Part shown: positions 1 through 64,000 of the stretch, in pieces
Position numbering within the stretch: position 1 is the first letter of the stretch
Layout: each line of letters opens with the position of its first letter
Source: Bacillota bacterium
Lineage (GTDB): Bacteria; Bacillota_I; Bacilli_A; RFN20; CAG-288
Reading direction: 5' to 3'
NCBI GenBank assembly: GCA_036830315.1
Contig: DAISOU010000002.1
Coordinates: forward strand, 45,132-109,131
DNA length: 64,000 bases
Made by a program: the position numbers and the translations under genes
Notes under the pieces: generated by a model
Told to the model about the DNA's origin: nothing
The model's database searches: none
Seen by the model: only the letters and a program-made list of their open reading frames with translations

Positions 1-759
1 ACCGTCAGCTTTGATATCACAAACAAGACTCTCAAATCCAGTCTTGGCACCTATGTCGCCAAGTTCTCAGGTCTTAATACGACAGATATTCCTGCTGTCG
101 ACCGTTTCCTCAATGGCGGCAAGAACCCTACTTTGCAGACCAAAGAAGAATTCAAGACGGTGATGGAGAAGTTCAAAGCCGGAAATTATTCCATGAACGC
201 CCTCACAAGCAGCGGCTTAGCCAAATATTACTTCACCGACAAATATTTCTATGAAGAGCTTTTCTCTAATGCTGATAGCAATATCGGATATTTAAAGCAG
301 GACGGACACATCTATAGCTTCACTATTGCCAGCAACAAGATCACAGTCGATAAGAGCACCGATCACGCTGCGGGAAATTCTCCGATGACCTTGCCAGGCG
401 TCGGTTCTTCGTTCTTTGCCAGTGATGACTTAGGTTATATTTCTCATTTCTCCGATGAAATCTATAATTATGACAATTATGAAGTCACTACAAATAGCGG
501 TATCACCTATTGGAAGAACATGACTTCCGGATTCTCGACGAAAATGTTCAATTACGTCTTCAAAAATGCGACTTCCATCCTTCCTTTAGGCAGCGGATTT
601 ATCGTCTCTGACAGCGAAGATCCCTTTGATACCAGAGTCAGTCTGATTTCGGCCTTCCGTGCTGCTGACGGTTCTTATGACAATTACTATGAGTATACTT
701 ACTACGATATCGGAAACACTTCCTATAAGCTGATTGACGATTATCTTGCTTCCTTATAG
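1..759 (+). CDS. 3' part of a gene starting upstream of the window; hypothetical exported protein
   Basis: Frame 1 is open from nt 1 (TVSFDITNKTLKSSLG...) to the TAG at 757-759. The track start at 133 is a TTG inside this open frame with no RBS. No motif recognised. Confidence 0.5.
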   Translation, partial: TVSFDITNKTLKSSLGTYVAKFSGLNTTDIPAVDRFLNGGKNPTLQTKEEFKTVMEKFKAGNYSMNALTSSGLAKYYFTDKYFYEELFSNADSNIGYLKQDGHIYSFTIASNKITVDKSTDHAAGNSPMTLPGVGSSFFASDDLGYISHFSDEIYNYDNYEVTTNSGITYWKNMTSGFSTKMFNYVFKNATSILPLGSGFIVSDSEDPFDTRVSLISAFRAADGSYDNYYEYTYYDIGNTSYKLIDDYLASL

Positions 760-788
760 ACTTGTCTGAAAAAAGGGGATTTTTCATT

Positions 789-3638
789 ATGAAATTAAAT
801 AAAATTGTCTTGGTCAGTCTTCTTGCCTGCTCTTCGATGCTATATTCCTGCAACAAGGACACTATATCGTCTTCTTCAGCGACATCATCATCGTCTTCTT
901 CCCAGACTGCTGGCGAAATCACCGCTGTTGAAATCAGCGGTCCTTCTAACGTCGAACTTGGAAAGAAAGCCACTTTCACTGCTGATGTCATCGGAAATGA
1001 TGACGACTCAGTGACCTGGACCTTTTCATCTGAGACTGTCGGAACAGTAAGCCAGACTGGCGTTTTCACTTCTAAGGCTGTCGGAAAAGGTGTTCTCACT
1101 GCCACTTCAACTATCAAGAACACTGTTTTCGGAACCTATGAAGTCAATGTCTATGCCAAAAAGGCTACTTCGGTGACACTTTTGATTTCTTCGACTGAAG
1201 AACTCCCTTTTGACAATGTGACTAAGACTTATTCGATTCCTCTCAATCACGATTTCAAGCTTTCTCTTTCTCAGACTGATAATTCCAAGCCTTTTGATTC
1301 TGTCTCCTTCAGTTCTTCTCTCCCAGAGTCGATCTCTTCGGATGCCGTCGTTATCGAACAGACTGAAAAGACGGCCAAAGGCTATGCCATCCAGGCTTTT
1401 AGCGGTGGCTCTCTGATTGCCAAATGCTATTATTCCGATGAGATGTCTACTCCTCTGACGGCGTCGATAAAGTTTGATATCATCGACGAAAACAAGGAAG
1501 CTTCCGATGAACTCAAGTCTTTCATCTCTTCAACGAAGGCTCAGGAGTCTTCATCTCTTTTATCAGGAAAAATAAGTTCTTCCAAGGAAATCAGTTCTTC
1601 CAAAGATGGGGAGAATGTGGTTGACAAGGTCGATACTGTCTCTTCTTATGCTTCCTATACCAATGCTTCCTATACCAAGAAGAACACGAAGACCTATAAG
1701 AATGAATCGCTTGAAACCAATGTTGACTCTTCTTACTTCTCCGGCCTTGATACAAGCTCGAATAATTATTATGCCTTAGGCTTTGACAGCTCTGATGTTA
1801 TCACTGACGTCTTTGCCAATACTTCAATAACTGATCAGAACACTTCTGATTCGACTCTGTTCTTCAGTCCTAAAGGCAATACTTATTCTTATGGTATCGC
1901 CGGTTATATCAATGACATGTTCTTCAGTTCGACTACAGTCGACGGCGACTTTCTCACTTTCTATGATTCTGAGTGCTACGCAAACTCGGTCTTTTCCAAA
2001 GATGCCAGCACCTATAAAATCGCCTCTTCTTTCAAGGGACGAAACGACAACACTGATTATTCTGTCAATCTCACTATCAATTATGAGGATACAAAGATCA
2101 CCGGATTTGAGTTTACTGAGAGTTTCGAAGCTGAGAATTCACGAGGAACGATCTCATATAAAGGAACTGATTTCGTCTTTGGAAACAAGATTGAGGATAA
2201 TGCTCTGAACAATCCTGATCACCGCGACCTTTCTTCTTATTACATCACTTCTTTCACTATGAAGGAAATCTCCGGAACCAAGACTGATCTTTATGATTAC
2301 ACCAATCTCTCCAAGTATGGACCAAACAGCGTTTCGACCACTGATGGCGGATTGACAAAATATACCCTTTCCTACGATAAGACTTTGGTTTTGCAGGTCT
2401 CTGATATCGCTCCTACCGGTGCCTCGGTCGAATTTGACGATATCACCTATACGTCCTCTGATACGACAAAGGTTCCTGTCAAAGGAACTACCGGAGGCGG
2501 TATCTTTGCTATCTCTGCTTATACTGGCAATTCTAACAACCACGCTGTGGGTGAGGCTACCCTTACTTTCAAATCAGCCAAGGGAGTCGAAGTCAAAGTA
2601 GTCGTCGAGTTCACCGCTGTCGAATTGAAGGGAATCACTGTCGATCATATGCCAACTGGCAATGATTTCGGTGATGTCTTCAAGGGAGACAAGACGAGTT
2701 ATTTCCTTCTCAACACGGATCCCGATGAACTCTCATATTCCTTTGGACTTAGAATCGTGAGCGGAAACAAAGACGGCATATCCTTATATGATTATGAAGA
2801 CGGAAACATCGAAGGAGTACCGGGAGCCGGCTTCTCAGTCTTAGGCAATGAAATCGGTTCATACACTTTCAAATTATATGTCGTCGGTCACGAGGACATC
2901 GAGACTGAAGATACGTATTCCATCAATATCGTCGCCCCTTATTCCGCTGATTACCTGAAGACCAACCTAGTAGGAAAATCATATGTCAAAGACACGGGAA
3001 CCCTCAAGGATGTTCTCACTTTCACAAGCGATACTCTGATCACAGTTGTCGAGACATCAACAACTGAAACACTGATTGACTTTTTCGCCTATCACTTCGA
3101 AGAAGGACACGTTGTCATCGATAACGATTATGATACCAAAGGCCTTTACTACGAGAGAATCTATAAGGGCAATATCTACTATTCCAACGACTTTTCGTCT
3201 ATCTATTTCTACGCCTCAACCAATGACGGCGACAGCTCAACTGTCGCAACCAATAAGGCGAAGGTGGAATTCTCCAAATATGTCACTGACGCAGAGATAG
3301 GAGACTATGTTGATGGAAAGGCTTTCGCAGGTGAAAATTTCATTATCGGCATCGGCATGTGCAAGGCTACTTTGACGTTTGCAAAGGATACCGGGACCAT
3401 CACTCTTTACAGCAATGCCAGCAAGACTGATATCAATACTGTGACTTTCAGTTATACGTATTCTGCCGGTAAATTCGGCAATTTCTTCACCATTTCCAAT
3501 GTTGCCGGAACTTTAGAAGCCGGCATCTCTGCAATCACTGGTAATCAGTTTGAGTATTTGAATACTACTCGGAAGATAGTTGTCAAAATGACCATCAAAG
3601 GAGGTTCTTCTCAATTTAGTTTCGATATTGCATCTTAG
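789..3638 (+). CDS. Large surface lipoprotein with an N-terminal Big_2-like Ig domain
   Basis: ATG at 789 follows AAGGGGA. Signal peptide plus lipobox (MKLNKIVLVSLLACSSMLYSC) and a poly-Ser linker. A Big_2-like stretch reads ITAVEISGPSNVELGKKATFTADV...VTWTFSSETVGTVSQTGVFTSKAVGKGVLTATS. The remaining ~800 aa are unrecognised. Confidence 0.8.
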   Translation: MKLNKIVLVSLLACSSMLYSCNKDTISSSSATSSSSSSQTAGEITAVEISGPSNVELGKKATFTADVIGNDDDSVTWTFSSETVGTVSQTGVFTSKAVGKGVLTATSTIKNTVFGTYEVNVYAKKATSVTLLISSTEELPFDNVTKTYSIPLNHDFKLSLSQTDNSKPFDSVSFSSSLPESISSDAVVIEQTEKTAKGYAIQAFSGGSLIAKCYYSDEMSTPLTASIKFDIIDENKEASDELKSFISSTKAQESSSLLSGKISSSKEISSSKDGENVVDKVDTVSSYASYTNASYTKKNTKTYKNESLETNVDSSYFSGLDTSSNNYYALGFDSSDVITDVFANTSITDQNTSDSTLFFSPKGNTYSYGIAGYINDMFFSSTTVDGDFLTFYDSECYANSVFSKDASTYKIASSFKGRNDNTDYSVNLTINYEDTKITGFEFTESFEAENSRGTISYKGTDFVFGNKIEDNALNNPDHRDLSSYYITSFTMKEISGTKTDLYDYTNLSKYGPNSVSTTDGGLTKYTLSYDKTLVLQVSDIAPTGASVEFDDITYTSSDTTKVPVKGTTGGGIFAISAYTGNSNNHAVGEATLTFKSAKGVEVKVVVEFTAVELKGITVDHMPTGNDFGDVFKGDKTSYFLLNTDPDELSYSFGLRIVSGNKDGISLYDYEDGNIEGVPGAGFSVLGNEIGSYTFKLYVVGHEDIETEDTYSINIVAPYSADYLKTNLVGKSYVKDTGTLKDVLTFTSDTLITVVETSTTETLIDFFAYHFEEGHVVIDNDYDTKGLYYERIYKGNIYYSNDFSSIYFYASTNDGDSSTVATNKAKVEFSKYVTDAEIGDYVDGKAFAGENFIIGIGMCKATLTFAKDTGTITLYSNASKTDINTVTFSYTYSAGKFGNFFTISNVAGTLEAGISAITGNQFEYLNTTRKIVVKMTIKGGSSQFSFDIAS

Positions 3639-3704
3639 TACGTTTTGACTTATCTTAGTAAATATTTAAAAATCATTTATTTGATTGAAAGGAAAAAAAA
3701 GATT

Positions 3705-6659
3705 ATGAGAAAAAAATCTGCATCTTTCTTGTTGGTAATGAGTGCCTTGGTCTTTGGTCTTGCCGGGTGCGGTGATTCCTCCCTCTCTCTTGGTTCTTCA
3801 GCGGCTTCTTCTACCCCTGTTTCTTCCTCTCCTGTTTCTTCGTCCCCGATTTCTTCGTCCCCGATTTCCTCGTCTCAGGAAAGTTCTTCTTCCTCTTCAA
3901 CTGCTCCTGTCGTAGAAAAGTATGCTGTCACGTTCAATGAGGTTACCGGTGCAACTATCAGTATCACTAGTCCTGCTGAGGGTACTTCTTTTGCTGCCGG
4001 AACAAATGTCAATTTCAAGGTCACCATCACCGATACTACGATGATGGTCGATACCATCACCTGCGAAGATACCTATTTGTCTGATCCTGTCACCAATCAG
4101 GCGGGAACTGAGGTCACCTGTGCTTTCACAATGCCTTCCAAGGCTGTTGCTGTCACTGTCACCTTAAAGAAGATCCCTGTCTACTATGGAATCACCTTTA
4201 ACAAAGACATCGTCGGCGGAAAACTGGCCATCTTTGCTGAGAAGGCAGTAGCCGGTGAAACAATCAACGTCTATCTTGAGACACTGGAAGGCTATGAATT
4301 AACTAAACTCACCTCCAATGTCAAGGATCTGGCTTTCAAGACTGTCCATGAAGGCGAACAGTTCTCCTTTGTCATGCCTTCAGCTGATGTTTCTATCAGT
4401 GCTGAATTCGCCAAGAAGTATCTAGTTGCTGAGATCAAAGATGTCAGCAAATCATTAAAGACTTTAACCGGAATTACTGAAGGCGAACATATCGCTGAAG
4501 GCAAGACTATTGATCTGACAGTCGAATTCGGTTCAACTGCCTATGCTTCTGCTGTCTATGTCACTGTCAACAATCAAAGTCTTGAGATGACTCCGGTTAC
4601 CACTTCCGGTTCATCTGATTATTATTCTCAGTATACCTGTTCCTTCGTGATGCCTAATAAGGATGTCCACGTCTATGTGACCAGAAACGGAACTTATACT
4701 TCCGAAACCGGTCACGTTGTCAATCTCATCAACAATGAGAATGTCTATGTTCTCGGTTTCACTTCCGGATTGAAATATAGTTCAGTGAGCTTCAACTTCT
4801 ATAACATGGACGGATTTGTCGTCACCGGTATGGAATACAGAGCTGTGGGTGCTGCTGAAACTGATGCCTGGACTGCTCTTTCCTTCTCGGGAACCAGTGT
4901 CTATTCGCCTTCTTTCACTTCTGATACCGATATCAGAATCAATACAAAGACCTGCAATGTCAGAACTGTTCAGTATTACAACCTGGCCAATGTCCAAATC
5001 AACTATGGAGAAGCTAAAAATACTGTCAATGTCGGTGACACCTACAATATAAATAATGCCAGTCTGACTGGTTTCCACCTTTCTGATGTTGCCTTTGTCG
5101 GCGGTGTTTCCAATGTCACAAACACCTTGAATTATGGAAGCGGAAATATTTCCTTCACCGTTCCTGAGGGAACTGATCCTATTGTCATCTACTTCAAGAC
5201 TGTAGCTAATGGCACCATCACTTATACCGAACCGGCTGAGGAGAATCATATTGCCTCAGTTTCCATCAGAAAGAATTCTTATAGCACTGAGGAAATTACT
5301 TCGGCTGCTCCTAATGATATGGTTTACGTCTATCCTAAGGCTGATGACAATTATAAGGTTGTCACTATGAAGGCCATGAATGGAACTGCTGAAGTTACTA
5401 CTTCTTACAACAAGCCTTATTACGGCGATGCCTATTTCAGCTTCACTATGCCTGCTAACGGCGATGTCACCCTGTCCTTTGGAACTTCTGCTGTCCGCAA
5501 TGTCAGCTCTGAAACTGTCACCGGCGGAAAGATTACTCTGAATGCGACTTCTTATGGTGTCGGTGAGACAGCCTCCTTCACAGTTTCAACGGAGACAGTC
5601 TTCTTCAAAGTCAAAGATGTTGTTGAAAAGACTCATGAAGACCTTGAAATTACTTTAAGCGGAAACAGCGGATCCTTCGTCATGCCTGATTATGATGTTG
5701 TCCTTGTTCCTTCCTTTGAGGCAGTTGCCGGTGTCACCTTCTCTTTGACCAAAGAAGGCCTTCCTACTCAGATCAAGACTATCGGTTTCAGAGGCGGACA
5801 GAGCAATAGAACAATCGATTATAACGTTGCCAATGTCGGAGATGAAACCGACACAAACGTCTATAGTCAAGAGTTCCTGCCCGGTGAAAATGTCTCTGTT
5901 TCTGTCACATTCAATTCAACTGCCGACAATGCCACTATGGTTGTGACTTCCAAAGCTGAAACAGAAGGCGGAGAAAATGTCACTGCTTCATATGAACCTT
6001 CTTACTTAAATGGCGGACGTGCTTCTTATAGCTTTGTCGCAACTGATAAGACTCTCTCAGTCTCCTTCACCTATAAAGCCAATACTCCTCTTGCCTCGAC
6101 TGTCACAAATGATGTTGCCGGTGTGACTCTTACCTATAAGGTCAGAGGTGCAGAGGCTGCTGACTTGAGCACCGTTTATGCCGGTGATGCCGTCGAAATC
6201 AAGATGGCCGGTACTCCTGCTTCCGGTAAGGCCTTAAAACTTGTCGTCAAGGATGCTTCCAGAGGAGATATGTTCAATAATTACACCACCACCGCAGATG
6301 GCCTGACTGCTTCCTTCACTGCAAATAATGCCTTCACTGTCACCGTTTCTGAAGTATCAGTCTTTAATTTCACTGTCAGCCAGGGTGAGACAACTGAAAC
6401 AACCGGAAGTCTCAATGTCAATGTTCAGGATGCTACCACTTATTCTACTATCACTTATGCAAATGGCATTATCAGCGGAACTAAGATTTCTGTGACTCTT
6501 CAGAACTACTATTCTGTTCCTGTCAACTATGTTGTCAAATGCGGAGAGACTGAAATCACCACTGGAACTATCCCTGCCCGTGGTCAATATGGACCTTCTT
6601 CAGCTTATCTCAATGCCTTTGTAGTCGATGCCGATGTCACCGTTGCCTTCACTTTCTAA
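3705..6659 (+). CDS. Large surface lipoprotein built from repeated InlB-B-repeat-like beta modules
   Basis: ATG at 3705 follows GAAAGGAAAAAAAAG. Lipobox FGLAGC, then a (SSSPV/I)n linker. At least five modules end in a recurring F-[TV]-MP-x2-[DA]-V motif (CAFTMPSKAVAVTV, FSFVMPSADVSISA, CSFVMPNKDVHVYV, FSFTMPANGDVTLS, GSFVMPDYDVVLVP). Confidence 0.8.
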   Translation: MRKKSASFLLVMSALVFGLAGCGDSSLSLGSSAASSTPVSSSPVSSSPISSSPISSSQESSSSSSTAPVVEKYAVTFNEVTGATISITSPAEGTSFAAGTNVNFKVTITDTTMMVDTITCEDTYLSDPVTNQAGTEVTCAFTMPSKAVAVTVTLKKIPVYYGITFNKDIVGGKLAIFAEKAVAGETINVYLETLEGYELTKLTSNVKDLAFKTVHEGEQFSFVMPSADVSISAEFAKKYLVAEIKDVSKSLKTLTGITEGEHIAEGKTIDLTVEFGSTAYASAVYVTVNNQSLEMTPVTTSGSSDYYSQYTCSFVMPNKDVHVYVTRNGTYTSETGHVVNLINNENVYVLGFTSGLKYSSVSFNFYNMDGFVVTGMEYRAVGAAETDAWTALSFSGTSVYSPSFTSDTDIRINTKTCNVRTVQYYNLANVQINYGEAKNTVNVGDTYNINNASLTGFHLSDVAFVGGVSNVTNTLNYGSGNISFTVPEGTDPIVIYFKTVANGTITYTEPAEENHIASVSIRKNSYSTEEITSAAPNDMVYVYPKADDNYKVVTMKAMNGTAEVTTSYNKPYYGDAYFSFTMPANGDVTLSFGTSAVRNVSSETVTGGKITLNATSYGVGETASFTVSTETVFFKVKDVVEKTHEDLEITLSGNSGSFVMPDYDVVLVPSFEAVAGVTFSLTKEGLPTQIKTIGFRGGQSNRTIDYNVANVGDETDTNVYSQEFLPGENVSVSVTFNSTADNATMVVTSKAETEGGENVTASYEPSYLNGGRASYSFVATDKTLSVSFTYKANTPLASTVTNDVAGVTLTYKVRGAEAADLSTVYAGDAVEIKMAGTPASGKALKLVVKDASRGDMFNNYTTTADGLTASFTANNAFTVTVSEVSVFNFTVSQGETTETTGSLNVNVQDATTYSTITYANGIISGTKISVTLQNYYSVPVNYVVKCGETEITTGTIPARGQYGPSSAYLNAFVVDADVTVAFTF
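3807..3866 (+). repeat. Four tandem 15-bp units encoding the SS(T/S)P(V/I) linker of the lipoprotein
   Basis: The units are tcttctacccctgtt, tcttcctctcctgtt, tcttcgtccccgatt and tcttcgtccccgatt. The last two are identical. Confidence 0.9.
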
Positions 6660-6682
6660 TAAAGCTGAAAGAAGATAATGAT

Positions 6683-6714
6683 AAAAGCCGAGCTTAAGTC
6701 ATAGCTCGGCTTTT
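6683..6714. terminator. Bidirectional intrinsic terminator between convergent genes
   Basis: AAAAGCCGAGCT-taagtcat-AGCTCGGCTTTT: a 12-bp stem flanked by an A-run and a T-run. Confidence 0.85.
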
Positions 6715-6726
6715 CTTATGCTTTTT

Positions 6727-8040
6727 TTAGTTTAGGAGACTATCAGTTTTGGAAGACTGCTTCAGTTTCTTCAGGAAGACTCTTTCTTCGACAAGACTGA
6801 CAATCAGATGCAGGATGAGACCGGACCCGTAGATCAGGATGATATTATCCATCGTCATATTGATCAGCCTAAGCTGATAGAGAATGAAGAAGATGAGGTA
6901 ATAGCCGATGTTGATGATCAGGGAATTGATCATCAGGTACATCGTCTTTCCGGTTCCTATGAAGATGGAATCTGGAATCATCGAGAGAGCAAAGGCGATA
7001 TAGAAGGGGAAGAGCTTGATGGTGATCGAATACACTTCCTGATAATCGGATAACTGCTCGACATATTGGAAGAAAGGTGACCAGGCAGGAATGGTTAAGG
7101 CGACGAAACTGAGAGAGATGGTGGCAATGAAATAATAATTTCTATGTTTGAGTTTCCGGTAGTCATCCACGCAGTCGTGGCGGATGACTTCTGCTAAGGC
7201 AAAGATGGGAACAAGGGCGAAGTTCAGTATAAACAGCGTGCTGACATAGTAGCTGCCTTCTTCCGATACTAAGTTGACCATACGGCTTATCATATAGGCG
7301 TAGACTAAGTTGTCGAGGAGAAGCTGGATGCCGGAGAAGAAGCCGATCTTGACCCACTGTTTTATCAGTGGCATATCACTGCTGTCTAGTTTTGCCGGTT
7401 TGATGTTCTTTCCGTATATCAGGAGAGCGACCGCTGTCAGAGCCAGAACAGAATTAGTCATGATGTTGGTGTAGCTGACACCGATTACTCCGTACTTGGG
7501 AATCAGGTTGAAGTCTCCGATTATTCCTAAGATCATCTGCATGATCATGAGCAGATAGACATTTCGGGATTTTCCGATGACGACGAAGGCGACATCACAG
7601 ATGACAGTGACAATATAGATGATATTGGCGATGGTCTCCATCTGAAGATGGAAAGTGACTTCTTCAAGATCAATAGATTCGTTGTTCATATAATCGACTA
7701 GATTCAAGGTGACAAAGTAGACGACTAGGGAGAAGACGATATAGACGGCAAGTGAGATGAGAAGAGCCTTGAATACGTGTGCTGAGAAATGCTGCCTGTC
7801 TTTCTTTATGGCTCTGTTTAAGACCGAATAAAGAGGGATGATGAGGAAAGCCTTGAGAGTATCGTCGATGAGATCATACCATTCCATCTGGCCGATGACA
7901 TTCAGGCCTTCGACCGATGAGACCAAGAAGGCATTGACAGTCTGATAGATGAACGGAAAGAGACTCAGTAGGCAGAGAGAAAAGAAGAGCTTGAAGTGGA
8001 ATTCCTTAAGCCCGGAAAACAGTTCTTTCAGTCTGGTCAT
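6727..8040 (-). CDS. Polytopic membrane protein, MOP/MATE-flippase-like
   Basis: 437 aa with about 12 hydrophobic segments in two halves and a GTGKT-type loop (FIGTGKTMYLMINS). Family assignment is tentative. Confidence 0.6.
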   Translation of the reverse strand: MTRLKELFSGLKEFHFKLFFSLCLLSLFPFIYQTVNAFLVSSVEGLNVIGQMEWYDLIDDTLKAFLIIPLYSVLNRAIKKDRQHFSAHVFKALLISLAVYIVFSLVVYFVTLNLVDYMNNESIDLEEVTFHLQMETIANIIYIVTVICDVAFVVIGKSRNVYLLMIMQMILGIIGDFNLIPKYGVIGVSYTNIMTNSVLALTAVALLIYGKNIKPAKLDSSDMPLIKQWVKIGFFSGIQLLLDNLVYAYMISRMVNLVSEEGSYYVSTLFILNFALVPIFALAEVIRHDCVDDYRKLKHRNYYFIATISLSFVALTIPAWSPFFQYVEQLSDYQEVYSITIKLFPFYIAFALSMIPDSIFIGTGKTMYLMINSLIINIGYYLIFFILYQLRLINMTMDNIILIYGSGLILHLIVSLVEERVFLKKLKQSSKTDSLLN

Positions 8041-8556
8041 TTTATATTTCTGCCTGCTTTGTTCATATAAGGTTATCTCTTTTCATAAGGATTCTTTACC
8101 AAGAATATAAAAAACCAAAAAGGATATATATTACACCGATTCAGTTAACTACTATTCTAATTATATCAGTATTAAAAATATAGTTATATTTTATGCTTTA
8201 TTTGTTTATAAAGATATGAAGGGAGTCAATTGATTGAACAATAAAAAAAGAAACAGCTGATAAAGTCTGTTATCAATTCTTTCAGTTGTAGATATGAAAT
8301 GATAATCTAATCATCAATATTCGATAAATATGTCTTCTAATTTAGCAACATATTGCAATAAGATAAAGTTGGTATATTAAATTATATTTATTAATCAGAT
8401 AAATAATAGTGATACATATCTGTAAAACAAAATAATTAATTCAATACTGATAACCTATCGTATTTTCAATTTATCACGATTTGATTTCATATTTCTTGCT
8501 GTTTACTTTACGATTTTGTTAATCTATGATAAGAATCCTAAACCCGAGGGGTGTAA

Positions 8557-9285
8557 ATGGTAATAAGAATAGCCATGGTCGAAGACTGCTTAGAAGATGC
8601 CACTCGTCTTAAGGAATATCTTATGAGATATTCTAAGGAAGAGCAGGTTGATTTTAATATCGACTATTTTGACAGTGCTGAAAAATTCCTTTCTCAATAC
8701 CAAGCTGTCTATGCTTTGGTGTTCTTAGATATCAAGATGTCGGGAATGAACGGAATGGATTGTGCCGTCGAGCTGAGAAAAAAAGACAAAGTAGTCTCCA
8801 TCATCTTCATAACAAGTCTTATTCAGTTTGCCCAGAAAGGCTATGAGGTAAACGCCCTGAGCTTTTTGATCAAACCCATCAACTACGCTGATATCTATAT
8901 GAAGCTGAAGAAAGCTCTTGATCTGGTCTTCATCAAAGAAGAGCACCATATCATGATCAGTGTTCATTCCGGTGTCTGCATGATCTCAACCGATGAACTG
9001 ATGTATGTCGAAATTCAGGGACACCGTCTGAAATATCATCTTGTCGGTGAGACTTTGGAGATGAGCGGAAATCTCTCCAAGGCCGAAAAGGAACTGTCAG
9101 GTTTTGGGTTTCTCCGTTGCAACAGCTGTTATCTTGTCAATCCTAAACACGTCATGTCAGTAAAAGGCATGGATATTCGAGTGGGAAGCGAAATCCTTAA
9201 AATCAGTCGACCTAAAAGAAAAGCCTTTATGACTAAGCTTACAAATTGGCTGGCTGGCGAAAACAACAGAGAAAGAGGAAGATAA
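8557..9285 (+). CDS. LytTR-family response regulator (TCS-1)
   Basis: Receiver domain (IAMVEDC...LVFLDIKMSGMNGMD...IIFITS) followed by a LytTR-type C-terminus (VEIQGHRLKYHL...FLRCNSCYLVNPKHV). RBS GAGGGG lies upstream. Confidence 0.9.
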   Translation: MVIRIAMVEDCLEDATRLKEYLMRYSKEEQVDFNIDYFDSAEKFLSQYQAVYALVFLDIKMSGMNGMDCAVELRKKDKVVSIIFITSLIQFAQKGYEVNALSFLIKPINYADIYMKLKKALDLVFIKEEHHIMISVHSGVCMISTDELMYVEIQGHRLKYHLVGETLEMSGNLSKAEKELSGFGFLRCNSCYLVNPKHVMSVKGMDIRVGSEILKISRPKRKAFMTKLTNWLAGENNRERGR

Positions 9286-9287
9286 CA

Positions 9288-10652
9288 ATGGATTTTCAAA
9301 ATATCTGGTCCGTCTTCCGGGCGTCTATCTTTGAATTTGTCTTAGAGATCTTTGTCTTCTATTTCATCTTTCAGTTGGGAATGAAGAAAAGAAAACTCTT
9401 CTACGTGTATTTCATCAATGCTTTCTTCCTTACCTGTCTTCTAGGTTTTGGACTGACTTTCTTCTATGTCGGATACGGGAATACTATCTGGGGAAGAAGT
9501 ATTGTCTATACCTCGATGTTCTTAGTGTCCTATCTTCTTTTGATACCTTGCTTTGATGAATCCCCCTGGAGTGTCCTCTTCTGTGCAATCGGCGCTTATG
9601 CTGCTCAGAATCTAGCCTATCAGGTATATTTGATCGTCTGGTATATCGGTGAGGCCTTTAATGTGTTTCCTCAGATATTCCAAAGAGAATATGCCAGCTT
9701 TTTCTTCTATCTATATTATTATTCTTTTTTCTCGGTCGAGGTTCTTGCAGTCTACTTCCTCTTTGCCAGGAAGATGCGGGATTATCTGAGTCTTTATTCC
9801 GTCAAGTTCAAAGTTCTGGTCTTCTCCGTCTTCGTGATACTGATAACTGTTGTCTTAACTACTATTCAGGATATTTATATTTCCGTGGAACCGACAGTCC
9901 TGAGGATTTCCGGAAATCTTTTGGCAGCTACCTGCTGTGTCTGTATTCTCCTTCTTCTCTCAGGCTTTTTGGAGAAGAAGGAGTCTCAGGCGGAAATCGA
10001 ATTGCTGCAGAGGATGATGAAGGAAAAACAGCAGCAGCTAGAGATATCCAAGGAAAGCATCGATCTGGTGAATATCAAATGCCACGATATGCGTCATCGT
10101 CTTCAGGCAATGAAGGAAGAAGGCAAAGAAGTCAATGCCGAAAACTTCAAAGACTTGGAAGAGTCTGTTTCTCTTTATGATACTAATGCACAGACTGGCA
10201 ATAAGGCTCTTGATGTCATCATTACCGAAAAACAGCTTTTCTGCCGGAAACACGGTATTCGTCTGTCTTTTATTGCGGATGGAAAAGAGCTGTCCTTCAT
10301 GGAAGACAATGATGTCTATTGTCTGTTTGGCAACATTCTCGAGAATGCCTTGGAGGCGGTTGGAAAAGTCACTGACACGGAAAAGAAGACTATCTGTCTG
10401 ACTATCAAGAAGACAGGTCAGTTATTGAGTATTCATGAGGAAAACTACTTTGAGGGAAAAATCCGATTCGAAAAGGGAATGCCTCTGACTTCCAAAAAAG
10501 ATGATCGCTATCATGGCTTTGGAATGAAGAGCATCGAATATATCGTCAGGAAATACAAAGGTGAAGTCACCTCCAATGCTGAAAAATCTATTTTTCACCT
10601 CAATATCATGTTCAGCGTACCAGATACAAGGCCTAAAAAGGCTTCTTTGTAA
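9288..10652 (+). CDS. AgrC/HPK10-like GHKL sensor histidine kinase (TCS-1)
   Basis: ATG at 9288 follows GAGGAAG, 2 nt after the RR stop. About 6 N-terminal TM helices. H-box IKCHDMRHRLQAM, N-box LFGNILENALEA, G-box YHGFGMKSIEYIVRKYKG. Confidence 0.9.
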   Translation: MDFQNIWSVFRASIFEFVLEIFVFYFIFQLGMKKRKLFYVYFINAFFLTCLLGFGLTFFYVGYGNTIWGRSIVYTSMFLVSYLLLIPCFDESPWSVLFCAIGAYAAQNLAYQVYLIVWYIGEAFNVFPQIFQREYASFFFYLYYYSFFSVEVLAVYFLFARKMRDYLSLYSVKFKVLVFSVFVILITVVLTTIQDIYISVEPTVLRISGNLLAATCCVCILLLLSGFLEKKESQAEIELLQRMMKEKQQQLEISKESIDLVNIKCHDMRHRLQAMKEEGKEVNAENFKDLEESVSLYDTNAQTGNKALDVIITEKQLFCRKHGIRLSFIADGKELSFMEDNDVYCLFGNILENALEAVGKVTDTEKKTICLTIKKTGQLLSIHEENYFEGKIRFEKGMPLTSKKDDRYHGFGMKSIEYIVRKYKGEVTSNAEKSIFHLNIMFSVPDTRPKKASL

Positions 10653-10718
10653 ATTCGGTATTATGTCAGATATTTTTTAGAAGAGGTGACAGTTTAAGCA
10701 AAAAAAATGCAGAATAAG

Positions 10719-10746
10719 AAACCGCGTTGAAAGCGGTTTTTTATTT
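10719..10746 (+). terminator. Intrinsic terminator or attenuator after TCS-1
   Basis: AAACCGC-gttgaaa-GCGGTTTTTTATTT. It lies only ~40 nt before the RBS of the next gene, so some read-through is likely. Confidence 0.75.
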
Positions 10747-10799
10747 GTTTAAACTGAGTCTGCGTTTAGGAAAGCGCTATTTCAAGGGAGGACTTGGAA

Positions 10800-12578
10800 A
10801 TGAATATCATGAAGAAAAGAAGAACTGTCACCTTATTCTCAGCCTTAGCTGTTTTAGTAAGCGTCGGTGCTTTAGCCTCTTGCAGTAACGGCGGCTCTAG
10901 TGAAATCAAAACTGAAGATATGATAAAACTGGAAGCTGAAAAAGCCGTTGTCAGGGGAACACCTTCTTCCGGAAGTGCCTTCCTTGTCGAATCGGATGAA
11001 GACAGCAAAGTCCAGGCCACTGGCTGGGAATATATCGGTAATTTAGCCGTTATCGATAATTCCATCACTTGGGTCTTTGAAGGATCCAAAGAAGGAAAAC
11101 AGGATTTTATTCTGACAGTCTCCAATACTCAGATGGCCTCGGTCAAGTTAGAAGACCAGGGCAATATCAAAGTCAATGATGTCGATGCCACTTTCAGTTT
11201 AAGCCTTGATAGCGGAGACGGCAAAGGCGAGAACTGGCAGAAGGTCACAGTCACAGCCTCCAATATCAAGTCGGGATATAACTTCATCGTCTTATCCGTC
11301 AAAGCCAACACTTTGTCTGATGATGGCTCAATCTGTGCTCCTAATGTCGATAACATCTATATCCCCAAAGACGGGAACTCTACTCATACCCATGATTTCA
11401 CCGATACTTCAAGCGGAGACTGTCTGACAGCCGGTTATACCCATTCCGAATGCGATGACTGCGGAATCAGCTATGATCACGATTATACCAATCCTGTCGG
11501 CCATCAAGTCGGCGAAGACGGAATCTGTTCTGTCTGCGGCAAGAAAGTCTATAGCTATGAAGCTGAAAATGCCGATATCAGTGGAGTTGTATCCAGTTAT
11601 GGTTCTGTAATCGATATCAATTCTGCCGCCTCTAACGGCTATTCTGTGGGAAGCTTTTCCAAAGTCGGGAATACCCTGGCTTTTAAAATCGACTCCACTA
11701 TAAGCGATGAAGTGACTTTTGTCTTCCGTCTTTCATCGACTAGATGGGCGGATGGCTCGACTGGCGGAAACGTCAATATCGCTTCTACTCAGGTGACAGA
11801 TGTTCTGACAATCTCCTTGAATGAAACTGAGATAACTCCTAGTTCGATTCTTCCGGGAAGTAATGGAGAATACTATTTCAACTGGGCCAATGCCATCACT
11901 AAAGCCACTGTCAATGAAGGCGAAAACTCTTTGAAGATCGTCTCTAAGACTGATGCCGGCGCTCCCAATATCGACGTTGTTCAGATGACTGCCGACAATG
12001 CTGTTCTCTCCTGGACTGATATCGATAATGTCGGTGACAGCTCTGCTTCACAAAACGAACATAACAAAGTCACTGCCACGATGCCCGATTATGTTCACGC
12101 CAATCAGTTTGTCTATGAGAGCGAAGATGCTGTCATCACCGGCGGAAGCGTTAAAGACAATGAGACCGATACCTCAAACAATAAGTTTGTCGGTGATCTC
12201 TTCAATGGAAATTCCATCACCTATAATTTCACTTCCTCAGAGGCCGGTGTCGGAAACCTCATCTTCAAGATGGCATCAACCTGCGCTATCTGGAATAACG
12301 GCGTTGCCCAGAATATGGTCGACTTCAATCTGGCTGAGAATACTGCTATGACTTTAAATGGAACCGCAGTCGACTTGTCTTCTTTGCTTTTGAAAGGATA
12401 TCCTAGCGAGAACTTCTTCAACTGGAATTACCTTTCTCTGACTGATGCCGCACTTTTAAAGGGTGAGAACATAGTCGTCTTTGAAATTCCCTACTCCTGG
12501 GGCGGACCTAATATGGATAATCTGATTGTCGACAGTGATCTGACAATCGAAAAGACTGTCATCACTCCTCAGGCTTAA
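10800..12578 (+). CDS. Lipoprotein with three CBM6/35-like modules and a Cys-rich insert
   Basis: ATG at 10800 is 7 nt after AAGGGAGGA. Lipobox GALASC. Three module starts carry the [YL]E[AS]E signature of CBM6/35 (KLEAEKAVVRG, YSYEAENADISG, FVYESEDAVITGG). A CxxC-type insert spans 11385-11543. Confidence 0.8.
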   Translation: MNIMKKRRTVTLFSALAVLVSVGALASCSNGGSSEIKTEDMIKLEAEKAVVRGTPSSGSAFLVESDEDSKVQATGWEYIGNLAVIDNSITWVFEGSKEGKQDFILTVSNTQMASVKLEDQGNIKVNDVDATFSLSLDSGDGKGENWQKVTVTASNIKSGYNFIVLSVKANTLSDDGSICAPNVDNIYIPKDGNSTHTHDFTDTSSGDCLTAGYTHSECDDCGISYDHDYTNPVGHQVGEDGICSVCGKKVYSYEAENADISGVVSSYGSVIDINSAASNGYSVGSFSKVGNTLAFKIDSTISDEVTFVFRLSSTRWADGSTGGNVNIASTQVTDVLTISLNETEITPSSILPGSNGEYYFNWANAITKATVNEGENSLKIVSKTDAGAPNIDVVQMTADNAVLSWTDIDNVGDSSASQNEHNKVTATMPDYVHANQFVYESEDAVITGGSVKDNETDTSNNKFVGDLFNGNSITYNFTSSEAGVGNLIFKMASTCAIWNNGVAQNMVDFNLAENTAMTLNGTAVDLSSLLLKGYPSENFFNWNYLSLTDAALLKGENIVVFEIPYSWGGPNMDNLIVDSDLTIEKTVITPQA

Positions 12579-12614
12579 GACCAGACTATTAAAAAAACTG
12601 ACTGAAAATTAACG

Positions 12615-12641
12615 GAAGACCGGACAATATCCGGTCTTCTT
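12615..12641 (+). terminator. Terminator-like hairpin (weak T tract)
   Basis: GAAGACCGG-acaatat-CCGGTCTTC followed by only TT. Confidence 0.45.
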
Positions 12642-12663
12642 AGATGAAATCAAAGGAGACTCT

Positions 12664-15429
12664 ATGAAAGCAAAACGTTTTCTGATTATGAATGTCGCTA
12701 TCATTTCCTCATTGTCTGTTTTACTTATCACCGCCAATATCGTCATTTCCGTCTTTCATAATGCCATCAATCTCGCTCTTTCAGGATCTGGTGCCAATTA
12801 TCAGTCTGCAACAGCCCAGGAAGCTTATGATAAGGGCGCAGAAGTCGGTCGTCAGATTGAAGAAGAAGGATTGGTTCTCCTTAAAAACAACAATGGTGTT
12901 CTTCCTCTTGAAAACACGGAGAAAATAAATTTGTTCGGCTGGGCCTCATCCTCAGTCTTTTATGGAGGAAGCGGCAGCGGAACCAGTAATTCTTTAAGCG
13001 CTTTAGGCTTGCCGGAAGCGCTGAAGAAAAAAGGAATCGAGTGTAATCCTTCTTTAGTTTCTAAGTATGAGGAGTTCCAAAGCTAGAGAAAAGCCTCGGG
13101 TGTCGGAAGCGCCGATTGGTCGTTGCCAGAACCGGCTATTGATACTTATAGCGATGCTGATTTTTCTTCTTATCTGGCTTATTCTGACACAGCGATGATG
13201 GTTATCTCCCGTAACGGCGGAGAAGGAAACGATTTGCCTAAAGGCTATCTCACAATCACTGAAAATGAAAGAAACCTATTAGATAAGATCAAAACGAAAT
13301 TTGAAAAAGTAATCGTCTTAATCAATACTGGCAATGCCATGGAATTAGGATTCTTAGACGATGAGAAAATCGATGCCGCTGTCAATATCGGTTTCCCCGG
13401 TTCTCAGGGACTTGAAGGTGTAGCCAGTGTCATCAAAGGCGAAGTGTCGCCTTCAGGAAGACTGGTCGACACATACGCCTATGATTCTACTTCTGCCCCT
13501 TCTTATTTTGAATCGGCGGTCGATAACAATACTCTGGGCGTATTTCAATATTCCAATAAGGCCGGATACTATTACGTCGATTATAACGAAGGCATTTATG
13601 TCGGATATCGTTATTATGAAACCAGGTATTCACCCGATTCTCCTTCTCATGATGAAGGAATCGATTATTCCTCAGTCGTTCAGTATCCTTTTGGCTATGG
13701 ATTAAGCTATACGACTTTCGATTATGAGTTTGTCAGTTCCTCTCCGGAAAGAAATTCGGATGTTACTGCTGATAGCCAACTAAGTGTAAAGGTGAAAGTC
13801 ACTAACACCGGCTCTGTCAAAGGAAAAGACGTTGTCTCTCTCTACTATACAGCTCCTTATATTGCAGGACAGATTGAGAAATCATACGTCACCTTAGGAT
13901 CATTTGAAAAGACTAAGGAATTAGCTCCTAAAGAAAGCCAGATCTTGGAATTCACTATCAGCATGGAAGATATGGCATCATATGATTCTAATGATATGAA
14001 TAGAGATGGTTTCTGCGGATATACCTTAGACAAAGGAACATATTCTCTTCGTCTGTCAAAGAATTCTCATGAAAGACTGAAGGACGACAGCGCCTTCACT
14101 GTCGACTACAATCTGAAAACCAGTGCCAACATCATCAGAAGATCAAATGATAAGACTGATGTCACTAATCAGTATACTGGTGAAACTGCTGAAAACGGCA
14201 TAAGCGTCGATGGAAGTCAGGAGAAGACAAAAGTCGAATATGTATCCCGTTTGGACTTTGAAGGTACTCTTCCTCAAAAGAAGAGCCGTGAGATGACTTC
14301 AGAAGTCAATGCCTTGATCAATTATAAGACCGTTGATGACAAGGACGATGAGATGCCGAGAGTCAGCGAGGATTCAGGACTTGTCCTCAAAGACATGGAA
14401 GGTTTAGATTACTCGGACCCCAAATGGGAGACTCTCTTAAATCAGCTCAGTGTCAAGGAGATGAAGGAACTAATCGGAAAAGCCGGTTATCTGACAGCGA
14501 GGATCCCTTCTATCGAAAAAAGCAAGACCATCGATTTAGATGGTCCGGCCGGAATCAATGAATCCAATACCACTATCGGAACTGATACGAGTCACGCTGT
14601 CGCTTATCCCTGCGAGACTGTCATTGCTCAGACTTTCAATAAAGATGTCGCCTACTCGATGGGTTATGCGGTTGGAAAAGAAGCCGATGCCTATGGTATC
14701 AATGGCTGGTATGCACCAGCCATGAATCTTCATCGTTCTCCTTATTCTGGAAGAAACTTCGAATACTATAGCGAGGACCCCTATCTTTCCGGAGTTATGG
14801 GCTCTAATGTCTCTAAAGGCGCTAAGGATATGGGACTCTATACTTACGTCAAGCACTTTGCCGTCAATGATCAGGAAACCAAAAGAGATGCTAACGGCAT
14901 CTATACCTGGCTGACTGAGCAGTCCATGCGCGAATTATATCTCAAGCCCTTTGAGATGACCGTGAAAGACGGTTCAGCCACGGCCTTTATGTCTTCTTTC
15001 AATCGAATCGGAGCCACTTGGGCTGGAGGAAGCCATTCTCTTCTGACTACTATCCTCAGAAACGAATGGGGATATCAGGGCATGGTTATCACTGATTGGT
15101 ATTATCCAGGCAACTATATGAATATCGACCAGGGACTGAGAGCCGGAAATGACTGCTGGCTGAACGGCTTGGGTCTGGATGTCACTTTCGATACTTCTTC
15201 CTCTACTTCGGTCAAGAAGATGAGAGAATCCTCTCATCATATCCTCTATACGATTGCCAATGCGACAATCGTCTCCAAGGAAGCCGACAATACCTGGGTG
15301 ATATACGTCTATGTCATCGATGCCATCTTAGTAGTTGAACTGGGATTTTATCTCACTATGACTATCTTTGGATATAAGAAGAAACTGAAGAGCGAATCAA
15401 ATAAGAATGATTTGAAACAGGGTGAATAG
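12664..15429 (+). pseudogene. GH3 exo-glycosidase (GH3-1) interrupted by a single in-frame TAG at 13084-13086
   Basis: ORFs 12664..13086 and 13123..15429 share one frame, separated only by the TAG. The downstream ORF starts at a TTG with no RBS. Together they reproduce the full paralog architecture: N-terminal TM, EEGLVLLKNNNGVLPL, then TAG, then ISRNGGEGNDLP, VQYPFGYGLSYTTF, VTNTGSVKGKDVVSLYY, WYAPAMNLHRSPYSGRNFEYYSEDPYLSG, KHFAVNDQETKR, GYQGMVITDW and a C-terminal TM. Confidence 0.8.
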
Positions 15430-15431
15430 AA

Positions 15432-18400
15432 ATGAAAAACAATAAAAAGAAAATGAAGGCAAAGACTTTTGCCTTCATCATGTCGGGTGCTGTCTTGGTG
15501 ACTGTCAGTTTTGGAATTGTCTTTACTCTTCTGACAACCACTTATTTTGATCCGGTCCTAAGAGACTTCTTCGGTGAACAGGCCAGTGCGACTGGATCAC
15601 TTTCCGGAAGCGATGATGTCATCTATGACAAGATGGATTTTTCTACCGTCAAGGAACTTGAGGATTATGAGACTTCTTTAGTCCGTGAAATCGGCGGAGA
15701 GGGATATGTCCTTTTAAAGAATGACACTGCTAATGGCAAAGGTCTTCCTATTGCCACTGATAAGAACAATAAAACCAAACTCAGTCTTTTCTCTCATTCC
15801 TCGGTTGATATCGTTGCCGGAGGTACGGGGTCTGGTGTCGGAACTTCAAATTTGACTTTAAAAGACGCACTTGAAAACAACAATTATGATGTGAATGACA
15901 CCCTGTGGAATTTCTATGCCACCGGAAACGGCAAAGGCTATAAGAGAGGTTCAGGTTCTATCAATTACGGTCAGGGTGAAGATTGGTCGATCAATGAATG
16001 CCCCTTAAGCAAACTTCAGGGTGAATCAGGTTTACTGGCCTCAACTGATAATTCCACAGCCGTCTATGTTCTTTCAAGAACTGGCGGAGAAGGACGTGAC
16101 TTAGGAAGATCGATGACTAATTTCACTTCTGCTGCCGCTGACAAGAACAAGAGCTATCTAGAACCGGATTCAGTCGAATTAGGTGTCATCTCTTATTTGA
16201 ATGACAACTTTGACAATGTCATCCTTCTTGTGAACACCAACAACGTGATGGAATTAGGCTGGGTAGAAGACTACGAAAACATCAATTCTGTGCTTTGGGT
16301 ACCGGGAGGAGGCGGGGAGGCCGCTAACTCTATTGCTGATGTAATAGTAGGAAATGTCACTCCTTCTGGACATCTGACTGATACGATGGCCTATGACGCT
16401 TTCTCCTCTCCGGCCATGAAGAACATGGGCGATTTCCAGTATACGGTCTCCGGAAACTCAACTGGCTATTACGGCGTCTCTTATGACGAGGGCATCTATG
16501 TCGGATATAAGTATTATGAGACTCGCTATTATGATTCCGTCATGAATCAGGGCAATGTCGGAGACTATGACTATTCGACTTCGGTCCAGTATCCTTTTGG
16601 ATATGGCTTAAGCTATACCACCTTTGACTGGACTAACTATAAGTCATCATCGATGGATAAAGATGGCAACATCGAAATCAGCGTCGATATCAAGAATACC
16701 GGCTCTGTCAAAGGTAAAGAAGTTGTCCAAGTATATCTAGAGTCTCCTTATACTGATTACGACAGAGAAAACCATATTGAGAAGTCAGCTGTGTCCTTAG
16801 TCGGATATGCCAAGACTTCTTTATTGGAACCTGGGTCCAGTGAGACTGTCAAAGTCACAGTAAGCAGAGATGATTTTGTCTCTTATGATGATACTAAGGC
16901 CAAGACCTATATTCTAGACCAGGGAGACTACAATCTGACAGCTGCCTCTGATGCTCATAAAGCAACCAACAATATTCTTGCCAAACACGATAAGGTCATG
17001 GGCGGAAAGATGGATGAAAACGGAAACAAAGACTTTGTCTCTACCTGGACCAATTCAAATTTAGATACTTCAACCTATTCCAAGTCTGAAAAAGGAACTG
17101 AAGTGACTAATAGGTTCGATGGCGATAACTTAGAAGGCTCTAATTACATCAATCGCGACAAATACCTGAGCAGAAACGACTGGACTAATACTTTCCCGGT
17201 GACTCACGGCAATCAAAACCGCAAAGTAAAGAGCACCTATGGCGAAGTAAACGGATATTCCTACCAGGAAGAAATCACTTCTGACTTGAAGAAGAAACTT
17301 GATCTTAAAGGAACATCAGAAGCAGCCAAGACTCCTCTTTCTGACGAAGATGCCGCCAGTAAAGCGGGTGAGATGGGGAAAGACGGAGACTTAGAACTCA
17401 TCGATTATCGCGGAAAAGCCTATGACGACAAGGACTATGAAGAACTGGCCAGTCAGGTTACGACGAAAGAAGCCGGCAAAATCATCAATCTGGCAGGTTA
17501 TACCAGTGAAAAGGCCAGTTCGATTCAAAAGCCTAAGGCAATTGATCTTGACGGACCGATGGGCCTTAACAATATGGCCACCCATGAACCTTATTCAATC
17601 TCCTATCCTTCGGAGGTGACTATCGCCGCTTCCTTCAATGACACACTTTCGGAAAAGCATGGAAACGCCGTAGCCAATGACGGACTTAAGACTACTGTCA
17701 AAGCGTCAGGCTGGTATGCTCCCGCCATGAATATTCACCGGACACCTTTTGCGGGAAGAAACTTCGAATACTATTCAGAAGATAGCTATATGTCGGGAAA
17801 GATGGCAATAGCTGCTACCACCGGTGCCGCAAAGAAAGGAATGTATTCCTTCGTCAAGCACTTTGCCCTCAATGATCAAGAAGATCATCGAAGCGATAAC
17901 GGCTTAGTGACCTGGTGCAACGAGCAGGCTATGCGTGAAATCTATCTTAAACCATTCCAGATGGTCGCTGAGGCAAAGCCGGTAACTATGAGCTACTACG
18001 AAAAAGACAATGACGGAAACTTAAGAGCCAAGACGACTGAGATGCCTCTGTTAAGAGCAGTTATGTCCTCCTTCAATCGTATCGGATACACCTGGGCTGG
18101 AGGAGATTACCGTCTTATTACCGAAGTTTTGAGAAACGAGTGGGGATTCAACGGTTTTGTTCTTACTGATTACAGTCTCGGAGCAACTAGCTATATGCAT
18201 ACGGAACAGATGCTCAGAGCCGGCGGAGACGGACAGTTGACTCAGTATGGAAACTCCTATGCGATCACCAACGATACTCAGGTCTATTATTCGAAGCAGG
18301 CTTTGAAACATATCCTCTTCACTGTCGTCAATTCCAATGCTATGAACGGCTTCAAGAACGGGACTGTTGTTGCCGATACACCTTTCGCCAATTATTACTA

Positions 18401-18524
18401 TATTGTCATCAGCGTCGATATCCTTCTTCTTCTTGCAGTCGGCGGATTTGTCACTCTGACTGTTCTTCGCTTCAAGAAGGAAAAGCAGGGTAAGGAAATC
18501 GCAAAAGAAACCTCTGACATATAA
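15432..18524 (+). CDS. GH3 exo-glycosidase (GH3-2), N- and C-terminal TM anchors
   Basis: Motifs: GEGYVLLKND, LSRTGGEGRDL, VQYPFGYGLSYTTF, IKNTGSVKGKEVVQVY, IDLDGPMGL, WYAPAMNIHRTPFAGRNFEYYSEDSYMSG, KHFALNDQEDHR, MSSFNRIGYTWAGG, GFNGFVLTDY. TM helices sit at both ends. Confidence 0.9.
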   Translation: MKNNKKKMKAKTFAFIMSGAVLVTVSFGIVFTLLTTTYFDPVLRDFFGEQASATGSLSGSDDVIYDKMDFSTVKELEDYETSLVREIGGEGYVLLKNDTANGKGLPIATDKNNKTKLSLFSHSSVDIVAGGTGSGVGTSNLTLKDALENNNYDVNDTLWNFYATGNGKGYKRGSGSINYGQGEDWSINECPLSKLQGESGLLASTDNSTAVYVLSRTGGEGRDLGRSMTNFTSAAADKNKSYLEPDSVELGVISYLNDNFDNVILLVNTNNVMELGWVEDYENINSVLWVPGGGGEAANSIADVIVGNVTPSGHLTDTMAYDAFSSPAMKNMGDFQYTVSGNSTGYYGVSYDEGIYVGYKYYETRYYDSVMNQGNVGDYDYSTSVQYPFGYGLSYTTFDWTNYKSSSMDKDGNIEISVDIKNTGSVKGKEVVQVYLESPYTDYDRENHIEKSAVSLVGYAKTSLLEPGSSETVKVTVSRDDFVSYDDTKAKTYILDQGDYNLTAASDAHKATNNILAKHDKVMGGKMDENGNKDFVSTWTNSNLDTSTYSKSEKGTEVTNRFDGDNLEGSNYINRDKYLSRNDWTNTFPVTHGNQNRKVKSTYGEVNGYSYQEEITSDLKKKLDLKGTSEAAKTPLSDEDAASKAGEMGKDGDLELIDYRGKAYDDKDYEELASQVTTKEAGKIINLAGYTSEKASSIQKPKAIDLDGPMGLNNMATHEPYSISYPSEVTIAASFNDTLSEKHGNAVANDGLKTTVKASGWYAPAMNIHRTPFAGRNFEYYSEDSYMSGKMAIAATTGAAKKGMYSFVKHFALNDQEDHRSDNGLVTWCNEQAMREIYLKPFQMVAEAKPVTMSYYEKDNDGNLRAKTTEMPLLRAVMSSFNRIGYTWAGGDYRLITEVLRNEWGFNGFVLTDYSLGATSYMHTEQMLRAGGDGQLTQYGNSYAITNDTQVYYSKQALKHILFTVVNSNAMNGFKNGTVVADTPFANYYYIVISVDILLLLAVGGFVTLTVLRFKKEKQGKEIAKETSDI

Positions 18525-18528
18525 GAAC

Positions 18529-18562
18529 AAAGCTCCTTGGTCCTCCTCCAAGGAGCTTTTTC
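18529..18562. terminator. Bidirectional intrinsic terminator
   Basis: AAAGCTCCTTGG-tcctcct-CCAAGGAGCTTTTT. Confidence 0.85.
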
Positions 18563-18572
18563 TGTGCCTTGA

Positions 18573-18788
18573 TTACTTCTTTTTCTTTTTGTATATGATG
18601 AGAAGTACTATTCCAGACAAAAGGAAGAATACGAATAAGACAATCATGCTGATACCCATATTGACCCCGAGATTATAGGCGTTGGTATTATCAGGATTCA
18701 TCCTGAGATTATGAAAAGAAGCTCCGGTTATCAGTGATATCAAGGAGAGAGCAAAAGAGATTATCGTAAGAGTTTTTAATTTTTTCAT
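18573..18788 (-). CDS. Small two-TM membrane protein (71 aa)
   Basis: MKKLKTLTIISFALSLISLITGA...MGISMIVLFVFFLLSGIVLLIIYKKKKK. Two hydrophobic helices and a Lys tail. Function unknown. Confidence 0.55.
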   Translation of the reverse strand: MKKLKTLTIISFALSLISLITGASFHNLRMNPDNTNAYNLGVNMGISMIVLFVFFLLSGIVLLIIYKKKKK

Positions 18789-18888
18789 CTGTAATGATTA
18801 TGTACCTTATCTAAAGTCTGAGCCTTGTGAGTTTTGTTTTCAAGAACGAAAACCAATCACTGATTGGAAAACGTGATTAAACAAAATG

Positions 18889-18926
18889 AAAAAGGACATC
18901 TGCTAAACAAAGCAGATGTCCTTTTT
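18889..18926 (-). terminator. Intrinsic terminator downstream of the Big_2 lipoprotein gene
   Basis: AAAAA-GGACATCTGCT-aaacaa-AGCAGATGTCC-TTTTT: an 11-bp stem, usable in both directions. Confidence 0.85.
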
Positions 18927-18949
18927 CGGATTAATACTAAGAGATTTGT

Positions 18950-20863
18950 TTAGGCCTTAGGAGCGTTATAAGTGACGACTAAAGCAGGAATATCCCAGTT
19001 AGCACCGTTTTTGGCGATGCTGTAGGTGTAGTTTCCTAAGGTGATAGGCGCATATTCTTCAGCAACACTGGTTTTCAAGTCAGCAGCGTGACCGTCGCCG
19101 CTGAGGACTCCGTCTGGTCCTCCAAAGTGAACTAAGAAATCATATACTACGGTCTCACTATGAAGAGAAGCGATTGTCGATACCGGGATATTGAAAGTCC
19201 AGGTTTTGTCTTCGTTGATGGTTAAGGAAGTCAAGGCGCCGGCGACAGTATTATCGTAGCCGTTGACCCATCCCTGATGATCGACATTGTCGTTGTGCTG
19301 GAAATCATAGACTAAGCCAGTTAGTTCGCCGGCCGGATAGCCTTTGCTAGTTCCTTTGATTTGGTAGTTGACGATTGTATTTTCTTCAACAGCTGTCTGG
19401 ACTAAATTGACTGAAGTGGGAGTAATAGAGTTTGATTTTACGACATTTCCGCTGACGCAGTCATAGTTATCAGAGTTCGAGAAGAGGTTGTAATCAAGGT
19501 TATCGATAGTGACGGTGTTTTCTTCATAAGTCAGACCAAGACCAATCCAGGTAGGTCCTTTGATGCTGTTATTATAGGCATCAGTTTCTTCCTGAGTGTT
19601 TCCACTGGCCTTCAATTCATGGACAATACCCTCGGCATCATGACGATAGGTATCACCGCCTAAATGATGGACCTTTAAGTCAGTCGCATTTGTCGCATTG
19701 TTCCAGACAAAACGTCCGATATGATCAAGTCCGTCTTCGGTGATTCCTAAATCGGAATAAGAAGCCTTGATGGTCCAGGTCTTGTCGGCATTCAAGGTAG
19801 GAGTAAGGTTAGAAACTCTGGTAGAAGCCCAATCGCCGCCTCGTTTCATGAACTCAAGACCGGCTGTCGACGCAAAGGAGGCTTCGGTTTCAGCATTGAA
19901 ACCGACAGTCTCGCCTCTGACTACAACAGTGGCGACGTTATTCTCATTGACTAGGGAAGCCTTCGTGGCCTGACACTGAGTCTTTTCATAGACGGCCTTA
20001 TAGACGACGGTATCTTCGCTTTCGACATAAGCGACGATTTCCTTGTCAAAACCGCGGAAGATATAGATGCCGTTTTCATCAGTCGGTTTCTGGGGGATTT
20101 CCTCACTGAAGGCAGGTACATCATCGGCATTGATCTCATCGATGGCCTGAATGATGGAATCATCGTAGTTTACGAAGGTTACTTTATGTTTGGCAGTCAG
20201 ACTTTCAATCGTGACGGCGATAGTTTTGACGATAACCTTGTCTTCGGAATTTTTGCCGACTGAGGTGACAGTGACATTACAGGTGCCTTCTTTTACGGCA
20301 GTGATGAGTCCGGTATTGCTGACAGTGGCAATTGCGGCATCAGAAGAGGCATAGGCAACACCCTTTTCAGTAGCGTTTGCAGGTAAGACAGTGGCAGTTA
20401 TCTGTTTGGTCTCGCCTTCCTTTAAAAGAGCCTTAGAGAAGTCGACAGTCAAATCAGAAATGGCAGTGGCCTTGACTTGTACGGCGATTGTCTTGACGAC
20501 CTTGTTTCCGTCTGCCTTTTTGCCCTTGGAAGTTACAGTGATGGTAGCGGAGCCGATACTCTTTCCTTCGATGACGCCTTCATTGGTGACAGTGGCGATT
20601 TCGGCCTTGTCAGTTGAATACTCAAATCCTTTAGTGGTGGTGTTTTTAGGAGCGATGGTGGCGGTGATGGTTTTTCTTTCTCCTACTTCGAGTTCAGCCG
20701 TGGTGAAGTCGATTGAGAAGTCAGTGATGTAGACTGTGGCAGCAGAAGATGGTTTTGTGGAAGAAGTCTCATTTGTAGGGGAAGTATTGCTGGTTGTTCC
20801 TTTGGAACATCCAGTTAAGATGAGTGCAGGCAACAGAACTAAAAGCATCTTTCTAAGTTTCAT
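18950..20863 (-). CDS. Surface lipoprotein with two Big_2 domains and one Listeria-Bacteroides-type repeat
   Basis: Lipobox LILTGC. Two Big_2 copies (ELEVGERKTITATIAPKNTTTKGFEYSTDKAEIATVTNEGVIEGKSIGSATITVTS and LKEGETKQITATVLPANATEKGVAYASSDAAIATVSNTGLITAVKEGTCNVTVTS). Next comes HKVTFVNYDD...GIYIFRGFDKEI. The ~350-aa C-terminal region is unrecognised. Confidence 0.85.
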   Translation of the reverse strand: MKLRKMLLVLLPALILTGCSKGTTSNTSPTNETSSTKPSSAATVYITDFSIDFTTAELEVGERKTITATIAPKNTTTKGFEYSTDKAEIATVTNEGVIEGKSIGSATITVTSKGKKADGNKVVKTIAVQVKATAISDLTVDFSKALLKEGETKQITATVLPANATEKGVAYASSDAAIATVSNTGLITAVKEGTCNVTVTSVGKNSEDKVIVKTIAVTIESLTAKHKVTFVNYDDSIIQAIDEINADDVPAFSEEIPQKPTDENGIYIFRGFDKEIVAYVESEDTVVYKAVYEKTQCQATKASLVNENNVATVVVRGETVGFNAETEASFASTAGLEFMKRGGDWASTRVSNLTPTLNADKTWTIKASYSDLGITEDGLDHIGRFVWNNATNATDLKVHHLGGDTYRHDAEGIVHELKASGNTQEETDAYNNSIKGPTWIGLGLTYEENTVTIDNLDYNLFSNSDNYDCVSGNVVKSNSITPTSVNLVQTAVEENTIVNYQIKGTSKGYPAGELTGLVYDFQHNDNVDHQGWVNGYDNTVAGALTSLTINEDKTWTFNIPVSTIASLHSETVVYDFLVHFGGPDGVLSGDGHAADLKTSVAEEYAPITLGNYTYSIAKNGANWDIPALVVTYNAPKA

Positions 20864-20937
20864 GATTAATACCTATAAAAGCCCTTTCATTTAGCTTACA
20901 GGTATATTTAAAATCATTAATAAGTCTTCTCTTTTAG

Positions 20938-20968
20938 TTTTTCGTAAGCCTCTTAGAATATTTCGCAA
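20938..20968 (-). promoter_or_regulatory. Candidate LytTR-type operator: two direct repeats phased 21 bp apart, upstream of the 18950..20863 gene
   Basis: On the minus strand: TTGCGAAATA (20968-20959) and TTACGAAAAA (20947-20938), 21 bp start to start, ~75 nt before the ATG at 20863. Confidence 0.55.
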
Positions 20969-21271
20969 CCAAGTTAATTTTTTAGGAAATAATACGTTTT
21001 ATCCAGAATGTGAAAAGCTAAAAAATGACGATAAAAATAATCAAATTAATCAAGAAATAATCAACTGGCTTTTTCTCTATATTTCATTAGCGATAATCGA
21101 GATAATTTACCCACCGCCAAAGAATAAACGACAGGTGTTTTCTTATGTCTTTCAATCAATTATAATGCCCTTGTTTATCGCTATTTCTTTATGCTTTATA
21201 GAAAGACTGTCTTTAAGAAAGAAGAATCCTTCAATTGATTTCTTAGTCGCAAAAGCGATAAACAGCAACGG

Positions 21272-21304
21272 CTTTGCGAAATAAACCAATCACTTTGCGA
21301 AATA
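21272..21304 (+). promoter_or_regulatory. Candidate LytTR-type operator: perfect 12-bp direct repeat phased 21 bp apart, upstream of GH3-3
   Basis: CTTTGCGAAATA at 21272-21283 and again at 21293-21304. A TATATTATAA -10-like element at 21331-21340 follows ~27 nt later. The ATG is at 21366. Confidence 0.6.
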
Positions 21305-21365
21305 CTGAAAGGGCTTTTTTCCTAAGCCTTTATATTATAAAAGGAAACCAATAGGGGAGGACTAT

Positions 21366-24300
21366 ATGAAAAAAGGAAAAATCATCCAAATCGTAACGAT
21401 TGGAGCTATTGCGTCCTTGGTCGGAGTTATCAACGGTGTCTGTTTTGCTAATAGCAAGATGCTCAATAACTTCGCCTATATCAATCAGAATACGGATAAT
21501 AAGGAGACAGCTGTCAAAGGTGCCGCATTAGCAAAGAAGATCGAAGGAGAAGGCGCAGTCTTAGTCGACAATAACGGCACTCTTCCTCTTTCCAAAGATG
21601 TGACTAAAGCCAATGTCTTTGGCTGGTCTTCGACTCAGTGGGTGTATTCTGGCTCAGGAAGCGGCAGAGTCGATCATCTGGAAACAGATTTTCTTTCAGC
21701 CATGAAGGCTTACGGAATCAAGACCAATACCGACTTGACTGATTTCTACACTGACTTCCTTGGTGAACGACCGATGATGGGTAAGACTCAAAGCGGAAAT
21801 ACGGGAACGCTGAAAAGCTATGCCAGTGAGTTTTCTGTTTTATATGAACCTACTATTGAAAGCTATAGTTCTGACCTTCTTTCTGAGGCTAAGGACTTTT
21901 CCGATACGGCTTTTGTCATTATCTCCAGAGTCGCAGGTGAATCTAACGATTCTCCTAAATACCAGAGGTATTCCAATACAAAAGGCGGAAACAATAAACA
22001 GAACGACTTAGATCGAACCTACTTGGATATTTCCAAGGATGAAGAAGATCTATTGACTTACGTCACAGCCAATTACAAGAACACCATAGTCTTGGTCAAC
22101 TCTACCAATACTATGAATACGGAGTTCTTGAGCCGGTTTGATGTCGATGCCTGTATTGTCACTGGAGCTACCGGTCAAAATGGAGCTTCAGCTCTTCCTT
22201 ATATGATATACGGAGAAATCAATCCTAGCGGAAGACTCTCAGATACTTATGCCTATTCCTTAAAATCCAATCCTTCTTATTATGTTTCAGGTCCAGTTGA
22301 AAAGAATACGACTCAGAACTTTTATACCAATACGACTACTAAGGGAATTTATCCTAACGTCTCTGGCGTAAATAACGGAAATGTTTCTGATAATGCCGCT
22401 TATGAAGGCGCTCATTTCGTCGATTACTGCGAAGATATCTATTTGGGATATAAGTGGTATGAGACCGCCGATGCCGAGGGTTATTTTTCTTCTGTTGATA
22501 ACGAATACGGAAAAGGCTATGACGGCGTTGTTCAGTATCCTTTCGGATACGGAATGAGCTATACATCCTTTTCTAAAAACATTCAATCAACTTCAGTTAT
22601 CAAAGGGGAGACTTCACAAGACGATGTCATCGACATCAAAGTCAAAGTCAATAACACCGGTGAGGTAAAAGGCAAAGAGACGGTTCAGCTTTATCTTACT
22701 AAGCCCTACATAAAAGGCGGCATTGAAAAGAGCGAAGTCGAACTTGTTGATTTTAGTAAGACCTTAGAACTTCAGCCTGGTGATAATGAGTTAGTCGAAT
22801 TCAAGGTCAGACTTGCTGATTTTGCCGATTATGACGACACCAACAAAAATAACAATGGTTTCACAGGCTATGAACTGGAAAAAGGTGATTATGTCTTCAC
22901 CGTACGTGAAAACAGTCACGTAGTTTCAAAAGGCGATAACTCTTATACCTATAATCTTTCTTCTGATTTGAAGATTGAGACTGATTCGGTGACTGGTGAG
23001 AAGATTGAAAACAGACTTTTAGCGACTAGCGATGACGGTGTCAGTATTGACGGCAGTGATTCTGATCAGAACATCACCTATCTGAGCCGCGCTGATTTCA
23101 AGAATACTTATCCGACTGAAGAGGCTAATGCCAATCGTACTATGAGCGATGAATTGGTTCAGTTGAACAAAGACCAATATTCAAACAAAGTCGCTTCTGC
23201 TTTTGATGACAGACACGACTCAGATTATCAGGATGAACCGACATTCGGTGATGATAACGGACTGAAAATCTACGAAGACAAACAGGTCACTGACTTAGGT
23301 TATGAACTTGGCGCTGACTTTAACAGCGACAAGTGGAACAGCGTTTTAGATCAGGTCACTTTGGAAGAAGCCACTAATCTTTCTCTTCACGGCTACACTC
23401 ATAACGAAGCTGTCAATTCGATTGGCAAGCCCTATACCAGAGAAGTAGACGGTCCTAACCAGGCTGGGTCCTTCAATGTCTCAAGCGATGCCTTAGGTTA
23501 TCCCTGTGCCACAGTCTTAGCCCAGACTTTCAACAAGGAACTTTCTTATGAATACGGAAAGCAGTTAGGAAGCGAAGCCAAGTCTAATGGTTTTGATGGC
23601 CTCTATGCTGCCGGTATCAATATGCATCGTTCTCCTTTCTGCGGAAGAAATTACGAATACTGGTCCGAAGACAGCACCCTGACTGGAAAGATGGCCGCCA
23701 ATGAAATCAAAGGCGGATTGAATGTCGGAACCTATTTCTATATGAAACACTTCATCGCCTATGACCAGGAGACCTACCGTGACGGCTTATATACTTGGAT
23801 GACTGAGAGAAATCTCCGTCAAAACTATCTCAAACCCTTTGTCACCTGTATCAGAGAAGGCGGATTAAACGGCATCATGACTTCCTACAATCGCTTAGGT
23901 GCTACCTGGGCGGGCGGAAACTATTCTCTCATCCATGAACTTCTGGAAAAGGAGATCGGATATCAGGGAGCGATCATCACTGATTATTCCGATCATCAGG
24001 TCTTCATGAACGGCGATCAGTCTTTGCGTGCCGGCGGCAGTCTCTGGATGGACGGCTATGCCAATAACGGCAAGTATATCTATGACAAGACTTCTATCAC
24101 TTTCAAAAACTGCCTGAGAGAAGCGACCAAGAGAAACCTCTACACCTATCTCAATACTGCCTATATCAATAAGAAGTTTGTTGAAAACGGAGACTCTGAT
24201 TATCTCAATGTCCATAAACCCACTCCTTATTATTGGTGGACAACCGTCATCTATAGTCTCGATGCTCTTTCAGTTATCGGCTTAGGTCTGTGGCTGACTT

Positions 24301-24368
24301 TGCTTCTCGTCAAAAATCACAGAGAATCAAATACTCTCACTCTCGATGATACGAAAGCAGAGAAATAG
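21366..24368 (+). CDS. GH3 exo-glycosidase (GH3-3), N- and C-terminal TM anchors
   Basis: RBS GGGGAGGA. Motifs: GEGAVLVDNNGTLPL, ISRVAGESND, VQYPFGYGMSYTSF, VNNTGEVKGKETVQLY, INMHRSPFCGRNYEYWSEDSTLTG, KHFIAYDQETYR, MTSYNRLGATWAGG, GYQGAIITDY. Confidence 0.9.
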   Translation: MKKGKIIQIVTIGAIASLVGVINGVCFANSKMLNNFAYINQNTDNKETAVKGAALAKKIEGEGAVLVDNNGTLPLSKDVTKANVFGWSSTQWVYSGSGSGRVDHLETDFLSAMKAYGIKTNTDLTDFYTDFLGERPMMGKTQSGNTGTLKSYASEFSVLYEPTIESYSSDLLSEAKDFSDTAFVIISRVAGESNDSPKYQRYSNTKGGNNKQNDLDRTYLDISKDEEDLLTYVTANYKNTIVLVNSTNTMNTEFLSRFDVDACIVTGATGQNGASALPYMIYGEINPSGRLSDTYAYSLKSNPSYYVSGPVEKNTTQNFYTNTTTKGIYPNVSGVNNGNVSDNAAYEGAHFVDYCEDIYLGYKWYETADAEGYFSSVDNEYGKGYDGVVQYPFGYGMSYTSFSKNIQSTSVIKGETSQDDVIDIKVKVNNTGEVKGKETVQLYLTKPYIKGGIEKSEVELVDFSKTLELQPGDNELVEFKVRLADFADYDDTNKNNNGFTGYELEKGDYVFTVRENSHVVSKGDNSYTYNLSSDLKIETDSVTGEKIENRLLATSDDGVSIDGSDSDQNITYLSRADFKNTYPTEEANANRTMSDELVQLNKDQYSNKVASAFDDRHDSDYQDEPTFGDDNGLKIYEDKQVTDLGYELGADFNSDKWNSVLDQVTLEEATNLSLHGYTHNEAVNSIGKPYTREVDGPNQAGSFNVSSDALGYPCATVLAQTFNKELSYEYGKQLGSEAKSNGFDGLYAAGINMHRSPFCGRNYEYWSEDSTLTGKMAANEIKGGLNVGTYFYMKHFIAYDQETYRDGLYTWMTERNLRQNYLKPFVTCIREGGLNGIMTSYNRLGATWAGGNYSLIHELLEKEIGYQGAIITDYSDHQVFMNGDQSLRAGGSLWMDGYANNGKYIYDKTSITFKNCLREATKRNLYTYLNTAYINKKFVENGDSDYLNVHKPTPYYWWTTVIYSLDALSVIGLGLWLTLLLVKNHRESNTLTLDDTKAEK

Positions 24369-24389
24369 TTTGAAACAGAGGAGAAAAAC

Positions 24390-26633
24390 ATGAAAAAACA
24401 ATTGAAATCGGTGGCTTTGCTAAGTCTCGCTTTAGGACTGTCAGGCTGTGCCGGTGCTGATTTGAGTTCTTCAGGCACATCAACCTCAGCCGTTCCGGAA
24501 ATCACCTATAAAGTCACTTCAATGACTATCGAGGCTAAACAGGACTACACCTATAAAGTCGGCTTCAAACTCGATAAGGAAGTCGAAGAAGGGACGGAAT
24601 TCTATCTTTCCGATAATTCCCGCTTTGAAAAAGACGATGATAAGAAGCTTTCAATCGAAAACACCGGTAACCAGTATTCGTTTATCTATTCTGAACCGGA
24701 AACGGAATTCTATCTTTTAGTAGTCGGTGACAACACCGCTTACTGCAAACAGAACGTCATTCTGCCGACTGTCAATCCTTTGATTGTCACCAAAGACAAT
24801 AAAGATGCCATCAGTTTTGTGAAGATGCAGGATGATAAGACTATCGATCAGTATTTCGTTTCCAATTCTCTTACAGTCTATCAGTCCTCAACTGCCGCTT
24901 TGGATAAGACGACAGCAGTAAAGGTCGTTGAAAACGGCGATCTTAGCAAGACTTATGATGTCAGTTCAGTCTCCGGTGCGGACTACTATACTTTGGAGTA
25001 TAAGACCTCTTCTAAGATTACCTATACTTCCAAGACCTTTAAGAAGGATGTTCCTTTTGGAAGTGATGTCTTCACTTTCCAAGGTGTCAGTCTAAATTCG
25101 GAAGGTGACTTAGTCATCCAGGGTTTAGTAAATGAGGGAGTGAAAAAAGGAAATCTCTGCATTGTGTCTTCTTCGGATACCCATGTGGTCAGAACTGCTT
25201 TGACTATCAAAGATGACAATACTTTCACAGTGTCTTTCAATCTTTCTTATCTCGCCACTGCCGATGTCGATTATCATCTCTACTTGGAATTAGGTGCCGG
25301 TTCCTTTGTCGAAGTTCCTGATATTATCGAGAAGGATCAGTCTGTCACCTTAGCTGAGAAAGTGGTCTTCTTAAAAGAATCCGGTGAGGGACTAGTAGTC
25401 TCTTATAAGGAAAAGCAGGCGATAACTGTCTTAAACGCCAGCATGGTAAAAGACACTGACGGAATCGTCTATTTTGAAGCATCAGGTCTCTATGATGAAA
25501 CCAAAGCAAATGTAGCTTTGTCTTCTCCAAGTCTCATTATCGACAACGACCAGAATGAAGTTGTCGATAAGCAGGTCTATCCTCTGACTGTCGATGAAAC
25601 AGCTAAGTCTTTTACAGTCAAGGCTAAGCTCAGTCAGCTAACTAAGCAGGGTGCCTGGTATAACGTTAAAATCTGGCTTAACACCACTTTAGAAGGAAGT
25701 ACTCCCACCTATGAGTTTTCCCATGATGACTGCACTAATCCGGATGTTTCCCTCAAGGATGACGTAAACGACAAGAAATTCTATTTCCAGAATTATGAGA
25801 ACTTCCTGAAAATCTATTATGACGATGTCTCCGCTTCAATCACCTCCTGGAATTACGTCAAGAAGGAAGGAGTCGTATATCTGCATTTAGAAGGAAATGA
25901 TGCTTCAAGTACCGTGACTGATAACTATGTCACCGTTTATCAGGACGGTGCACAGGATGACGGCCTCCACAGAGCAAACTGCGTCAAGGGAGAAGATGAT
26001 GCCTTCACTATCGATATCCCGATATCCGATATCAGTGCCGGTGTCAAATATCAGGTTCACTGGGTACGTGGAAACAACAACAGCGAAATAACCAATAACA
26101 CTCTTCCTAAGCCCAATTCGGTCTTAGCCAGTGATGACGGCTTCATCTACTGCGTCAAAGAAGGCGAGTGGAACGGAACTCATTGGTGGAAGGTCTATAA
26201 GGATAATGATATAGCTAAGGCTAATGATCTCTCCTTTGAATTGTCTGAAAACAAACCGGTGTTCACGCTGAAGGGTGCTTTAAACTCTGAATACAAGACA
26301 AAGGACCTCTATATCAGATATGGAGTTCTTAATGAAGACTCTACCTTTACTGACAGTTTCTATAGTTCTCTTGTCTTGGATGCCAACTTGAATTTTACCT
26401 CCGCTGCTGACTTGCAGTCCATGGTCAAGACGAAGGAATATGAAGCCCGTCTAGTTGAAAAATCAGGCGATGAGTATCTGGAGCTTCCTTCAGGTGCCAA
26501 TAGCTTCTGCGGCTTCTATAACGAATACCTGAGATCTGATTTTAGTTCTTCCTCTCTGACAACTGATTCTGGGACCTATTCAGTCGATACCTATAAAGAA
26601 GGCAATTACACTCTCTATCTCACTCTTAAATAA
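24390..26633 (+). CDS. Lipoprotein of an unrecognised family (paralog of 34136..36454)
   Basis: Lipobox LGLSGC. Shares blocks with the 772-aa protein (DYTYKVGFKLDKEVEEGTEFYLSD vs DYSYDISFSLSKDLQEGDVFFFSD; FYLLVVGDN vs FYLLIVDKD; DGFIYCVKEG vs DGFMFCVKTE). No known domain recognised. Confidence 0.8.
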   Translation: MKKQLKSVALLSLALGLSGCAGADLSSSGTSTSAVPEITYKVTSMTIEAKQDYTYKVGFKLDKEVEEGTEFYLSDNSRFEKDDDKKLSIENTGNQYSFIYSEPETEFYLLVVGDNTAYCKQNVILPTVNPLIVTKDNKDAISFVKMQDDKTIDQYFVSNSLTVYQSSTAALDKTTAVKVVENGDLSKTYDVSSVSGADYYTLEYKTSSKITYTSKTFKKDVPFGSDVFTFQGVSLNSEGDLVIQGLVNEGVKKGNLCIVSSSDTHVVRTALTIKDDNTFTVSFNLSYLATADVDYHLYLELGAGSFVEVPDIIEKDQSVTLAEKVVFLKESGEGLVVSYKEKQAITVLNASMVKDTDGIVYFEASGLYDETKANVALSSPSLIIDNDQNEVVDKQVYPLTVDETAKSFTVKAKLSQLTKQGAWYNVKIWLNTTLEGSTPTYEFSHDDCTNPDVSLKDDVNDKKFYFQNYENFLKIYYDDVSASITSWNYVKKEGVVYLHLEGNDASSTVTDNYVTVYQDGAQDDGLHRANCVKGEDDAFTIDIPISDISAGVKYQVHWVRGNNNSEITNNTLPKPNSVLASDDGFIYCVKEGEWNGTHWWKVYKDNDIAKANDLSFELSENKPVFTLKGALNSEYKTKDLYIRYGVLNEDSTFTDSFYSSLVLDANLNFTSAADLQSMVKTKEYEARLVEKSGDEYLELPSGANSFCGFYNEYLRSDFSSSSLTTDSGTYSVDTYKEGNYTLYLTLK

Positions 26634-26648
26634 GAGGACGTATCCTAA

Positions 26649-28139
26649 ATGAAAAACAAAAGTTTATTACTGCTTTCATCCTTAATGCTGATATCGGTTC
26701 CGTTTTCTCTCTCCGCCTGCGATAAAAAAGAAGAGATCAGTTCTCTTTCATCAGTGGAGCAGACAGTAAAAACACTTGAAATCGCCTCCAATCCCAAGAA
26801 GACTTCCTATGTCGAAGGACAGAGGTTCTCAAAAACGGGTCTTATTCTGAAGGCGACTTTAGAAGACGGTTCTTCTATCACTCCTAAGACCAGCGATGTA
26901 GTCATCACTCCTAATCGTGCTCTACAGACTTCCGATACTAAGGTGACAGCAACTTATAGGAAGACTGAAGTCGATATTCCAATCACTGTTGCTAAACGGG
27001 TCTTAGAAAACATCGTTGTCACCGAACCCACTAATCTGAAAGTCGGAGTCGGAGATGTCTATTCCTTCTCCGACTTGATTGTCTTTGCTCACTATAACGA
27101 TGAATCTGATGATGTGGAGCTGAAAGCCTCGGAATATAAACTCTCCATTAATGACAGTGAAGTCAAAAGCTCTGATATCTGCTCGTTAGATGAAGGCTCA
27201 TATACTGTCTTAGTCTCCTATCAGAACAAGACTTCTTCGTTTATGATCTCTGTCATCAAAATGACTGTCGCCGATGTCACTTTCACAAATCCTGTCTCCT
27301 TGTCCTTTGCTAAAGGAGGAAAATACGATTTCACGGGATTTGAAGCTCATGCAACCTTTAAAGAAGAAGGCGTCAAAGCTAAAAATCTTGATTTCAATCG
27401 TCTGAAATTCACCATCGGCGAAAAAGAAATCCATCACGGAGACGTCATAGAGTCAGATGACGGAACTTACAAAGTAGATGTGACAGTACTCAATACGGAA
27501 TCAGTCTTCAATTATTCCTTTGATATCGAGATCTTCGCCGGTTATAAGATTGAGGCTGAAGACTTGTCGGTCTTAGAAGAAAGTGAAATTCTCTCTGACT
27601 CATATGTTCGAGGAAAAGCTGAGAAAAACAGCGCCGACTATATTGATTATCACACTGACACTGTCTTACCTCTCTCCAGTAGAAATGATTCTCTCAAAGC
27701 TTCGGCTGGTCAGTATCTAGGTGAGATAAGAGGGGGCTGCTATATCGAATTCAACTTTAAGAGCGAAGTATCTCAGAAAGCCTCTATCAACATCAAAGCT
27801 GCTTCGACCTGGCTTAGAAAAGACAAAGACTGGAATCCTCTTTGGATGGGGGACATTCAGCTAAACGAAGTCTTCAAGGCAACAGCCAATGAGACGGCTG
27901 TAAACATAAGTGACGAGGTGATACTAAGTGGGTCTGGCGATATTGACAATACTGAGACTGGGGTGGCGGCGTGGGACAACTTTGAATCTGTCAGCTTTGG
28001 GGAGATGGATCTTGCTGTCGGCTGGAACAAGGTTTCGATAGAGATTGAACCGGAAAGCAAATTGGCCAAATATGTCAATTCTCACGGTTCCTTCACAATT
28101 ATGAATATTGATTATCTGTTAGTCGGCTTCAAAAAATAG
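26649..28139 (+). CDS. Lipoprotein with Big_3-like Ig repeats and a C-terminal CBM6/35-like module
   Basis: Lipobox SLSAC. Repeats are of the type LEIASNPKKTSYVEGQRFSKTGLILKATLEDGS. The C-terminal module starts YKIEAEDLSVLEE. Confidence 0.8.
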   Translation: MKNKSLLLLSSLMLISVPFSLSACDKKEEISSLSSVEQTVKTLEIASNPKKTSYVEGQRFSKTGLILKATLEDGSSITPKTSDVVITPNRALQTSDTKVTATYRKTEVDIPITVAKRVLENIVVTEPTNLKVGVGDVYSFSDLIVFAHYNDESDDVELKASEYKLSINDSEVKSSDICSLDEGSYTVLVSYQNKTSSFMISVIKMTVADVTFTNPVSLSFAKGGKYDFTGFEAHATFKEEGVKAKNLDFNRLKFTIGEKEIHHGDVIESDDGTYKVDVTVLNTESVFNYSFDIEIFAGYKIEAEDLSVLEESEILSDSYVRGKAEKNSADYIDYHTDTVLPLSSRNDSLKASAGQYLGEIRGGCYIEFNFKSEVSQKASINIKAASTWLRKDKDWNPLWMGDIQLNEVFKATANETAVNISDEVILSGSGDIDNTETGVAAWDNFESVSFGEMDLAVGWNKVSIEIEPESKLAKYVNSHGSFTIMNIDYLLVGFKK

Positions 28140-28148
28140 GAGAAACAA

Positions 28149-31076
28149 ATGAAAAAGCCTTTAAAGATTACAATAGTGTCGATTCTGGGACTCTTGTCTG
28201 TCGCTTTAGCCGGAGGTTCGGTTATTGCCGGTCTCAACGCTGACCTGATCACTACCCGTCTCAACGGAACTGGTCAGAAATTTGATTCTTCTGATTTCCA
28301 GGAAGCTGCTGCCTCAAGTGATGCCTTATGCCAGAAAATCGGTGAAAACAGTATCGCCTTACTCAAGAACAATAATAATGTTCTGCCTTTAGGAACCAAG
28401 AATATCAACGTCTTAGGCTGGCATGCCACTGATGCCGGTTTCCATCTTTCCGGTATAGGCTCTGGTTCCTCGACCATTCAGGAATCCAAGAAAGTCACCT
28501 TACTGAAAGCCTTAAGCGATGGCGGATATTCAGTCAATCAGGATTTTATCGATATGTATACTAAGTATGATTCCACTGGCAATGATTATAAGACTGGAAA
28601 TACAAAGCGTATTCCGTTAGTTGAGCCTTCAGTAAATGAAAATTATTATACGAATGAAATGATGACTGATGCCAAGGAATTTTCTGATACCGCTTTAGTA
28701 GTGATTTCTAGAATCGGCGGAGAAAACGTCGGTGAGATTCCTACCTATCAGTCTAAGACTCATGGTCAGGCCAATGACAATATCAGAAACTATCTTCAGC
28801 TATCAAAAGAAGAAGATGATTTACTTGATCTGGCCGAAGAAAATTTCGACAAGGTCATTGTCCTCATCAATTCGACTAACCAGATGCAGGTTCCCCGTCT
28901 TAAAAACGACGACAAGATCGATGCGGTTTTAAATGTCGGTGTTTTAGGACAAAGCGGTGCCAGAGCGATACCAAAGATCCTCAGCGGTGAAGTCAACCCC
29001 AGCGGTCGACTGACTGATACCTGGTCTAACGATTATACCAAAGCTCCTTCTTTCAAGAACTACGTCAAGAGCGGAAACAATATCGCTTATCGGGAAGACA
29101 TCTATTTTGGCTACAAGTGGTATGAGACGGCTGATACGATGAATTTCTTCGCTGATTCTTCTTTCGACGACGACTATGCCTCGCTTTCAGGCTATGATGC
29201 TGAGGTCACTTATCCTTTTGGATACGGTCTTTCCTATACTTCTTTTGCCTGGCATATCGATAAGGTCTCTTTAGATGAAGGGACAGCTTTGAAGGCTGAC
29301 TCCAATATCAAACTGGAATTATCGGTCACTAACACTGGAAGTGTCAAAGGCGCTGATGCCGTAGAGCTTTTCTATTCTGCTCCTTATTATGACGGACAGA
29401 TTGAAAAATCCAGCCTTAATCTGGCTGATTTTGCTAAATCGACAGTTTTAGAGCCTGGACAGACACAAGGAGGTATCGAAGTCTCCTTGGATGCCTATGA
29501 TATGGCAAGTTATGACTGCTACAACAAGAACGGAAATGACTTCACAGGTTATGAGCTTGATAAAGGCACCTATACTCTTTCACTGAGAGAGAATTCTCAC
29601 ACTCTTAAAAAGATGGACTCGGATAGTGAAAAAAATCAGCTCACTTATATTGTCGGAGATGAAGGCATCCAGTTTGAAAAAGATCCTACAACCGGAACAA
29701 AGGTTACAAATCAGATGACAGGCGATGATGCCTATGCCGGTGTTCCGATAGACGGAAGCACCGTCTTCTCCTCTTCTACTTATCTTTCGAGAAGTGATTT
29801 CGCCAATACTTTCCCACATGCTTTGAATACTTCGGGAATGAATAGCTCCAATATCAGCAAAGCCAACAACTATACTTCCAGTGCTGATAAACAGACTTCT
29901 CTTCCGGCACTTTCTGAAGATAACGGGCTTTATCTCTATACCAAGAAAGACGGCAGCAAAGCTACTAATGCCGAGCTTTCAAAAGGCGAGAATATCGTCA
30001 TAAATGATGCTTTGGTTCAAAAAATCGGTTCCGATTATGATTCACAGGAGCTATCGAAGATAACCGATCAGCTGTCGGCTGCTGACTGTGCCTCGATAGT
30101 CGAAAACGGCGGATTTGGAACACCTGTTGTCGAAACGATTGGAAAAACAAAAGGTAAAGACTATGATGGCCCGGCTGGTTTCAACGCCACTTCTCAAACT
30201 GACATCAACGGCGAATGGACCGCCTTCCCTAATGAGACTCTGATCGCTCAGTCCTTCTCTAAGCAGATAGCCAAGGAAATGGGTATGGCCTGTGGCATAG
30301 AAGCTAACCTCACTGGTCTTTCCGGCTGGTATGCACCTGGCGTCAACCTTCATCGCACCCCCTTCAACGGACGTAATTACGAATACTATTCCGAAGATGC
30401 CGTTCTATCCGGATATCTGGCTTCCAATGTCATTGAAGGTGCAAAATCCTACGGCTTATATTCTTATATCAAGCATTTCACTTTGAGTGAGCCTGGTGTC
30501 AACGCCAATAACCTCAATACCTGGCTTACTGAGCAGAACTATCGTGAAGAATACCTCAAGCCGTTTGAAATCGCCGTCAAGAAGGGCAAAGCGACTGGCA
30601 TCATGTCAGCCTTCAACTCTATTGGCGGTGTCTGGGCCGGTGCCAATTATGCTCAGAACATCACAATTTTAAGAGAAGAGTGGGGTTTCAGAGGAACGAT
30701 GATTACTGACTGGACTTATGGCGGCGGCAATATGAATACGACCGCTGGTCTTAATGGAGGAAATGATATCTGGCTGACCCCGGCTACTCATCAGTCTCCT
30801 ATCAATACCTCCGATCCGACGATGGTCTACCTGGCCAAAAGAGCTGCCAAGAATGTCATCTATACTTACTGCAACGCCTATACTTATGCCAAAAACTATG
30901 ATCACAGCAAGGATTCTCAGAAGGTCACTATCGGAACCGTCATCAAAAACGAACAGGGCTTCCCTTGGTGGATTCCTCTTCTTGCCTCTATTGATGTTGT
31001 GGTGATTGGCTCTACTCTGACATTTGCCTTCTTCGCTTTCATCTTACCGATAATCAAGAAGAAAAAATCAATCTGA
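28149..31076 (+). CDS. GH3 exo-glycosidase (GH3-4), N- and C-terminal TM anchors
   Basis: RBS TAGGAGAA. Motifs: LLKNNNNVLPL, ISRIGGENVG, VTYPFGYGLSYTSF, VTNTGSVKGADAVELFY, WYAPGVNLHRTPFNGRNYEYYSEDAVLSG, KHFTLSEPGV (divergent), GFRGTMITDW. Confidence 0.9.
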   Translation: MKKPLKITIVSILGLLSVALAGGSVIAGLNADLITTRLNGTGQKFDSSDFQEAAASSDALCQKIGENSIALLKNNNNVLPLGTKNINVLGWHATDAGFHLSGIGSGSSTIQESKKVTLLKALSDGGYSVNQDFIDMYTKYDSTGNDYKTGNTKRIPLVEPSVNENYYTNEMMTDAKEFSDTALVVISRIGGENVGEIPTYQSKTHGQANDNIRNYLQLSKEEDDLLDLAEENFDKVIVLINSTNQMQVPRLKNDDKIDAVLNVGVLGQSGARAIPKILSGEVNPSGRLTDTWSNDYTKAPSFKNYVKSGNNIAYREDIYFGYKWYETADTMNFFADSSFDDDYASLSGYDAEVTYPFGYGLSYTSFAWHIDKVSLDEGTALKADSNIKLELSVTNTGSVKGADAVELFYSAPYYDGQIEKSSLNLADFAKSTVLEPGQTQGGIEVSLDAYDMASYDCYNKNGNDFTGYELDKGTYTLSLRENSHTLKKMDSDSEKNQLTYIVGDEGIQFEKDPTTGTKVTNQMTGDDAYAGVPIDGSTVFSSSTYLSRSDFANTFPHALNTSGMNSSNISKANNYTSSADKQTSLPALSEDNGLYLYTKKDGSKATNAELSKGENIVINDALVQKIGSDYDSQELSKITDQLSAADCASIVENGGFGTPVVETIGKTKGKDYDGPAGFNATSQTDINGEWTAFPNETLIAQSFSKQIAKEMGMACGIEANLTGLSGWYAPGVNLHRTPFNGRNYEYYSEDAVLSGYLASNVIEGAKSYGLYSYIKHFTLSEPGVNANNLNTWLTEQNYREEYLKPFEIAVKKGKATGIMSAFNSIGGVWAGANYAQNITILREEWGFRGTMITDWTYGGGNMNTTAGLNGGNDIWLTPATHQSPINTSDPTMVYLAKRAAKNVIYTYCNAYTYAKNYDHSKDSQKVTIGTVIKNEQGFPWWIPLLASIDVVVIGSTLTFAFFAFILPIIKKKKSI

Positions 31077-31085
31077 CGACAATAG

Positions 31086-31116
31086 GGGCTAGGGTTGTGC
31101 CCTAGCCCTTATTTAT
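31086..31116 (+). terminator. Strong hairpin between GH3-4 and GH3-5
   Basis: GGGCTAGGG-ttgtg-CCCTAGCCC followed by TTATTTATT. Confidence 0.7.
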
Positions 31117-31129
31117 TGAAAGGAACAAA

Positions 31130-34042
31130 ATGTTTAGTAAAAAAGGAAAGATAATCACTGGTATTTCAGTTGGCTTTTTATCTGTGGTTCTGATTGCTTC
31201 TAATATCGCCTGCGGGATTATGAACGAAGATATATCCATTTATTTAAACGGATATGGAAATGACTTTTCCAAGTTGAATTACGAACAGGGAGACCAGGTC
31301 TGTCAGGATATCGAAGGAGAAGGAATTGTCTTGCTGAAGAATCAAGACAATGTCCTTCCCCTAACGGATATCAGTAAGGTCAATGTCTTTGGCTGGGGCG
31401 GATCAGATGGCGGATTCATAGTTTCGGGAGCAGGCTCTGGTGCTTCTGATGACAGAGGATCAGGAAACAAAATCACTTTGCTGGAAGCTTTTGAGGAAAA
31501 AGGCATCGAGACTAACAGCGAGTTGAATAAAGTATATTCTGATTATTCCTCTAAACGTGAAGCGACTGACTACTGGAATTCTGCTTATCCTTTCTTCAAC
31601 CTTATTGAACCTCCAGTCAGTAAAGTCTCTCCTCTTATCGAGGATGCCTTAGTCTTTTCAAAGACGGCGATTGTCGTCATCTCCAGATTAGGAGGTGAAG
31701 GTCAGGATCTTCCTCATGTTCAGAAGAAGACCAAACTGGCGGAAGACAAGACTAGAACCTATCTGGAGTTATCAACAGAGGAAGAAGGTCTTTTAAATGA
31801 AATAAGTACTGCCGGCTTTGATAATGTGATTGTCCTTTTAAATACCTGCAATGCGATGGAATTAGGATTCCTCAATGAAAATTATATCGATGCGGCATTA
31901 TTGGTATCAGCTCCTGGGCAGTCAGGTACACTTAGTATTGTCGATGTCCTTCTAGGGAAGAAGAACCCCAGTGGAAAGACAGTTGACACCTACGCCTATG
32001 ATAGCAAGACCGCCGCAACTTATGCCAATTGTCCTAACTGTCGGGAAACCAACAATCAGACGGCCGGCATCAAGTCCTATACAAACGGAGGAAGCTACGT
32101 CGATTATCAAGAGGGAATCTATGTCGGATATAAATGGTATGAAACCGCTGATGAAGAAGGATACTTTAATGATGTCGATAATGAATTTGGCAAAGGTTAC
32201 AAAGGAGTAGTCCAATATCCTTTCGGATATGGACAAAGCTATTCTTCATTCGATTGGAATGTCAATAGCATCGAACCGGCTATCGGTTCTACAATAACAT
32301 CTGATACTACGATAACAATTAAGGTCTGGGTAACTAACACTTCCTATGCTGAGGGACAGGATGTAGTGCAGCTTTATTATTCTGCTCCCTATTATGAAGG
32401 CGGTATTGAAAAGAGTTCAGTCAATCTGGTAGCCTTTGACAAGACCCAGGTTTTAGAAAGGACTGACGGCGACAAGTCATCTCAGCTTCTGACGCTCTCT
32501 TTCAAAGCCGAAGAGATGAAGTCTTATGATTTCGATAACAGAAACGGCAATGGTTTCTCAGGATACGAATTAGAAGAAGGAGACTATAAGATTTCCCTCA
32601 GAACAGACGCTCACACTTTGAAAGGTATTGAAAATGACGTCATCACCTATCATGTAGGGAAAACAGAAAAATTATCTAAGGACAGCAAAACCGGAAATAC
32701 AGTCGAAAACCGATTCACCGGGGATGAAGCTGAAGGTCAGGTCTCTATCGATGGTTCAGATTCTAATGCCGATATCAAATATCTGTCTCGAAAAGACTTC
32801 CAAGGCACTTTTCCTACAAGAACAAATGAGAGAAGGACAAAGACTTCCAATATCATCGCCTTAGGCGATAACTGGCTCTGTCATGAAAATGACACTGACA
32901 TCAAACCGATACAGGGCGACAAGTCGACTGATTTGAAGCTTTATTCTGATGATTCAGTTCTGAATATGGATCTTATTCAAAAACTCGGAGATGATTACGA
33001 TGCTGTCGAATACGAGTCTCTTCTCAATCAGATGACAGTTTCGGAATTAGCGACGCTGGTTGAATCGGGCGGTTATCGAACAGCTGCTGTCTCTTCGATA
33101 GGAAAACCGGAAATCAGAGACTTAGATGGTCCTTCCGGTCTCAATGAAACCAATATGAGCAGTGATACGAAAGCCAAATGGACTTCTTTCCCAGTTGAAA
33201 CTGTCTTAGCTCAGACTTTTTCCAAGAGACTGTCTTATATCTATGGTTTGGCTCTTGGAAAAGAAGCCGGTGCCACTAAAGTCGGTGGAATTTATGCGCC
33301 CGCCTGCAACATCCATCGTTCTCCTTTTGACGGACGAAATTTCGAATATTACTCCGAAGACCCTTATCTTAGCGGAATCATGGCTTCTAAGACTGTTCTC
33401 GGAGCTACAAATAACGGTCTTTACTGCTATGTGAAGCACTTTGCCGTCAATGAGACTGAGAATCAGAGATCGGGATTATTTACTTGGCTTACTGAACAGT
33501 CTTTGCGGGAAATCTATCTCAGACCCTTTGAAATCACTGTCAAAGAAGGAAAAGCCAATGCCATCATGTCTTCGTTTAATCGTCTTGGTGCCACCTGGAC
33601 TGGCGGAAGCTATGCCCTACTTACTAAAATTCTCAGAGAAGAATGGGGGTTTAAGGGAACTGTCGTCACTGACTATTCTTCAGGAGGTTCCTATATGAAC
33701 CCCGATCAGGGACTCAGAGCCGGGAATGACATGTGGCTCAATGGTCTTCGAAGCGATGAAATCGACGGCCACAAAGACAAGACATCGGCGACTGCCTTAA
33801 GTGTGGAAAGAAAAGCCGCTCACAATATCATCTATACTTATTGCAATACCTTGGCAGTTCAGAAAAAATATCAGGAAAATGTCGGTGAGGACGAAAAAGA
33901 ATTCACTACCGAAATCGGCGCCAAGGAAGCTTCCAAGCTGAATAATTCCTGGGTCTATTATCTTGTTTCTTTTGATATTTTGGCTGTGATAGGCGGCGTG
34001 GTTCTTTCATTCTTTGCCTTCTTTAGAAAGAAGAACATATAA
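31130..34042 (+). CDS. GH3 exo-glycosidase (GH3-5), N- and C-terminal TM anchors
   Basis: Motifs: GEGIVLLKNQDNVLPL, ISRLGGEGQDLP, VQYPFGYGQSYSSF, VTNTSYAEGQDVVQLYY, IYAPACNIHRSPFDGRNFEYYSEDPYLSG, KHFAVNETENQR, GFKGTVVTDY. Confidence 0.9.
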   Translation: MFSKKGKIITGISVGFLSVVLIASNIACGIMNEDISIYLNGYGNDFSKLNYEQGDQVCQDIEGEGIVLLKNQDNVLPLTDISKVNVFGWGGSDGGFIVSGAGSGASDDRGSGNKITLLEAFEEKGIETNSELNKVYSDYSSKREATDYWNSAYPFFNLIEPPVSKVSPLIEDALVFSKTAIVVISRLGGEGQDLPHVQKKTKLAEDKTRTYLELSTEEEGLLNEISTAGFDNVIVLLNTCNAMELGFLNENYIDAALLVSAPGQSGTLSIVDVLLGKKNPSGKTVDTYAYDSKTAATYANCPNCRETNNQTAGIKSYTNGGSYVDYQEGIYVGYKWYETADEEGYFNDVDNEFGKGYKGVVQYPFGYGQSYSSFDWNVNSIEPAIGSTITSDTTITIKVWVTNTSYAEGQDVVQLYYSAPYYEGGIEKSSVNLVAFDKTQVLERTDGDKSSQLLTLSFKAEEMKSYDFDNRNGNGFSGYELEEGDYKISLRTDAHTLKGIENDVITYHVGKTEKLSKDSKTGNTVENRFTGDEAEGQVSIDGSDSNADIKYLSRKDFQGTFPTRTNERRTKTSNIIALGDNWLCHENDTDIKPIQGDKSTDLKLYSDDSVLNMDLIQKLGDDYDAVEYESLLNQMTVSELATLVESGGYRTAAVSSIGKPEIRDLDGPSGLNETNMSSDTKAKWTSFPVETVLAQTFSKRLSYIYGLALGKEAGATKVGGIYAPACNIHRSPFDGRNFEYYSEDPYLSGIMASKTVLGATNNGLYCYVKHFAVNETENQRSGLFTWLTEQSLREIYLRPFEITVKEGKANAIMSSFNRLGATWTGGSYALLTKILREEWGFKGTVVTDYSSGGSYMNPDQGLRAGNDMWLNGLRSDEIDGHKDKTSATALSVERKAAHNIIYTYCNTLAVQKKYQENVGEDEKEFTTEIGAKEASKLNNSWVYYLVSFDILAVIGGVVLSFFAFFRKKNI

Positions 34043-34057
34043 GACTTAAACACAACA

Positions 34058-34126
34058 GAAAACGATGGGCTTTTAGTGAATTCCTGGTCTGATGTTGGAA
34101 TTCATTTAACTTAGGTCCATCGTTTT
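34058..34126. terminator. Nested hairpins between convergent genes
   Basis: The outer stem GAAAACGATGG (34058-34068) pairs with CCATCGTTTT (34117-34126). It encloses GAATTCC (34078-34084) paired with GGAATTC (34097-34103). Confidence 0.5.
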
Positions 34127-34135
34127 AGTTTGTTT

Positions 34136-36454
34136 TTAAATCAATATCAGATAGAGTTCCCAGTGGCTGTTCATACCCTGGAAGTTCTTGATACGATAGG
34201 TGCCATTAGAGGTCACCAGGGATTTGATGCCGTAATCAAGAGGCAGGTATTCGGGATAGAAGGCACAGTAGGAAATGTGTTCATTGGAGATATCGACATA
34301 GGAGTCAGCGACTTTCTGAACTACTTTGAGCTGGTACTTTCTTTCTTTGACCATATTGGTAAGATCAATTAAGGATGTGAAGGAGTTATCTTCTTTGACT
34401 GCGAGTTTGGTTAACAGCGGATTTTCAGGATAGATGTTATTTCCGTTAGTTCCAAAGACCAGGTAATTGAGCTGCAGGTAGAGAGAGTCTTTATCAAGAA
34501 GGCTGTTGACATATCCAGAGATCATGGCCTGCGGTTCATTGTCTTTGGAGATGAAGCTGATATCGGTGGCCTTGGCGTTATCTTTGTCTTTGAAGACCTT
34601 GTAGTAGCTGGTTGTCTGATAGGATTCGGTTTTGACGCAGAACATGAAGCCATCTGCTGAAGAGTTAACGGCACTGACAGTCTCCAGAAACTCATTTGTT
34701 ATTTCATTGTCTCCGTACTGAGCGCCAATCCAATGGATGCTGTAATTGGTATACGACTTGATGTCATTGATATCGATATCGACTTGGAAATTGTAGTCTT
34801 CATCAGTAATGATATCAGCTTTGAAATGAGTGATGCTTTTTTCTTCGGATGAAGTATAGATATCGATGTAGGATTCTCCTTTTCGGAAAGAGCCTTTTAG
34901 GCGGAGGTTCATCCTGCCGTCGATGTTGACATAATCGAAAGAATAAAGAGAAGCGCTGTAGTCTTTGATCTCGAGTTTGAGGAAGCTGTCATAATTTCGG
35001 AAACGATAGCGGTTGAGAGTTGTTTCTGAGAATACCATCTGAGAATAGTTGTTGGCATCGCTTAACAGATATTCGTAAGTGTAGTTGTTGACATAGGTCT
35101 GATTGCCAGAGGCATCAGTGCCCATGTTGGTATTGAAATACAGTTTCAATGAATACCAGGGGCCTAACTGAGTCAATAAGGTCAAGTCCGCTTTGACTGA
35201 GAAGGAATCACCAAGTACCGTAATCGCATAGGGCTGCTTTTCCGGATTGATCTTTGAATCAGAGACAACGCTGAGAACAGGAGAAGCAACATCCATGATT
35301 TTTCCAGTTGTCGGGTCGAGAGGGAAGAGCTTCCGGTCGATTGTGCCTTCGCTGACAAAGTAGACTTTGTCGTTTTCCTCGATGATTTCAGCCTTTAAGA
35401 TATTGACGGCGGCTTTGTTGCTGAAGATGACTGATAATTGTCCGTTTTCGTTGTAGAAGGAATAGATCTTTTCATCATAGGAGATCTTCTCTGGCAGGCT
35501 TTCAGAACTGAAAGGATAATCGATGGAACTATAGACTCCGGATGATAAGACTAGATAGGCCATATAGGAAGTCTGCGGTTTTTCAAGAACTGACAGATCA
35601 AGCAAACAGGTGAAAGAATAGTCCTGATTGATTGTCGCTTTCTGATAATAGGTGAAACTGTTCTTCTGATTGATGAGGAGAAGACTGAAGTTCTTGATGT
35701 TCTTGTCGTTGACTACACCGGTAGCTTTAAGACTGATCTTGTCCTTGTTTTCAAATCCCAATGAACTGAAAGTGACCAAATCTTTTCCAAATGAGGAGTT
35801 TTCTCTAAAGACCTGGGACTGATAAATTCCTTTGTTCTGACCGAAAGAGGAGGTGAAAAGATAGTAGGGCTTATCGGCATTGCAAGTGGCGATGAATTCA
35901 TCGGAGATTGTCGCGTTTTCTAAGACTATTTCGGTACTGCTGTTCTTGAAATCAGTGGTTGAGCTTCGATAGATGCAGATTCCTCCGACATCAAAGAAGT
36001 TATTGGCGGAATATCCGTTTTCAAGATAGGAGAAGGAAATGATGTCATTTCCGGAATTGTTTCCTTTTCCCTGATTGATATACATATTGAAAGTGGGAAT
36101 GACCAGATTCTCTTTGCCTCTTATCTGATTGTCTTTGTCGACAATCAGAAGATAGAAGTCGTTATCAAAAAGAGTGTAGTTCAAGGTGATGAAGTCTTTG
36201 TTTCCAGTATAGTCAGCCTTGGTATCGGTGTCATCTAAGAGAGCGTCATCGGAAAAGAAGAAAACGTCACCTTCTTGTAGGTCTTTGCTTAATGAAAAAG
36301 AAATATCATACGAATAATCAGTTCTGACTTTAATCTGAAAACCGCTCATGAGATAAGAAGAATTACCGCCAGAGGTATTTTCCGTTGTTGCTTTCTGACA
36401 GGAAGAAAGGATGAAAGGCAGAAGGCAGAGACTGAACCAATATTTCATTTTCAT
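34136..36454 (-). CDS. Lipoprotein of an unrecognised family (paralog of 24390..26633)
   Basis: Lipobox ILSSC. Collinear similarity to the 747-aa protein over the whole length, including C-terminal GTYRIKNF...LYLILI versus GTYSVDTY...LYLTLK. Confidence 0.8.
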   Translation of the reverse strand: MKMKYWFSLCLLPFILSSCQKATTENTSGGNSSYLMSGFQIKVRTDYSYDISFSLSKDLQEGDVFFFSDDALLDDTDTKADYTGNKDFITLNYTLFDNDFYLLIVDKDNQIRGKENLVIPTFNMYINQGKGNNSGNDIISFSYLENGYSANNFFDVGGICIYRSSTTDFKNSSTEIVLENATISDEFIATCNADKPYYLFTSSFGQNKGIYQSQVFRENSSFGKDLVTFSSLGFENKDKISLKATGVVNDKNIKNFSLLLINQKNSFTYYQKATINQDYSFTCLLDLSVLEKPQTSYMAYLVLSSGVYSSIDYPFSSESLPEKISYDEKIYSFYNENGQLSVIFSNKAAVNILKAEIIEENDKVYFVSEGTIDRKLFPLDPTTGKIMDVASPVLSVVSDSKINPEKQPYAITVLGDSFSVKADLTLLTQLGPWYSLKLYFNTNMGTDASGNQTYVNNYTYEYLLSDANNYSQMVFSETTLNRYRFRNYDSFLKLEIKDYSASLYSFDYVNIDGRMNLRLKGSFRKGESYIDIYTSSEEKSITHFKADIITDEDYNFQVDIDINDIKSYTNYSIHWIGAQYGDNEITNEFLETVSAVNSSADGFMFCVKTESYQTTSYYKVFKDKDNAKATDISFISKDNEPQAMISGYVNSLLDKDSLYLQLNYLVFGTNGNNIYPENPLLTKLAVKEDNSFTSLIDLTNMVKERKYQLKVVQKVADSYVDISNEHISYCAFYPEYLPLDYGIKSLVTSNGTYRIKNFQGMNSHWELYLILI

Positions 36455-36495
36455 GTTTTCTTTAGTTTATCCTACTTTATTATTTCGTATGACAT

Positions 36496-36526
36496 TATTT
36501 CGTTACCCTTGGTCTTTATTTCATAA
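36496..36526 (-). promoter_or_regulatory. Candidate LytTR-type operator or internal promoter in front of 34136..36454
   Basis: On the minus strand: TTATGAAATA (36526-36517) and TAACGAAATA (36505-36496), 21 bp start to start. A third copy, ATACGAAATA (36490-36481), overlaps a possible -10. The ATG is at 36454. Confidence 0.5.
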
Positions 36527-36527
36527 C

Positions 36528-38384
36528 CTAGAGTGAAACTATCAGATAGTCGAAGTAGACTTCACAGCTGATAGTGCTGATTTTGACAGAATTGAGGCCT
36601 TTTTGAAGGGTGTAGTTTCCCAGGTTGATTTTGGTGAAGACATTGTCAGGAGAGGAAGAAGGCAATTCTCCAAGATATAAGGAGACCTGGGATCTGTTCA
36701 TCTGAATCTGGATTTTTGGATTCTGACTGCTCTGGCTTTTCTGATATAGGCAGATATTGGCGGAAAGAGTAAATATTCCGGAAGTATCAGAATAGAAGAA
36801 CAGAAGAAGACTGTCGTTGTTCTCTAAAAAAGAAGACTGTTTTTTGCTGGCATTCTTATTGAATCTAATCTGTTGTTTGGTATCAGATATCAGATTCTCA
36901 GCCTCGCTTTGAAAGAGACGATAATTTGATCCTACTTCATTGTGGAAGAGAGTCAGACAGTCAAGAGAATACTGATTAGTCAAAGACGTTACCTGAATGA
37001 CGTTGAGACCGGAACGGAGAGATATTTTCCCGATAGGAAGATCGACGAAGTTCTCTAAGGAATCACTCTCTTTCAATTCCACCGTATTGATGAAAACGAC
37101 AGTGGAGTTTACTTTGAGCGAGAGAATTGAAGAAAGAGCAGTCGTATTGCCTCTATATCCTAAAGTGATCGCTAAACGTGGATTGTCTTCTAAGACTGAT
37201 TCCAATTCAAATTGAACATAGGAATAACGATAGTTGTTGGTGACATAAGCTCCAGCTGAAGCGAGAGAATTATTGACGATCTTTGGTCCGTTAAGTGTGG
37301 CATCTTCGGCTTCAAAACGGCAATTGTCTCTTTTTGAAGAATAATTGATATTTGAATTCAGATAGAAAGAATCAAGGTAGAATATTCCACCTTTGTTTTC
37401 AATTGAAAGTATATTCTCATCTCTTTGAATTGAGATATTTCCGATATTGATTTCAGTGTAGGATACCGTGACATCCCTTAAGTGATTATCAAAGACCATG
37501 TTGCCGTTGAGAGTGATTTTCAGCTGAACGCTTTCACTTTCCTTGGCTGATTTTTTAATTCTTATCGAAAGCTGGGTTGAAGTCTGAGTAGAAGAAAAAA
37601 GATGACAGGTGCTGCTGTTTCCCTTTTCGGAGAAATAAGTTGAAAAGGTAGAACCGGCTTCGCTGTCTTTGATGACTAGAGCACCATTTTGCTCCATCTT
37701 CTCAGAAGGGAATTCCTGCTTTCCTTCATTGGCATTGAACGATTCGCTGTATTTGCTGTTGACAGTCTTTAAACTGACACTGGTGGTTCGATCATAGTTT
37801 GGGGTCAGAACAAAATAATCGAAAGTGAATTCCGTATTGGAAGAGGAGACAATCTCAATCGTATTCTTTCCTTCTTTCAGCTTAAGTGTGCATATATCGT
37901 TCTCGATAAAATCATAGGTGTTATAAGAAGGAGCTATCGATATTCCTGATAAGTTCTTGTGGTCGGAGTTGAGACTGAGAGAGAAAAGACTGTTGGCTTC
38001 TATTCTTTTGTTGGTGTCTGATAAAAGGGAAACAGAAGCCTGGAATTTATAGATAGCCGATTTATCGGCAATCAATGAATAGGAAAGAGATGAGCCTTTG
38101 GTGATGCTGCTTACTACCTGGCTTCCAGAGGCACTGATGTATTCGAGAACCTGGGCCTGACCGAAAAGGTCAAAATCTTCAGCTTCGTAAAGCTGTGCGC
38201 CATAGGTGGAATCAGCTTTCTCATCTTGGCTTCTGTCTACATATTGACTATAGGTATAGGAAGGAAAACTCTCTAAGCTGTCAGGGCTGTTCAAGGCAAA
38301 GAAACTGATCAAAACCGTTGTCAGAACAGCAAAGACTGTGGAGATGACGGCAAAGATGACATATAGTTTATTTTTCTTTGTCAT
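36528..38384 (-). CDS. N-terminally TM-anchored protein with about four CBM6/35-like modules
   Basis: Signal anchor LYVIFAVISTVFAVLTTVLISFFAL. Module starts: QLYEAEDFDLFG, CRFEAEDATLNG, LFQSEAENLISD. ATGs at 38390 and 38384 both lie inside the last codons of the kinase gene. I prefer 38384 because GGAGA sits 6 nt upstream. Confidence 0.8.
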   Translation of the reverse strand: MTKKNKLYVIFAVISTVFAVLTTVLISFFALNSPDSLESFPSYTYSQYVDRSQDEKADSTYGAQLYEAEDFDLFGQAQVLEYISASGSQVVSSITKGSSLSYSLIADKSAIYKFQASVSLLSDTNKRIEANSLFSLSLNSDHKNLSGISIAPSYNTYDFIENDICTLKLKEGKNTIEIVSSSNTEFTFDYFVLTPNYDRTTSVSLKTVNSKYSESFNANEGKQEFPSEKMEQNGALVIKDSEAGSTFSTYFSEKGNSSTCHLFSSTQTSTQLSIRIKKSAKESESVQLKITLNGNMVFDNHLRDVTVSYTEINIGNISIQRDENILSIENKGGIFYLDSFYLNSNINYSSKRDNCRFEAEDATLNGPKIVNNSLASAGAYVTNNYRYSYVQFELESVLEDNPRLAITLGYRGNTTALSSILSLKVNSTVVFINTVELKESDSLENFVDLPIGKISLRSGLNVIQVTSLTNQYSLDCLTLFHNEVGSNYRLFQSEAENLISDTKQQIRFNKNASKKQSSFLENNDSLLLFFYSDTSGIFTLSANICLYQKSQSSQNPKIQIQMNRSQVSLYLGELPSSSPDNVFTKINLGNYTLQKGLNSVKISTISCEVYFDYLIVSL

Positions 38385-39711
38385 GGTCATTCTCCAAACC
38401 TAAAGGGATCATCACGTCGACTTCAAACATGTCATCAGCGATGATGACATCAAGTTGGCTATTGTATTTTTTGGCGATCTGTTCCATGCTTTTTAATCCA
38501 AAACCATGATTGACCGTATCCTTTTTAGTAGATTTGAATTTCATGTCAGTGTCTTTGGCATCAGCAGGCAGATAATAATTCTCACAGTGAATATGTGCGA
38601 AGTTCTTAATTTTTTTGACAGTCAGAGAGATGAAACGGGATTTGGAGTCGGGGACCTTTTCTTCATATTCCAAAGCGTTGTCGAGCATATTGCCAAAGAG
38701 TGAATAAGTATCGGCTTCGTTCATGAACAGAAGGGAACTGCCATCGACCATGCAGGTAAGCTGGACTTCTTTTTTCTGGCAGCGGAGTGAAATGTTGGAG
38801 AGGATGACATCTAAGACTTCATTTCCGGTTTTGATGACGGCATCATAGATATAGATGGAGCTTTCCAACTGTTTCATCATGCTGTCTACACCCTGATTGG
38901 GGTTGGAGCTTTCACGGTAATTCTGAATCTGATGTCTTAAATCGTGGCATTTGATGTTGATGATATCCATGCTTTCTTTCTGTATCTGATACTGTTTGCG
39001 GTCTTCGTTCCACATCTGCTTGATGATGGAAATCATGGTGTTGCTTTCTTCAGTCTTCATCATGTTGAGGAAGAAGGAAGTCATCAGGACTATATAGAAG
39101 AGGAAGGCGATAAATAAGAAAAGAGAGAACTGACTCTCTTTATTGGAAATGATTATTCCTGAGGTTTCAAAGAGAAGAGAGACGATGATAAAAAGCCAGA
39201 CGAAGGCAAAAGTGAATTTGGCTGATACCTGTTCGGTTCTTCCTTTGAAATTTCGGACGAAGATAAAGTAGATGAATATTGCCGATAAGACAAAAGCCAG
39301 CATTTCTATGAGCCATTGGAGGTAAGTTGAAGGAAAGACAGAAGCCAATTGGAGAATGGATATAGTGATCATGGAGACTGCCTTAGTTATATTCTTCCCC
39401 AGAAAGACTACGGCTGCGATGAAATAACGGGTGCTGTTGTTCTGGGATATCAGGAAAAACAATGAGAAGATAGCCAATAAATAAAGGATAATATCGAATA
39501 TAATCACTAAATATGGTGATAGAGTTTCTGTTATTGATTTATCTAGAAATGCGAATAAAGCACAAAAAGCAATTCCTATTGATACACAGGAAACAGCTCT
39601 TATTGCAAAGTTGTGACGGCGGTCCATCTGTCTGATCTCAATTATCACTAGAATCAGGCATTGGAAAAAAGCCAACAGGTGAGTTCCAAAGTATGTAAAA
39701 TATTCTGTCAT
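38368..39711 (-). CDS. AgrC/HPK10-like GHKL sensor histidine kinase (TCS-2)
   Basis: About 6 TM helices. H-box IKCHDLRHQIQNY, N-box LFGNMLDNALEY, G-box NHGFGLKSMEQIAKKY. Confidence 0.9.
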   Translation of the reverse strand: MTEYFTYFGTHLLAFFQCLILVIIEIRQMDRRHNFAIRAVSCVSIGIAFCALFAFLDKSITETLSPYLVIIFDIILYLLAIFSLFFLISQNNSTRYFIAAVVFLGKNITKAVSMITISILQLASVFPSTYLQWLIEMLAFVLSAIFIYFIFVRNFKGRTEQVSAKFTFAFVWLFIIVSLLFETSGIIISNKESQFSLFLFIAFLFYIVLMTSFFLNMMKTEESNTMISIIKQMWNEDRKQYQIQKESMDIINIKCHDLRHQIQNYRESSNPNQGVDSMMKQLESSIYIYDAVIKTGNEVLDVILSNISLRCQKKEVQLTCMVDGSSLLFMNEADTYSLFGNMLDNALEYEEKVPDSKSRFISLTVKKIKNFAHIHCENYYLPADAKDTDMKFKSTKKDTVNHGFGLKSMEQIAKKYNSQLDVIIADDMFEVDVMIPLGLENDHDKEK

Positions 39712-39712
39712 T

Positions 39713-40417
39713 CTATAAACCTAGATAAGAATTAAGAGAAGAAAGGAAGGCTTTTTTCTTGGAGTGGGATATTGATATCGGTATTTTCCTGTCGGTCAGA
39801 TAAACGGTATCTTTATCGGTTCCCACAACATACTTCATATTGACGATAGTCGAATGGTTACAGCGGATAAAAGGGCCTTTTGACAATTCGCTTTCAGCGG
39901 CGGCCAAAGTTTTCCACACTTCAAAATCTCCTTGCTCGGTATGATAAATCAAGAGGTGATCGGAGATTTCAAGATAATAGACAGTGGAGAGATAGACTTT
40001 CCTCGTTCCACCGACTGTTTTCAGAACCACTTCGTCTTCGTTGTTGCTGATTAAGATTCTCATCGTCTTTTTCATCAGGGATGAGAAACGGGCATAATTG
40101 ATAGGCTTCAATACGTAATCCAAGGCATCAACTTCATAGCCTTTGATTGCGTATTGAACCATATTGGTTATGAATATCAATACGACCTTTTTATCAAAAG
40201 CCCGGATTCTCTTTGCCAAGTCCATGCCGTTGATAGCCGGCATTTCAATATCGAGGAGAATCAGATCATAGGGTTTCTTTTCATCAAGAAAAGACAATCC
40301 GTTATTGTAATAATGGATTTCAAACTCAATGCCGTTGTCTTTTTGAAAATGAATTAGATGTTCATGGAGGATGTCATAGGCAGCTTTTTCATCTTCGACT
40401 ATCGCTACATTTATCAT
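39713..40417 (-). CDS. LytTR-family response regulator (TCS-2)
   Basis: I prefer the ATG at 40417 (MINVAIVEDEK) because it aligns with the N-termini of the other two RRs. Receiver motifs LILLDIEMPAINGMD and LIFITN. LytTR C-terminus FIRCNHSTIVNMKYV. Confidence 0.9.
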   Translation of the reverse strand: MINVAIVEDEKAAYDILHEHLIHFQKDNGIEFEIHYYNNGLSFLDEKKPYDLILLDIEMPAINGMDLAKRIRAFDKKVVLIFITNMVQYAIKGYEVDALDYVLKPINYARFSSLMKKTMRILISNNEDEVVLKTVGGTRKVYLSTVYYLEISDHLLIYHTEQGDFEVWKTLAAAESELSKGPFIRCNHSTIVNMKYVVGTDKDTVYLTDRKIPISISHSKKKAFLSSLNSYLGL

Positions 40418-40586
40418 TTTGTTTTGATTACTTATTTTACTATATTCTGTGAGCAAAAAGAACACCTGATGATAATTGGCTGAGAGTCTAAAAACAGATT
40501 TAGGTGTTTTTCCGTATTAGTTTTGTGTTATTCTTTTTAAAAAGAATTGGTCCTGTGTTTTTTTCTTTCTGTTTTGAGGTATCTAA

Positions 40587-41297
40587 ATGGTAAAAATAGC
40601 ATTTGTCGAGGATGACAAGAAGTATCGCGATCTTCTTTCTCAATATTTGAATGTCTACATAAGTAAGAATAAACATGAGTTTTCTTCTCTCTTCTTTTCG
40701 GACGGAGAAAAATTCCTGGCTTCTGATAACAGCTTTGATATCGTCTGTTTCGATATTGATCTTCCCGGAATGAACGGAATGGAAACGGCTAAGAAACTAA
40801 GAGAGAAAAACCCCGAATGCGTAATTCTTTTCATTACCAACTTAGCTCAGTATGCAATCAAAGGCTATGAGGTTGAAGCTTTGGATTTTGCCGTCAAACC
40901 TCTTTCTTATCCAGACTTTGAAATGAAGATGAACAAAGCCCAGCGCTACCTTGAGAAAAAACAGAACTATCAGGTTTCAGTCGATACAATCGACGGAACT
41001 ATCGCCCTTCTCAATACTGATGACATTCTTTATGTCGAGGTGATCAAACATTATCTGACTTATCATACGAAGACTAAGGACTATGTCGTCAGAGGGACGA
41101 TGAAAAAAGAAGAGAATAAGCTCAAGTTTGATTTCTTTTTCCGTACCAACAGCGGATTTTTAGTCAATATGAAGAACATCTCACAGGTAGATGGCGATAC
41201 GATCTATATCGGCAAGAAGGCTCTTCCGGTATCGAGAAGCCGCAAGACTGACTTCATCAAAGCCTTTGCCGGGTATATCGGAGGAATCGGAAAATGA
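40587..41297 (+). CDS. LytTR-family response regulator (TCS-3)
   Basis: MVKIAFVEDDK, VCFDIDLPGMNGME, ILFITN, FFRTNSGFLVNMKNI. The stop overlaps the kinase start (ATGA). Confidence 0.9.
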   Translation: MVKIAFVEDDKKYRDLLSQYLNVYISKNKHEFSSLFFSDGEKFLASDNSFDIVCFDIDLPGMNGMETAKKLREKNPECVILFITNLAQYAIKGYEVEALDFAVKPLSYPDFEMKMNKAQRYLEKKQNYQVSVDTIDGTIALLNTDDILYVEVIKHYLTYHTKTKDYVVRGTMKKEENKLKFDFFFRTNSGFLVNMKNISQVDGDTIYIGKKALPVSRSRKTDFIKAFAGYIGGIGK

Positions 41298-42604
41298 CCT
41301 TTCATCTTAATCCCTATGATTTCTTCGAGGAAATCCGCTATATCACTGAGATTATCATCGGTGAATATCTATTGTTCATTCCTTCTCCCATTCAGAAGAG
41401 ATCGAAATTTCTGTTGAGAATCTGCATATCTACTCCGATTCTCATCCTCAGCAGTTTCTTTTATTTCCTGATCTTCAAATCCATCGCTGATTATGTCGGT
41501 CCAGACGGAAGTTTAGGATATCTTCGTTTTGTCTTCAGTGGCTGGTATAGTTTTCTGATCATCTTAAGCTGTCTGAATATCTGTTTTCTCTTTGATACGA
41601 CAGGAGGAATCATCATCTCCCGCTGCCTTATCGCCTGGTGTTTTCAGCATCTGGAATATGCTATCGTCAATGAGGCGATGGGCTTAGGATTCTGGAAAAA
41701 CGGCCGAATCAATTATCTTTGGGCATATATTCTTATTTCGATAGTCACCTGTGCTCTGGTCTTCTTTCTCATGTACAAGATATTCCATAAGTTCATGAAG
41801 GTGACTGATATCGACAAAAAGAGCAAAGGCTTCACCTGGTTCTATGTGCTGTTCTTTCTGATTCTTCTTTGTATAACTTTCTATTGTCAGAAGATCTTCA
41901 ACGCCTTTATCAAAACTGACATCTATAACGCTTATTTTGCGGTGTTTGTCGATTCTCTGACCTGCGTCATCGTCTTAGTAAGCCAGTTTATGATTTACAG
42001 TCTCAATCTTTCCAATATTCAGAAGAAGGAAGCTCAGCTTCTTTTGGCTGAAAGAGAAAAGCAGTATGAACAGAACAGGGAAGCTATCACGATCATCAAT
42101 AAGAAAAGCCATGATCTCAAACACCAGATACTCGCCTTAAAGGGAATGAGTTCTGATAAACAGGATGAAGCATTGAAAGATGTCTATTCCAGCATCAGCA
42201 TCTATGATTCTTCCTTTCATACTGGGAATGATGTTCTTGATACTATCTTCACTCAGAAGAAACTTGTTGCCGAAAAGAAGCATATCTCCATCACTTCGAT
42301 AATTGACGGAACCGCTTTGAACTTCATCGATAAACTGGACTTGTATGTTCTCTTTGGAAACGCTCTTGATAACGCCATTGAAGCCTGCGAAAAACTTGAG
42401 AATCGAGAAGAGAGAATAATCTCTGTCAATATCAAGAATGTCAAAGGTTTTGCCTCCATTCAAGTCGAGAACAATTTCGACGGTGTCATCAACGCCGTCG
42501 GGGATTCTCTTTCCACCAGCAAGAATGACAAGGTCTATCACGGATACGGATATCAGAGCATTTTAGATATCGTTCATAAATATAAGGGACAGGTAGTTTA
42601 TTAG
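41294..42604 (+). CDS. AgrC/HPK10-like GHKL sensor histidine kinase (TCS-3), ending prematurely at a TAG relative to its paralogs
   Basis: H-box KKSHDLKHQILAL, N-box LFGNALDNAIEA, G-box YHGYGYQSILDIVHKYKG. The ORF stops 2 aa after KGQV, whereas the paralogs continue ~25 aa. In-frame sequence after the TAG matches the paralog C-termini (see findings). Confidence 0.75.
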   Translation: MTFHLNPYDFFEEIRYITEIIIGEYLLFIPSPIQKRSKFLLRICISTPILILSSFFYFLIFKSIADYVGPDGSLGYLRFVFSGWYSFLIILSCLNICFLFDTTGGIIISRCLIAWCFQHLEYAIVNEAMGLGFWKNGRINYLWAYILISIVTCALVFFLMYKIFHKFMKVTDIDKKSKGFTWFYVLFFLILLCITFYCQKIFNAFIKTDIYNAYFAVFVDSLTCVIVLVSQFMIYSLNLSNIQKKEAQLLLAEREKQYEQNREAITIINKKSHDLKHQILALKGMSSDKQDEALKDVYSSISIYDSSFHTGNDVLDTIFTQKKLVAEKKHISITSIIDGTALNFIDKLDLYVLFGNALDNAIEACEKLENREERIISVNIKNVKGFASIQVENNFDGVINAVGDSLSTSKNDKVYHGYGYQSILDIVHKYKGQVVY

Positions 42605-42680
42605 GTGCAGGACCAGGTCTTCATTTTACAGATTTTAATTCCTGAACGGGTCTGATTACCGGTTTTGCCTAATTCAATAC

Positions 42681-42715
42681 CGAAAAAGCCTGGTTTTAAA
42701 AAATCAGGCCTTTTT
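42681..42715 (+). terminator. Weak terminator-like hairpin after TCS-3
   Basis: AAAAAGCCTG-gttttaaaaaat-CAGGCCTTTTT: a short GC stem with a T-run. Confidence 0.4.
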
Positions 42716-42846
42716 AATGTATTCTTTCAGATGTAAGCCCTTGCATATACCTTGTGCAAGTCTAAGAAAGGATAAAAGGAGGCTTTTTATTATCGGATTC
42801 TTATGTCATACGAGCTGAGATGATGCTAAAAGAAAGGAAAAAGCAA

Positions 42847-45800
42847 ATGAAAAAAAGCTTTATCGCATTAGGGGCGTTAGCGTTATTCGGATGTTCCTTC
42901 GCTTCGGGAAAGATGAACTCTTCTCTGCAGATTGATAACTATAACCGGGCACTTCAGACAAATCGGGCATATACTTCTGATTATGATGCCAAAGAGGATG
43001 CTCTGAAGAAAGGTCTTGAAATCAACGAGCAGATTGCTGAAGAAGGCATGGTTTTACTTAAAAATGAGAATAATGCCCTTCCTTTAAGTGCCAAGAAGGG
43101 TACTCTTGCCAGTCATGTGACTGTCTTTGGCTATGCTTCATTTAATCCTACTGGAGGCGGATCATCTTCAGGAGATGCTTCCGGCGGTATAGCTAAGCTT
43201 ACTGCCACAATCTATTCCAGCTTAGCTGATGCCAACATCGTCGTTAATCCGACTGTCAAGAAAGCCTACACGGGCTGGTTAGCTGAGACTGTCACTGGAA
43301 CTAATTCCTATGGTCAGACAGTTCAGGTTCCTAAATATGGCTCTGATTTGGCTCTTGACGGAATTATAGAAGAAAACAAGACGACTTTAGAAGATTCTTA
43401 TGGTTCCTACTCTGATGCTGCTATCCTCGTCTTCACCAATGGCACAGGAACTGAAAGAGCTCATCGTATGGCTCTTGATCAGGAACAGTATGACTTGGTT
43501 GATTATGCAGCCAGCAAGTTTGGCAAGGTCATCGTCCTTATCAACAATTCGACTCCGATTGAAATCAAGAAACTCAAAGACAACGTCAATGTCGATTCTA
43601 TCTTGGTTATCGGAGAACCCGGTGACAACGGCTTTGAGGCTGTCGGCAAGATCTTGAACGGCACCGTCAATCCTAGCGGCCACTTGTCTGATACTTATTC
43701 GGCTGATTTCACCAAGGATCCCAGTTTCAACAATATCAACCTGACCGGTGCCGCGGACGGAAACCCGCAGTATACCGTCAACGGCGAAAAGAAGAATTCC
43801 TATTTCCGCGATTATGACGAAGGCATCTATACCGGCTATCGTTATTATGAGACTGCCTATGCTGAAAAACTCGCCGGAAACTATGCTGATTTTGAATATG
43901 ACAGTGCAGTCGCCTATCCTTTCGGACATGGCTTAAGCTACACTGACTTCAAATGGTCTCTAGTCTCAACCAGCGGAACTCTTGAGAAAAACGGAAATCT
44001 TTCCTTTAATGTCAAGGTTACCAATGACGGAGAGACAGCTGGCAAAGATGTCGTCGAACTCTTCTATCATGCTCCCTATATCACAGGCGGAATCGAAAAG
44101 TCTGATGTGGTCTTAGGAGACTATGCTAAGACTGACTTGCTAAAACCTGGCGAGAGTCAAATCGTCAACTTGGAAGTCGATGTCAATGACTTGGCTTCTT
44201 ATGACTATAAGACCGATAAGACTTATGTTCTTGATGCCGGAGACTATGTCTTCTCCCTGAGAACTGATGCTCATACTGTCAAGAAAAACGCTGACAGCGA
44301 AGATCTGAAGGTGACTAAGAATCTGGCTGCCAAGGCTTTAGTCAATACTTCAGTCACCGGTTATACTGTCACCAATCAGTTCCAGGATGTCACTGACGGT
44401 GGAAATGAACACGGAGTCGGTACTTTCTCCAGAGCGAATTTCACGACTACCTGGCCGGCTGCCCCGACTGCCGAAGAACACGTTCTGACAGCTGAGCAGT
44501 TTAAGGCTCTGGAGACTGTCGTCACGAAGGAATATGATACTGGCTCCAAATGGGAAGAGACAACTATGCCTGCTTATTCTGATCCTGATACCCGTCCGGC
44601 TACTGCAGCTGTAAAGCTTGCTGACCTGACTGGTGCTGATTACGATGATCCTAAGTGGGACACTCTTCTCGATGAGCTTTCCTTAGATGAAATGAACAAT
44701 CTTATCACCAATGCCGGCTTCAGAACCGAATCCATCGATTATATCGGCAAACCTTATTCTCTTGACACTGACGGACCTAAGGGCTGGACTGGTACTGGAA
44801 CTTCTGGAACCAGATTCAACGCTTTCGCTGCTGAACCTGTCATTGCTGCTACCTGGAACAAGGAATTAGCTTATGATATGGGCAAGATTGTCGGTGATCA
44901 GGGTATCTGGGGCTGTCTTGACAGAACCGATACGGCTGCTGGCGGTAAAATCTATGGTTACACTGGCTGGTATGCTCCTGGCATGAACCTGCACAGAAGT
45001 CCTTTCGATGGACGTTTTAACGAATACTTCTCCGAAGACCCTGTCTTGACTGGAAACACTGTCGCTAATCAGTCTTTGGGTATCAAATCTAAAGGCGGTT
45101 ATGTCTTCCTCAAGCACTTCGCCGTCCATGAAGACGGTGGCGGTGTCGGAATCTCGATGTCGGGAGGTTCCTTCAAGATCACCGGTTATCGCGGTGGTGC
45201 TGAAGCTACTTCCGGAACCTGCTACTGGCTTACTGAACAGGCGATGCGTGAACTCTATCTGAAGCCTTTCCAGATTGCCGTCGAAGATGGTCAGGCCGGT
45301 GCTGTCATGTCTTCCTTCTCAAGACTTGGAACTACTTGGGCCGGTGCTTCTTATTCCTTACTTACCGAATGTCTGAGAAACGAGTGGGGATTCAAGGGCT
45401 ATGTTGTCACCGATATCGATATCTACGGCTTCCTCAACGTCGACCAGATGATCAGAGCCGGCGGCGACTGCCTCCTCACTTCTTCCATCACCTCCAATAA
45501 GAGAAGATGCGGAACGACAGATTACACTTCTTTGGATAACCCCACTGCCACTCAGATTGCCGCTATGAGAAGAGCTACCAAGTCTATTCTCTACACTGTC
45601 GGAAATTCTCACGCCATGGATGTTCCGATGGGTGCCAAGGTAAATTACGCAGCTGAAAATTCGATTGTCAGCGGCGAAGTCGGTGCGGCTCTTGATATCG
45701 ATTGCTCTGATACCTCTCTCAATACCAAATACAACTATTCTCCGATAACATACACTGCTGAAACTCTTCCTGAAGGTCTTACTCTTGATGCTGCAACCGG

Positions 45801-46173
45801 ACATATCACCGGAACTGTGGCAACTGCCGGTCTCTATTCCATTGATGTCGTAGCTGCTGCTGATGGCTATGAATCAGCGACTAAACAGATTCTTGTTTCA
45901 GTCAATGATGGCTCCAAGACAATCAGTGAACAGATTACCGATTTAGAGGCTCAGATTGAGGCTTTGAAGACAAAGTTAGATACTACCAATGCTGATAAGA
46001 CGGCTTTAGAGACCAAGATCACTGAACTTCAGGCTAAGATCGCTGCTCTGGAAGCAAAACCTGAAACTAAGATCGACAATACCGGATTGATTACCGGAAT
46101 TGTCATCGTCGGTGTCTTAGCAGCTGCTGCTGTCGCTTTAGGACTACTTAACCTTTTGAAGAAAAAGAATTAA
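42847..46173 (+). CDS. GH3 exo-glycosidase (GH3-6): lipobox N-terminus, C-terminal Ig-like domain, coiled coil and TM anchor
   Basis: ATG at 42847 follows AAAGGA. Lipobox ALFGC. Motifs: EEGMVLLKNENNALPL, VAYPFGHGLSYTDF, VTNDGETAGKDVVELFY, WYAPGMNLHRSPFDGRFNEYFSEDPVLTG, KHFAVHEDGGG, GFKGYVVTDI. The tail reads YTAETLPEGLTLDAATGHITGTVATAGLYS, then heptad-like LEAQIEALKTKLD...ITELQAKIAALEAK, then a TM helix and KKKN. Confidence 0.9.
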   Translation: MKKSFIALGALALFGCSFASGKMNSSLQIDNYNRALQTNRAYTSDYDAKEDALKKGLEINEQIAEEGMVLLKNENNALPLSAKKGTLASHVTVFGYASFNPTGGGSSSGDASGGIAKLTATIYSSLADANIVVNPTVKKAYTGWLAETVTGTNSYGQTVQVPKYGSDLALDGIIEENKTTLEDSYGSYSDAAILVFTNGTGTERAHRMALDQEQYDLVDYAASKFGKVIVLINNSTPIEIKKLKDNVNVDSILVIGEPGDNGFEAVGKILNGTVNPSGHLSDTYSADFTKDPSFNNINLTGAADGNPQYTVNGEKKNSYFRDYDEGIYTGYRYYETAYAEKLAGNYADFEYDSAVAYPFGHGLSYTDFKWSLVSTSGTLEKNGNLSFNVKVTNDGETAGKDVVELFYHAPYITGGIEKSDVVLGDYAKTDLLKPGESQIVNLEVDVNDLASYDYKTDKTYVLDAGDYVFSLRTDAHTVKKNADSEDLKVTKNLAAKALVNTSVTGYTVTNQFQDVTDGGNEHGVGTFSRANFTTTWPAAPTAEEHVLTAEQFKALETVVTKEYDTGSKWEETTMPAYSDPDTRPATAAVKLADLTGADYDDPKWDTLLDELSLDEMNNLITNAGFRTESIDYIGKPYSLDTDGPKGWTGTGTSGTRFNAFAAEPVIAATWNKELAYDMGKIVGDQGIWGCLDRTDTAAGGKIYGYTGWYAPGMNLHRSPFDGRFNEYFSEDPVLTGNTVANQSLGIKSKGGYVFLKHFAVHEDGGGVGISMSGGSFKITGYRGGAEATSGTCYWLTEQAMRELYLKPFQIAVEDGQAGAVMSSFSRLGTTWAGASYSLLTECLRNEWGFKGYVVTDIDIYGFLNVDQMIRAGGDCLLTSSITSNKRRCGTTDYTSLDNPTATQIAAMRRATKSILYTVGNSHAMDVPMGAKVNYAAENSIVSGEVGAALDIDCSDTSLNTKYNYSPITYTAETLPEGLTLDAATGHITGTVATAGLYSIDVVAAADGYESATKQILVSVNDGSKTISEQITDLEAQIEALKTKLDTTNADKTALETKITELQAKIAALEAKPETKIDNTGLITGIVIVGVLAAAAVALGLLNLLKKKN

Positions 46174-46192
46174 GGAAAGGATAACAGTATAA

Positions 46193-46864
46193 ATGCTTAA
46201 AAAAAGAATTGGATTTGCTCTTCTCGGTGTTTTGATAGTTTTGACAGGATGCGGGGAAAAATCTTCCTCCTCAGTTTCTGACAAACCCGCATCCTCCGTC
46301 TCTTCATCAGTGACTTCTTCTTCCAAAGAAGAAGCTAGTTCATCTAGTGTTGAAAAACCTGAATATGAAAGATTCGAGGCTGAATACATCAATGTCACTG
46401 ATCCTATCTTGATGGGTTCAGGAATCTCAGGGTCGGCAGCTGGTGTCAATCTTGTTTTGCAGGATGCCAATAGCAGCAATGGCTGGTTTATCGGCTACTC
46501 TCATAGAACGGGATTTGCCGTCACTTACAAAATCACTGCTGATAAAGCGGCTACGGCCAAGATGAAACTGGGCTTTGGCAATGAACTTGGTGTAGGCATG
46601 ACGATGAATACTGCTTCTCTGGCTTTTTCACTGAATGGAACGGCTGTTACCTACAATCAATTCGTGATTCAGGTTGATGGCTGGCACTCCTACGACTTCT
46701 CTTCTACTTTGAACCTAGTCAAAGGTGAGAACACCTTAGTAATGACAGTCGGTACCAATGAATACTGCAACGGCGGACCCGGTGGACCTCTCTTCGATTA
46801 TATCGATTTGAAAACTGAGGCTGCCTTAAGCTGGAATCCGGTAACTTCAAACATCGAAGAATAA
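46193..46864 (+). CDS. Small lipoprotein with one CBM6/35-like module
   Basis: Lipobox VLTGC and a Ser-rich linker. The module starts YERFEAEYINVTD. Confidence 0.8.
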   Translation: MLKKRIGFALLGVLIVLTGCGEKSSSSVSDKPASSVSSSVTSSSKEEASSSSVEKPEYERFEAEYINVTDPILMGSGISGSAAGVNLVLQDANSSNGWFIGYSHRTGFAVTYKITADKAATAKMKLGFGNELGVGMTMNTASLAFSLNGTAVTYNQFVIQVDGWHSYDFSSTLNLVKGENTLVMTVGTNEYCNGGPGGPLFDYIDLKTEAALSWNPVTSNIEE

Positions 46865-46874
46865 GGATTAGACC

Positions 46875-46910
46875 CTCATACGCCCGGTTTCCGGGCGTAT
46901 GAGTTTATTG
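46875..46910 (+). terminator. Intrinsic terminator
   Basis: CTCATACGCCCGG-ttt-CCGGGCGTATGAG followed by TTTATT. Confidence 0.85.
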
Positions 46911-46926
46911 AAATCAAGGAGAAAAC

Positions 46927-49869
46927 ATGAATCCATTTAAAAAGATGTGGCAGACAAAGAGGACGCGGATCTTCATGATCGTCTGTCCGCTTGTCCTGAT
47001 ACTCTGTCTGGTTATTTCTCTTGTCATCGCCAATGTCCCGATAATCTCGGGAACTTTGGATATTGCCTTTGGAGGCAAGAGAGCAATAACTGGCGAAAAC
47101 AAGCAGCATTACGCTTCTGATTATGAGACGAAGGCTGAAGCCAAAGAAGCAGCCGAAAAGCTTGGAGTTGATATCGTCTCCGAAGGCATCACCTTGCTGA
47201 AAAACGAAAACAACGCCTTACCTTTGAAAAAAGATGATAAAGTCACTGTCTTTGGAAAGAACAGTGTCAATCTAGTTTATGGAGGCAGCGGTTCCAGCGC
47301 TTCTAAGTCTGAATCCAATGAAGGTGTCTATTCTTCTCTGGAAGCTTCCGGTTTCACCTATAATCCTACGATGAAGGCTTTCTATGACGATAAGGGAAAG
47401 AGCGGAAGCGGTCGCTCTACTTCTCCTAACATGGGTGATATCATCGCCGGTTTTGCAACGGGTGAGACTCCTATTTCCTCTTATACGGAAACACAGAGGC
47501 AGTCTTATTCTCAATATCGAGATGCCGCGATTGTCGTCATTTCGAGAATCGGCGGAGAGGGTTATGATCTTCCTCGTTCTATGAAGACTGATTATTCTGC
47601 TGATGCGACTAAGGTTGAGGGTGCCAGAAACAAAGATGACCATTATCTGCAGTTAGACCAAAATGAAACTGACCTTCTCAAAGAGGCCAATGACAACTTT
47701 GATAAAGTCATCGTCGTTCTCAATACGGCTCAGATCATTGAGACTGGGTTTTTGGATGACACCGAAAACTATGCCTATTATCCCAATATCAAAGCCTGTC
47801 TTTGGATGGGCTTGCCAGCTACTAAAGGCGCTTTGGCTTTAGGAAAGGTCTTGAGCGGAGAAGTAAATCCCAGCGGTCATACCGTTGACACTTATGCCAG
47901 AAATTTCAAAAACGATCCTTCCTATAAGAACTTTGGAAACAACAACACTGACGGCGGAAACGAATATCTGGTTTCCGGAAACAAAGCTGGTTATTACTAT
48001 GTCGACTATGAAGAGGGAATCTATGTCGGCTATCGTTATTATGAGACTCGCTATCAGCAGGAAAAAACTAAAGATCCTGATACCACCTGGTATAAGGACA
48101 ATGTAGTTTATCCTTTCGGATATGGACTTAGCTATACGACTTTTGATTGGGAAATAAAGTGGCCTGACATCAGTGACATCACTTCTCCGGATCAGGAAAT
48201 AAAAGTCGAAGTCAAAGTCACAAATACCGGTTCTGTTGCTGGTAAGGATGTCGTTTCTCTTTATTACACTCCTTTCTATACAGAAGGCGGAATCGAAAAG
48301 AGCTATGTCAATTTGGCCGCTTTTGAGAAGACTTCTCTTTTAGAGCCGTCTAGTAGTGAGACTTTAACTCTTTCTCTTCTTGCCTCTGATATGAAATCTT
48401 ATGATTATGATGATTCCAATAAAAATGAGTTCTATGGGTATGAATTGGAAAAGGGACGTTATGATCTTCACGTCGCCTCCGATGCTCACACCTATAAAGA
48501 AAGTCATTCGTTCAACGTTACTGAAAACCATCAAATAGACAAAGACTCTAAGACAAAGAACAAAGTTGAGAACCAGTTTGACGATGTGTCAGAGGGTATT
48601 TCCTCTGTCATGTCGAGAAAGAGCTTTGAGACTACTTATCCGACAACACCCTTGGAGGCTGACCGAACTAAAGACACCGCCTTTATTTCTTCTTTGTCCT
48701 ATAAAAAAGATGATTCGGGAAAACCCTGGGAAAGCACTACTATGCCGACTGTCGCATCAGCTGAAGTCTCCAAGGAAAACATAACTGTCACCTTAAAGGA
48801 CTTGGTCGGAAAAGAATATGATGATGCTCTCTGGGATACGCTTCTGAGTCAGCTTACCTTGGATCAGATGTCAAAATTGATCGGAACTGGTGCTTATGGC
48901 ACTGTCTCTATTGAGAATATCTCAAAGCCGATGACGACTGAACCTGACGGACCTTCAGGCTTTACTTCCTTTATGGCCCTTTCAGATGATGCTGTTGTCT
49001 ATGGCACTGCTTTCTATCCGGCTGAATCAGTCCTTGGTTCTACCTGGAATAAAAAACTGGCTGCTTCGATGGGGAAAAGTATCGGAAACGAAGGACTTAT
49101 CGGCAATGAAAAAGGAGACAAACTCCCATATTCAGGCTGGTATGCACCCGCTTGCAACATTCACAGAAGTCCTTTCGGAGGCAGAAACTGGGAGTATTAT
49201 TCCGAAGATCCTTATCTCTCAGGAATCATGGGAACAGAAGTCGTCAAAGCCTGTAAGGAAAAAGGCGTCTACTGCTTCGTCAAGCATTTTGCCGCCAATG
49301 ATCAGGAGACTAACCGCGACAGTGAAGGATGCTTAGTCTGGATGGATGAACAGACTATGAGAGAAATCTATCTCAAACCCTTTGAGATGATAGTCAAAGA
49401 AGGAGAGACGACAGCGATGATGTCCTCATTCAATCGATTAGGAAAAACCTGGGCGGGCGGAAGTTACGCTCTTCTGACTAGTGTCTTAAGGAAAGAATGG
49501 GGATTCAAAGGCGAAGTTGTCACTGATTACAACCTCTTAAGATATATGAATGTCAATCAGATGATAAGAGCAGGTGGAGACTTAGTTCTCAATCAGGGCA
49601 ATAAGGCACCTACTGTCAAAGATGCCGATGCCACTCAGGCAACGGCTATCTATAATTCCACTCATAATATTCTCTATACCATCGCCAATTCCAATGCCAT
49701 GAATGCAGAAATATTGGGATATCTGCTTCCAAAGTGGCAGGTGGTGATGTTTGCAGTCGACTATTCTCTTTTAGGTCTTATGGTGATCTGGGGAGTGGCA
49801 GTCACTGTTTCGGTCTTCTATAAGAAGAAACAAAAACCCGATTACGAATCAGCAAAAAAAGAAAATTAA
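46927..49869 (+). CDS. GH3 exo-glycosidase (GH3-7), N- and C-terminal TM anchors
   Basis: RBS AAGGAGAA. Motifs: SEGITLLKNENNALPL, ISRIGGEGYDLP, VVYPFGYGLSYTTF, VTNTGSVAGKDVVSLYY, WYAPACNIHRSPFGGRNWEYYSEDPYLSG, KHFAANDQETNR, GFKGEVVTDY. Confidence 0.9.
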   Translation: MNPFKKMWQTKRTRIFMIVCPLVLILCLVISLVIANVPIISGTLDIAFGGKRAITGENKQHYASDYETKAEAKEAAEKLGVDIVSEGITLLKNENNALPLKKDDKVTVFGKNSVNLVYGGSGSSASKSESNEGVYSSLEASGFTYNPTMKAFYDDKGKSGSGRSTSPNMGDIIAGFATGETPISSYTETQRQSYSQYRDAAIVVISRIGGEGYDLPRSMKTDYSADATKVEGARNKDDHYLQLDQNETDLLKEANDNFDKVIVVLNTAQIIETGFLDDTENYAYYPNIKACLWMGLPATKGALALGKVLSGEVNPSGHTVDTYARNFKNDPSYKNFGNNNTDGGNEYLVSGNKAGYYYVDYEEGIYVGYRYYETRYQQEKTKDPDTTWYKDNVVYPFGYGLSYTTFDWEIKWPDISDITSPDQEIKVEVKVTNTGSVAGKDVVSLYYTPFYTEGGIEKSYVNLAAFEKTSLLEPSSSETLTLSLLASDMKSYDYDDSNKNEFYGYELEKGRYDLHVASDAHTYKESHSFNVTENHQIDKDSKTKNKVENQFDDVSEGISSVMSRKSFETTYPTTPLEADRTKDTAFISSLSYKKDDSGKPWESTTMPTVASAEVSKENITVTLKDLVGKEYDDALWDTLLSQLTLDQMSKLIGTGAYGTVSIENISKPMTTEPDGPSGFTSFMALSDDAVVYGTAFYPAESVLGSTWNKKLAASMGKSIGNEGLIGNEKGDKLPYSGWYAPACNIHRSPFGGRNWEYYSEDPYLSGIMGTEVVKACKEKGVYCFVKHFAANDQETNRDSEGCLVWMDEQTMREIYLKPFEMIVKEGETTAMMSSFNRLGKTWAGGSYALLTSVLRKEWGFKGEVVTDYNLLRYMNVNQMIRAGGDLVLNQGNKAPTVKDADATQATAIYNSTHNILYTIANSNAMNAEILGYLLPKWQVVMFAVDYSLLGLMVIWGVAVTVSVFYKKKQKPDYESAKKEN

Positions 49870-49885
49870 TTCGGCCAATCCTTTT

Positions 49886-50764
49886 TTAGGCGGCCCTGCT
49901 TTCTAGTCCAAAGCAGGGCTTTTCAGATGTCGAGTTTTTTTTGAAATCGAATTCTTTTTTGCTTTCTCCGTCATAGCATTTGCCGTTATCAGAGTTGATG
50001 ATCAAGATGTTGCATCTATTTGAAAGAGCAGTACAGGCATCTAATCCGATTAACTGGTCTCGACAGTATATTGAATAGTCATTGTATTTGTGTTCGAGGG
50101 AGGCGTGAAAATCAGATACGTGCCAATGCCCGCAGACGAGGATTTTATTTTTTTCTTTTTCTTCTTTGAAGAAAGAATAGAAGAGGGTGAAAGGGCAGCC
50201 CCAGCGGGCATTTTCCCATAAGGGAGAATCAACAGGGAGTTCTCTCCAATCGGGAATATAGGAAAGACTGTCTAAATCATTGTAGTAGACTGATCCTTCT
50301 TTTTTGTCTTCTAAGGGCAGAAAAGCGTGAGTGATGATATAGTTTCCTATTTCCAGATAATTCACCCATTCATCGCTTTGAAACCAATCCGTTATCTTCA
50401 AAGACTTGAAATATTGGATTATTGTATGCGTATCAGTTTCTTTTTCATCGTAGCCTCTTTTGTAGAACTGAAGAATGGTTTTGTCAGAACAGTTATGGTA
50501 ATCGTGGCTTTGAAAATACCCTCGTTTGACGATATCACCAATCATGTCTTCATGATTGCCTCTGATTAGAATTCGTCTGTCTTTAGGAAGAGACTTTAAA
50601 TAATCATAGATCAATATGGAGTCAGGTCCCCGATCAAAAATATCGCCGTTTATGACTAAGATATGATCTTTGTTCTTTTCGTCAAAACCGGCTTTATCCA
50701 AAGCTGTTTTGAAAGGCTTATAAAATGAATGGACATCACTGGTGATGAAATAGGTTTTATTCAT
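49886..50764 (-). CDS. Calcineurin-like metallophosphoesterase
   Basis: Motifs in order: ITSDVHSFY, INGDIFDRGPDS, IRGNHEDM, ITHAF, VCGHWHV. Confidence 0.8.
   Translation of the reverse strand: MNKTYFITSDVHSFYKPFKTALDKAGFDEKNKDHILVINGDIFDRGPDSILIYDYLKSLPKDRRILIRGNHEDMIGDIVKRGYFQSHDYHNCSDKTILQFYKRGYDEKETDTHTIIQYFKSLKITDWFQSDEWVNYLEIGNYIITHAFLPLEDKKEGSVYYNDLDSLSYIPDWRELPVDSPLWENARWGCPFTLFYSFFKEEKEKNKILVCGHWHVSDFHASLEHKYNDYSIYCRDQLIGLDACTALSNRCNILIINSDNGKCYDGESKKEFDFKKNSTSEKPCFGLESRAA
49893..49923 (+). terminator. Intrinsic terminator of GH3-7, overlapping the 3' codons of the convergent phosphoesterase gene
   Basis: GCCCTGCTTT-ctagtcc-AAAGCAGGGC followed by TTTT. Confidence 0.75.
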
Positions 50765-51002
50765 GTTCGTAAACGTACTCCTTTTAAGTGTCAGACAACG
50801 TATTGATGAATGAATAATATCAATATTATATAGTATTCTTCTTCGGTTTTTTAAAACTGAATATTTAAGAAACAGGGAAAGAATAAAAAAATAAATGCCT
50901 GTTTCTTTGTTTTAGATAAAAAAGTATGAAAGAGCATTAAAAAAAGAAGCTGTTACGATAAATTCGCAGCAGCCTCTTTTAATGCTTTTTGTCTTAAAAA
51001 TT

Positions 51003-52166
51003 CTATTTGAGAAGTTCTTTGATTATCTCGACTTTATCAAGTCTTTCCCACGGCAAGTCGACATCGGGACGTCCAAAATGACCGTAGTTTGAGATGTCGC
51101 GATAGCGGAAAGAGGGATCTCTTAAGGAGAAAGCCCTGATGATGGCTCCCGGACGGCAGTCAAAGACTTTTTCGATGATTTCCATGATTTTCTCATCGGA
51201 GAAGTTGCTAGTCTTGAAAGTTGCGATGTTGATGGATAAAGGATCGGCTTTTCCAATAGCGTAACTTAGCTGAATCTCAAGTCTTGAGGCAACACCTGCT
51301 GCCACTAAGTTCTTAGCCATGTAACGAGCCATGTAGGCACCGCTTCTATCGACCTTGGACGGGTCTTTTCCTGAGAAGGCACCGCCGCCATGATGGGCGC
51401 TTCCTCCATAAGTGTCGACGATGATCTTTCTTCCAGTGAGTCCGGTGTCGCCGGCAGGTCCGCCGATGACAAACTTTCCAGTAGGATTGATAAGGACTTT
51501 GAAATCAGTGTTCATGTGGAAATCGAGAGCGACCTTTTTCATGATTTCCTCATGAATGAAGTTCTTGAATTCTTTTTCGTCATAGTCTTCATCGTGTTGA
51601 ACGGACATCAGAATCGTATCTATTCTTATCGGGTTTGTCGAATAATCAATGGTAACCTGTGATTTCATATCGGGCCTTGCATGTTTGAAAGTGCCATCCT
51701 TACGTAAAGAAGTCGCATAACGGACTAATTTATGGGCGATAGTTATCGGAATAGGCATATAGCCTTCCGTCTCATCGGTGGCATAGCCAAACATGATGCC
51801 CTGATCGCCGGCACCTTCTTTGAGATAGTCTTTGTTTTCAACACCCTGTCTGATATTGGATGACTGTTCCTGAATGAGGTTGAGGATCTTCAGTGTCTTA
51901 TAGTTGAAACCTAATTCGTCTTTGTCATAGCCGATATCTTTGATGACACCTCGGGCAATCTTCTCATAGTCGACTTTGGAATCAGTATGGACTTCGCCTC
52001 CGATGAGAAGGAACTGACGGGTGGCAAAGCATTCGATGGCGACATAGGAATTGCGGTCTTCTTTTAAGACAGCATCGAGGATGGCGTCTGCGACTTGGTC
52101 GCAGACCTTATCGGGATGGCCTTCACTTACAGACTCGCTCGTGAATAAAATATCAGTATTGGACAT
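51003..52166 (-). CDS. metK: S-adenosylmethionine synthetase
   Basis: ESVSEGHPDKVCDQVADAILD, GAGDQGIMFGYA, GGPAGDTGLTGRKIIVDTYGG, HHGGGAFSGKDPSKVDRSGAY. Confidence 0.97.
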   Translation of the reverse strand: MSNTDILFTSESVSEGHPDKVCDQVADAILDAVLKEDRNSYVAIECFATRQFLLIGGEVHTDSKVDYEKIARGVIKDIGYDKDELGFNYKTLKILNLIQEQSSNIRQGVENKDYLKEGAGDQGIMFGYATDETEGYMPIPITIAHKLVRYATSLRKDGTFKHARPDMKSQVTIDYSTNPIRIDTILMSVQHDEDYDEKEFKNFIHEEIMKKVALDFHMNTDFKVLINPTGKFVIGGPAGDTGLTGRKIIVDTYGGSAHHGGGAFSGKDPSKVDRSGAYMARYMAKNLVAAGVASRLEIQLSYAIGKADPLSINIATFKTSNFSDEKIMEIIEKVFDCRPGAIIRAFSLRDPSFRYRDISNYGHFGRPDVDLPWERLDKVEIIKELLK

Positions 52167-52188
52167 ATCGTCCCCCTTTCATGGGCGT

Positions 52189-52334
52189 AAAAAAAGCCCT
52201 CCACATTTATGGAAGGCGTATATTGCTTCCAGCTTATCGCTCAAGGCGTGGTACCTTGCTATCAGAGAGCACTTACTCTATAAGAGAGTTGCTACTAGGT
52301 TTTTTCACTGACTTTCACCCAGTTCTTGATAAGT
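52189..52334 (-). promoter_or_regulatory. S-box (SAM-I clan)-like riboswitch leader with terminator
   Basis: The minus-strand RNA has P1 CUUAUC paired with GAUAAG, then AAGA and UGAAAAAACC..GCAAC. P3 is ACUCU/AGAGU, followed by AAGUGCU. P4 is CAAGG/CCUUG. The terminator CCUUCCA-uaaaug-UGGAGGG plus CUUUUUUU follows, with a competing GGAAG anti-terminator arm. P2 (ACUG/CAGU) is non-canonical. Confidence 0.6.
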
Positions 52335-52342
52335 ACGACGTA

Positions 52343-52371
52343 ATTATAATATCCCTTCTTATGTATTTCAA
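52343..52371 (-). promoter_or_regulatory. Sigma-A-type promoter of the metK leader
   Basis: On the minus strand, TTGAAA-N17-TATAAT. The riboswitch P1 begins ~8 nt downstream. Confidence 0.65.
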
Positions 52372-52576
52372 GTTAGGCGCTTGATCATCTTCAAGTTGGT
52401 TATTGTCAATATTCCTATAAGACGATTATTTTCTCTTTATCTTATAGAAAAGAAAAGAAAAAAACGACTTCTTTTTACAGTTTTCCTTTTTGGTTGGGCT
52501 TTCATGCATAAAAGTCATTTTCCGAGTACTTAATATCTAGATATAGGGTAGAATATACAGTCTAAGAACAGCAAAC

Positions 52577-53998
52577 ATGAAAAGCGTTGATTTAGGTAAT
52601 GAGAAGACTTGGAATTCAATTCTGAAACTAGCTCTGCCGGCCATGTTGGCTCAGCTGGTGAATGTCTTATATAACATCGTCGACAGAATCTATGTGGGGA
52701 ACATCCCTTCAGTCGGATCCATATCATTGATCGGCTTAGGTGTCTGTGCACCTATCACGACTCTGATAACCTCTTTTGGATATCTGATCGGTTTAGGTGG
52801 CGCTCCTCTTTTCTCTATTGCCTTAGGTGAAAAGAACCCGAAGAAAGCCAAAGAAATCCTCTCCAATGCTTTTTTGATGCTTTTGATTGTATCGGCTTTG
52901 ATCATGCTGACTTTTTATTTGTCCATTGATTCGATGCTCTATGCTTTCGGAGCCTCTAAGGCCTCTTTTCCCTATGCGAAGACTTACCTGACTTTCTTCC
53001 TCATCGGAACCTTCTTTTCCATTGTCTCAACCGGTCTGATTCAGTTTCTGACAGCTCAGGGCTATTCTCTTTTTGCCATGCTTTCAGTTCTGTCAGCCTG
53101 TGTCCTGAATGTCATCTTGGATCCTCTTTTCATCTTTACCTTAGGCTTAGGAGTGAAAGGGGCGGCTATCGCCACTGTCATCTCCCAGTTTCTGTCCTTT
53201 TCCTTAGCTCTGTATTTCCTGCTTCAAAAAGCGACTGTCCCGCTGTCTTTCGGTTCTTATTCGATATCGACCGATATCAAGATACTAAAATTGGGTTTCT
53301 CTCCTTTCATCATCATGGCCAGTGATTCTCTGATTTTGATTCTCCTAAACAGCGTCTTAGCAAAAACAGGCGGAGATCAAGGTGATTTCTATATTGAAGT
53401 GGCGACCATCGTTCAGGCTTTTGAGTCTTTGGTGACCGGCCCGCTTCTTGGCATATCGTCAGGAACTCAGCCAGTCTTAGGATATAATTACGGAGCTAAG
53501 AATGTTCCTCTGATAAAGAAAGCGGAGAAACAGATAATGATGTTTGGCTTCTTCTTTACCGTCTTCTGTTTTGCCTTGTCCTTTTTGCTCAGCCGTCCTT
53601 TCAGTCAGATGTTCGTTGGGTTTTCCAATGCAGGAAGTCAGTCTGAAGCCATAGTCGATGCCTCAGTGAGGTTTATCAGAATCTACATGTTCGGTATCAT
53701 TCCTCTGTCTTTCCAATATGTCTTTGTCGATGGGCTGACTGGTATGGGACAGGCTAAGTATTCAATCGGGCTTTCTTTAAACAGAAAGTTAGTCATCTAT
53801 GTTCCTTCTTTGCTTCTTTTGGCTTATTTCACTAAAGATCCTTCTTCCTGTTTCTATGCGGAACTGATTGCGGATGTCTTATCCGGTCTTGTGACTTCGA
53901 TAGTATATTTCATCCTCATTCCCAAGATTTTCAGAAAAAGACTGGCAGAAAAAGACGAAGATATTGTTCTTGTCCAAGATGACAAGAACAGTATCTGA
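52577..53998 (+). CDS. MATE-family efflux transporter
   Basis: 12-TM protein with the typical MATE N-terminus WNSILKLALPAMLAQLVNVLYNIVDRIYVG and GLGVCAPITTLI...GLGGAPLFSIALG. Confidence 0.9.
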   Translation: MKSVDLGNEKTWNSILKLALPAMLAQLVNVLYNIVDRIYVGNIPSVGSISLIGLGVCAPITTLITSFGYLIGLGGAPLFSIALGEKNPKKAKEILSNAFLMLLIVSALIMLTFYLSIDSMLYAFGASKASFPYAKTYLTFFLIGTFFSIVSTGLIQFLTAQGYSLFAMLSVLSACVLNVILDPLFIFTLGLGVKGAAIATVISQFLSFSLALYFLLQKATVPLSFGSYSISTDIKILKLGFSPFIIMASDSLILILLNSVLAKTGGDQGDFYIEVATIVQAFESLVTGPLLGISSGTQPVLGYNYGAKNVPLIKKAEKQIMMFGFFFTVFCFALSFLLSRPFSQMFVGFSNAGSQSEAIVDASVRFIRIYMFGIIPLSFQYVFVDGLTGMGQAKYSIGLSLNRKLVIYVPSLLLLAYFTKDPSSCFYAELIADVLSGLVTSIVYFILIPKIFRKRLAEKDEDIVLVQDDKNSI

Positions 53999-54077
53999 TT
54001 CTCTGTTCTTTTATACTTCACGTATTTTATAAAATTGTATTCCTATACATATATATAGGATATATAGTCAAATTAAA

Positions 54078-54105
54078 GGGCTTAGCCCCAACCAAGGCTA
54101 AGCCC
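54078..54105. terminator. Bidirectional terminator between MATE and oppA-like genes
   Basis: GGGCTTAGCC-ccaaccaa-GGCTAAGCCC: a 10-bp GC-rich stem. Confidence 0.75.
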
Positions 54106-54137
54106 TAAGTATCTTTAGGAGATACGGAAATTAATGT

Positions 54138-55925
54138 CTAGAGAGAGTTTTCGTAGACTTTGACTTCAGCATGGGCATCTTTGCCAAGCTGGCAGTCATT
54201 GTTTCCGGAAGAAGTAGTCCACATATCAAGGAAGGTCATGGCATCATTGAAATCACCGTTCCAGCCATCACGGGCGACATCGAAGTCACCGGCTTTTCTG
54301 GTCTTCAGGAAGGTAGCCCATTCCTGAACATCAAGCTTCATCGTGATTCCGTAATTGGAGAAAGCACCCTGGAGGTATTCAGCGATGGCCTGATGGCCGC
54401 TGGACTTGTTGAGAATATAGGTGAAGGTGGGGAAGTCAGTGAATTTCTTCTTGGTGTCATCGTAGTTGTAACCGCCGGCTTTGATAAGCGCGATGCCTTC
54501 GGCGACATTGGCGGCCTGATCGGCAGGATCGACGGAGTAATAGCCCTTGCCGTCTCCCTTTGTTCCGTTCTTGGCGGCAAATTCGGTGACGCCGTCTCCT
54601 TCATAGGTTCCTTTGGCAACAAAGGAATTGGCAGGAGTCTGATCGCCTTTGGCGACGTTCTCGATAAGGTAGTTACGATCGATCAAGAGAGATAATCCTC
54701 TTCTGACACTGGCTCTCTTTGCTTCCGTGTCAGCCTTTGCGAAGGTAGTGGAATTGACGTTGAAGGCGACATAATAGGTTCCTAAGAGGTTTTCGTTGAA
54801 GTATTCGCCTCTAGGTTCATAGGTGCTCTTGATAGTGGCGATAGAGTCGATGGGGAAAGAATCAGCTAAATCGATGGCGCCGTTTTGATAGTTGGCATAG
54901 ATGGTGGTATCGTTATCGTCGAGAAGGAAATTAAGATTAGTCATACTGACATTGTCGGCATCATAGTAATTGGGATTCTTGACATATTTGATTTCGGAGT
55001 TGCTCGTCCAGGAGTCAAGCTTGAAAGGTCCGTTTGAGATATAGGTGGCAGGCTTAGTGGCCCAGCCTCCTCTTTCAGCGCTGGATTCGACAGCTGACTG
55101 TTTGACAGGAGCATAAGCCGGGAAGGCCATGAGCTGATTGAAATAAGGACATTCAGCGGTGAGGACAACAGTCAGTGTCTTGCCGTCTTCAGAAGCGGTG
55201 ACATTGAGCTTCTTGGTTCCGGTTGTATCATTGTTGCATTCGAGTCCGCCGTCGATGACATCGAAGATATAGGCGTAATCGGCAGCTAAGGTTCCAGAGG
55301 CGGCACGGTTCCAGGCATAGACGAAGTCAGCGGCAGTCAATGCCGTACCATCGGACCATTTGCTGTCCTTCAAAGTGAAGACATACTTGACCTTGCCATC
55401 GTCTAAGACAGTCTTGACCGGTTCGCCATCACTCAAGGCCGGAACAGCGGTTGTGATTCCCTTGACGTTCTTGAACTGATAGAGTCCGGTGAAGGAATTA
55501 GACACATAAGTGGCACCATCGACAGAGCTGTTGAGGGCCGGATCAATCGTGTCAGGCTCAGAGGCGATACAGGCAGCCATCGTGGTCTTGCCGTCATCTC
55601 TGGTGCAGTCATAGAAGAACTTATAGCCTAAGCCGGAATCGAAGAAACCGTCAACGTGAGAATTGAGAAGGAACTGGTCAGTATAGTAGTAGATAGGACA
55701 GACAGCTCCTGAATTCATCAGCATCGTCTCAGCTTCATGTAAAAGATTCGATCTCTTAGTCAGGTCAGATTCAGCTGTCGCCTTTGTTATCAGGGCATCA
55801 TAGGCTCCGCCCCAGGACTTTTTGTCTCCTTCAGGAGCAATCTTTGTGACGGTGGTGTTTCCACATCCCGCTAAGATAGCAGCCATGCTTAATATTCCCG
55901 TAAGATTAATCAATGCTTTTTTCAT
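54138..55925 (-). CDS. oppA: ABC transporter substrate-binding lipoprotein, family 5 (OppA/DppA-like)
   Basis: ATG at 55925 (MKKALINL...) with lipobox ILAGC. FTLKDSKWSDGTALTAADFVYAWNR and YVKNPNYYD are typical of peptide/oligosaccharide family-5 SBPs. Confidence 0.85.
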   Translation of the reverse strand: MKKALINLTGILSMAAILAGCGNTTVTKIAPEGDKKSWGGAYDALITKATAESDLTKRSNLLHEAETMLMNSGAVCPIYYYTDQFLLNSHVDGFFDSGLGYKFFYDCTRDDGKTTMAACIASEPDTIDPALNSSVDGATYVSNSFTGLYQFKNVKGITTAVPALSDGEPVKTVLDDGKVKYVFTLKDSKWSDGTALTAADFVYAWNRAASGTLAADYAYIFDVIDGGLECNNDTTGTKKLNVTASEDGKTLTVVLTAECPYFNQLMAFPAYAPVKQSAVESSAERGGWATKPATYISNGPFKLDSWTSNSEIKYVKNPNYYDADNVSMTNLNFLLDDNDTTIYANYQNGAIDLADSFPIDSIATIKSTYEPRGEYFNENLLGTYYVAFNVNSTTFAKADTEAKRASVRRGLSLLIDRNYLIENVAKGDQTPANSFVAKGTYEGDGVTEFAAKNGTKGDGKGYYSVDPADQAANVAEGIALIKAGGYNYDDTKKKFTDFPTFTYILNKSSGHQAIAEYLQGAFSNYGITMKLDVQEWATFLKTRKAGDFDVARDGWNGDFNDAMTFLDMWTTSSGNNDCQLGKDAHAEVKVYENSL

Positions 55926-56023
55926 AAATAATATCAATCCTTTCATTTACCCGGTTTTTCGGGCTTGCTTTTTACTTCTCTTATCGAAATCACTTATCTA
56001 TAGCCATGAGTTTCATTTGAGAG

Positions 56024-57109
56024 TTATACGGTTACCTCCTCATTCTTTATCTGCCCAGCATCCATCTTGGAGGCTGAGACATCATTGCCGTTTGTGCCAT
56101 CGGTCAGATGGCAGGCGACAAAGTGTCCGGGTTTGATTTCTTTGAAGAGGGGTTGTTCTTTGGCACAGATATCCATAGCGTATGGACATCTGGTACGGAA
56201 GGGACAGCCGGAGGGAGCATTGAGAGGAGAAGGGATATCGCCTTTCAAGGCAATACGCTTGTTGTTCCTGGCTTTTTCAGGATCTGGTTCAGGAATTGCT
56301 GAAAGAAGGGAGATAGTATAAGGATGAATAGGATTGGCGAAGATTTCTTTGTCAGTGGCCAATTCCACCATTCTTCCCAAATACATGACGGCGATTCGGT
56401 CGGAGATGTGTTTGACGACCAGAAGGGTGTGGGCGACAAAGAGATAAGTGAGCTGGAACTTTTTCTGAAGCTCCTTGAAGGCATTCAGAACCTGAGCCTG
56501 AATGGAGACATCGAGAGCGGAGACCGGTTCGTCGCAGACGACAAACTCAGGACGCATGGCCAGAGCTCTGGCAATCCCGATACGCTGTCTCTGACCGCCG
56601 GAGAATTCATGAGGATAACGATTGGCCTGTTCTTCTGTCAGTCCGACAGTGGTCATGAGTTCCATGACCTTCTGATGTCTTTCTTCTTTGTTTTTGTAGG
56701 CTTTATGGATATCGAGAGGCTCAGCGATGATGTCTTCGACAGTCTTTCTAGGATCTAACGAGGAGTAGGGATCTTGGAAGACGATGTTGGTTTTGGTTCT
56801 GAATTCTTTGAGATCCTGTTTCGTTTTTATTTCTTTTCCGTTGAGCCAGATTCGACCGGAAGTCGGCTTGTAGAGATGAAGGATAGCTCTTCCCGCTGTC
56901 GTCTTACCGCATCCGGATTCTCCGACTAGTCCTAAGGTTTCGCCTCGTTTGATATCGAAAGAGATATCATCGACAGCTTTCAGGTCTTTGTTTCTGAGAA
57001 AACCGGTGCTGATAGGGAAATACATCTTCAAGTGAGAGACTCTGAGGATGACGTCATCGGGGATTTTTTCCTCTTTCTCGTCGACTATTTCTTTGTTTTT
57101 CTTTTTCAT
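56024..57109 (-). CDS. oppF: Opp-type ABC ATPase (OppF-like)
   Basis: Walker A GLVGESGCGKTT, signature FSGGQRQRIGIARAL, Walker B FVVCDEP, and the C-terminal oligopeptide-ABC Cys motif (CPFRTRCPYAMDIC). Confidence 0.9.
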   Translation of the reverse strand: MKKKNKEIVDEKEEKIPDDVILRVSHLKMYFPISTGFLRNKDLKAVDDISFDIKRGETLGLVGESGCGKTTAGRAILHLYKPTSGRIWLNGKEIKTKQDLKEFRTKTNIVFQDPYSSLDPRKTVEDIIAEPLDIHKAYKNKEERHQKVMELMTTVGLTEEQANRYPHEFSGGQRQRIGIARALAMRPEFVVCDEPVSALDVSIQAQVLNAFKELQKKFQLTYLFVAHTLLVVKHISDRIAVMYLGRMVELATDKEIFANPIHPYTISLLSAIPEPDPEKARNNKRIALKGDIPSPLNAPSGCPFRTRCPYAMDICAKEQPLFKEIKPGHFVACHLTDGTNGNDVSASKMDAGQIKNEEVTV

Positions 57110-57131
57110 TGTAGATATCTCCTTTCACTTC

Positions 57132-58262
57132 CTAGTCATCTTTGACCAGTTTTTTGATTTCTCGGATGGTTTTTTCTTTTGCTGGTTCATCGACGACTCG
57201 GTTTTCTTCAGTCACTTCTTTCTTTTCTTCTTCGACTGTCGGTTTGGCGGTGATGTCGATTATTCCCTCACTGTTGAGAAGACGGACAGTTTCGAAGCAG
57301 GAAGTGTAGTGATTGGGAGAAAGCTCAATCTGATCGGGGAACTTCTCTAAGCAGATTTTCATGCACTTAGAGCAGCGAGGAGCAAAGGCACAGCCTTTAG
57401 GAAGTCTGGTCAGGTTGACCGGATTGCCCTTGATAGGCTCTAATTCGTGGTCGTCAGCAAGAGTGGGAACAGAGTTTATCAGGCCTTTGGTATATTCGTG
57501 AGCGGGTCTATAGAAAATTTCGTCAGCAGTTCCTCTTTCGACAATTCTTCCCGCATACATGACATCGACTTCGTCACAGATAGCGGCCACGACTCCTAAG
57601 TCATGGGTGATCAAGATGATGGCCATGCCCATCTTCTCCTGAATGTCTTTCAATAGTTCGATGATCTGAGCCTGGATGGTGACATCCAAGGCTGTAGTCG
57701 GTTCATCGGCGATTAGAAGGTCCGGTTTGCAGACTAGAGCCATGCCGATGACGATACGCTGGAGCATACCGCCGGAGAATTCAAATGGGTATTGCTTCAT
57801 TCTCTTCTCAGGCTCGTTGATTCCGACTAAGTTGAGCATCTCAATCGAACGTTTATAGGCTTCTTTTTTGGAGACGTTTTCATGAGTTCGGACAGCTTCC
57901 TCTAACTGGTTGCCGATGGTATAGACAGGATCGAGAGCCGTCATCGGGTCTTGGAAGATCATGGCGATACGGTTGCCGCGGATGTTTCTGAGTTTTTCTT
58001 TTGACATCCCCAGCATCTCTTCGCCTTCAAAGACGATAGAACCGGAGTCGATATGTCCGTTTTTGTCGACAATCTGCATGATGGAGTAGGAGGTTACTGA
58101 CTTACCGGAACCGGATTCGCCGACTATTCCCAATATTTTTCCTTTGTCCAGAGTGAAGGAGACCCCGTTGATGGCTTCGACTTTGCCGGCCATGATCTTG
58201 AAAGAAACATGGAGGTCCTTCACTTCTAGAAGGTGCTTGTAATTTTTAGCTGTCATTGTCAT
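57132..58262 (-). CDS. oppD: Opp-type ABC ATPase (OppD-like) with a Lys/Glu-rich C-terminal tail
   Basis: Walker A GIVGESGSGKSV, signature FSGGMLQRIVIGMAL, Walker B LLIADEPTTALD, CAFAPRCSKCMKIC. About 50 extra charged residues at the C-terminus. Confidence 0.9.
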   Translation of the reverse strand: MTMTAKNYKHLLEVKDLHVSFKIMAGKVEAINGVSFTLDKGKILGIVGESGSGKSVTSYSIMQIVDKNGHIDSGSIVFEGEEMLGMSKEKLRNIRGNRIAMIFQDPMTALDPVYTIGNQLEEAVRTHENVSKKEAYKRSIEMLNLVGINEPEKRMKQYPFEFSGGMLQRIVIGMALVCKPDLLIADEPTTALDVTIQAQIIELLKDIQEKMGMAIILITHDLGVVAAICDEVDVMYAGRIVERGTADEIFYRPAHEYTKGLINSVPTLADDHELEPIKGNPVNLTRLPKGCAFAPRCSKCMKICLEKFPDQIELSPNHYTSCFETVRLLNSEGIIDITAKPTVEEEKKEVTEENRVVDEPAKEKTIREIKKLVKDD

Positions 58263-58268
58263 TCACCT

Positions 58269-59357
58269 CTATTTCTGAAGCTTGGGATCGAAAGAATCAC
58301 GCAGACCGTCTCCAAAGAGGTTGAAGGCCAAGATGATGATGGAGATGATACAGGCAGGGATGATGAGAAGATACGGATAGGAGGAAATACTGTTGAGGGC
58401 GTCACTTGCAAGAGACCCTAAGGATGGCATCGGAGCTGAGACTCCTAAGCCGATGAAGGAGAGGAAGGATTCAGTGAAGATGGCGGAAGGAATCTGCAGA
58501 GTGACGGAGATGATGATGACTGAGATCGAGTTAGGAAGAAGATGCTTGAAGATGATCCAGAATCCGGAAGCTCCGGAAGCCTTGCTGGCTAAGACAAAGT
58601 CTTCTTTCTTGATAGTCAGAATCTGACCTCTGACCAGTCTTGCCATACCTACCCAGTAAAGAAGAGCAAAGACGATGAAGATGGATATCATGCCTGTACC
58701 TAAAGCCGATAAGAAGGCACTGTTATCGATATTGAGAGTCGTTTTCAAAATAGAAGCGAGGAGAATGATGATGAGAAGATCAGGAAGAGAGTAGATGATA
58801 TCGACGATTCTCATCATGACTAAGTCGACTTTTCCGCCAAAGTATCCTGATATTGATCCGTAGATGGATCCGATAATCAAAACGATGATGGAAGCAAAGA
58901 GACCGACAATCAGGGAGATACGGGCGCCGTAGATGACTCGGATGAAGTAGTCTCTTCCCAAAGAGTCGGTTCCGAAGAGATGAGGGAAGATAGTCTCGCC
59001 ATTGGCGATTCTTGCAAGTTCCGCTGTTCCGTATTCCATCGGACTGAGATTGTTATAGGAACCGTCGGAGTAATAAGTTCCTAACTGCAGATCGTAGGAA
59101 TAAGGCCAGACTTCAGGAATCACGATGACGGCAATAAGGACTAAGATGATGGCGATGAAGGAGACGAGGGCGACTGGATTATGAAATAGTCTGACTAGAC
59201 CGTCTTTGAAGAAGGAGGAAGGCTTGCCTTTGATATCGGCCGCAGCCTGTTCGTCTTCAGTTGCTCTCTGAAGGAGAGTCAAGTCGACCTGGAAGCTGAG
59301 AGGATTCTTTTTGCCGAGTCCGAAACCGATCGGCATACCGCTGTTTTTAGTTGTCAT
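58269..59357 (-). CDS. oppC: Opp-type ABC permease (OppC-like)
   Basis: ATG at 59357 follows AAAGGAGAA. A long N-terminal cytoplasmic segment, then 6 TM helices. Position in the operon supports the call. Confidence 0.85.
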   Translation of the reverse strand: MTTKNSGMPIGFGLGKKNPLSFQVDLTLLQRATEDEQAAADIKGKPSSFFKDGLVRLFHNPVALVSFIAIILVLIAVIVIPEVWPYSYDLQLGTYYSDGSYNNLSPMEYGTAELARIANGETIFPHLFGTDSLGRDYFIRVIYGARISLIVGLFASIIVLIIGSIYGSISGYFGGKVDLVMMRIVDIIYSLPDLLIIILLASILKTTLNIDNSAFLSALGTGMISIFIVFALLYWVGMARLVRGQILTIKKEDFVLASKASGASGFWIIFKHLLPNSISVIIISVTLQIPSAIFTESFLSFIGLGVSAPMPSLGSLASDALNSISSYPYLLIIPACIISIIILAFNLFGDGLRDSFDPKLQK

Positions 59358-59376
59358 TTCAAGAATTCTCCTTTCT

Positions 59377-60303
59377 TTAGTCGAAGTCGACCTTGGGGTC
59401 AGCAACCTTATAGAGGATATCGGAGACCAAAAGCATGATGACCATGATATCGGTTAAGAAGATGGTCGTTCCCATGATCATCGGATAATCACGATTAGAG
59501 ATGGAGGAGACAAAGTCTCTTCCAAGACCGGGGATGGCGAAGATCTGCTCAACGACTAAAGAACCAGTGATGATGTAGGCAAATTCAGGTCCGAAATAGG
59601 TGATGACAGGTGTAAGTGAATTTCTGAGAGCGTGTTTGAATAAGACTTTTCTGTTCGATAATCCCTTGGCCTTTGCCATCTTGATGTAATCCTGATTGAG
59701 GACATCGAGAGTCGAAGACCTGGTGAGTCTTGTTATATAGGCCATCGGATAGAGGGAGAGAGTGATAGTCGGAAGAATATAGCCGGCGATGCTGGTTCCA
59801 TTGGCCGGGAACCATTTGAGAGTGACACAGAAGAGAAGAAGAAGGACAGTTGCTATGATGAAGGAAGGAAGGGCGATACTGGCAGTTGACAAGACCATGA
59901 TGACACGGTCACCGACTTTGTTTTGATGAGTGGCGGCTAAAGATCCTAAGATGATGCCGGTGAAAGTGGCGATAAGCAAAGCGATAAGGCCGATGATTCC
60001 CGACACCTTGAAATCAGAGAAGATGATATCGGTAACAAATCTTCCGGTCTTCTTGATAGACGGACCGAAATCCCAGATTAAGGCACCTTTCAGATAATTG
60101 AGGTATTGGATGAAAACAGGCTTATCAAGACCGTACTGGGCTTCAAGAAGAGCCAGTGTTTCGGCGGAGATGCTTTTTTCGGCTAAGAAGGGACCCCCAG
60201 GAATAAGCTGCATGGCAAAGAAGGTTATGGTAATGACAGCAAACACTGTCACAACAGCCATAATCAGTCTTTTTAAAATATAGGATAGAAACTTGGAATT
60301 CAC
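59377..60303 (-). CDS. oppB: Opp-type ABC permease (OppB-like)
   Basis: I prefer the GTG at 60303, preceded by AAAGGAGA. This gives the N-terminus (M)NSKFLSYILKRL, typical of OppB/DppB. 6 TM helices. Confidence 0.85.
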   Translation of the reverse strand: MNSKFLSYILKRLIMAVVTVFAVITITFFAMQLIPGGPFLAEKSISAETLALLEAQYGLDKPVFIQYLNYLKGALIWDFGPSIKKTGRFVTDIIFSDFKVSGIIGLIALLIATFTGIILGSLAATHQNKVGDRVIMVLSTASIALPSFIIATVLLLLFCVTLKWFPANGTSIAGYILPTITLSLYPMAYITRLTRSSTLDVLNQDYIKMAKAKGLSNRKVLFKHALRNSLTPVITYFGPEFAYIITGSLVVEQIFAIPGLGRDFVSSISNRDYPMIMGTTIFLTDIMVIMLLVSDILYKVADPKVDFD

Positions 60304-60681
60304 GGGAATCTCCTTTTTAAGGCCAAAGTAAAAACTTGGTGGCGGACGCTGCTTTTTCAATCAACTGCTTACGAGCTTGATCAAGAAATCTGTCTTTCAA
60401 CGCCAATGGTTGGCGGCCTATGGCAATTGGTATAGTCTCATTAATATGAATAGTCAAAGGGTATTTTGAAAATTTCTTTCATAACCCCTAAGAAAGCGAT
60501 TTCACAAAAAGCTGAAATTTGTCTTTATTTGTCAAAAACAACTGAAATTTTTAGCAAAACAATGATAATTGGCTGAAAAAAGCAATTTTCATATTTCCGG
60601 AACGAAAATCAAGCGCGATTATTTTCGTTAAAAACGCCGATAAACACTATGGTTTATCAGAAAAAAGAAACGAATGAGAAA

Positions 60682-60707
60682 AGCTATTGTAAGAGCTTAC
60701 AATAGCT
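60682..60707 (-). terminator. Terminator hairpin downstream of the LRR gene
   Basis: AGCTATTGTAAG paired with CTTACAATAGCT, followed on the minus strand by TTTTCTCATTCGTTTCTTTTTT. Confidence 0.7.
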
Positions 60708-60754
60708 TTAGTTTATAATTGAGAACTGCTATTCGAATACTTTGTTTCTAGGTG

Positions 60755-63550
60755 TTACCACAAAACCGGATTGCTGTCTTTATCGTAATGCCAGGAGTCT
60801 GTCTTTGAAGTGTCGCTGTAATAATAGCTCTTGCCGGTCAGTTCATTTATCGGGTTTGCATTCCAAGATTTCTGGGCGGCGGTATTTTCAAAATAGATGT
60901 TTCCGGTGACGCTGTTAAAGGCATCCTCATTCATATAAGTCACTGTGTCAGAGATGATATAAGTTAAGGGATTTTCATTCAGATCATTGAAGGCCTGTCT
61001 TGAAATCCATTTCAGGCTGTCTCTAAAATCGAGAGTGCCAGTCAGGGAGGTGTTAGAGGAGAAACATCTCGTTCCGATTTCAGTTACTTCCTTATTTGAA
61101 ACAAAGGTCTCTAATTTTTCACATTCGGAAAAGACAAATGAATCGAGTTTTGTTGTAGTGGAGGCTAGTGTTATCGAAGTGAGTTTTGATCCAGCAAAAG
61201 CGTAATCTCCTAATTCCTTGACTCCCTCTTTGACAGTGTAGGAGGAGGTGCAGGGAACAGAAGAGAGCAGGACCGTTTTATCAGCGTTATAGAGTTCATC
61301 TTCGTAGCTGGATAAATATTTGTTAGTCTGGTCTACTATGTATTTGCTGATTTCGGTGCTGAAGGCATTTTTACCATAAGTAGTAACTGAATTTGGAATA
61401 AACAATTCAGGGATGTCATAACATTGACTAAAAGCCCTTGAAGAAATGGCTTCGATATTGGAGGGAATGACAATTCTGCGGTCTGATATTCCATAGAAAT
61501 CATTTGGTAAAACTGTCATTTTTGAGGAAATAGTAACGGACTCAGCATTGGCCTGTATAGAACCTTCACCCATGGCAGTCACAGTGTCTGGTATGACAAT
61601 CGTCGACACTCTGGTGTAATCGAAGGCGCTGTTTCCGATTAATTCCAAGCCGTCATTCAGAGTTATTGATTTATTGATCTTACAATCTGTGAAGACTCCG
61701 TCTTCAATTAACCTGACATTCTTTCCCAAGGTTAGACTGTTGAGGGTTCTATGATAGAATGAACGTTGACCGACGGTCTTGACAGTAGCTGGTACGACTA
61801 TGTCATTTGTAGCAGAGGCGGGACACCAGAGAAGCTTTGTCTTATCCTTATTATATAGGATGTTGTCAGCGGCTGAGAATTCAGTGTTTCCTTCAGCGAC
61901 TGTTACAGTCTTGACTGATGTTGCATTTTGAAATACCTCGTCACTGATAGTCTTTAAACTGGCAGGAAGATTCAAGGAAGATAAAGGATCGTTATATTGC
62001 ACTAAGGAACCGCAGATATATTTGAGTCCTTCAGGAAGAGTGAGAGTAGTTAAATTTATTTGATTAGACAAACCGCCTCCGTAGATAAGGACAGTCTTAG
62101 GATCAAGAGAATATGTAGCAGGAATACTGTTTGTTGGAGAAACCCCTACTAAGTATTTGACGCTCTTATCAGAGGAGACTAAATACTTGATGCCAGCGGT
62201 ATTCTTCTCCAAAGCAAGAAGATTGGTATTTGAAAATACGCGCTCACCTATGAAACTGATATTGTTTCCGACATTGAGAGTTGTCAATTTGGTACAGCTG
62301 TTAAAAGCGTTCTGCTCGATTCTCTCAACGCTATTAGGCAAGGTGATAGCAGATAAGGATGTCGCGTGATCGAAAGCATTTTCTCCTACTTCCTTAAGGC
62401 CTTCAGGAAGAGAAACATCAGTCAGGTTCCCACAAAAATAAAAGCAGTATGAAGACAGTTTCTCTATTTTCGAATCAGATAAGTTAACGCTGGCAATCAA
62501 AGAACCCTGGAAGGTGTAATCTGAGAGATATCTGACACTGGATGGGACAGTAAGAGAAGAGAGTGTCACCTTGTCAAAAGCGTTGGAGGCGATAGCATCG
62601 GTGTCATTGTCAATTTCAAAACTGGTTATTGAGGTTCCGTCAGTGAGATAAAGGATCTTATTGTTTCCTGATCTTGAAGTGATGTAGACGGACTTTTTAT
62701 CAGAAGTGAGCAAGGCCTTTTTTTCAGTTTCGAAAGGTGTGTTCTTTAAGGCCTTATCGCTGATATTCTGAAGATTGTCTCCGAAAGTGAGGGTTGTTAG
62801 GCTCACGCAGTCAAGAAAGCACAACTCGCTGATCGAGACGGTTTCATCTGGCAAAGCCACATTGTTGAGACTGCTGCATTTTACGAAGGCACTTTGTCCG
62901 ATTTCTTTTATATTCTTGGAAAAGACAACTGTTTTCAAGTGAGAACAGCCGGCGAAGGCCAATTCACTGATCATCTTAACGCTGTCGGGAATCAGCACTT
63001 TCTCAATTTTCTCATTGCCTTCAAAAGCATTGTTGCTGATGCCTATGACGTCATAACCCTGATATTTAGTCTGAATGACAACATCAGTATCAGTTCCGTT
63101 ATATTCGGTGACATAGAATCCGGGTTCAACATCACCATCATTTACATAATTGTAGATGAGACCTTTTGTTCCGACTGTCATCATTTCTTCATACTGAGCC
63201 TTGAAGGTCGTGTTTTCAGTGATGTTGATATCTAGTGATTTATCCCAGCCTGTGAAGACATAATTATAACCGGAAGTATCATTTTCTTCTTTTTCTCTTT
63301 TAGGCGTGTCAGAGTTGAAAACTGCTTTTTCGCCTTTCTTTACCTGAATAGTCTTAATCAGGGTGTTGTCATAGTTGACAAAATCAACTTTGAAATAGAC
63401 CGCTACTGGTTCCTGATTTGAAGATGAAGAAGCATCAGAAGAAGTGTGACTTTCGGAATTATCGGACGAACTTATTGGTTTGCTGCAACTTGAAATACCT
63501 AATGAAACTAGAGTAAGTATTAGTAATCCTGTTTTTGTTTTCATATTCAA
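60755..63550 (-). CDS. BspA-like leucine-rich-repeat surface lipoprotein with an N-terminal Listeria-Bacteroides-type repeat
   Basis: Lipobox GISSC and a Ser-rich linker. YFKVDFVNYDN...YNYVFTGWDKSL. More than 15 LRR_5-type units (IPDSVKMISELAFAGCSHLKTVVFSKNIKEIGQSAFVKCSSLNNVALP...). Confidence 0.85.
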   Translation of the reverse strand: MNMKTKTGLLILTLVSLGISSCSKPISSSDNSESHTSSDASSSSNQEPVAVYFKVDFVNYDNTLIKTIQVKKGEKAVFNSDTPKREKEENDTSGYNYVFTGWDKSLDINITENTTFKAQYEEMMTVGTKGLIYNYVNDGDVEPGFYVTEYNGTDTDVVIQTKYQGYDVIGISNNAFEGNEKIEKVLIPDSVKMISELAFAGCSHLKTVVFSKNIKEIGQSAFVKCSSLNNVALPDETVSISELCFLDCVSLTTLTFGDNLQNISDKALKNTPFETEKKALLTSDKKSVYITSRSGNNKILYLTDGTSITSFEIDNDTDAIASNAFDKVTLSSLTVPSSVRYLSDYTFQGSLIASVNLSDSKIEKLSSYCFYFCGNLTDVSLPEGLKEVGENAFDHATSLSAITLPNSVERIEQNAFNSCTKLTTLNVGNNISFIGERVFSNTNLLALEKNTAGIKYLVSSDKSVKYLVGVSPTNSIPATYSLDPKTVLIYGGGLSNQINLTTLTLPEGLKYICGSLVQYNDPLSSLNLPASLKTISDEVFQNATSVKTVTVAEGNTEFSAADNILYNKDKTKLLWCPASATNDIVVPATVKTVGQRSFYHRTLNSLTLGKNVRLIEDGVFTDCKINKSITLNDGLELIGNSAFDYTRVSTIVIPDTVTAMGEGSIQANAESVTISSKMTVLPNDFYGISDRRIVIPSNIEAISSRAFSQCYDIPELFIPNSVTTYGKNAFSTEISKYIVDQTNKYLSSYEDELYNADKTVLLSSVPCTSSYTVKEGVKELGDYAFAGSKLTSITLASTTTKLDSFVFSECEKLETFVSNKEVTEIGTRCFSSNTSLTGTLDFRDSLKWISRQAFNDLNENPLTYIISDTVTYMNEDAFNSVTGNIYFENTAAQKSWNANPINELTGKSYYYSDTSKTDSWHYDKDSNPVLW

Positions 63551-63718
63551 AGAACTCCTTTTCTATCACCTGCCTAAATGATAGACCAGAAAAGTGATGC
63601 ATACAATCAAAACAACTCAGAATACTCACTATTCCTTATAAATGACAGAGATATGCGAAGATGTGTTTTATTGTTCAAATGTAGGATATAATAAGGGAAA
63701 TGCTGGGAGAATAACCAA

Positions 63719-64000
63719 ATGGAAATCAGTGAATTAGTCGAAAGACAGAGAGATTACTTCAATAAGGGCGAGACTCTTTCCTATAAGTTTCGCTATGAGC
63801 AGTTATGCCGACTTGAAAAAGGCATCAAAGAGATGGAGAAAGAAATCTTTGACGCTCTTTATGCTGATTTGCACAAAGCTCCCTTTGAGTCTTATATGGC
63901 TGAAGTCGGACTGACTCTCTCAGAACTTACCTTTGTCAAAAAACACCTGAAAAAATGGATGAAAAAACAGAGAGTCCATACTCCCATAACTCAGTTTCCC
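63719..64000 (+). CDS. 5' part of an aldehyde dehydrogenase (ALDH3-like); continues beyond the window
   Basis: ATG at 63719 follows GGGAGAATAACCAA. It is open to nt 64000 and not in the track. MEISELVERQRDYFNKGETLSYKFRYEQLCRLEKGIKEMEKEIFDALYADLHKAPFESYMAEVG resembles ALDH3-family N-termini. Confidence 0.6.
   Translation, partial: MEISELVERQRDYFNKGETLSYKFRYEQLCRLEKGIKEMEKEIFDALYADLHKAPFESYMAEVGLTLSELTFVKKHLKKWMKKQRVHTPITQFP

Follow-up and report, generated by a model that had tools for sequence, protein, structure and literature searches.

Three LytTR two-component systems beside permuted GH3 and CBM35-like genes in a gut Bacillota island

Closest described systems

In Butyrivibrio proteoclasticus B316, LytTR regulators are each encoded close to a secreted GH3 enzyme with a C-terminal transmembrane (TM) helix; the supplement of Kelly et al. 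2010 places LytTR regulators under PUL7 and PUL22, and these authors proposed that the systems sense carbohydrate and control enzyme expression (PMC2914790). Judged from this published description, the island analyzed here, positions 8557-49869 of a 64-kb stretch of DNA (the window) from an uncultured gut bacterium, likewise has a LytTR regulator and kinase beside exported GH3 beta-glucosidase genes with a C-terminal TM helix. The B316 pairs, however, are parts of larger loci that also encode transporters (GPH, ABC or PTS) and regulators of the LacI or DeoR type, whereas the island packs three two-component systems (TCSs) and seven GH3s into 41 kb, encodes its CBM35 lipoproteins separately and lacks a transporter. 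An initial annotation of the window had held that the island fits no known pattern. This goes too far, as the combination of LytTR regulators and secreted GH3s had been remarked in 2010 (PMC2914790), and the cassette is present in most of 80 gut Bacillota loci. It is widespread in gut Firmicutes, remarked once in the literature and never studied.

The enzymes belong to the same permuted GH3 subfamily as GlyA1 from a rumen metagenome (PDB 5K6L-O, PMC5104943) and a Paenibacillus barengoltzii beta-glucosidase (5WUG/5WVP). GlyA1-type enzymes run from an (alpha/beta)6 sandwich through FnIII to an (alpha/beta)8 barrel, as the island GH3s do, have the catalytic Asp in common with them and, like the island, are associated with gut and rumen Firmicutes. 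A model of GH3_5 aligns with the GlyA1 and P. barengoltzii structures over about 920 columns, although at only about 26% identity. What sets the island GH3s apart is a helix at either end and a dedicated TCS: neither "transmembrane" nor "signal peptide" occurs in the main text of the GlyA1 paper (PMC5104943), and a permuted GH3 of Niallia taxi has no TM helix and no TCS and is followed directly by another GH3 gene.

CAZyme genes clustered beside a regulator are also a feature of the gpPULs of Roseburia and E. rectale. In the available part of Sheridan et al. 2016, the Roseburia locus Ros-7 includes a LytTR regulator and kinase, all tabulated gpPULs have a transport system, mostly ABC, and regulators are mostly of the LacI or AraC type, whereas the island has LytTR systems only and no transporter (PMC5320581). 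As previously annotated, the island is therefore not a Gram-positive PUL by the working definition of that paper, which demands a transporter (PMC5320581), nor, having no SusC/D, is it a Bacteroidota-type PUL. In LytTR regulatory systems (LRS), a small membrane inhibitor protein controls the regulator, and promoters have a direct-repeat layout like that of the island (PMC6193735), but LRS regulators come without a receiver domain and kinase, and the island systems have both. AgrCA, ComDE and VirSR (HPK10 plus LytTR) resemble the island in their kinases (polytopic N-terminal sensor, HATPase_c_5), regulators (receiver plus LytTR) and target direct repeats of 21-bp period; unlike them, the island has no AgrB/AgrD or peptide-export genes in or near a cassette, and its predicted targets are glycosidase and CBM genes. 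BtsSR and YpdAB of E. coli, in which the membrane domain of a LytS-type kinase senses a small carbon compound and the LytTR regulator induces nutrient acquisition, are a precedent for non-peptide signals to LytTR regulators; their kinases have 5TM-Lyt, GAF and His_kinase rather than HATPase_c_5 domains, and their targets are transporters. In RsgI/SigI of Clostridium thermocellum, a transcription factor for surface functions is under the control of a CBM protein anchored in the membrane, whereas the island has no sigma/anti-sigma pair.

Gene content of the island

The island contains seven GH3 genes, six lipobox proteins, one TM-anchored protein with four CBM35-like modules, and three TCSs, each a LytTR response regulator with a HATPase_c_5 kinase by Pfam (Table 1). 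The initial annotation was largely right: its modular reading as TCS, CBM proteins and permuted GH3s stands, as do the TCS positions, the threefold and fourfold CBM counts (iterated profile plus PDB profile search) and the hairpins after HK_A and HK_C (10719-10739 and 42688-42717). Its count of eight GH3 genes was wrong, as Pfam finds seven and its own listing names only seven. No transporter or catabolic enzyme is found by Pfam inside 8557-49869; the reported absence of an importer and of a LacI/AraC regulator holds within the island, and ABC importers are present 4-19 kb away but not in the same operons.

Table 1. Positions of genes, hairpins and repeat boxes in the island.
Feature	Position	Strand	Evidence
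RR_A, receiver + LytTR	8557..9285	+	Pfam Response_reg 4e-13, LytTR 1.7e-13
HK_A, polytopic kinase, HATPase_c_5 4.9e-24	9288..10652	+	Pfam; 454-aa gene call agrees
Terminator-like hairpin after HK_A	10719..10747 (hairpin 10719-10739)	+	Sequence reading + hairpin scan
Lipoprotein, three CBM35-like modules, lipobox LASC	10800..12578	+	Iterated profile
GH3_1, permuted, interrupted by in-frame TAG	12664..15429	+	Pfam
GH3_2, permuted, TM at aa 13-31 and 991-1009	15432..18524	+	Pfam, hydropathy
Lipoprotein, Big_2 Ig-like domains, lipobox LTGC	18950..20863	-	Pfam Big_2 2e-23 + HL_N-beta
Box pair TTGCGAAATA, 11 nt, TTACGAAAAA, 21-bp period, upstream of 18950-20863 gene	20938..20968	-	
Identical box pair TTGCGAAATA, 11 nt, TTGCGAAATA, 21-bp period, upstream of GH3_3	21274..21304	+	
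GH3_3, permuted, N- and C-terminal TM helices	21366..24368	+	Pfam, hydropathy
Orphan all-beta lipoprotein, lipobox LSGC	24390..26633	+	
Lipoprotein, Big_3 domain + C-terminal CBM35-like module (aa 344-490)	26649..28139	+	Pfam, lipobox, iterated profile
GH3_4, permuted, N- and C-terminal TM helices	28149..31076	+	Pfam, hydropathy
GH3_5, permuted, N- and C-terminal TM helices	31130..34042	+	Pfam, hydropathy
Orphan lipoprotein, paralogue of 24390-26633	34136..36454	-	Lipobox
Box pair TTATGAAATA, 11 nt, TAACGAAATA, 21-bp period, same box type as at 21274	36496..36526	-	
TM-anchored (aa 11-29) protein, four CBM35/CBM6-like modules	36528..38390	-	Pfam CBM_6 1.6e-8, iterated profile
HK_B, polytopic HATPase_c_5 kinase	38368..39711	-	Pfam, hydropathy
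RR_B, receiver + LytTR, probable start MINVAIVEDE	39713..40420	-	Pfam
RR_C, receiver + LytTR	40587..41297	+	Pfam
HK_C, polytopic HATPase_c_5 kinase	41294..42604	+	Pfam, hydropathy
Terminator-like hairpin after HK_C	42688..42717	+	Sequence reading + hairpin scan
GH3_6, permuted; LFGC lipobox-like signal, He_PIG Ig domain, coiled-coil stalk, C-terminal TM	42847..46173 (alternative start 42820)	+	
Small lipoprotein, one CBM35-like module (aa 61-208)	46193..46864	+	Lipobox, iterated profile
GH3_7, permuted, N- and C-terminal TM helices	46927..49869	+	Pfam, hydropathy

The seven large ORFs carry Glyco_hydro_3_C, Fn3-like and Glyco_hydro_3 in this permuted (GlyA1-type) order by Pfam, which bears out their GH3 assignment. 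They are 32-43% identical in pairwise comparison, have a membrane helix at the N-terminus and at the C-terminus by hydropathy, and keep the nucleophile Asp in all seven; the GEG acid/base motif of GH3_6 is not conserved. TnBgl3B, GlyA1 and the P. barengoltzii enzyme match most closely, NagZ reaching just E 3.6e-4. Only 5wvp/5wug and 5k6l-o, all of them permuted GH3 structures, align with the AF2 model of GH3_5 (pTM 0.71) from end to end. The in-frame TAG noted earlier in one GH3 lies at 13084-13086 of GH3_1 and is the same in three assemblies, with 781 codons past it still open. Because TAG terminates 12 other genes in the window, it is not recoded; GH3_1 is probably a recently inactivated gene.

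Nine CBM35-like modules are present in the window, and their joint profile matches the CBM35 structures 2w47/2w1w (E 1.4e-11). Those of the lipoprotein at 10800 span aa 47-190, 255-399 and 441-579 (numbering of the ORF from 10794), and a single-sequence search with this protein gives a weak match to CBM35 2vzp. Compared with PDB sequences, the lipoprotein at 18950 matches Ig-like domains only, its C-terminal half being unassigned. The lipoproteins at 24390 and 34136 are paralogues (E 1e-91); no homologues of the former were found beyond this window paralogue, and its AF2 model (pLDDT 38) is unusable. With three large lipoproteins (18950, 24390 and 34136) having no assignable function, the earlier description of the island as exo-glycosidase-only cannot be asserted. 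Its outward-facing topology is predicted, as had been proposed, from hydropathy, the lipobox rule and gene fusions in relatives.

The three paralogous kinases keep the H-box (HDMRH), N box and G box, and the regulators keep the receiver phospho-acceptor Asp; judged by these motifs, the signaling proteins are intact. Hydropathy gives HK_A about 5-7 TM helices and no sizeable outside domain. No recognizable sugar-binding domain is found in the kinases, which counts against a glycan-sensing role, and the kinase has no sequence match in the PDB. The TM sensor region diverges very fast, with 56 representatives at E<1e-3 in 1.8 billion proteins. Such divergence is also typical of peptide-specific AgrC and ComD sensors and likewise counts against glycan sensing. 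A fourth kinase paralogue on the same contig has no GH3 nearby. A consensus terminator scan recovers the hairpin stem after HK_A only on the minus strand and with no T-run that qualifies.

Recurrence in relatives and promoter repeats

Synteny comparison bears out the suggestion that the association of TCS, CBM protein and permuted GH3 recurs in related genomes. A pattern search of species-representative genomes gave 597 matches, of which 518 encode kinase relatives. Among the best 80 loci, picked by similarity to HK_A, a GH3 lies within the next three same-strand genes for 46 of 75 kinases, or 46 of the 61 that have enough downstream DNA, and these GH3s are permuted (44/46 colinear with a permuted-order profile). 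Roughly one in four related kinases lacks a nearby GH3, which counts against the cassette. Recurrence in dozens of genomes, in records labeled Clostridia, Christensenellaceae, Oscillospiraceae, Gemmiger or Bacilli, puts the arrangement far beyond chance. The closest HK_A relatives adjoin orthologues of GH3_2 (47-52% identity), and the distances among kinases correlate with those among their GH3s (Mantel r 0.48, reached in 0 of 2000 permutations). This co-divergence is confounded by species phylogeny.

Hydrophobic segments are present at both ends in 32 of the 46 cassette GH3s, and CBM35-like modules occur in 20 of the 46 cassettes, fused to the GH3 or in a neighboring protein. Orthologous cassettes also carry GH16 and GH2 enzymes, and more than 20 related loci have small membrane proteins of two families between kinase and GH3. 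The 161 neighboring proteins include no recurrent AgrB, sugar SBP or permease family. In three loci (L033, L055 and L026), a 2-TM protein, a TM-GH3-TM protein and a TM-CBM35 protein are fused into one polytopic chain. Such fusions work only with the GH3 and CBM parts outside the cell, which argues for an outward topology of these parts.

A LytTR-type box of the TTGCGAAATA kind marks three promoters, those of the 18950 lipoprotein gene, GH3_3 and the 34136 lipoprotein gene. Exact copies of the 10-mer number three in the 64-kb window, all within one intergenic region. From the pair ahead of GH3_3 it is about 27 nt to a TATATT -10 and 62 nt to the start codon; the pair at 36496-36526 sits in the 73-bp gap upstream of the 34136 gene, with a third copy, ATACGAAATA, nearby at 36490-36481. 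The common box ties the central block, which had been listed without a regulator, into one regulon with module B, and this regulon of the central block and the 18950 and 34136 genes is probably that of TCS-B. The assignment to TCS-B is a purely positional one.

In modules A and C, no clear repeat pair was found between the kinase and the next gene. Little space is left past the hairpin (about 55 nt in module A), so read-through may drive these operons. Across relatives, 50 intergenic regions downstream of the kinase were scanned for direct repeats matching at 9/10 or more positions. A spacing of 21 bp is seen in 10 of them, where 0.3 would be expected, and each other spacing in 0-3. The pairs precede the gene; of the 9 loci inspected, 3 have a terminator-like hairpin before the pair and 2 have visible -35/-10-like hexamers after it. 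The experimentally defined LytTR site has two 9-bp repeats, with 12 bp between, just upstream of the -35 (PMC6193735).

A candidate mechanism and its alternatives

On balance, we think it likely that the island comprises three copies of a conserved, uncharacterized gut Bacillota cassette, in which glycan-responsive TCSs drive surface exo-glycosidases and sugar uptake is encoded elsewhere. In each cassette, the LytTR regulator and polytopic HPK10-type kinase would switch on the adjacent surface-glycan genes. CBM35 and Ig lipoproteins would capture glycan at the cell surface, where the permuted GH3s, held at the membrane's outer face by a helix at either end, would exo-trim it, and the released monosaccharides or short oligosaccharides would enter through transporters encoded elsewhere. 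The phosphorylated regulator would bind a pair of direct repeats with 21-bp spacing that immediately precedes a weak promoter, and one box type would join the central GH3 block and the 18950 and 34136 genes, most likely under TCS-B. The most likely input would be a carbohydrate, be it substrate, oligosaccharide or released sugar, sensed in the membrane, a peptide pheromone not being favored; module A substrates are possibly beta-glucans.

The earlier wording "quorum-sensing-type" implies instead that AgrC-like kinases sense secreted peptides, so that surface glycosidases appear only at high density. Agr, Com, Fsr and VirSR are indeed built from a HATPase_c_5 kinase and a LytTR regulator; in C. 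perfringens, where agrBD is located elsewhere, VirSR governs secreted glycosidases; and the TM sensor evolves fast, like specificity-diversified pheromone receptors. A pheromone gene could lie elsewhere here too, which counts against a glycan cue. We nevertheless consider pheromone control unlikely: the window has no AgrB/AgrD or other peptide gene, lacks a C39-peptidase ABC exporter and, ahead of the regulators, has no plausible small ORF, and no AgrB, AgrD or exporter family recurs beside 75 related kinases, whereas a genuine agr locus (E. eligens, as control) has adjacent AgrB and AgrD. Several paralogous TCSs per genome, each co-diverging with its own GH3 type, fit substrate-specific sensing better than density. 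The wording is a family label only, and quorum-sensing control of the island is unsupported. It is very improbable that the GH3s maintain the envelope, turning over surface glycans of the cell itself (wall, capsule or lipoglycan) instead of nutrients, under LytSR-like control. LytTR regulators are named after autolysis control, NagZ-type enzymes belong to GH3 and the island GH3s are tethered to their own cell's membrane, but they match the two-domain beta-glucosidase/xylosidase type rather than NagZ, their partners are CBM35-type modules, GH16 and GH2 accompany them in orthologous cassettes, and the kinases are not LytS-type, having no 5TM-Lyt or His_kinase domain. We give almost no credence to a lineage-specific GH3 expansion beside unrelated TCSs by accident, which the missing repeat boxes of modules A and C and the pseudogene candidate would suit; it is disfavored by synteny, with the same adjacency at 46/61 informative loci over several taxa and, independently, in the Lachnospiraceae member B. 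proteoclasticus, by the enrichment of 21-bp repeats and by kinase-GH3 co-divergence.

A doubtful further possibility is that the kinase reads glycan through helix-helix contacts in the membrane with anchored partners (the two anchors of the GH3, the CBM35 protein with its TM anchor or, in other genomes, the small 2-TM protein), which would relay surface substrate engagement or turnover. Kinases of this type have short loops only, and the HK_B stop is overlapped by 23 nt by, and HK_B is probably translationally coupled to, the gene for the TM-anchored protein with four CBM35 modules. Contact between kinase and anchors is conjectural, however, and the TM region of the kinases shows no conserved charged residue that could serve as a partner. 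The two small membrane protein families found between kinase and GH3 also suit such a relay but are absent from the window, and the three-genome fusions indicate membrane co-function, not signaling. GH3 C-terminal anchors and the second helix of the 2-TM family have a common WWQ...D-type motif (best E 4.9e-7; 16 tails below 0.01, against a best of 0.032 in reversed controls), although it is weak and TM similarity is readily inflated by composition. In the island, it is the C-terminal anchor of GH3_7 that resembles this second helix (E 2.8e-4).

Two-component systems and predicted promoter sites

Each of the three modules is headed by a response regulator (RR_A, RR_B, or RR_C) consisting of a receiver and a LytTR domain, which is followed by a kinase (HK_A, HK_B, or HK_C) in which a polytopic N-terminus of 5-7 predicted TM helices precedes a HATPase_c_5 domain, the LytTR/HPK10 architecture. 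The phospho-acceptor Asp is kept in all three regulators, and the kinases, which share 29-31% mutual identity, retain the H-box HD[LM][RK]H as well as the N and G boxes. A sequence search of the PDB with HK_A returned no match. The two-component stretches (window 8001-10000 and 36001-42000) have a lower G+C content, at 0.365-0.40 compared to 0.42-0.48 in the enzyme genes.

The experimentally established LytTR site comprises two 9-bp repeats with 12 bp between them, located just upstream of the -35 element (PMC6193735). We scanned 50 kinase-to-next-gene regions of relatives for direct repeats matching at nine or more of 10 positions, with shuffled sequences as controls. Repeats spaced by 21 bp were present in 10 regions against 0.3 in the shuffles, other spacings giving 0-3. 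Where found, the pair lies upstream of the next gene; among nine loci inspected, a terminator-like hairpin precedes the pair in three, and two show -35/-10-like hexamers after the pair.

The same geometry recurs, as predicted sites, at three promoters of the window. Three exact copies of the 10-mer TTGCGAAATA are present, all of them inside a divergent region of 502 bp (20864-21365): two (at 21274 and 21295, 21 bp apart) precede a TATATT -10 element and GH3_3, and the third, on the other strand (20968-20959), forms a 21-bp pair with TTACGAAAAA ahead of the lipoprotein gene at 18950. A further TTGCGAAATA-type pair, again 21 bp apart, is seen at 36526-36496 in module B, where a 73-bp gap precedes the 34136 lipoprotein gene. 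These box pairs indicate that the central block (18950-34042) is not unregulated but may belong, together with the final gene of module B, to one regulon, for which RR_B is, by position, the obvious candidate regulator. No convincing repeat pair for modules A and C emerged from the window scan. Only ~55 nt separate the hairpin of module A from the start codon, and the operons of these two modules may hence be expressed by partial read-through. An Rfam scan of the window gave no match.

Permuted GH3 enzymes and their surface partners

The ORF listing and Pfam place the domains of all seven large GH3 genes in the permuted order Glyco_hydro_3_C, (usually) Fn3-like, Glyco_hydro_3. This arrangement, an (alpha/beta)6 sandwich leading through an FnIII-like domain to an (alpha/beta)8 barrel, is that of the GlyA1-type permuted subfamily, which was already known (PMC5104943). 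The initial annotation had counted eight such genes, although its own list also holds seven, and the large lipoproteins upstream (762-3638 and 3645-6659) display no GH3 signal in Pfam even at E<=1; with the count amended, the overall observation is real and mostly accurate. At 32-43% pairwise identity, the seven are, as judged from their sequences, old paralogues.

Features of the island, its surroundings, and related loci (L numbers denote loci with related kinases, except L088, source-contig DNA beyond the right end of the window)
Feature	Position	Strand	Basis or remark
GH3_1	12664-15429	+	Pfam; in-frame TAG 13084-13086
GH3_2	15432-18524	+	Pfam
GH3_3	21366-24368	+	Pfam
GH3_4	28149-31076	+	Pfam
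GH3_5	31130-34042	+	Pfam
GH3_6	42820-46173, probable start 42847	+	Pfam
GH3_7	46927-49869	+	Pfam
Lipoprotein, three CBM35-like modules	10800-12578	+	iterated profile
Protein with one CBM35-like module	26649-28139	+	iterated profile
TM-anchored protein, four CBM35-like modules	36528-38390	-	iterated profile
Protein with one CBM35-like module	46193-46864	+	iterated profile
Lipoprotein with Big_2 domains	18950-20863	-	Pfam
Orphan lipoprotein	24390-26633
Orphan lipoprotein	34136-36454
MATE efflux gene	6727-8040		divergent from RR_A
Opp-type ABC importer	54138-60360	-	602-aa SBP_bac_5 lipoprotein, two permeases, two ATPases
BspA-type leucine-rich-repeat lipoprotein	60755-63550	-	931 aa
Fourth LytTR/HATPase_c_5 pair	L088:2-2157		contig end
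2-TM family, free-standing	L021, L029, L031, L032, L035, L043, L052, L058, L059, L063, L067, L075, L078, L083
2-TM family, fused to N-terminus of GH3-CBM35 protein	L033:7868-13801, L055:5907-11861, L026:3854-9172
4-5-TM family	L037:11560-12099 and 20065-20550, L041:11445-11912, L047:14522-15211, L068:4542-5168, L081:11329-11889

Matches of GH3_5 to beta-glucosidases fall into two disjoint parts (TnBgl3B 2x40, E 9e-82), whereas it is colinear with GlyA1 (5k6l) and the Paenibacillus barengoltzii enzyme (5wug), the two permuted enzymes with known structures. In a Foldseek search with a GH3_5 structure model built from six intact paralogues (pTM 0.71), full-length colinear matches (~920 columns) were found only to 5wvp/5wug and 5k6l-o, compared to ~470 aligned columns for classical GH3s. 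The nucleophile Asp, within the barrel motif (V/I)(V/I/L)TD(Y/W/I), is kept in all seven window enzymes. The predicted acid/base, a Glu of the sandwich domain whose identity we infer from alignment to TnBgl3B, is present at the reference GEG position in six (GEG in four, GES in GH3_3, GEN in GH3_4). Scores for NCBIfam equivalogs are far under their cut-offs, so that a substrate is not assignable to the window GH3s. GH3_6 is unlike its paralogues: a lipobox-like signal replaces the TM start, an extra He_PIG Ig domain is present, an ~80-aa coiled-coil stalk stands ahead of the C-terminal helix, and the GEG motif is missing, with no Glu at the acid/base position in the alignment of the seven.

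The first GH3 gene does contain the in-frame stop originally described. TAG is also the ordinary stop of 12 other window genes, metK included, and the genetic code is therefore standard, which rules out recoding or pyrrolysine-like read-through. A sequencing error is unlikely given that the TAG is present in three assemblies, though these are 100% identical over >16 kb and so probably represent one strain. The TAG sits in a variable loop, from which the ancestral codon is not inferable, and the 781 codons past it remain open; together with the standard code, this makes a recent nonsense mutation the simplest reading.

The window GH3s display an N-terminal hydrophobic segment after a basic start, replaced in GH3_6 by a lipobox-like LFGC, and close to the C-terminus all seven have another hydrophobic segment that leads into a tail rich in Lys/Arg. 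The positive-inside rule predicts outward-facing catalytic domains, in line with the topology first proposed. The last 80 residues of the window GH3s contain no LPXTG-like motif, as looked for in sortase anchors.

Lipoboxes are present in six island proteins and an N-terminal TM anchor in one (36528-38390), which is also the only protein to pass the Pfam CBM_6 threshold, with one copy. A CBM profile seeded with a module of this protein, and iterated over the window and related loci, resolves nine modules in the window and bears out the counts of three and four per protein given earlier. A joint profile of the nine matched CBM35 in the PDB (2w47/2w1w, E 1.4e-11; also 2w87, 3zm8, 2wz8, and 2vzp). 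By profile, these ~130-aa beta-sandwich modules are CBM35 (CBM6/35 fold), with ligand binding predicted.

The orphan lipoproteins at 24390 and 34136 are paralogues (E 1e-91) with no match in Pfam. For that at 24390, a PDB sequence search gave noise only, a search of 5.8 billion sequences matched only the protein itself, and the AF2 model (pLDDT 38) is unusable. Because these two proteins lack a functional assignment, the earlier description of the island as exo-glycosidase only is not claimable.

Recurrence of the cassette in other genomes

A kinase-alignment scan of one genome per species yielded 597 pattern matches, 518 of which were confirmed as relatives. Cassette counts were drawn from the best 80 loci, with ORFs labelled by window-built profiles. 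These loci belong mostly to gut MAGs labelled Clostridia, Christensenellaceae, Oscillospiraceae, Bacilli, or Mollicutes, and a cultured strain, Gemmiger gallinarum DSM 109015, contributes one. The source contig derives from a metagenome assembly and a UBA MAG, and matches to window proteins at 90% identity or more are labelled "Bacilli bacterium".

Among the best 80 loci, the combination of two-component system, CBM, and permuted GH3, whose synteny the initial annotation had proposed to check, does recur elsewhere, usually in the order RR, HK, 0-2 other genes, and a GH3 of ~1000-2100 aa. A GH3 lies within the next three same-strand genes of 46 of the 75 kinases, a further 14 having too little DNA. 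In these 46 cassettes, the GH3 is colinear with the permuted profile in 44 and has hydrophobic segments at both ends in 32, and 20 carry CBM35-like modules, as a fusion with the GH3 or within the product of a neighbouring gene. Kinase and GH3 divergence are correlated (Mantel r 0.48, reached by 0 of 2000 permutations), and the closest HK_A relatives (37-40% identity) adjoin GH3_2 orthologues (47-52% identity). Chance adjacency of GH3s and two-component systems is disfavored as an account of this pattern.

Pfam identifies GH16 (seven members), GH2 (three), and Ig-like domains among 161 neighbouring proteins, in which no AgrB, sugar-binding protein, or sugar permease family has two or more members. 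Orthologues of the accessory lipoproteins, sought among neighbours in related cassettes, were represented by weak Ig-domain matches only. In two loci (L006 and L008), kinase and GH3 are separated by a GH16 gene, which hints at beta-glucan as a possible substrate of module A. Related kinases of this Firmicute type also appear in bins labelled Bacteroides uniformis, Prevotellaceae, and Paludibacteraceae (L060, L069, and L073), none with an adjacent GH3; these probably reflect binning contamination rather than true distribution. In a plasmid collection, the HK_A search gave no Butyrivibrio, its matches being agr-type or unrelated kinases, and Butyrivibrio was not among the ten most frequent genera of the GH3_5 search.

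Two families of small membrane proteins accompany the cassettes; neither has a Pfam family, an informative name, or, by profile search, a member in the window. The first (2-TM) is ~100 aa long, lies between kinase and GH3, and is found in at least 17 loci, counting free-standing and fused copies; its motif is ...SGIAAQTN.T.SF.E.WWQ..LF..D..., and its database homologues carry no informative name. The second, of 160-210 aa with 4-5 TM helices, is present as six copies in five loci, four of the copies being between kinase and GH3. The window does contain a 71-aa ORF (18573-18788, -) in the convergent gap past GH3_2; its product has two hydrophobic stretches, ends in KKKKK (MKKLKTLTIISFALSLISLITG...IIYKKKKK), and is missed by the profiles of both families.

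In fused relatives, the C-terminal helix of the GH3 leads into a cytoplasmic linker and a further helix, which argues for a true TM segment rather than a sortase signal. In the three loci with fused 2-TM proteins, the 2-TM protein, a GH3 with both helices, and a TM-anchored CBM35 array form a single polytopic chain of ~1800-2050 aa, with basic cytoplasmic linkers between helices. These fusions point to both GH3 helices being uncleaved, true TM segments with the ectodomains predicted outside, and to the three components cooperating within the membrane. The C-terminal anchors of the GH3s also resemble helix 2 of the 2-TM family, with an aromatic WWQ-type start and often an Asp (best E 4.9e-7; window GH3_7 2.8e-4; best reversed control 0.032). 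A conserved intramembrane acidic residue was considered for these anchors; 40 of 60 have one close to where the helix begins, which is suggestive but not universal.

Known systems, transport, and candidate signals

Pfam on all ORFs confirms that 8557-49869 encodes no transporter or catabolic enzyme. Upstream, the closest transport gene is that for MATE efflux. Downstream of the island are a metallophosphoesterase, metK, a MatE gene, the Opp-type importer, whose cargo could be either peptides or oligosaccharides, and the BspA-type lipoprotein; past the window follow an aldehyde dehydrogenase and a PF04392/BPD_transp_2-type ABC importer. The importers lie 4-19 kb from the island, with housekeeping genes and strand changes intervening. 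The initial annotation had named a dedicated sugar importer and a conventional regulator in the same operons just outside the window as evidence against its view; the importers found nearby are in separate operons. The fourth two-component pair, ~7.7-9.9 kb beyond the right end, has no adjacent GH3 and is separated from the window by an SLFN-like helicase and the PF04392/BPD_transp_2 importer.

In the portion of Sheridan 2016 (PMC5320581) consulted, each gpPUL has at least one degradative enzyme together with a transport system and a regulator of transcription, and one Roseburia gpPUL has a LytTR regulator. The island has the enzymes and regulators but no transporter. It also differs from a Bacteroidota PUL, as no ORF matches a TonB-dependent receptor or SusD, and a SusC/SusD pair is thus missing. 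A LytTR regulator and kinase near an exported GH3 with a C-terminal TM helix are found together in both the window and its relatives; LytTR-linked, TM-anchored GH3s were remarked on in one sentence by Kelly 2010 (PMC2914790), whose supplement places LytTR/GH3 pairs inside larger loci with GPH, ABC, or PTS transporters. Our literature search found no functional study of the LytTR-linked GH3 cassette. The claim that the island fits no known pattern hence holds insofar as it is neither known PUL type, but the island represents, in enlarged form and without a transporter, a cassette noticed in 2010 and then not followed up, whose widespread recurrence is shown here. A permuted GH3 of Niallia taxi, used as a control, has neither TM helices nor a two-component system.

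We consider it reasonably probable that the island comprises three glycan-responsive cassettes, in which the LytTR/HPK10 systems would respond to glycan and switch on the surface CBM35 and Ig lipoproteins together with the doubly anchored, exo-acting GH3s, and the released sugars would be imported by transporters encoded elsewhere. A role in envelope maintenance is disfavored. The kinases had been described as quorum-sensing-type, in which case AgrC-like proteins would sense a pheromone. The argument for this is the family resemblance of kinase and regulator; however, no pheromone gene was found in the window or as a recurrent neighbour among relatives. There is no AgrB in any window ORF of at least 100 aa and no credible small ORF upstream of RR_A, whereas the control agr locus of E. 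eligens has AgrB and AgrD adjacent to the system. A pheromone gene could possibly lie elsewhere in the genome.

Within the glycan-responsive reading, the kinase could alternatively be informed by anchored partners, as suggested by the 2-TM/GH3/CBM35 fusions, by the small membrane proteins of related loci, and by a gene overlap in module B. Here, the HK_B stop and the start of the TM-anchored CBM35 gene overlap by 23 nt (38368-38390, -), which suggests that the kinase and a predicted membrane-anchored glycan binder are translationally coupled. A further-reaching proposal, which we regard as rather unlikely, is that gut Bacillota possess a distinct and widespread class of two-component systems responsive to glycans, where an AgrC-like kinase lacking a sensor domain would be informed by the two GH3 anchor helices, the TM-anchored CBM35 protein, or the 2-TM mini-protein as membrane-embedded partners. 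If true, a tethered enzyme or binder would double as receptor, in a Firmicute counterpart of the Bacteroides hybrid two-component/anti-sigma glycan sensors and of C. thermocellum RsgI.

To our knowledge, glycan sensing in Gram-positive gut bacteria is poorly understood beyond LacI/AraC regulators and a few AraC-type two-component systems. The LytTR/HPK10 system and doubly anchored permuted GH3 form a conserved cassette, with hundreds of relatives in species-representative genomes, its own promoter architecture, recurrent accessory membrane proteins, and no linked importer. If these are glycan sensors, they would constitute a class of systems regulating surface exo-glycosidases among uncultured Bacilli, Christensenellales, Oscillospirales, and Lachnospirales, with a bearing on public-goods monosaccharide release in the gut. 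As cultured carriers exist (Gemmiger gallinarum and Butyrivibrio proteoclasticus), signal and mechanism are directly testable.

On the left side of the island, window 133-6659 (+) and the upstream contig DNA (L002:1-9934) encode a run of large secreted proteins or lipoproteins without family (949 and 984 aa; one with Big_2), ahead of which, past the left edge of the window, come two weak Peptidase_M6-like proteins. This run may represent a further surface-protein block beside the island.

Follow-up and report, generated by a model that had tools for sequence, protein, structure and literature searches.

Which regulator, if any, acts on the intergenic gap around 20.9-21.3 kb of the 64-kb stretch of DNA analysed here (the window)? 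The gap is 502 bp long with 30% GC. It separates the gene for a Big_2-domain lipoprotein (18950-20863, minus strand) from a tightly packed five-gene operon on the plus strand (21366-34042) that encodes a GH3 protein of 1000 aa, proteins of 747 aa and 496 aa, and GH3 proteins of 975 aa and 970 aa. The three GH3 enzymes are circularly permuted, and the one at 21366 bears a C-terminal transmembrane helix. Four copies of a short repeat lie in the gap. On the plus strand an exact 12-mer, CTTTGCGAAATA, occupies 21272-21283 and again 21293-21304, 21 bp apart start to start; it contains the distal half-site DR1 (TTGCGAAATA, 21274-21283) and, 21 bp on, the proximal half-site DR2 (TTGCGAAATA, 21295-21304), which face the GH3 operon. 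On the minus strand a distal TTGCGAAATA (20968-20959) and a proximal TTACGAAAAA (20947-20938), also with a period of 21 bp, face the lipoprotein gene. The half-site is the 10-nt sequence TTRCGAAAWA, with the exact repeat on the plus side extending to 12 nt, and the spacer of each window pair measures 11 nt, compared to 11-12 nt in all relatives. A preliminary description of this DNA had reported both pairs and their 21-bp phasing, and we confirmed coordinates and letters on both strands.

Each pair lies upstream of a candidate promoter. On the plus strand, a -10-like box, TATATTAT (21331-21338, within TATATTATAA, 21331-21340), begins 26 nt past DR2, in agreement with the approximately 27 nt described before. 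A TTGACA-like -35 is missing from the GH3-side promoter, as would suit dependence on an activator. On the minus strand, weak AT-rich -10-like hexamers (TTAAAT/TAAATA, 20905-20911) are found 26-27 nt past the proximal half-site. These -10 boxes were assigned by eye; a scan for consensus promoters and terminators did not call the proposed promoters, as is expected where the -35 is absent. The distance from the end of DR2 to a TATAAT-like hexamer was 26-28 nt in 12 sites, none of which had a TTGACA-like -35, and the same spacing was seen in the related loci L005, L007, L008, L024, and L136. Two other features of the gap were set aside: the small ORFs within it were taken as spurious, and a riboswitch or leader-RNA reading was rejected, as we found no Rfam family and no stable fold (z = 0.25).

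This arrangement resembles the operators of LytTR-type response regulators, which consist of two 9-11-nt repeats separated by an 11-13-nt spacer and have no family-wide consensus (PMC4847170). In tabulated promoters the order is repeat, 12 bp, repeat, 4-11 bp, -35, 13-17 bp, -10 (PMC6193735, Tables 2-3). Repeat length, spacer, and promoter placement here fit these published measures (PMC4847170, PMC6193735), with a transcription start that is predicted, and the LytTR-type geometry proposed earlier is borne out: the sites have 10-nt repeats, an 11-12-nt spacer, and a weak -35 close downstream. The 26-28 nt to the -10 correspond to 3-5 bp from a -35 hexamer set 17 bp upstream of the -10.

The surrounding island (~1-50 kb) encodes such regulators. 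It contains ten GH3-type ORFs, CBM6 and Big_2/Big_3 proteins, large lipoproteins without a Pfam match, and exactly three regulator pairs, each composed of a receiver plus LytTR response regulator (RR) and a HATPase_c_5 (AgrC-type) kinase (HK). These are RR1/HK1 (8557-10652, plus strand; RR1 8557-9285), RR2/HK2 (40417-38368, minus strand), and RR3/HK3 (40587-42604, plus strand; RR3 40587-41297). Within the second pair, RR2 (39713-40417), with receiver and LytTR domains, is the binder that we propose below, and HK2 (38368-39711) is a HATPase_c_5 kinase that spans the membrane about seven times and lacks a large external loop. The third gene of the RR2-HK2 operon always encodes a CBM6 protein, here of 620 aa, with a single transmembrane segment at the N terminus and the CBM6 domain outside the cell (36528-38390, minus strand). 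The Pfam scan of the island ORFs (1-50 kb; several large ORFs have no Pfam match) revealed no transcription factor other than the LytTR proteins.

We considered whether the repeats are chance occurrences or remnants of duplication in an AT-rich spacer, without a regulatory role. The 30% GC content of the spacer makes this conceivable, as does the presence in the gap of other AT-rich 20-bp-phased repeats (AAATAATCAA), and matches to the pattern arise by chance in many bacterial genomes. The bare phased pattern had at least 120 exact matches in 596 Gb of sequence from 185,579 species genomes, mostly in unrelated taxa, and by a hand estimate ~70 or more would be expected by chance; among the matches listed, only one (L024) has RR2 context. 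The scatter of these matches over unrelated phyla is about what chance would give and is not evidence of enrichment. Because the bare pattern is not rare across bacteria, its significance rests on context and conservation. Within the window, TTRCGAAAWA has four matches in 64 kb, all in this gap, compared to 0.63 expected, and a count of four was reached in 1 of 100 shuffles. No exact repeat with a period of 20-22 bp in the 64 kb exceeds the 12-nt one in length; when the intergenic DNA of the window (3.5 kb) was shuffled 2000 times, 7 shuffles attained this length.

Conservation argues against chance. Other assemblies supplied GH3 orthologues that are 64-69% identical (L005/L006, L007, and L008). 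Their divergent promoter regions span 204-614 bp and are otherwise unalignable; each has two opposed half-site pairs at a 21-22 bp period. On the plus strand the pairs, given as half-site, spacer length, half-site, are TTACGAAATA-12-TTACGAAATT in L005, TTACGAAACA-11-TGACGAAAAG in L007, and CCACGAAAAA-11-TTGCGAAATA in L008, and on the minus strand they are TTACGAAAAA-11-CTACGAAAAG, TTACGAAAAA-11-TGGCGAAATC, and TTACGAAATA-11-TTACGAAAAA, respectively. In the GH3-side promoters of these orthologues the proximal half-site is followed after 26-28 nt by TATAAT or TATATT. In an unbiased k-mer count, the four regions had no 8-mers in common other than TTACGAAA, TACGAAAA, and ACGAAAAA, pieces of TTACGAAAAA; no other element of the orthologous intergenic DNA is as well conserved as the half-sites. 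Half-sites, phasing, orientation, and distance to the -10 have been kept in several diverged lineages, whereas spacers and flanks have not. The shuffle tests also disfavor chance. We give an accidental origin next to no weight and regard it as effectively refuted already by the conservation of these sequences. GH3 orthologues at 52-53% identity (L009, L010, and L013) were without CGAAA repeats or without upstream DNA, suggesting that the motif does not extend beyond a narrower clade or beyond loci linked to RR2.

To locate further sites we used a weight matrix derived from the four orthologous GH3 promoters, with 16 half-sites in all. In the window, the two focal pairs ranked at the top, with 29.2 bits for the Big_2-side pair and 28.9 bits for the GH3-side pair; a 19.6-bit match at 20988 simply overlaps the Big_2-side distal half-site. 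The next independent site (36496-36526, minus strand, 19.5 bits) lies upstream of a gene for a 772-aa lipoprotein and has the form TTATGAAATA-N11-TAACGAAATA, with half-sites at 36526-36517 and 36505-36496 and a period of 21 bp. It is followed after 26 nt by TAAACT (36469-36464), and an extra half-site copy, ATACGAAATA, sits beside it at 36489-36480. The preliminary description had noted that the core recurs here; the recurrence is real and keeps its 21-bp period, in a weaker form. L024, L215, L216, L217, L218, and L219 each have a site at the corresponding position. The matrix scan found no motif at the other GH3 operons (10794-18524 and 42820-49869) and no site in the RR2 promoter region (40466-40586) or the RR2/RR3 divergent region. 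Autoregulation is common, though not obligatory, in LytTR systems, and in this respect the RR2 operon (40417-34136) offers only the internal weaker site at 36496-36526. For RR1 and RR3 we saw no convincing candidate operator within the window. Two copies of GTGTTWTTC at 40504/40525, considered as an RR1/RR3 operator, were not significant by count and were discarded.

Which of the three regulators do the repeats belong to? In L005, the neighboring regulator and kinase are orthologues of RR2 and HK2 (63% and 51% identity, respectively), as opposed to ~35% identity to RR1 and RR3, and their operon (RR-HK-613 aa-767 aa) matches the window operon 40417-34136. In L024, a Clostridiales MAG, genes for an RR2-like regulator (47%), an HK2-like kinase (44%), and a CBM6 protein directly precede a phased pair, TTACGAAATA-N11-TTGCGAAAAA, with TATTAT 26 nt on and then a gene for a permuted GH3 enzyme. 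A scan of metagenomes that started from an RR2 alignment gave 80 loci; 44 of these 80 loci, fetched with the regulator, include a GH3 gene as well. In L136-138, whose regulators are 41% identical to RR2, a GH3 gene runs divergently from the RR-HK pair, and its promoter contains TTGCGAAAAA-N11-TTACGAAATG, followed after 27 nt by TATAAT. L005, L024, L135, L136, and L215-L219 all encode an RR2 homologue no more than 10 kb from the motif.

We also performed a blind scan, in which every pair phased at 20-22 bp was scored on both strands over the whole 2-20 kb of each locus. The set comprised seven loci (L135, L136, and L215-L219) picked by RR2 homology only, at 41-79% identity; L215-L219 were picked by identity level and available length, and their regulators are 79, 58, 54, 57, and 48% identical to RR2. 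The module of RR, HK, and a protein of ~615 aa was present in all five of L215-L219. In 7 of 7 loci the top pair was intergenic and flanked the RR-HK-615-aa module, usually preceding a GH3 or other glycanase gene with a -10-like hexamer 26-28 nt on. The site in L215 (9903, 18.4 bits) comes after the 617-aa gene and is followed after 26 nt by TAAACT, as at 36.5 kb. Sites likewise come after the third gene in L216 (13884, 19.4 bits; 608-aa gene), L217 (13872, 21.2 bits; 614-aa gene), and L218 (4904, 19.2 bits; 613-aa gene). L216 has a second site (9925, minus strand, 19.1 bits) at the promoter of an operon, Big_3-GH3-GH3, that runs divergently from the regulator, and L219 has three, all intergenic (7662, 6558, and 13864; 20.0, 18.0, and 16.1 bits), the last of which precedes a 1949-aa GH3-CBM6 gene. 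The highest scores were in L135 (948, minus strand, 24.6 bits), where the site is divergent from the regulator and ~80 bp upstream, and L136 (9804, minus strand, 27.5 bits), at the GH3 promoter described above. One half-site was degenerate in five of the seven loci. The top scores were matched in 0-5 of 200 local shuffles per locus, with scores of 18-21 bits reached by 0.5-2.5% of shuffles.

By comparison, control loci totaling 834 kb, with regulators 33-42% identical, had no site of at least 18 bits. These data bear on the possibility that the repeats are indeed a LytTR operator and that the protein bound there is RR1, RR3, or several of the three. All three are receiver plus LytTR proteins in the same island, and the regulator in L136, beside a perfect site, is nearly as close to RR1 (38%) and RR3 (36%) as to RR2 (42%). 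However, in all motif loci with a single two-component system within 10 kb, RR2 is the best window match, and these loci also carry the RR2-specific operon of RR, HK, and the 615-aa CBM6 protein. Moreover, loci whose regulator best matches RR1 or RR3, a group in which true RR1/RR3 orthologues are not represented, had no site of at least 18 bits. We therefore judge binding by RR1 or RR3 to be improbable; the distribution points to a motif that tracks RR2/HK2 and not all three systems. Other 21-bp-phased repeats occupy the equivalent position in more distant RR-HK-GH3 modules (ACCGAATATC / ACCGATTATC; GTTTGCGACA / GTTTACGACA; two copies of AGAAAATGCGAATA; GTGWCGTTTATG; and CGTTGACGRCAG), as expected if half-sites differ from one LytTR subfamily to the next.

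The binder could also belong to another regulator family encoded elsewhere in the genome, such as an AraC/XylS-type activator. These activators use 21-bp-phased direct repeats abutting the -35 too, and the two kinds of site, LytTR and AraC-type, cannot be told apart by geometry alone. Polysaccharide loci of Firmicutes often encode AraC and AraC-CheY regulators (PMC5320581), and L217 encodes GntR- and HTH_30-domain proteins ~7 kb from its RR. Yet the Pfam-scanned ORFs of the 64-kb window include no AraC, LacI, or other such factor, nor do the called genes adjoining the sites in L215-L219, and in loci chosen by their RR the motif follows RR2 homologues across lineages. A regulator from outside the LytTR family accordingly seems to us even less probable than RR1 or RR3.

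We read the four repeats as two predicted operators of a LytTR response regulator, most likely RR2 partnered with HK2, and assign this reading a probability of about 0.75. From the sequence, its conservation, the geometry, and the co-occurrence with RR2 homologues, we infer binding, activation, and signal along the following lines. Phosphorylated RR2 would bind each TTRCGAAAWA pair as two protomers, two helical turns apart. Each pair would face its own promoter, ending 26-27 nt before a -10 where the normal -35 is missing, and bound RR2 would recruit RNA polymerase to activate the GH3 operon (21366-34042) and the Big_2 lipoprotein gene. Within the RR2 operon, the gene for the 772-aa lipoprotein would be driven by the weaker pair at 36496-36526, and a cre-like palindrome over both promoters would probably add catabolite repression. 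The signal, probably a beta-glucan-type glycan, would reach HK2, possibly via the co-transcribed CBM6 membrane protein. Relatives of the RR2 module adjoin GH16, GH30, GH81, and GH55-like enzymes, a pointer to beta-1,3/1,6-glucans. The preliminary description had seen in the repeats the operator linking the kinases of the island to its hydrolase genes. Conservation and co-occurrence with RR2 homologues support the LytTR part of that proposal; its scope narrows to RR2/HK2 rather than the kinases collectively, and to the promoters at 20.9-21.3 kb and 36.5 kb only.

Among known LytTR systems, a close architectural parallel is with the AgrA boxes of S. aureus P2/P3. There too a LytTR regulator is paired with a polytopic HATPase_c_5 (AgrC-type) kinase, direct repeats of ~9-10 nt with a 12-13-nt spacer lie just upstream of a poor -35, and a divergent regulatory region has one pair per promoter. 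The half-site here (TTRCGAAAWA), however, is unrelated in sequence, the targets are glycoside hydrolases rather than RNAIII or quorum-sensing genes, and the promoter of the regulator itself showed no site. No agrB- or agrD-like genes were recognized among the Pfam-scanned ORFs of the window, and the third gene of the operon encodes the CBM6 membrane protein instead. We do not class the system as Agr. AgrA and RR2 were not alignable by sequence search, and a structure search for mapping the DNA-contact residues of AgrA returned only receiver domains and one uncharacterized LytTR domain (3d6w).

The boxes of ComE, BlpR, and PlnC/PlnD, and those of S. mutans HdrR/BrsR, consist of a 9-bp repeat, 12 bp, and a 9-bp repeat (PMC6193735). 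Whereas ComE-type boxes lie 4-11 bp from the -35, the corresponding series here is 10 nt, 11-12 nt, 10 nt, and 26-28 nt to the -10. The ComE-type consensus (ACCNCTTAN-like) differs from the half-site here, and these regulators, unlike the one proposed here, are peptide-responsive and autoregulatory, with competence or bacteriocins under their control.

YpdB/BtsR of E. coli, which respond to pyruvate, resemble RR2 as LytTR regulators of nutrient uptake or utilization genes, and their site is a direct repeat of GGCATTTCAT with an 11-nt spacer. One YpdB site is of high affinity and one of low affinity (PMC4847170), recalling the pairs in L215-L218 and at 36.5 kb, in which one half-site is good and the other degenerate. 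The kinase in these systems, however, is of the LytS/5TM-Lyt type and not the AgrC type, and the target is a single transporter gene.

In gene content, PUL7, 21, and 33 of Butyrivibrio proteoclasticus B316 are similar: LytTR response regulators there adjoin secreted GH3 enzymes that carry a transmembrane helix at the C terminus (PMC2914790, 2010). The association is the same here, and the GH3 protein at 21366 has a matching helix, but PMC2914790 reports gene neighborhood only and no operator. A tblastn search of RR2 against plasmids returned only matches of 36% identity or less and no Butyrivibrio replicon, and our literature search found no paper that defines an operator for LytTR-GH3 systems. 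The cis-element is of a familiar kind; what is new is an operator candidate for a gene set without a described operator.

Polysaccharide sensing in Gram-positive gut and rumen bacteria is far less understood than in Bacteroidetes. A defined half-site (TTRCGAAAWA, 21-bp period, 26-28 nt to the -10) would make the regulon predictable in uncultured genomes and specifies which probes and mutations to use in binding and reporter assays. Sites assigned to RR2/HK2 would also tie an AgrC-type kinase to carbohydrate use instead of peptide quorum sensing.

An AgrC-type polytopic kinase is normally a peptide-pheromone receptor. In a bolder and rather doubtful interpretation, RR2, HK2, and the CBM6 protein may constitute a glycan-sensing "three-component" system, in which the AgrC-type kinase would obtain a carbohydrate signal through its CBM6 partner and TTRCGAAAWA-N11 would define the regulon. 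If so, many uncultured gut and rumen Firmicutes would have a beta-glucan regulon (GH3, GH16, GH30, GH81, GH55-like), and the route of sensing in these Gram-positive bacteria would be distinct from the AraC-hybrid, LacI, and anti-sigma routes.

A second motif lies at both promoters. The cre-like palindrome TGAAAGGGCTTTT (21306-21318, plus strand) comes immediately after the proximal half-site on the GH3 side, where the promoter would have its -35, and a second exact copy (20877-20889, minus strand) lies in the leader of the Big_2 gene; these are the only two copies in the 64-kb window. Compared to the ideal cre TGAAAGCGCTTTCA, 12 of 14 positions match and the palindromic AAAG..CTTT is present, whereas the central CG is replaced by GG and the strict WTGNAANCGNWNNCW consensus is failed. 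That strict consensus has only four matches in the window, all elsewhere and in coding regions, and no ccpA gene was seen in the window. A cre over the -35 region or in the leader is in a usual repressing position. We tentatively consider TGAAAGGGCTTTT a candidate operator for catabolite repression or for a LacI-type regulator, an assignment that we hold at somewhat below even odds on the basis of the letters and their placement. The palindrome is conserved in L007 and L008, and similar GAAAGCGCTTAC boxes (GAAAGSGCTT) occupy the same position in L013 and L202.

The module that encodes RR2, the LytTR regulator proposed to act at the TTRCGAAAWA half-sites, comprises three genes (40417-36528, minus strand) and was retained in every locus with an RR2 homologue (L005, L024 and L215-L219). 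The first gene specifies the LytTR response regulator and the second a 7-TM AgrC-type kinase. The product of the third, ~615 aa long, has a CBM6 domain and a single TM segment at its N-terminus. This CBM6 protein could serve as a carbohydrate co-sensor for its partner kinase, in which case a kind of kinase normally tied to peptide signals would here possibly be coupled to carbohydrate. In relatives of the island (L005, L009, L013, L216, L217 and L218), the permuted GH3 genes are accompanied by GH16, GH30, GH81 and LAM55 (GH55-like) enzymes. These partners suggest that the substrate is a beta-1,3/1,6-glucan, for example laminarin or fungal wall glucan. One of the RR2-homologue loci, L218 (ERZ724032 NODE_213), has a regulator with 57% identity to RR2, its own module and a putative operator, and it belongs to the same metagenome assembly as the contig of the window, NODE_82. 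If the two contigs derive from one genome, the organism would carry two paralogous systems with near-identical half-sites, raising the question of cross-talk between them.

Remoter LytTR-HK-GH3 modules, many of them from human-gut metagenomes, contain different direct repeats with 21-bp phasing (L139, L140, L144, L146, L160, L176, L181, L193, L202 and L209). These repeats, exemplified by ACCGAATATC/ACCGATTATC and GTTTGCGACA/GTTTACGACA, either follow the kinase gene or precede the GH3 gene, and each lies ~28 nt before a -10 box. Among the loci selected by response regulator, 44 of 80 have a GH3 gene. Within the window, the 121-bp divergent region separating the genes for RR2 and RR3, another of its three LytTR regulators, holds GTGTTTTTC (40504-40512) and GTGTTATTC (40525-40533), both on the plus strand and 21 bp apart. 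The pair could be an operator of one of the other regulators; its count alone is not significant (2 matches versus 1.24 expected). Among the matches listed by the pattern scan were contigs of Azoarcus sp. MAGs (L048 and L077) in which a 21-bp unit starting with TTACGAAAAA forms arrays of 4-7 tandem copies; these arrays are unrelated to the LytTR context.

The gap between the Big_2 lipoprotein gene and the GH3 operon contains two further kinds of repeat. At the GH3 promoter, the palindrome-like TGAAAGGGCTTTT (21306-21318, plus strand) overlaps the -35 position; a second, exact copy lies within the Big_2 leader (20877-20889, minus strand). Both copies are kept in the GH3 orthologue loci L007 and L008. 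The element is cre-like, matching the ideal cre at 12 of 14 positions, but its centre is GG where cre has CG. In addition, a 14-nt direct repeat, TTTTTCGTAAGCCT and TTTTTCCTAAGCCT, is found on the plus strand at 20938-20951 and 21316-21329. It may have arisen by chance: a rough estimate puts the expectation for the gap at ~0.2 pairs of this kind. The 21316-21329 copy is an inverted, degenerate half-site, reading TTAGGAAAAA on the minus strand, and sits between the GH3-side proximal half-site and the -10 box.

Elsewhere in the island, a 140-aa ORF (12664-13086, plus strand) contains the first part of a Glyco_hydro_3_C domain, and a 768-aa ORF 36 bp past it (13123-15429, plus strand) covers the remainder of a permuted GH3. 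Together they look like a single GH3 gene that a frameshift or stop has divided in two, and the identical split is present in other assemblies (L001 and L003). The intergenic stretch downstream of the Big_2 gene contains an unannotated 71-aa ORF (18573-18788, minus strand), whose product has two hydrophobic segments and ends in a lysine-rich tail.

Follow-up and report, generated by a model that had tools for sequence, protein, structure and literature searches.

Few designs by which Gram-positive or wall-less Firmicutes detect extracellular polysaccharides are, to our knowledge, described: RsgI anti-sigma factors, and solute-binding-protein-dependent kinases or regulators. Published precedents for kinases with accessory proteins and for CBM-bearing sensors are CuaD-CuaSR (PMC10384115), solute-binding-protein sensors (PMC8050422), YycHI-WalK (PMC7355866), LiaFSR (PMC7191749), and RsgI (PMC10328401, PMC6852018). 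The subject of this report is a cassette of three genes, encoding a response regulator (RR-B), a histidine kinase (HK-B), and a membrane protein (X), in a window of 64,000 nt, which is the whole stretch of DNA that was analysed.

The Clostridia three-component sugar sensors, including CuaD-CuaS-CuaR of Ruminiclostridium cellulolyticum (PMC10384115) and XylFII-LytS-YesN (PMC8050422), resemble the cassette, if it is read as a co-sensor system, in that an extracytoplasmic sugar-binding protein encoded beside a two-component system supplies or sharpens the signal. They also share with it a two-component core that is able to exist alone and, on that reading, the control of carbohydrate-utilisation genes. 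In these sensors, however, the partner is a periplasmic-binding protein that docks on a folded extracellular kinase domain, with regulators of the AraC type, whereas the cassette combines a transmembrane (TM)-anchored array of four CBM35/6 modules with a kinase lacking an ectodomain and a LytTR regulator. X has no solute-binding-protein match in Pfam, and its fold is CBM35-like rather than that of a periplasmic-binding protein.

RsgI of Clostridium thermocellum (PMC10328401, PMC6852018) is, like X, membrane-anchored with extracellular CBM-type modules; in Firmicutes, RsgI uses them to sense insoluble or polymeric glycans and to induce genes for glycoside hydrolases. RsgI holds sensor and cytoplasmic anti-sigma domain in one polypeptide and signals by proteolysis. 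In contrast, X has about 5 cytoplasmic residues, and its output would pass through a separate histidine kinase. No sigma factor gene, sigma-I included, occurs in the cassettes.

YycH/YycI-WalK (PMC7355866, PMC5013275) and LiaF-LiaS (PMC7191749) resemble the X arrangement in having single-pass or other membrane accessory proteins from the same operon beside a kinase, whose activity they modulate. X is unrelated to YycH/YycI or LiaF in sequence or fold (no Pfam match; CBM35 fold). Those systems survey the cell envelope rather than nutrients; WalK, moreover, possesses an extracellular domain of its own. BtsS-BtsR (PMC10653868) also pairs a 7-TM kinase with a LytTR regulator for nutrient acquisition, but BtsS binds its small metabolite, pyruvate, by itself, belongs to the LytS (5TM-Lyt/GAF) family rather than to PF14501, and has no accessory binding protein.

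Finally, the PF14501 core of the cassette kinase, its polytopic sensor lacking an ectodomain, and a LytTR regulator expected to act on spaced direct repeats recur in AgrC-AgrA and other HPK10/LytTR peptide quorum-sensing systems. HPK10 systems that sense peptides are typified by these traits, with the GHKL domain of the PF14501 type, the LytTR partner, and the polytopic sensor. The cassette differs in its lack of pheromone and processing genes, its additional tethered CBM protein, and its glycan-degradation context.

Architecture of the cassette

The features of the locus, in window positions, are as follows:

39713..40417, minus strand: RR-B, a 234-aa response regulator with receiver and LytTR domains (Pfam matches)
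38368..39711, minus strand: HK-B, a histidine kinase of 447 aa (7 TM helices in the AF2 model; AgrC-type GHKL domain)
38391..38395, minus strand: GGAGA, Shine-Dalgarno sequence of X, within the HK-B coding sequence
38368..38384, minus strand: HK-B/X overlap of 17 nt (last codons and stop of HK-B, first codons of X)
36528..38384, minus strand: X (CBM-B), a 618-aa type-II membrane protein (AF2 model, Foldseek)
38289..38369, minus strand: X TM helix, residues 6-32 (AF2 model), without lipobox
38205..38288, minus strand: X membrane-proximal segment, residues 33-60, motif (Y/F)PxYxYxxY(V/I)DRS
37794..38204, minus strand: X module D1, residues 61-197 (Pfam CBM_6, 1.6e-8)
37347..37751, minus strand: X module D2, residues 212-346 (profile match to the CBM35 of 3zm8, 1e-9)
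36936..37337, minus strand: X module D3, residues 350-483 (profile match to the C. thermocellum CBM35 2w47/2w1w, 1.4e-5)
36531..36926, minus strand: X module D4, residues 487-618 (profile matches to CBM35 2wz8, 1.3e-4, and 2vzp, 2e-3)
34136..36454, minus strand: Y, a 772-aa lipoprotein, downstream of X

All three cassette genes lie on the minus strand in the order RR-B, HK-B, X, and neither a terminator nor a convincing promoter was found between them. RR-B runs from an ATG at 40417 (a start at the GTG of 40465 is unlikely) to a stop at 39715-39713, and HK-B follows after 1 nt, with its ATG at 39711 and a TAA at 38370-38368. X has two in-frame ATGs, at 38390, which GGAGA abuts, and at 38384, which lies 6 nt from it; the latter matches the family N-terminus (consensus MKxKxxxY). 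The overlap with HK-B is therefore 17 nt from the second ATG and would be 23 nt from the first. As the first-pass annotation had it, regulator, kinase, and CBM gene are tightly packed, with the ribosome-binding site of X inside the kinase gene. Since X starts within the last codons of HK-B, both are made from one mRNA, and their translation is probably coupled to yield similar amounts. Gene overlap by itself is ordinary in compact operons; what goes beyond chance at the kinase/X junction is the conservation of the overlap rather than the overlap as such.

RR-B is a LytTR-type regulator (Pfam Response_reg, 2.1e-17; LytTR, 1.6e-14), and HK-B carries HATPase_c_5 (PF14501, 6e-22) with recognizable H-, N-, and G-boxes, the H-box lying around His256. 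Residues H256, D257, H260, N341, N345, G403, and G405 are invariant in the kinase alignment (A5). The best fold matches of HK-B in the PDB are the AgrC cytoplasmic modules 6e95/6e52 and 4bxi (TMt 0.73). No PDB kinase was found at E <= 0.01 by phmmer or with the family profile; the likeness to AgrC comes through Pfam and fold only, and similarity of the TM domain to AgrC is undetectable in sequence. The AF2 model of HK-B (pLDDT 81 overall, about 90 for the 7 TM helices) places these helices at residues 2-26, 35-59, 65-87, 92-122, 129-153, 167-189, and 193 onward, and leaves outer loops of 3-6 residues only; hydropathy likewise points to a polytopic sensor. The kinase thus lacks an extracytoplasmic domain, as had been supposed, and with outer loops this short HK-B cannot itself hold a polymer.

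X had been described as a TM-anchored protein with four CBMs, and the AF2 model (pLDDT 89.5, pTM 0.81) bears this out, with one N-terminal helix followed by four all-beta sandwich modules of ~130 residues, each matching CBM6 or CBM35. Only a Lys-rich tip of about 5 residues is cytoplasmic, and the bulk of the protein is extracellular. A single X module reaches the Pfam threshold, but D1-D4 are mutually homologous (hhalign probability 99.6-99.9%), and in Foldseek individual modules match 2w1w, 2vzp, and 2w47 with TMt of 0.76-0.81 and an rmsd of 2.5-3.6 A. The "EAE" start motif and terminal Asp of CBM35/CBM6, known in the family as ligands of a structural calcium, are kept in the X modules: E67, E69, D189, E360, and D475 never vary, and E358, E496, and D612 hardly do. 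From sequence and model, the modules are CBM35/CBM6-like and are predicted to bind carbohydrate.

Conservation in X is highest at the membrane-proximal end (residues 41-75) and in D1, the most conserved module, which bears GAQLYEAE and a YNxYDFxEN loop; two-module short forms retain the N-terminal half of the protein. An uncleaved TM helix is kept in all 39 aligned members, and no convincing lipobox was found in the family. Small and polar residues gather on one face of the helix (G/A/S/T helical moment, shuffle p = 0.013), and the helical moment of its sequence conservation is not significant (p = 0.20). Segments related to the pre-CBM motif also occur in lipoproteins without a kinase, which suggests that the membrane-proximal segment is a structural extension of module 1.

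Conservation of the kinase-X pairing

At 50% identity the X family falls into about 40 clusters, every one drawn from metagenome-assembled genomes; its members are unannotated (hypothetical proteins) and come, so far, from uncultured organisms only. A lack of conserved adjacency of kinase and CBM gene beyond this genome had been named as one finding that would refute the co-sensor idea. The idea survived this test: a survey of 22 loci with upstream DNA, from about 20 lineages, found the pairing conserved throughout. In every one of the 22 loci, X lies directly behind a LytTR regulator and a HATPase_c_5 kinase, with an overlap of 4-17 nt between its start and the stop of the kinase. Purine-rich sites lie within the 3' end of the kinase gene in L001, L005, L008, L010, L016, L020, and L035. 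The linkage persists where the kinase is only ~31% identical to HK-B and X only ~26-27% identical to CBM-B, and no X-family member without a kinase was found. The generic CBM matches of the X profile are mostly lipoproteins in other contexts, and a fusion of kinase and X occurs in 0 of 147 profile matches. The genes downstream of X and around it vary: some encode the Y lipoprotein, some a GH3, and others two proteins of about 470 aa and about 320 aa.

The triad of regulator, kinase, and X is inherited as a unit. The 22 loci do not amount to 22 independent events, as vertical descent from a single ancestral cassette probably accounts for most of them. In neighbor-joining trees, the X-coupled kinases form one clade, and the basal kinase P0059, picked blind, also has an X. 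Distances among X proteins track those of the kinase TM domain (partial r given the regulator, 0.56-0.73) more closely than those of the cytoplasmic domain (0.21-0.45), a mirror-tree signal that is confounded by rate class and suggestive only.

Sister-clade 7-TM kinases lack X. These include HK-A and HK-C of the window, Tractidigestivibacter scatoligenes L025, L026, and L036, and they still adjoin genes for permuted GH3 enzymes, which indicates that X is not universally required. Since kinases of the same build are linked to GH3 without X, the 7-TM domain may sense something on its own, by analogy with BtsS.

Possible roles of X

The conserved pairing suggests that X is the missing glycan antenna of the kinase. 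We give roughly an even chance to a reading in which the cassette is a signalling unit of RR-B, HK-B, and X, the last being an accessory, ligand-binding partner of the kinase. The co-sensor interpretation offered by the first-pass annotation is partly supported, its signalling role being one that we infer. In its favour, besides the strict linkage and the published precedents, stand the single clade of X-coupled kinases, the short outer loops of HK-B, the retained TM helix of X with small and polar residues on one face, the conserved membrane-proximal end, and, as a hint, the mirror-tree signal. The X-less sister kinases, the pre-CBM motif in kinase-less lipoproteins, the non-significant helical moment of TM conservation, and the lack of kinase-X fusions count against it. 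In such a cassette, the CBM modules of X would bind extracellular glycan, the likeliest ligand being a substrate, or a substrate fragment, of the neighbouring membrane-anchored GH3 enzymes. Occupancy would alter the packing of the X TM helix and membrane-proximal module against the 7-TM bundle, and this change would switch autophosphorylation at His256. Phosphorylated RR-B would then bind through its LytTR domain to direct repeats spaced at 21 bp, turning on its own operon and the GH3 genes.

More tentatively, and a little short of an even chance, X and the 7-TM kinase would make up a two-protein receptor. This would be a first twice over: for a histidine kinase that reads polymeric glycans through a membrane-tethered CBM array encoded by a separate gene, and for a LytTR/HPK10-type system dedicated to sensing polysaccharides rather than to peptide quorum sensing. 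If so, it would represent a third design for polysaccharide detection, in which a CBM array is joined by one TM helix to an AgrC-like kinase lacking an outside domain, and it would explain what "blind" polytopic kinases sense where a peptide gene is absent. Co-evolving specificity would then explain why X and the kinase TM domain diverge fast and in step, and uncultured Firmicutes of the rumen, gut, and digesters would hold a natural library of modular glycan biosensors. At three genes, the cassette is compact enough for rebuilding in a model host, where swapped X/kinase pairs could yield programmable glycan reporters.

The main rival, which we regard as unlikely, makes X cargo. As a co-expressed glycan-binding protein of the cell surface, it would keep substrate at the membrane for the anchored GH3 enzymes and have no signalling role. 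X would stand first after the kinase through auto-induction of the operon, and the overlap would reflect compact packing only. Such a role fits the CBM surface proteins in plainly structural positions (26649-28139, 46193-46864, and 10794-12578), the operation of sister-clade kinases beside GH3 genes without X, the short stop/start overlaps that are common in these genomes and join regulator and kinase too, and the GH3 or lipoprotein genes that follow X with no intervening terminator. It fits poorly with the fact that other cargo genes shuffle freely while X stays with the kinase (22/22), and with the low copy number implied by coupling to a kinase, which would be odd for a capture protein. In addition, X alone is mounted on a TM helix, the other binding proteins being lipid-anchored, and its most conserved module is the membrane-proximal rather than the distal one. 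Even as cargo, X would found a new family of glycan-binding surface proteins, and the membrane-anchored, circularly permuted GH3 enzymes would still have their LytTR regulon.

Less probable again is an indirect role, in which X gathers the polymer at the membrane and basal GH3 activity frees a small sugar, to be bound directly by the 7-TM bundle; X would boost sensitivity without touching the kinase. The 7-TM kinases can bind small metabolites, as BtsS does (PMC10653868), a small molecule is presumably what the sister systems lacking X detect, and the GH3 enzymes have both their ends anchored in the membrane. Furthermore, the CuaDSR core still perceives cellobiose, its third protein only improving sensitivity (PMC10384115). 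The conserved TM helix of X would nevertheless be left unexplained, as would the overlap of X with the kinase rather than a place among the GH3 genes. Finally, it is very improbable that HK-B is a classical AgrC/ComD-type peptide quorum sensor governing secreted or surface glycosidases as public goods, with X unrelated to signal input. The PF14501 GHKL domain, LytTR partner, polytopic sensor, and AgrC as best structural match speak for this reading. Against it stand conserved neighbours that are glycan-related and the lack of any pheromone precursor, AgrB-like, or ComAB-like gene conserved in or beside any cassette. Neither a pheromone precursor nor processing or export genes were found in the window cassette or homologous loci; a peptide may be encoded elsewhere.

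Other CBM proteins and neighbours in the window

The gap between X and Y is 73 nt, with no terminator ahead of Y and hairpins past it, and Y is a probable fourth gene of the operon. Y follows X in the closest clade only, with orthologues in L001, L005-L008, and L014. It has no Pfam match, and a paralogue lies in the window at 24390-26633.

CBM proteins had also been assigned to the other two kinase modules of the window, A and C. At the profile level these assignments stand: hhalign finds three CBM35/6-like modules in a 594-aa lipoprotein of module A (10794-12578) and one in a 223-aa lipoprotein of module C (46193-46864), with nothing for either by Pfam or BLAST. Both lie outside the X family, however, and neither overlaps a kinase gene. 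They belong to another class of protein, so no general rule for the three modules follows. Y, its paralogue, and the 594-aa, 223-aa, and 496-aa proteins are all lipoproteins, whereas X has a TM helix instead. A further CBM-bearing lipoprotein is encoded at 26649-28139, distant from any kinase.

Organization of the cassette and its products

Module B, one of three LytTR regulator/kinase modules (A–C) in the window, occupies a minus-strand cassette at 40417–36528. The cassette and the gene that follows it are composed of:

40417 (ATG) to 39713 (stop), minus strand: RR-B, LytTR response regulator (receiver and LytTR domain matches)
39711–38368, minus strand: HK-B, AgrC-like histidine kinase (PF14501 GHKL domain match)
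38384 (most likely start) to 36528 (end), minus strand: X, 618-aa CBM protein, ORF after HK-B
36454–34136, minus strand: Y, 772-aa lipoprotein, next gene after X

The coordinates and description of the module in the first-pass annotation are correct, including the 1-nt spacing between RR-B and HK-B and the start of X inside the kinase gene. Two ATGs are in frame with X, at 38390 and 38384. A GGAGA at 38395–38391 abuts the former and lies 6 nt 5′ of the latter, and the family N-terminus (MKxKxxxY in an alignment of homologues) agrees with 38384. Spacing and alignment both point to 38384, 17 nt within the kinase gene, as the most likely start. Scans detected neither a terminator-like hairpin nor a promoter above background between RR-B, HK-B, X and Y, and between the first three nothing exceeded shuffle expectation; hairpins do occur 3′ of Y, where it converges with a GH3 gene.

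Modules B (minus strand) and C (plus strand) are paralogous and lie back to back, with a 169-bp divergent region (40418–40586) in common between RR-B and RR-C. An X gene is present only in module B of this pair. In module A, the longest ORF for the kinase HK-A begins at a TTG (9246) and overlaps RR-A by 40 nt (9246–9285); alignment with relatives suggests that the true start is further downstream, near MDFQNIW.

The AlphaFold model of HK-B (pLDDT 81, and ~90 in the TM part) contains seven TM helices, the last of which is continuous with the DHp helix. Loops between helices are 3–13 residues long, the outer ones just 3–6, and the distribution of positively charged loops puts the N-terminus on the outside and the catalytic core in the cytoplasm. 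The kinase had been described as having no extracytoplasmic domain, and the model bears this out. Its closest PDB folds are the cytoplasmic module and the ATP-binding domain of AgrC, its catalytic boxes are intact, and no sequence matches were found in PDB or NCBIfam.

Pfam detects a single CBM_6 domain in X (residues 69–196), and BLAST finds no internal repeats. The AlphaFold model built from a 39-sequence alignment (pLDDT 89.5, pTM 0.81) predicts a helix at residues 6–32, a short segment, and four beta-sandwich modules, D1–D4, numbered from the membrane. The top single-module structure matches are the CBM35s 2w1w, 2vzp and 2w47 (TMt 0.76–0.81), the four modules are mutually homologous by hhalign (99.6–99.9%), and modules 2, 3 and 4 each match solved CBM35 sequences with a family profile. 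Taken together, these results confirm X as a TM-anchored protein with four CBMs. A convincing lipobox is present in none of 39 family members. Lipoboxes occur in half of the non-family CBM matches of the profile search, and the window’s other surface proteins (Y, its paralogue at 24390–26633, and proteins of 594, 223 and 496 aa) carry L-x-x-C lipoboxes.

Conservation of kinase–X coupling

Recovery of the X family varies with search method. A word-indexed protein search returned just two homologues, with the single sequence and the 39-sequence profile alike. An exhaustive profile search yielded ~40 full-length clusters at 50% identity (600–628 aa), which span the entire profile including the N-terminus, together with short forms of two modules and, after these, generic proteins with several CBMs. 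Neighbourhoods were gathered from X homologues, from kinase homologues of 63% down to 30% identity, and from pattern scans covering 185,579 species genomes and JGI metagenomes; a 10-sequence X alignment was used for the related-locus search.

The order RR(LytTR)-HK-X was found in every X-family locus with upstream DNA, amounting to 22 loci from ~20 lineages (loci with upstream DNA: the window, L001, L005, L006, L007, L008, L010, L012, L013, L015–L021, L024, L028 and L031–L035). The kinase stop and X start overlap in all of them, mostly by 4 nt and elsewhere by 8, 10, 11, 14 or 17 nt. L007 is the exception, with a 200-nt overlap in which the kinase lacks its usual stop after a G8 run (9320–9540). 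Adjacency of kinase and CBM protein, for which the first-pass annotation had proposed a survey, is therefore conserved outside this genome, in all 22 X loci. X-coupled kinases form one clade in NJ trees, and a basal member of that clade (P0059), picked by tree position blind to its gene context, likewise has X beside it. X records come exclusively from MAGs and metagenome contigs; their taxon labels are Bacilli, Erysipelotrichaceae, Clostridia or Clostridiales.

The surroundings of the triad are variable. Upstream flanks are mutually unrelated, and the gene after X differs: it is Y in the closest clade only (the window, L001, L005–L008 and L014), a GH3 gene in L018, L020, L021, L024 and L035, and a pair encoding ~470 and ~320 aa in L016, L017 and L019. 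The X family and its strict genomic coupling to the kinase are established here.

No kinase–X fusion protein occurs among 147 profile matches. The 512-aa kinase call in L007 was considered as a fusion and rejected, because the kinase merely lacks a stop after the G8 run and an intact X ORF, TM helix included, begins at 9340. Since the kinase ORF reads 200 nt into X, the gene call for X is truncated and has lost that helix; the read-through reflects an assembly error or else a genuine extension of the kinase C-terminus. X of L019 (3067–4911, RUG810 genome) is split into ORFs of 241 and 370 aa, which could represent either a pseudogene or a sequencing error; it is intact (613 aa) in L033 (4001–5842), a near-identical metagenome contig.

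Relation of X to the kinase

The first-pass annotation proposed that the tethered CBM protein captures a glycan and signals to the kinase. X as an accessory input protein of HK-B is the most economical reading, and one that we consider about evenly balanced in probability. It is favored by the invariant, translationally coupled triad amid variable neighbours, by the lack of an extracytoplasmic domain in the kinase, by the predicted build of X, which is nearly all extracellular and made of glycan-binding modules, and by its retention of a TM helix where neighbouring proteins have lipid anchors. The main rival, to which roughly half that weight is given, is that X heads the structural genes of the regulon and is only a surface glycan-binding protein. 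Kinases just outside the X clade (HK-A and HK-C in the window, L025 of Tractidigestivibacter scatoligenes, L026 and L036) have the same 7-TM build and lie beside permuted GH3 genes in the absence of X, and are equally compatible with X being dispensable for sensing. Less probable still is an indirect contribution, in which X feeds GH3 enzymes whose product is sensed by the 7-TM domain of the kinase. A peptide quorum-sensing system is unlikely because pheromone or processing genes are not conserved at the cassettes.

Since these 7-TM sister kinases still adjoin permuted GH3 genes, the broader theme appears to be a LytTR two-component system beside such genes, to which X was added in one subclade. 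CuaDSR offers a likeness, in that cellobiose is still perceived by its two-component core and sensitivity is raised by the third protein (PMC10384115). Functionally, the nearest designs are solute-binding-protein-dependent three-component sugar sensors (CuaDSR, XylFII-LytS), CBM-bearing RsgI anti-sigma factors, and the TM-anchored kinase accessories YycH/YycI and LiaF, from all of which X differs in fold and sequence. A full-text literature search found no description of a LytTR/histidine kinase and CBM35/GH3 cassette of this sort; the sole LytTR mention in a Gram-positive glycan locus was Ros-7, a table entry (PMC5320581).

Hints of contact between X and the kinase are mixed. The sequence of the TM helix of X is not conserved across the family. 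Its small and polar residues cluster on a single side (helical moment p = 0.013), with A12, S/T16, A19, A/S23 and A/S30 forming the small-residue face; the helical moment of sequence conservation is not significant (p = 0.20). Among 16 triads, X distances track those of the kinase TM domain more closely (partial r of 0.56–0.73 given RR) than those of its cytoplasmic domain (0.21–0.45); this may be a rate effect, as X and the TM domain are both fast-evolving. Conservation of X peaks at residues 41–75, (Y/F)PxYxYxxY(V/I)DRS...GAQLYEAE, and among the modules it is highest in D1. YPxYxYxxYVDRS was considered as a kinase-contact motif and rejected as specific evidence, because lipoproteins without a kinase have related segments ahead of their first CBM; the segment is probably part of the D1 fold.

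CBM proteins had also been noted near the kinases of modules A and C. Downstream of those kinases, CBM35-like modules are indeed encoded (by hhalign, the 594-aa protein has three and the 223-aa protein one), but the proteins are lipoproteins outside the X family and their genes do not overlap the kinase. A similar module occurs in a lipoprotein (26649–28139) distant from any kinase. These lipoproteins add little to the co-sensor hypothesis.

Giant lipoproteins of 2100–2300 aa are encoded in L022 (4764–11057) and L023 (4245–10670), directly 3′ of a long GH3 gene and with no kinase present. They have ~8 CBM35-like stretches, a Gly-rich, acidic N-terminal linker, and a pre-CBM segment in common with X. 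Cassettes with a short X or none encode, immediately 3′ of the GH3 gene, a hydrophobic protein of only 136–156 aa without a Pfam family (L025 1604–2014, L026 1595–2005, L036 10290–10751, L012 3323–3793), which might be a further accessory component in the membrane.

Candidate operators and GH3 genes

LytTR regulators such as AgrA and ComE classically bind two direct repeats ~21 bp apart. A search for shared operators over the window’s intergenic regions found one perfect 21-bp-spaced repeat and a weak RR-B/RR-C pair:

21272–21283 and 21293–21304, plus strand: perfect 12-bp direct repeat CTTTGCGAAATA, 21-bp spacing, 60–95 bp upstream of the GH3 gene at 21366
RR-B/RR-C divergent region: weak A-rich pair, GAATAACAC and GAAAAACAC

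The CTTTGCGAAATA pair has the classic LytTR-operator layout and is a candidate operator. Repeats of the TTCGTAAAT or TTCGTG type, likewise spaced by 21 bp, lie upstream of the RR genes of X cassettes L010, L017 and L008. Given such repeats upstream of both GH3 and RR genes, autoregulation and GH3 gene control by LytTR regulators are plausible, in a manner not ascribable to one particular regulator.

The window contains eight large GH3 genes (13123–34042 and 42820–49869), which are circularly permuted, with Glyco_hydro_3_C ahead of Glyco_hydro_3. Most of their products carry hydrophobic segments at each terminus, and for this reason look as if tethered to the membrane. Even in Coriobacteriia (L025), this kinase superfamily has homologous GH3 genes of the permuted kind in its company. 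Y (34136–36454, minus strand) and the protein at 24390–26633 (plus strand) are paralogous lipoproteins of ~750–770 aa with 30% identity and no Pfam or NCBIfam family. Outside the island, the minus strand at 54138–63550 encodes a peptide ABC transporter of the Opp type (SBP_bac_5 plus two oligo_HPY-bearing ATPases) and a BspA-type surface protein of 931 aa with leucine-rich repeats; the cassette in L035 likewise has a gene for an LRR_5 protein beside it.
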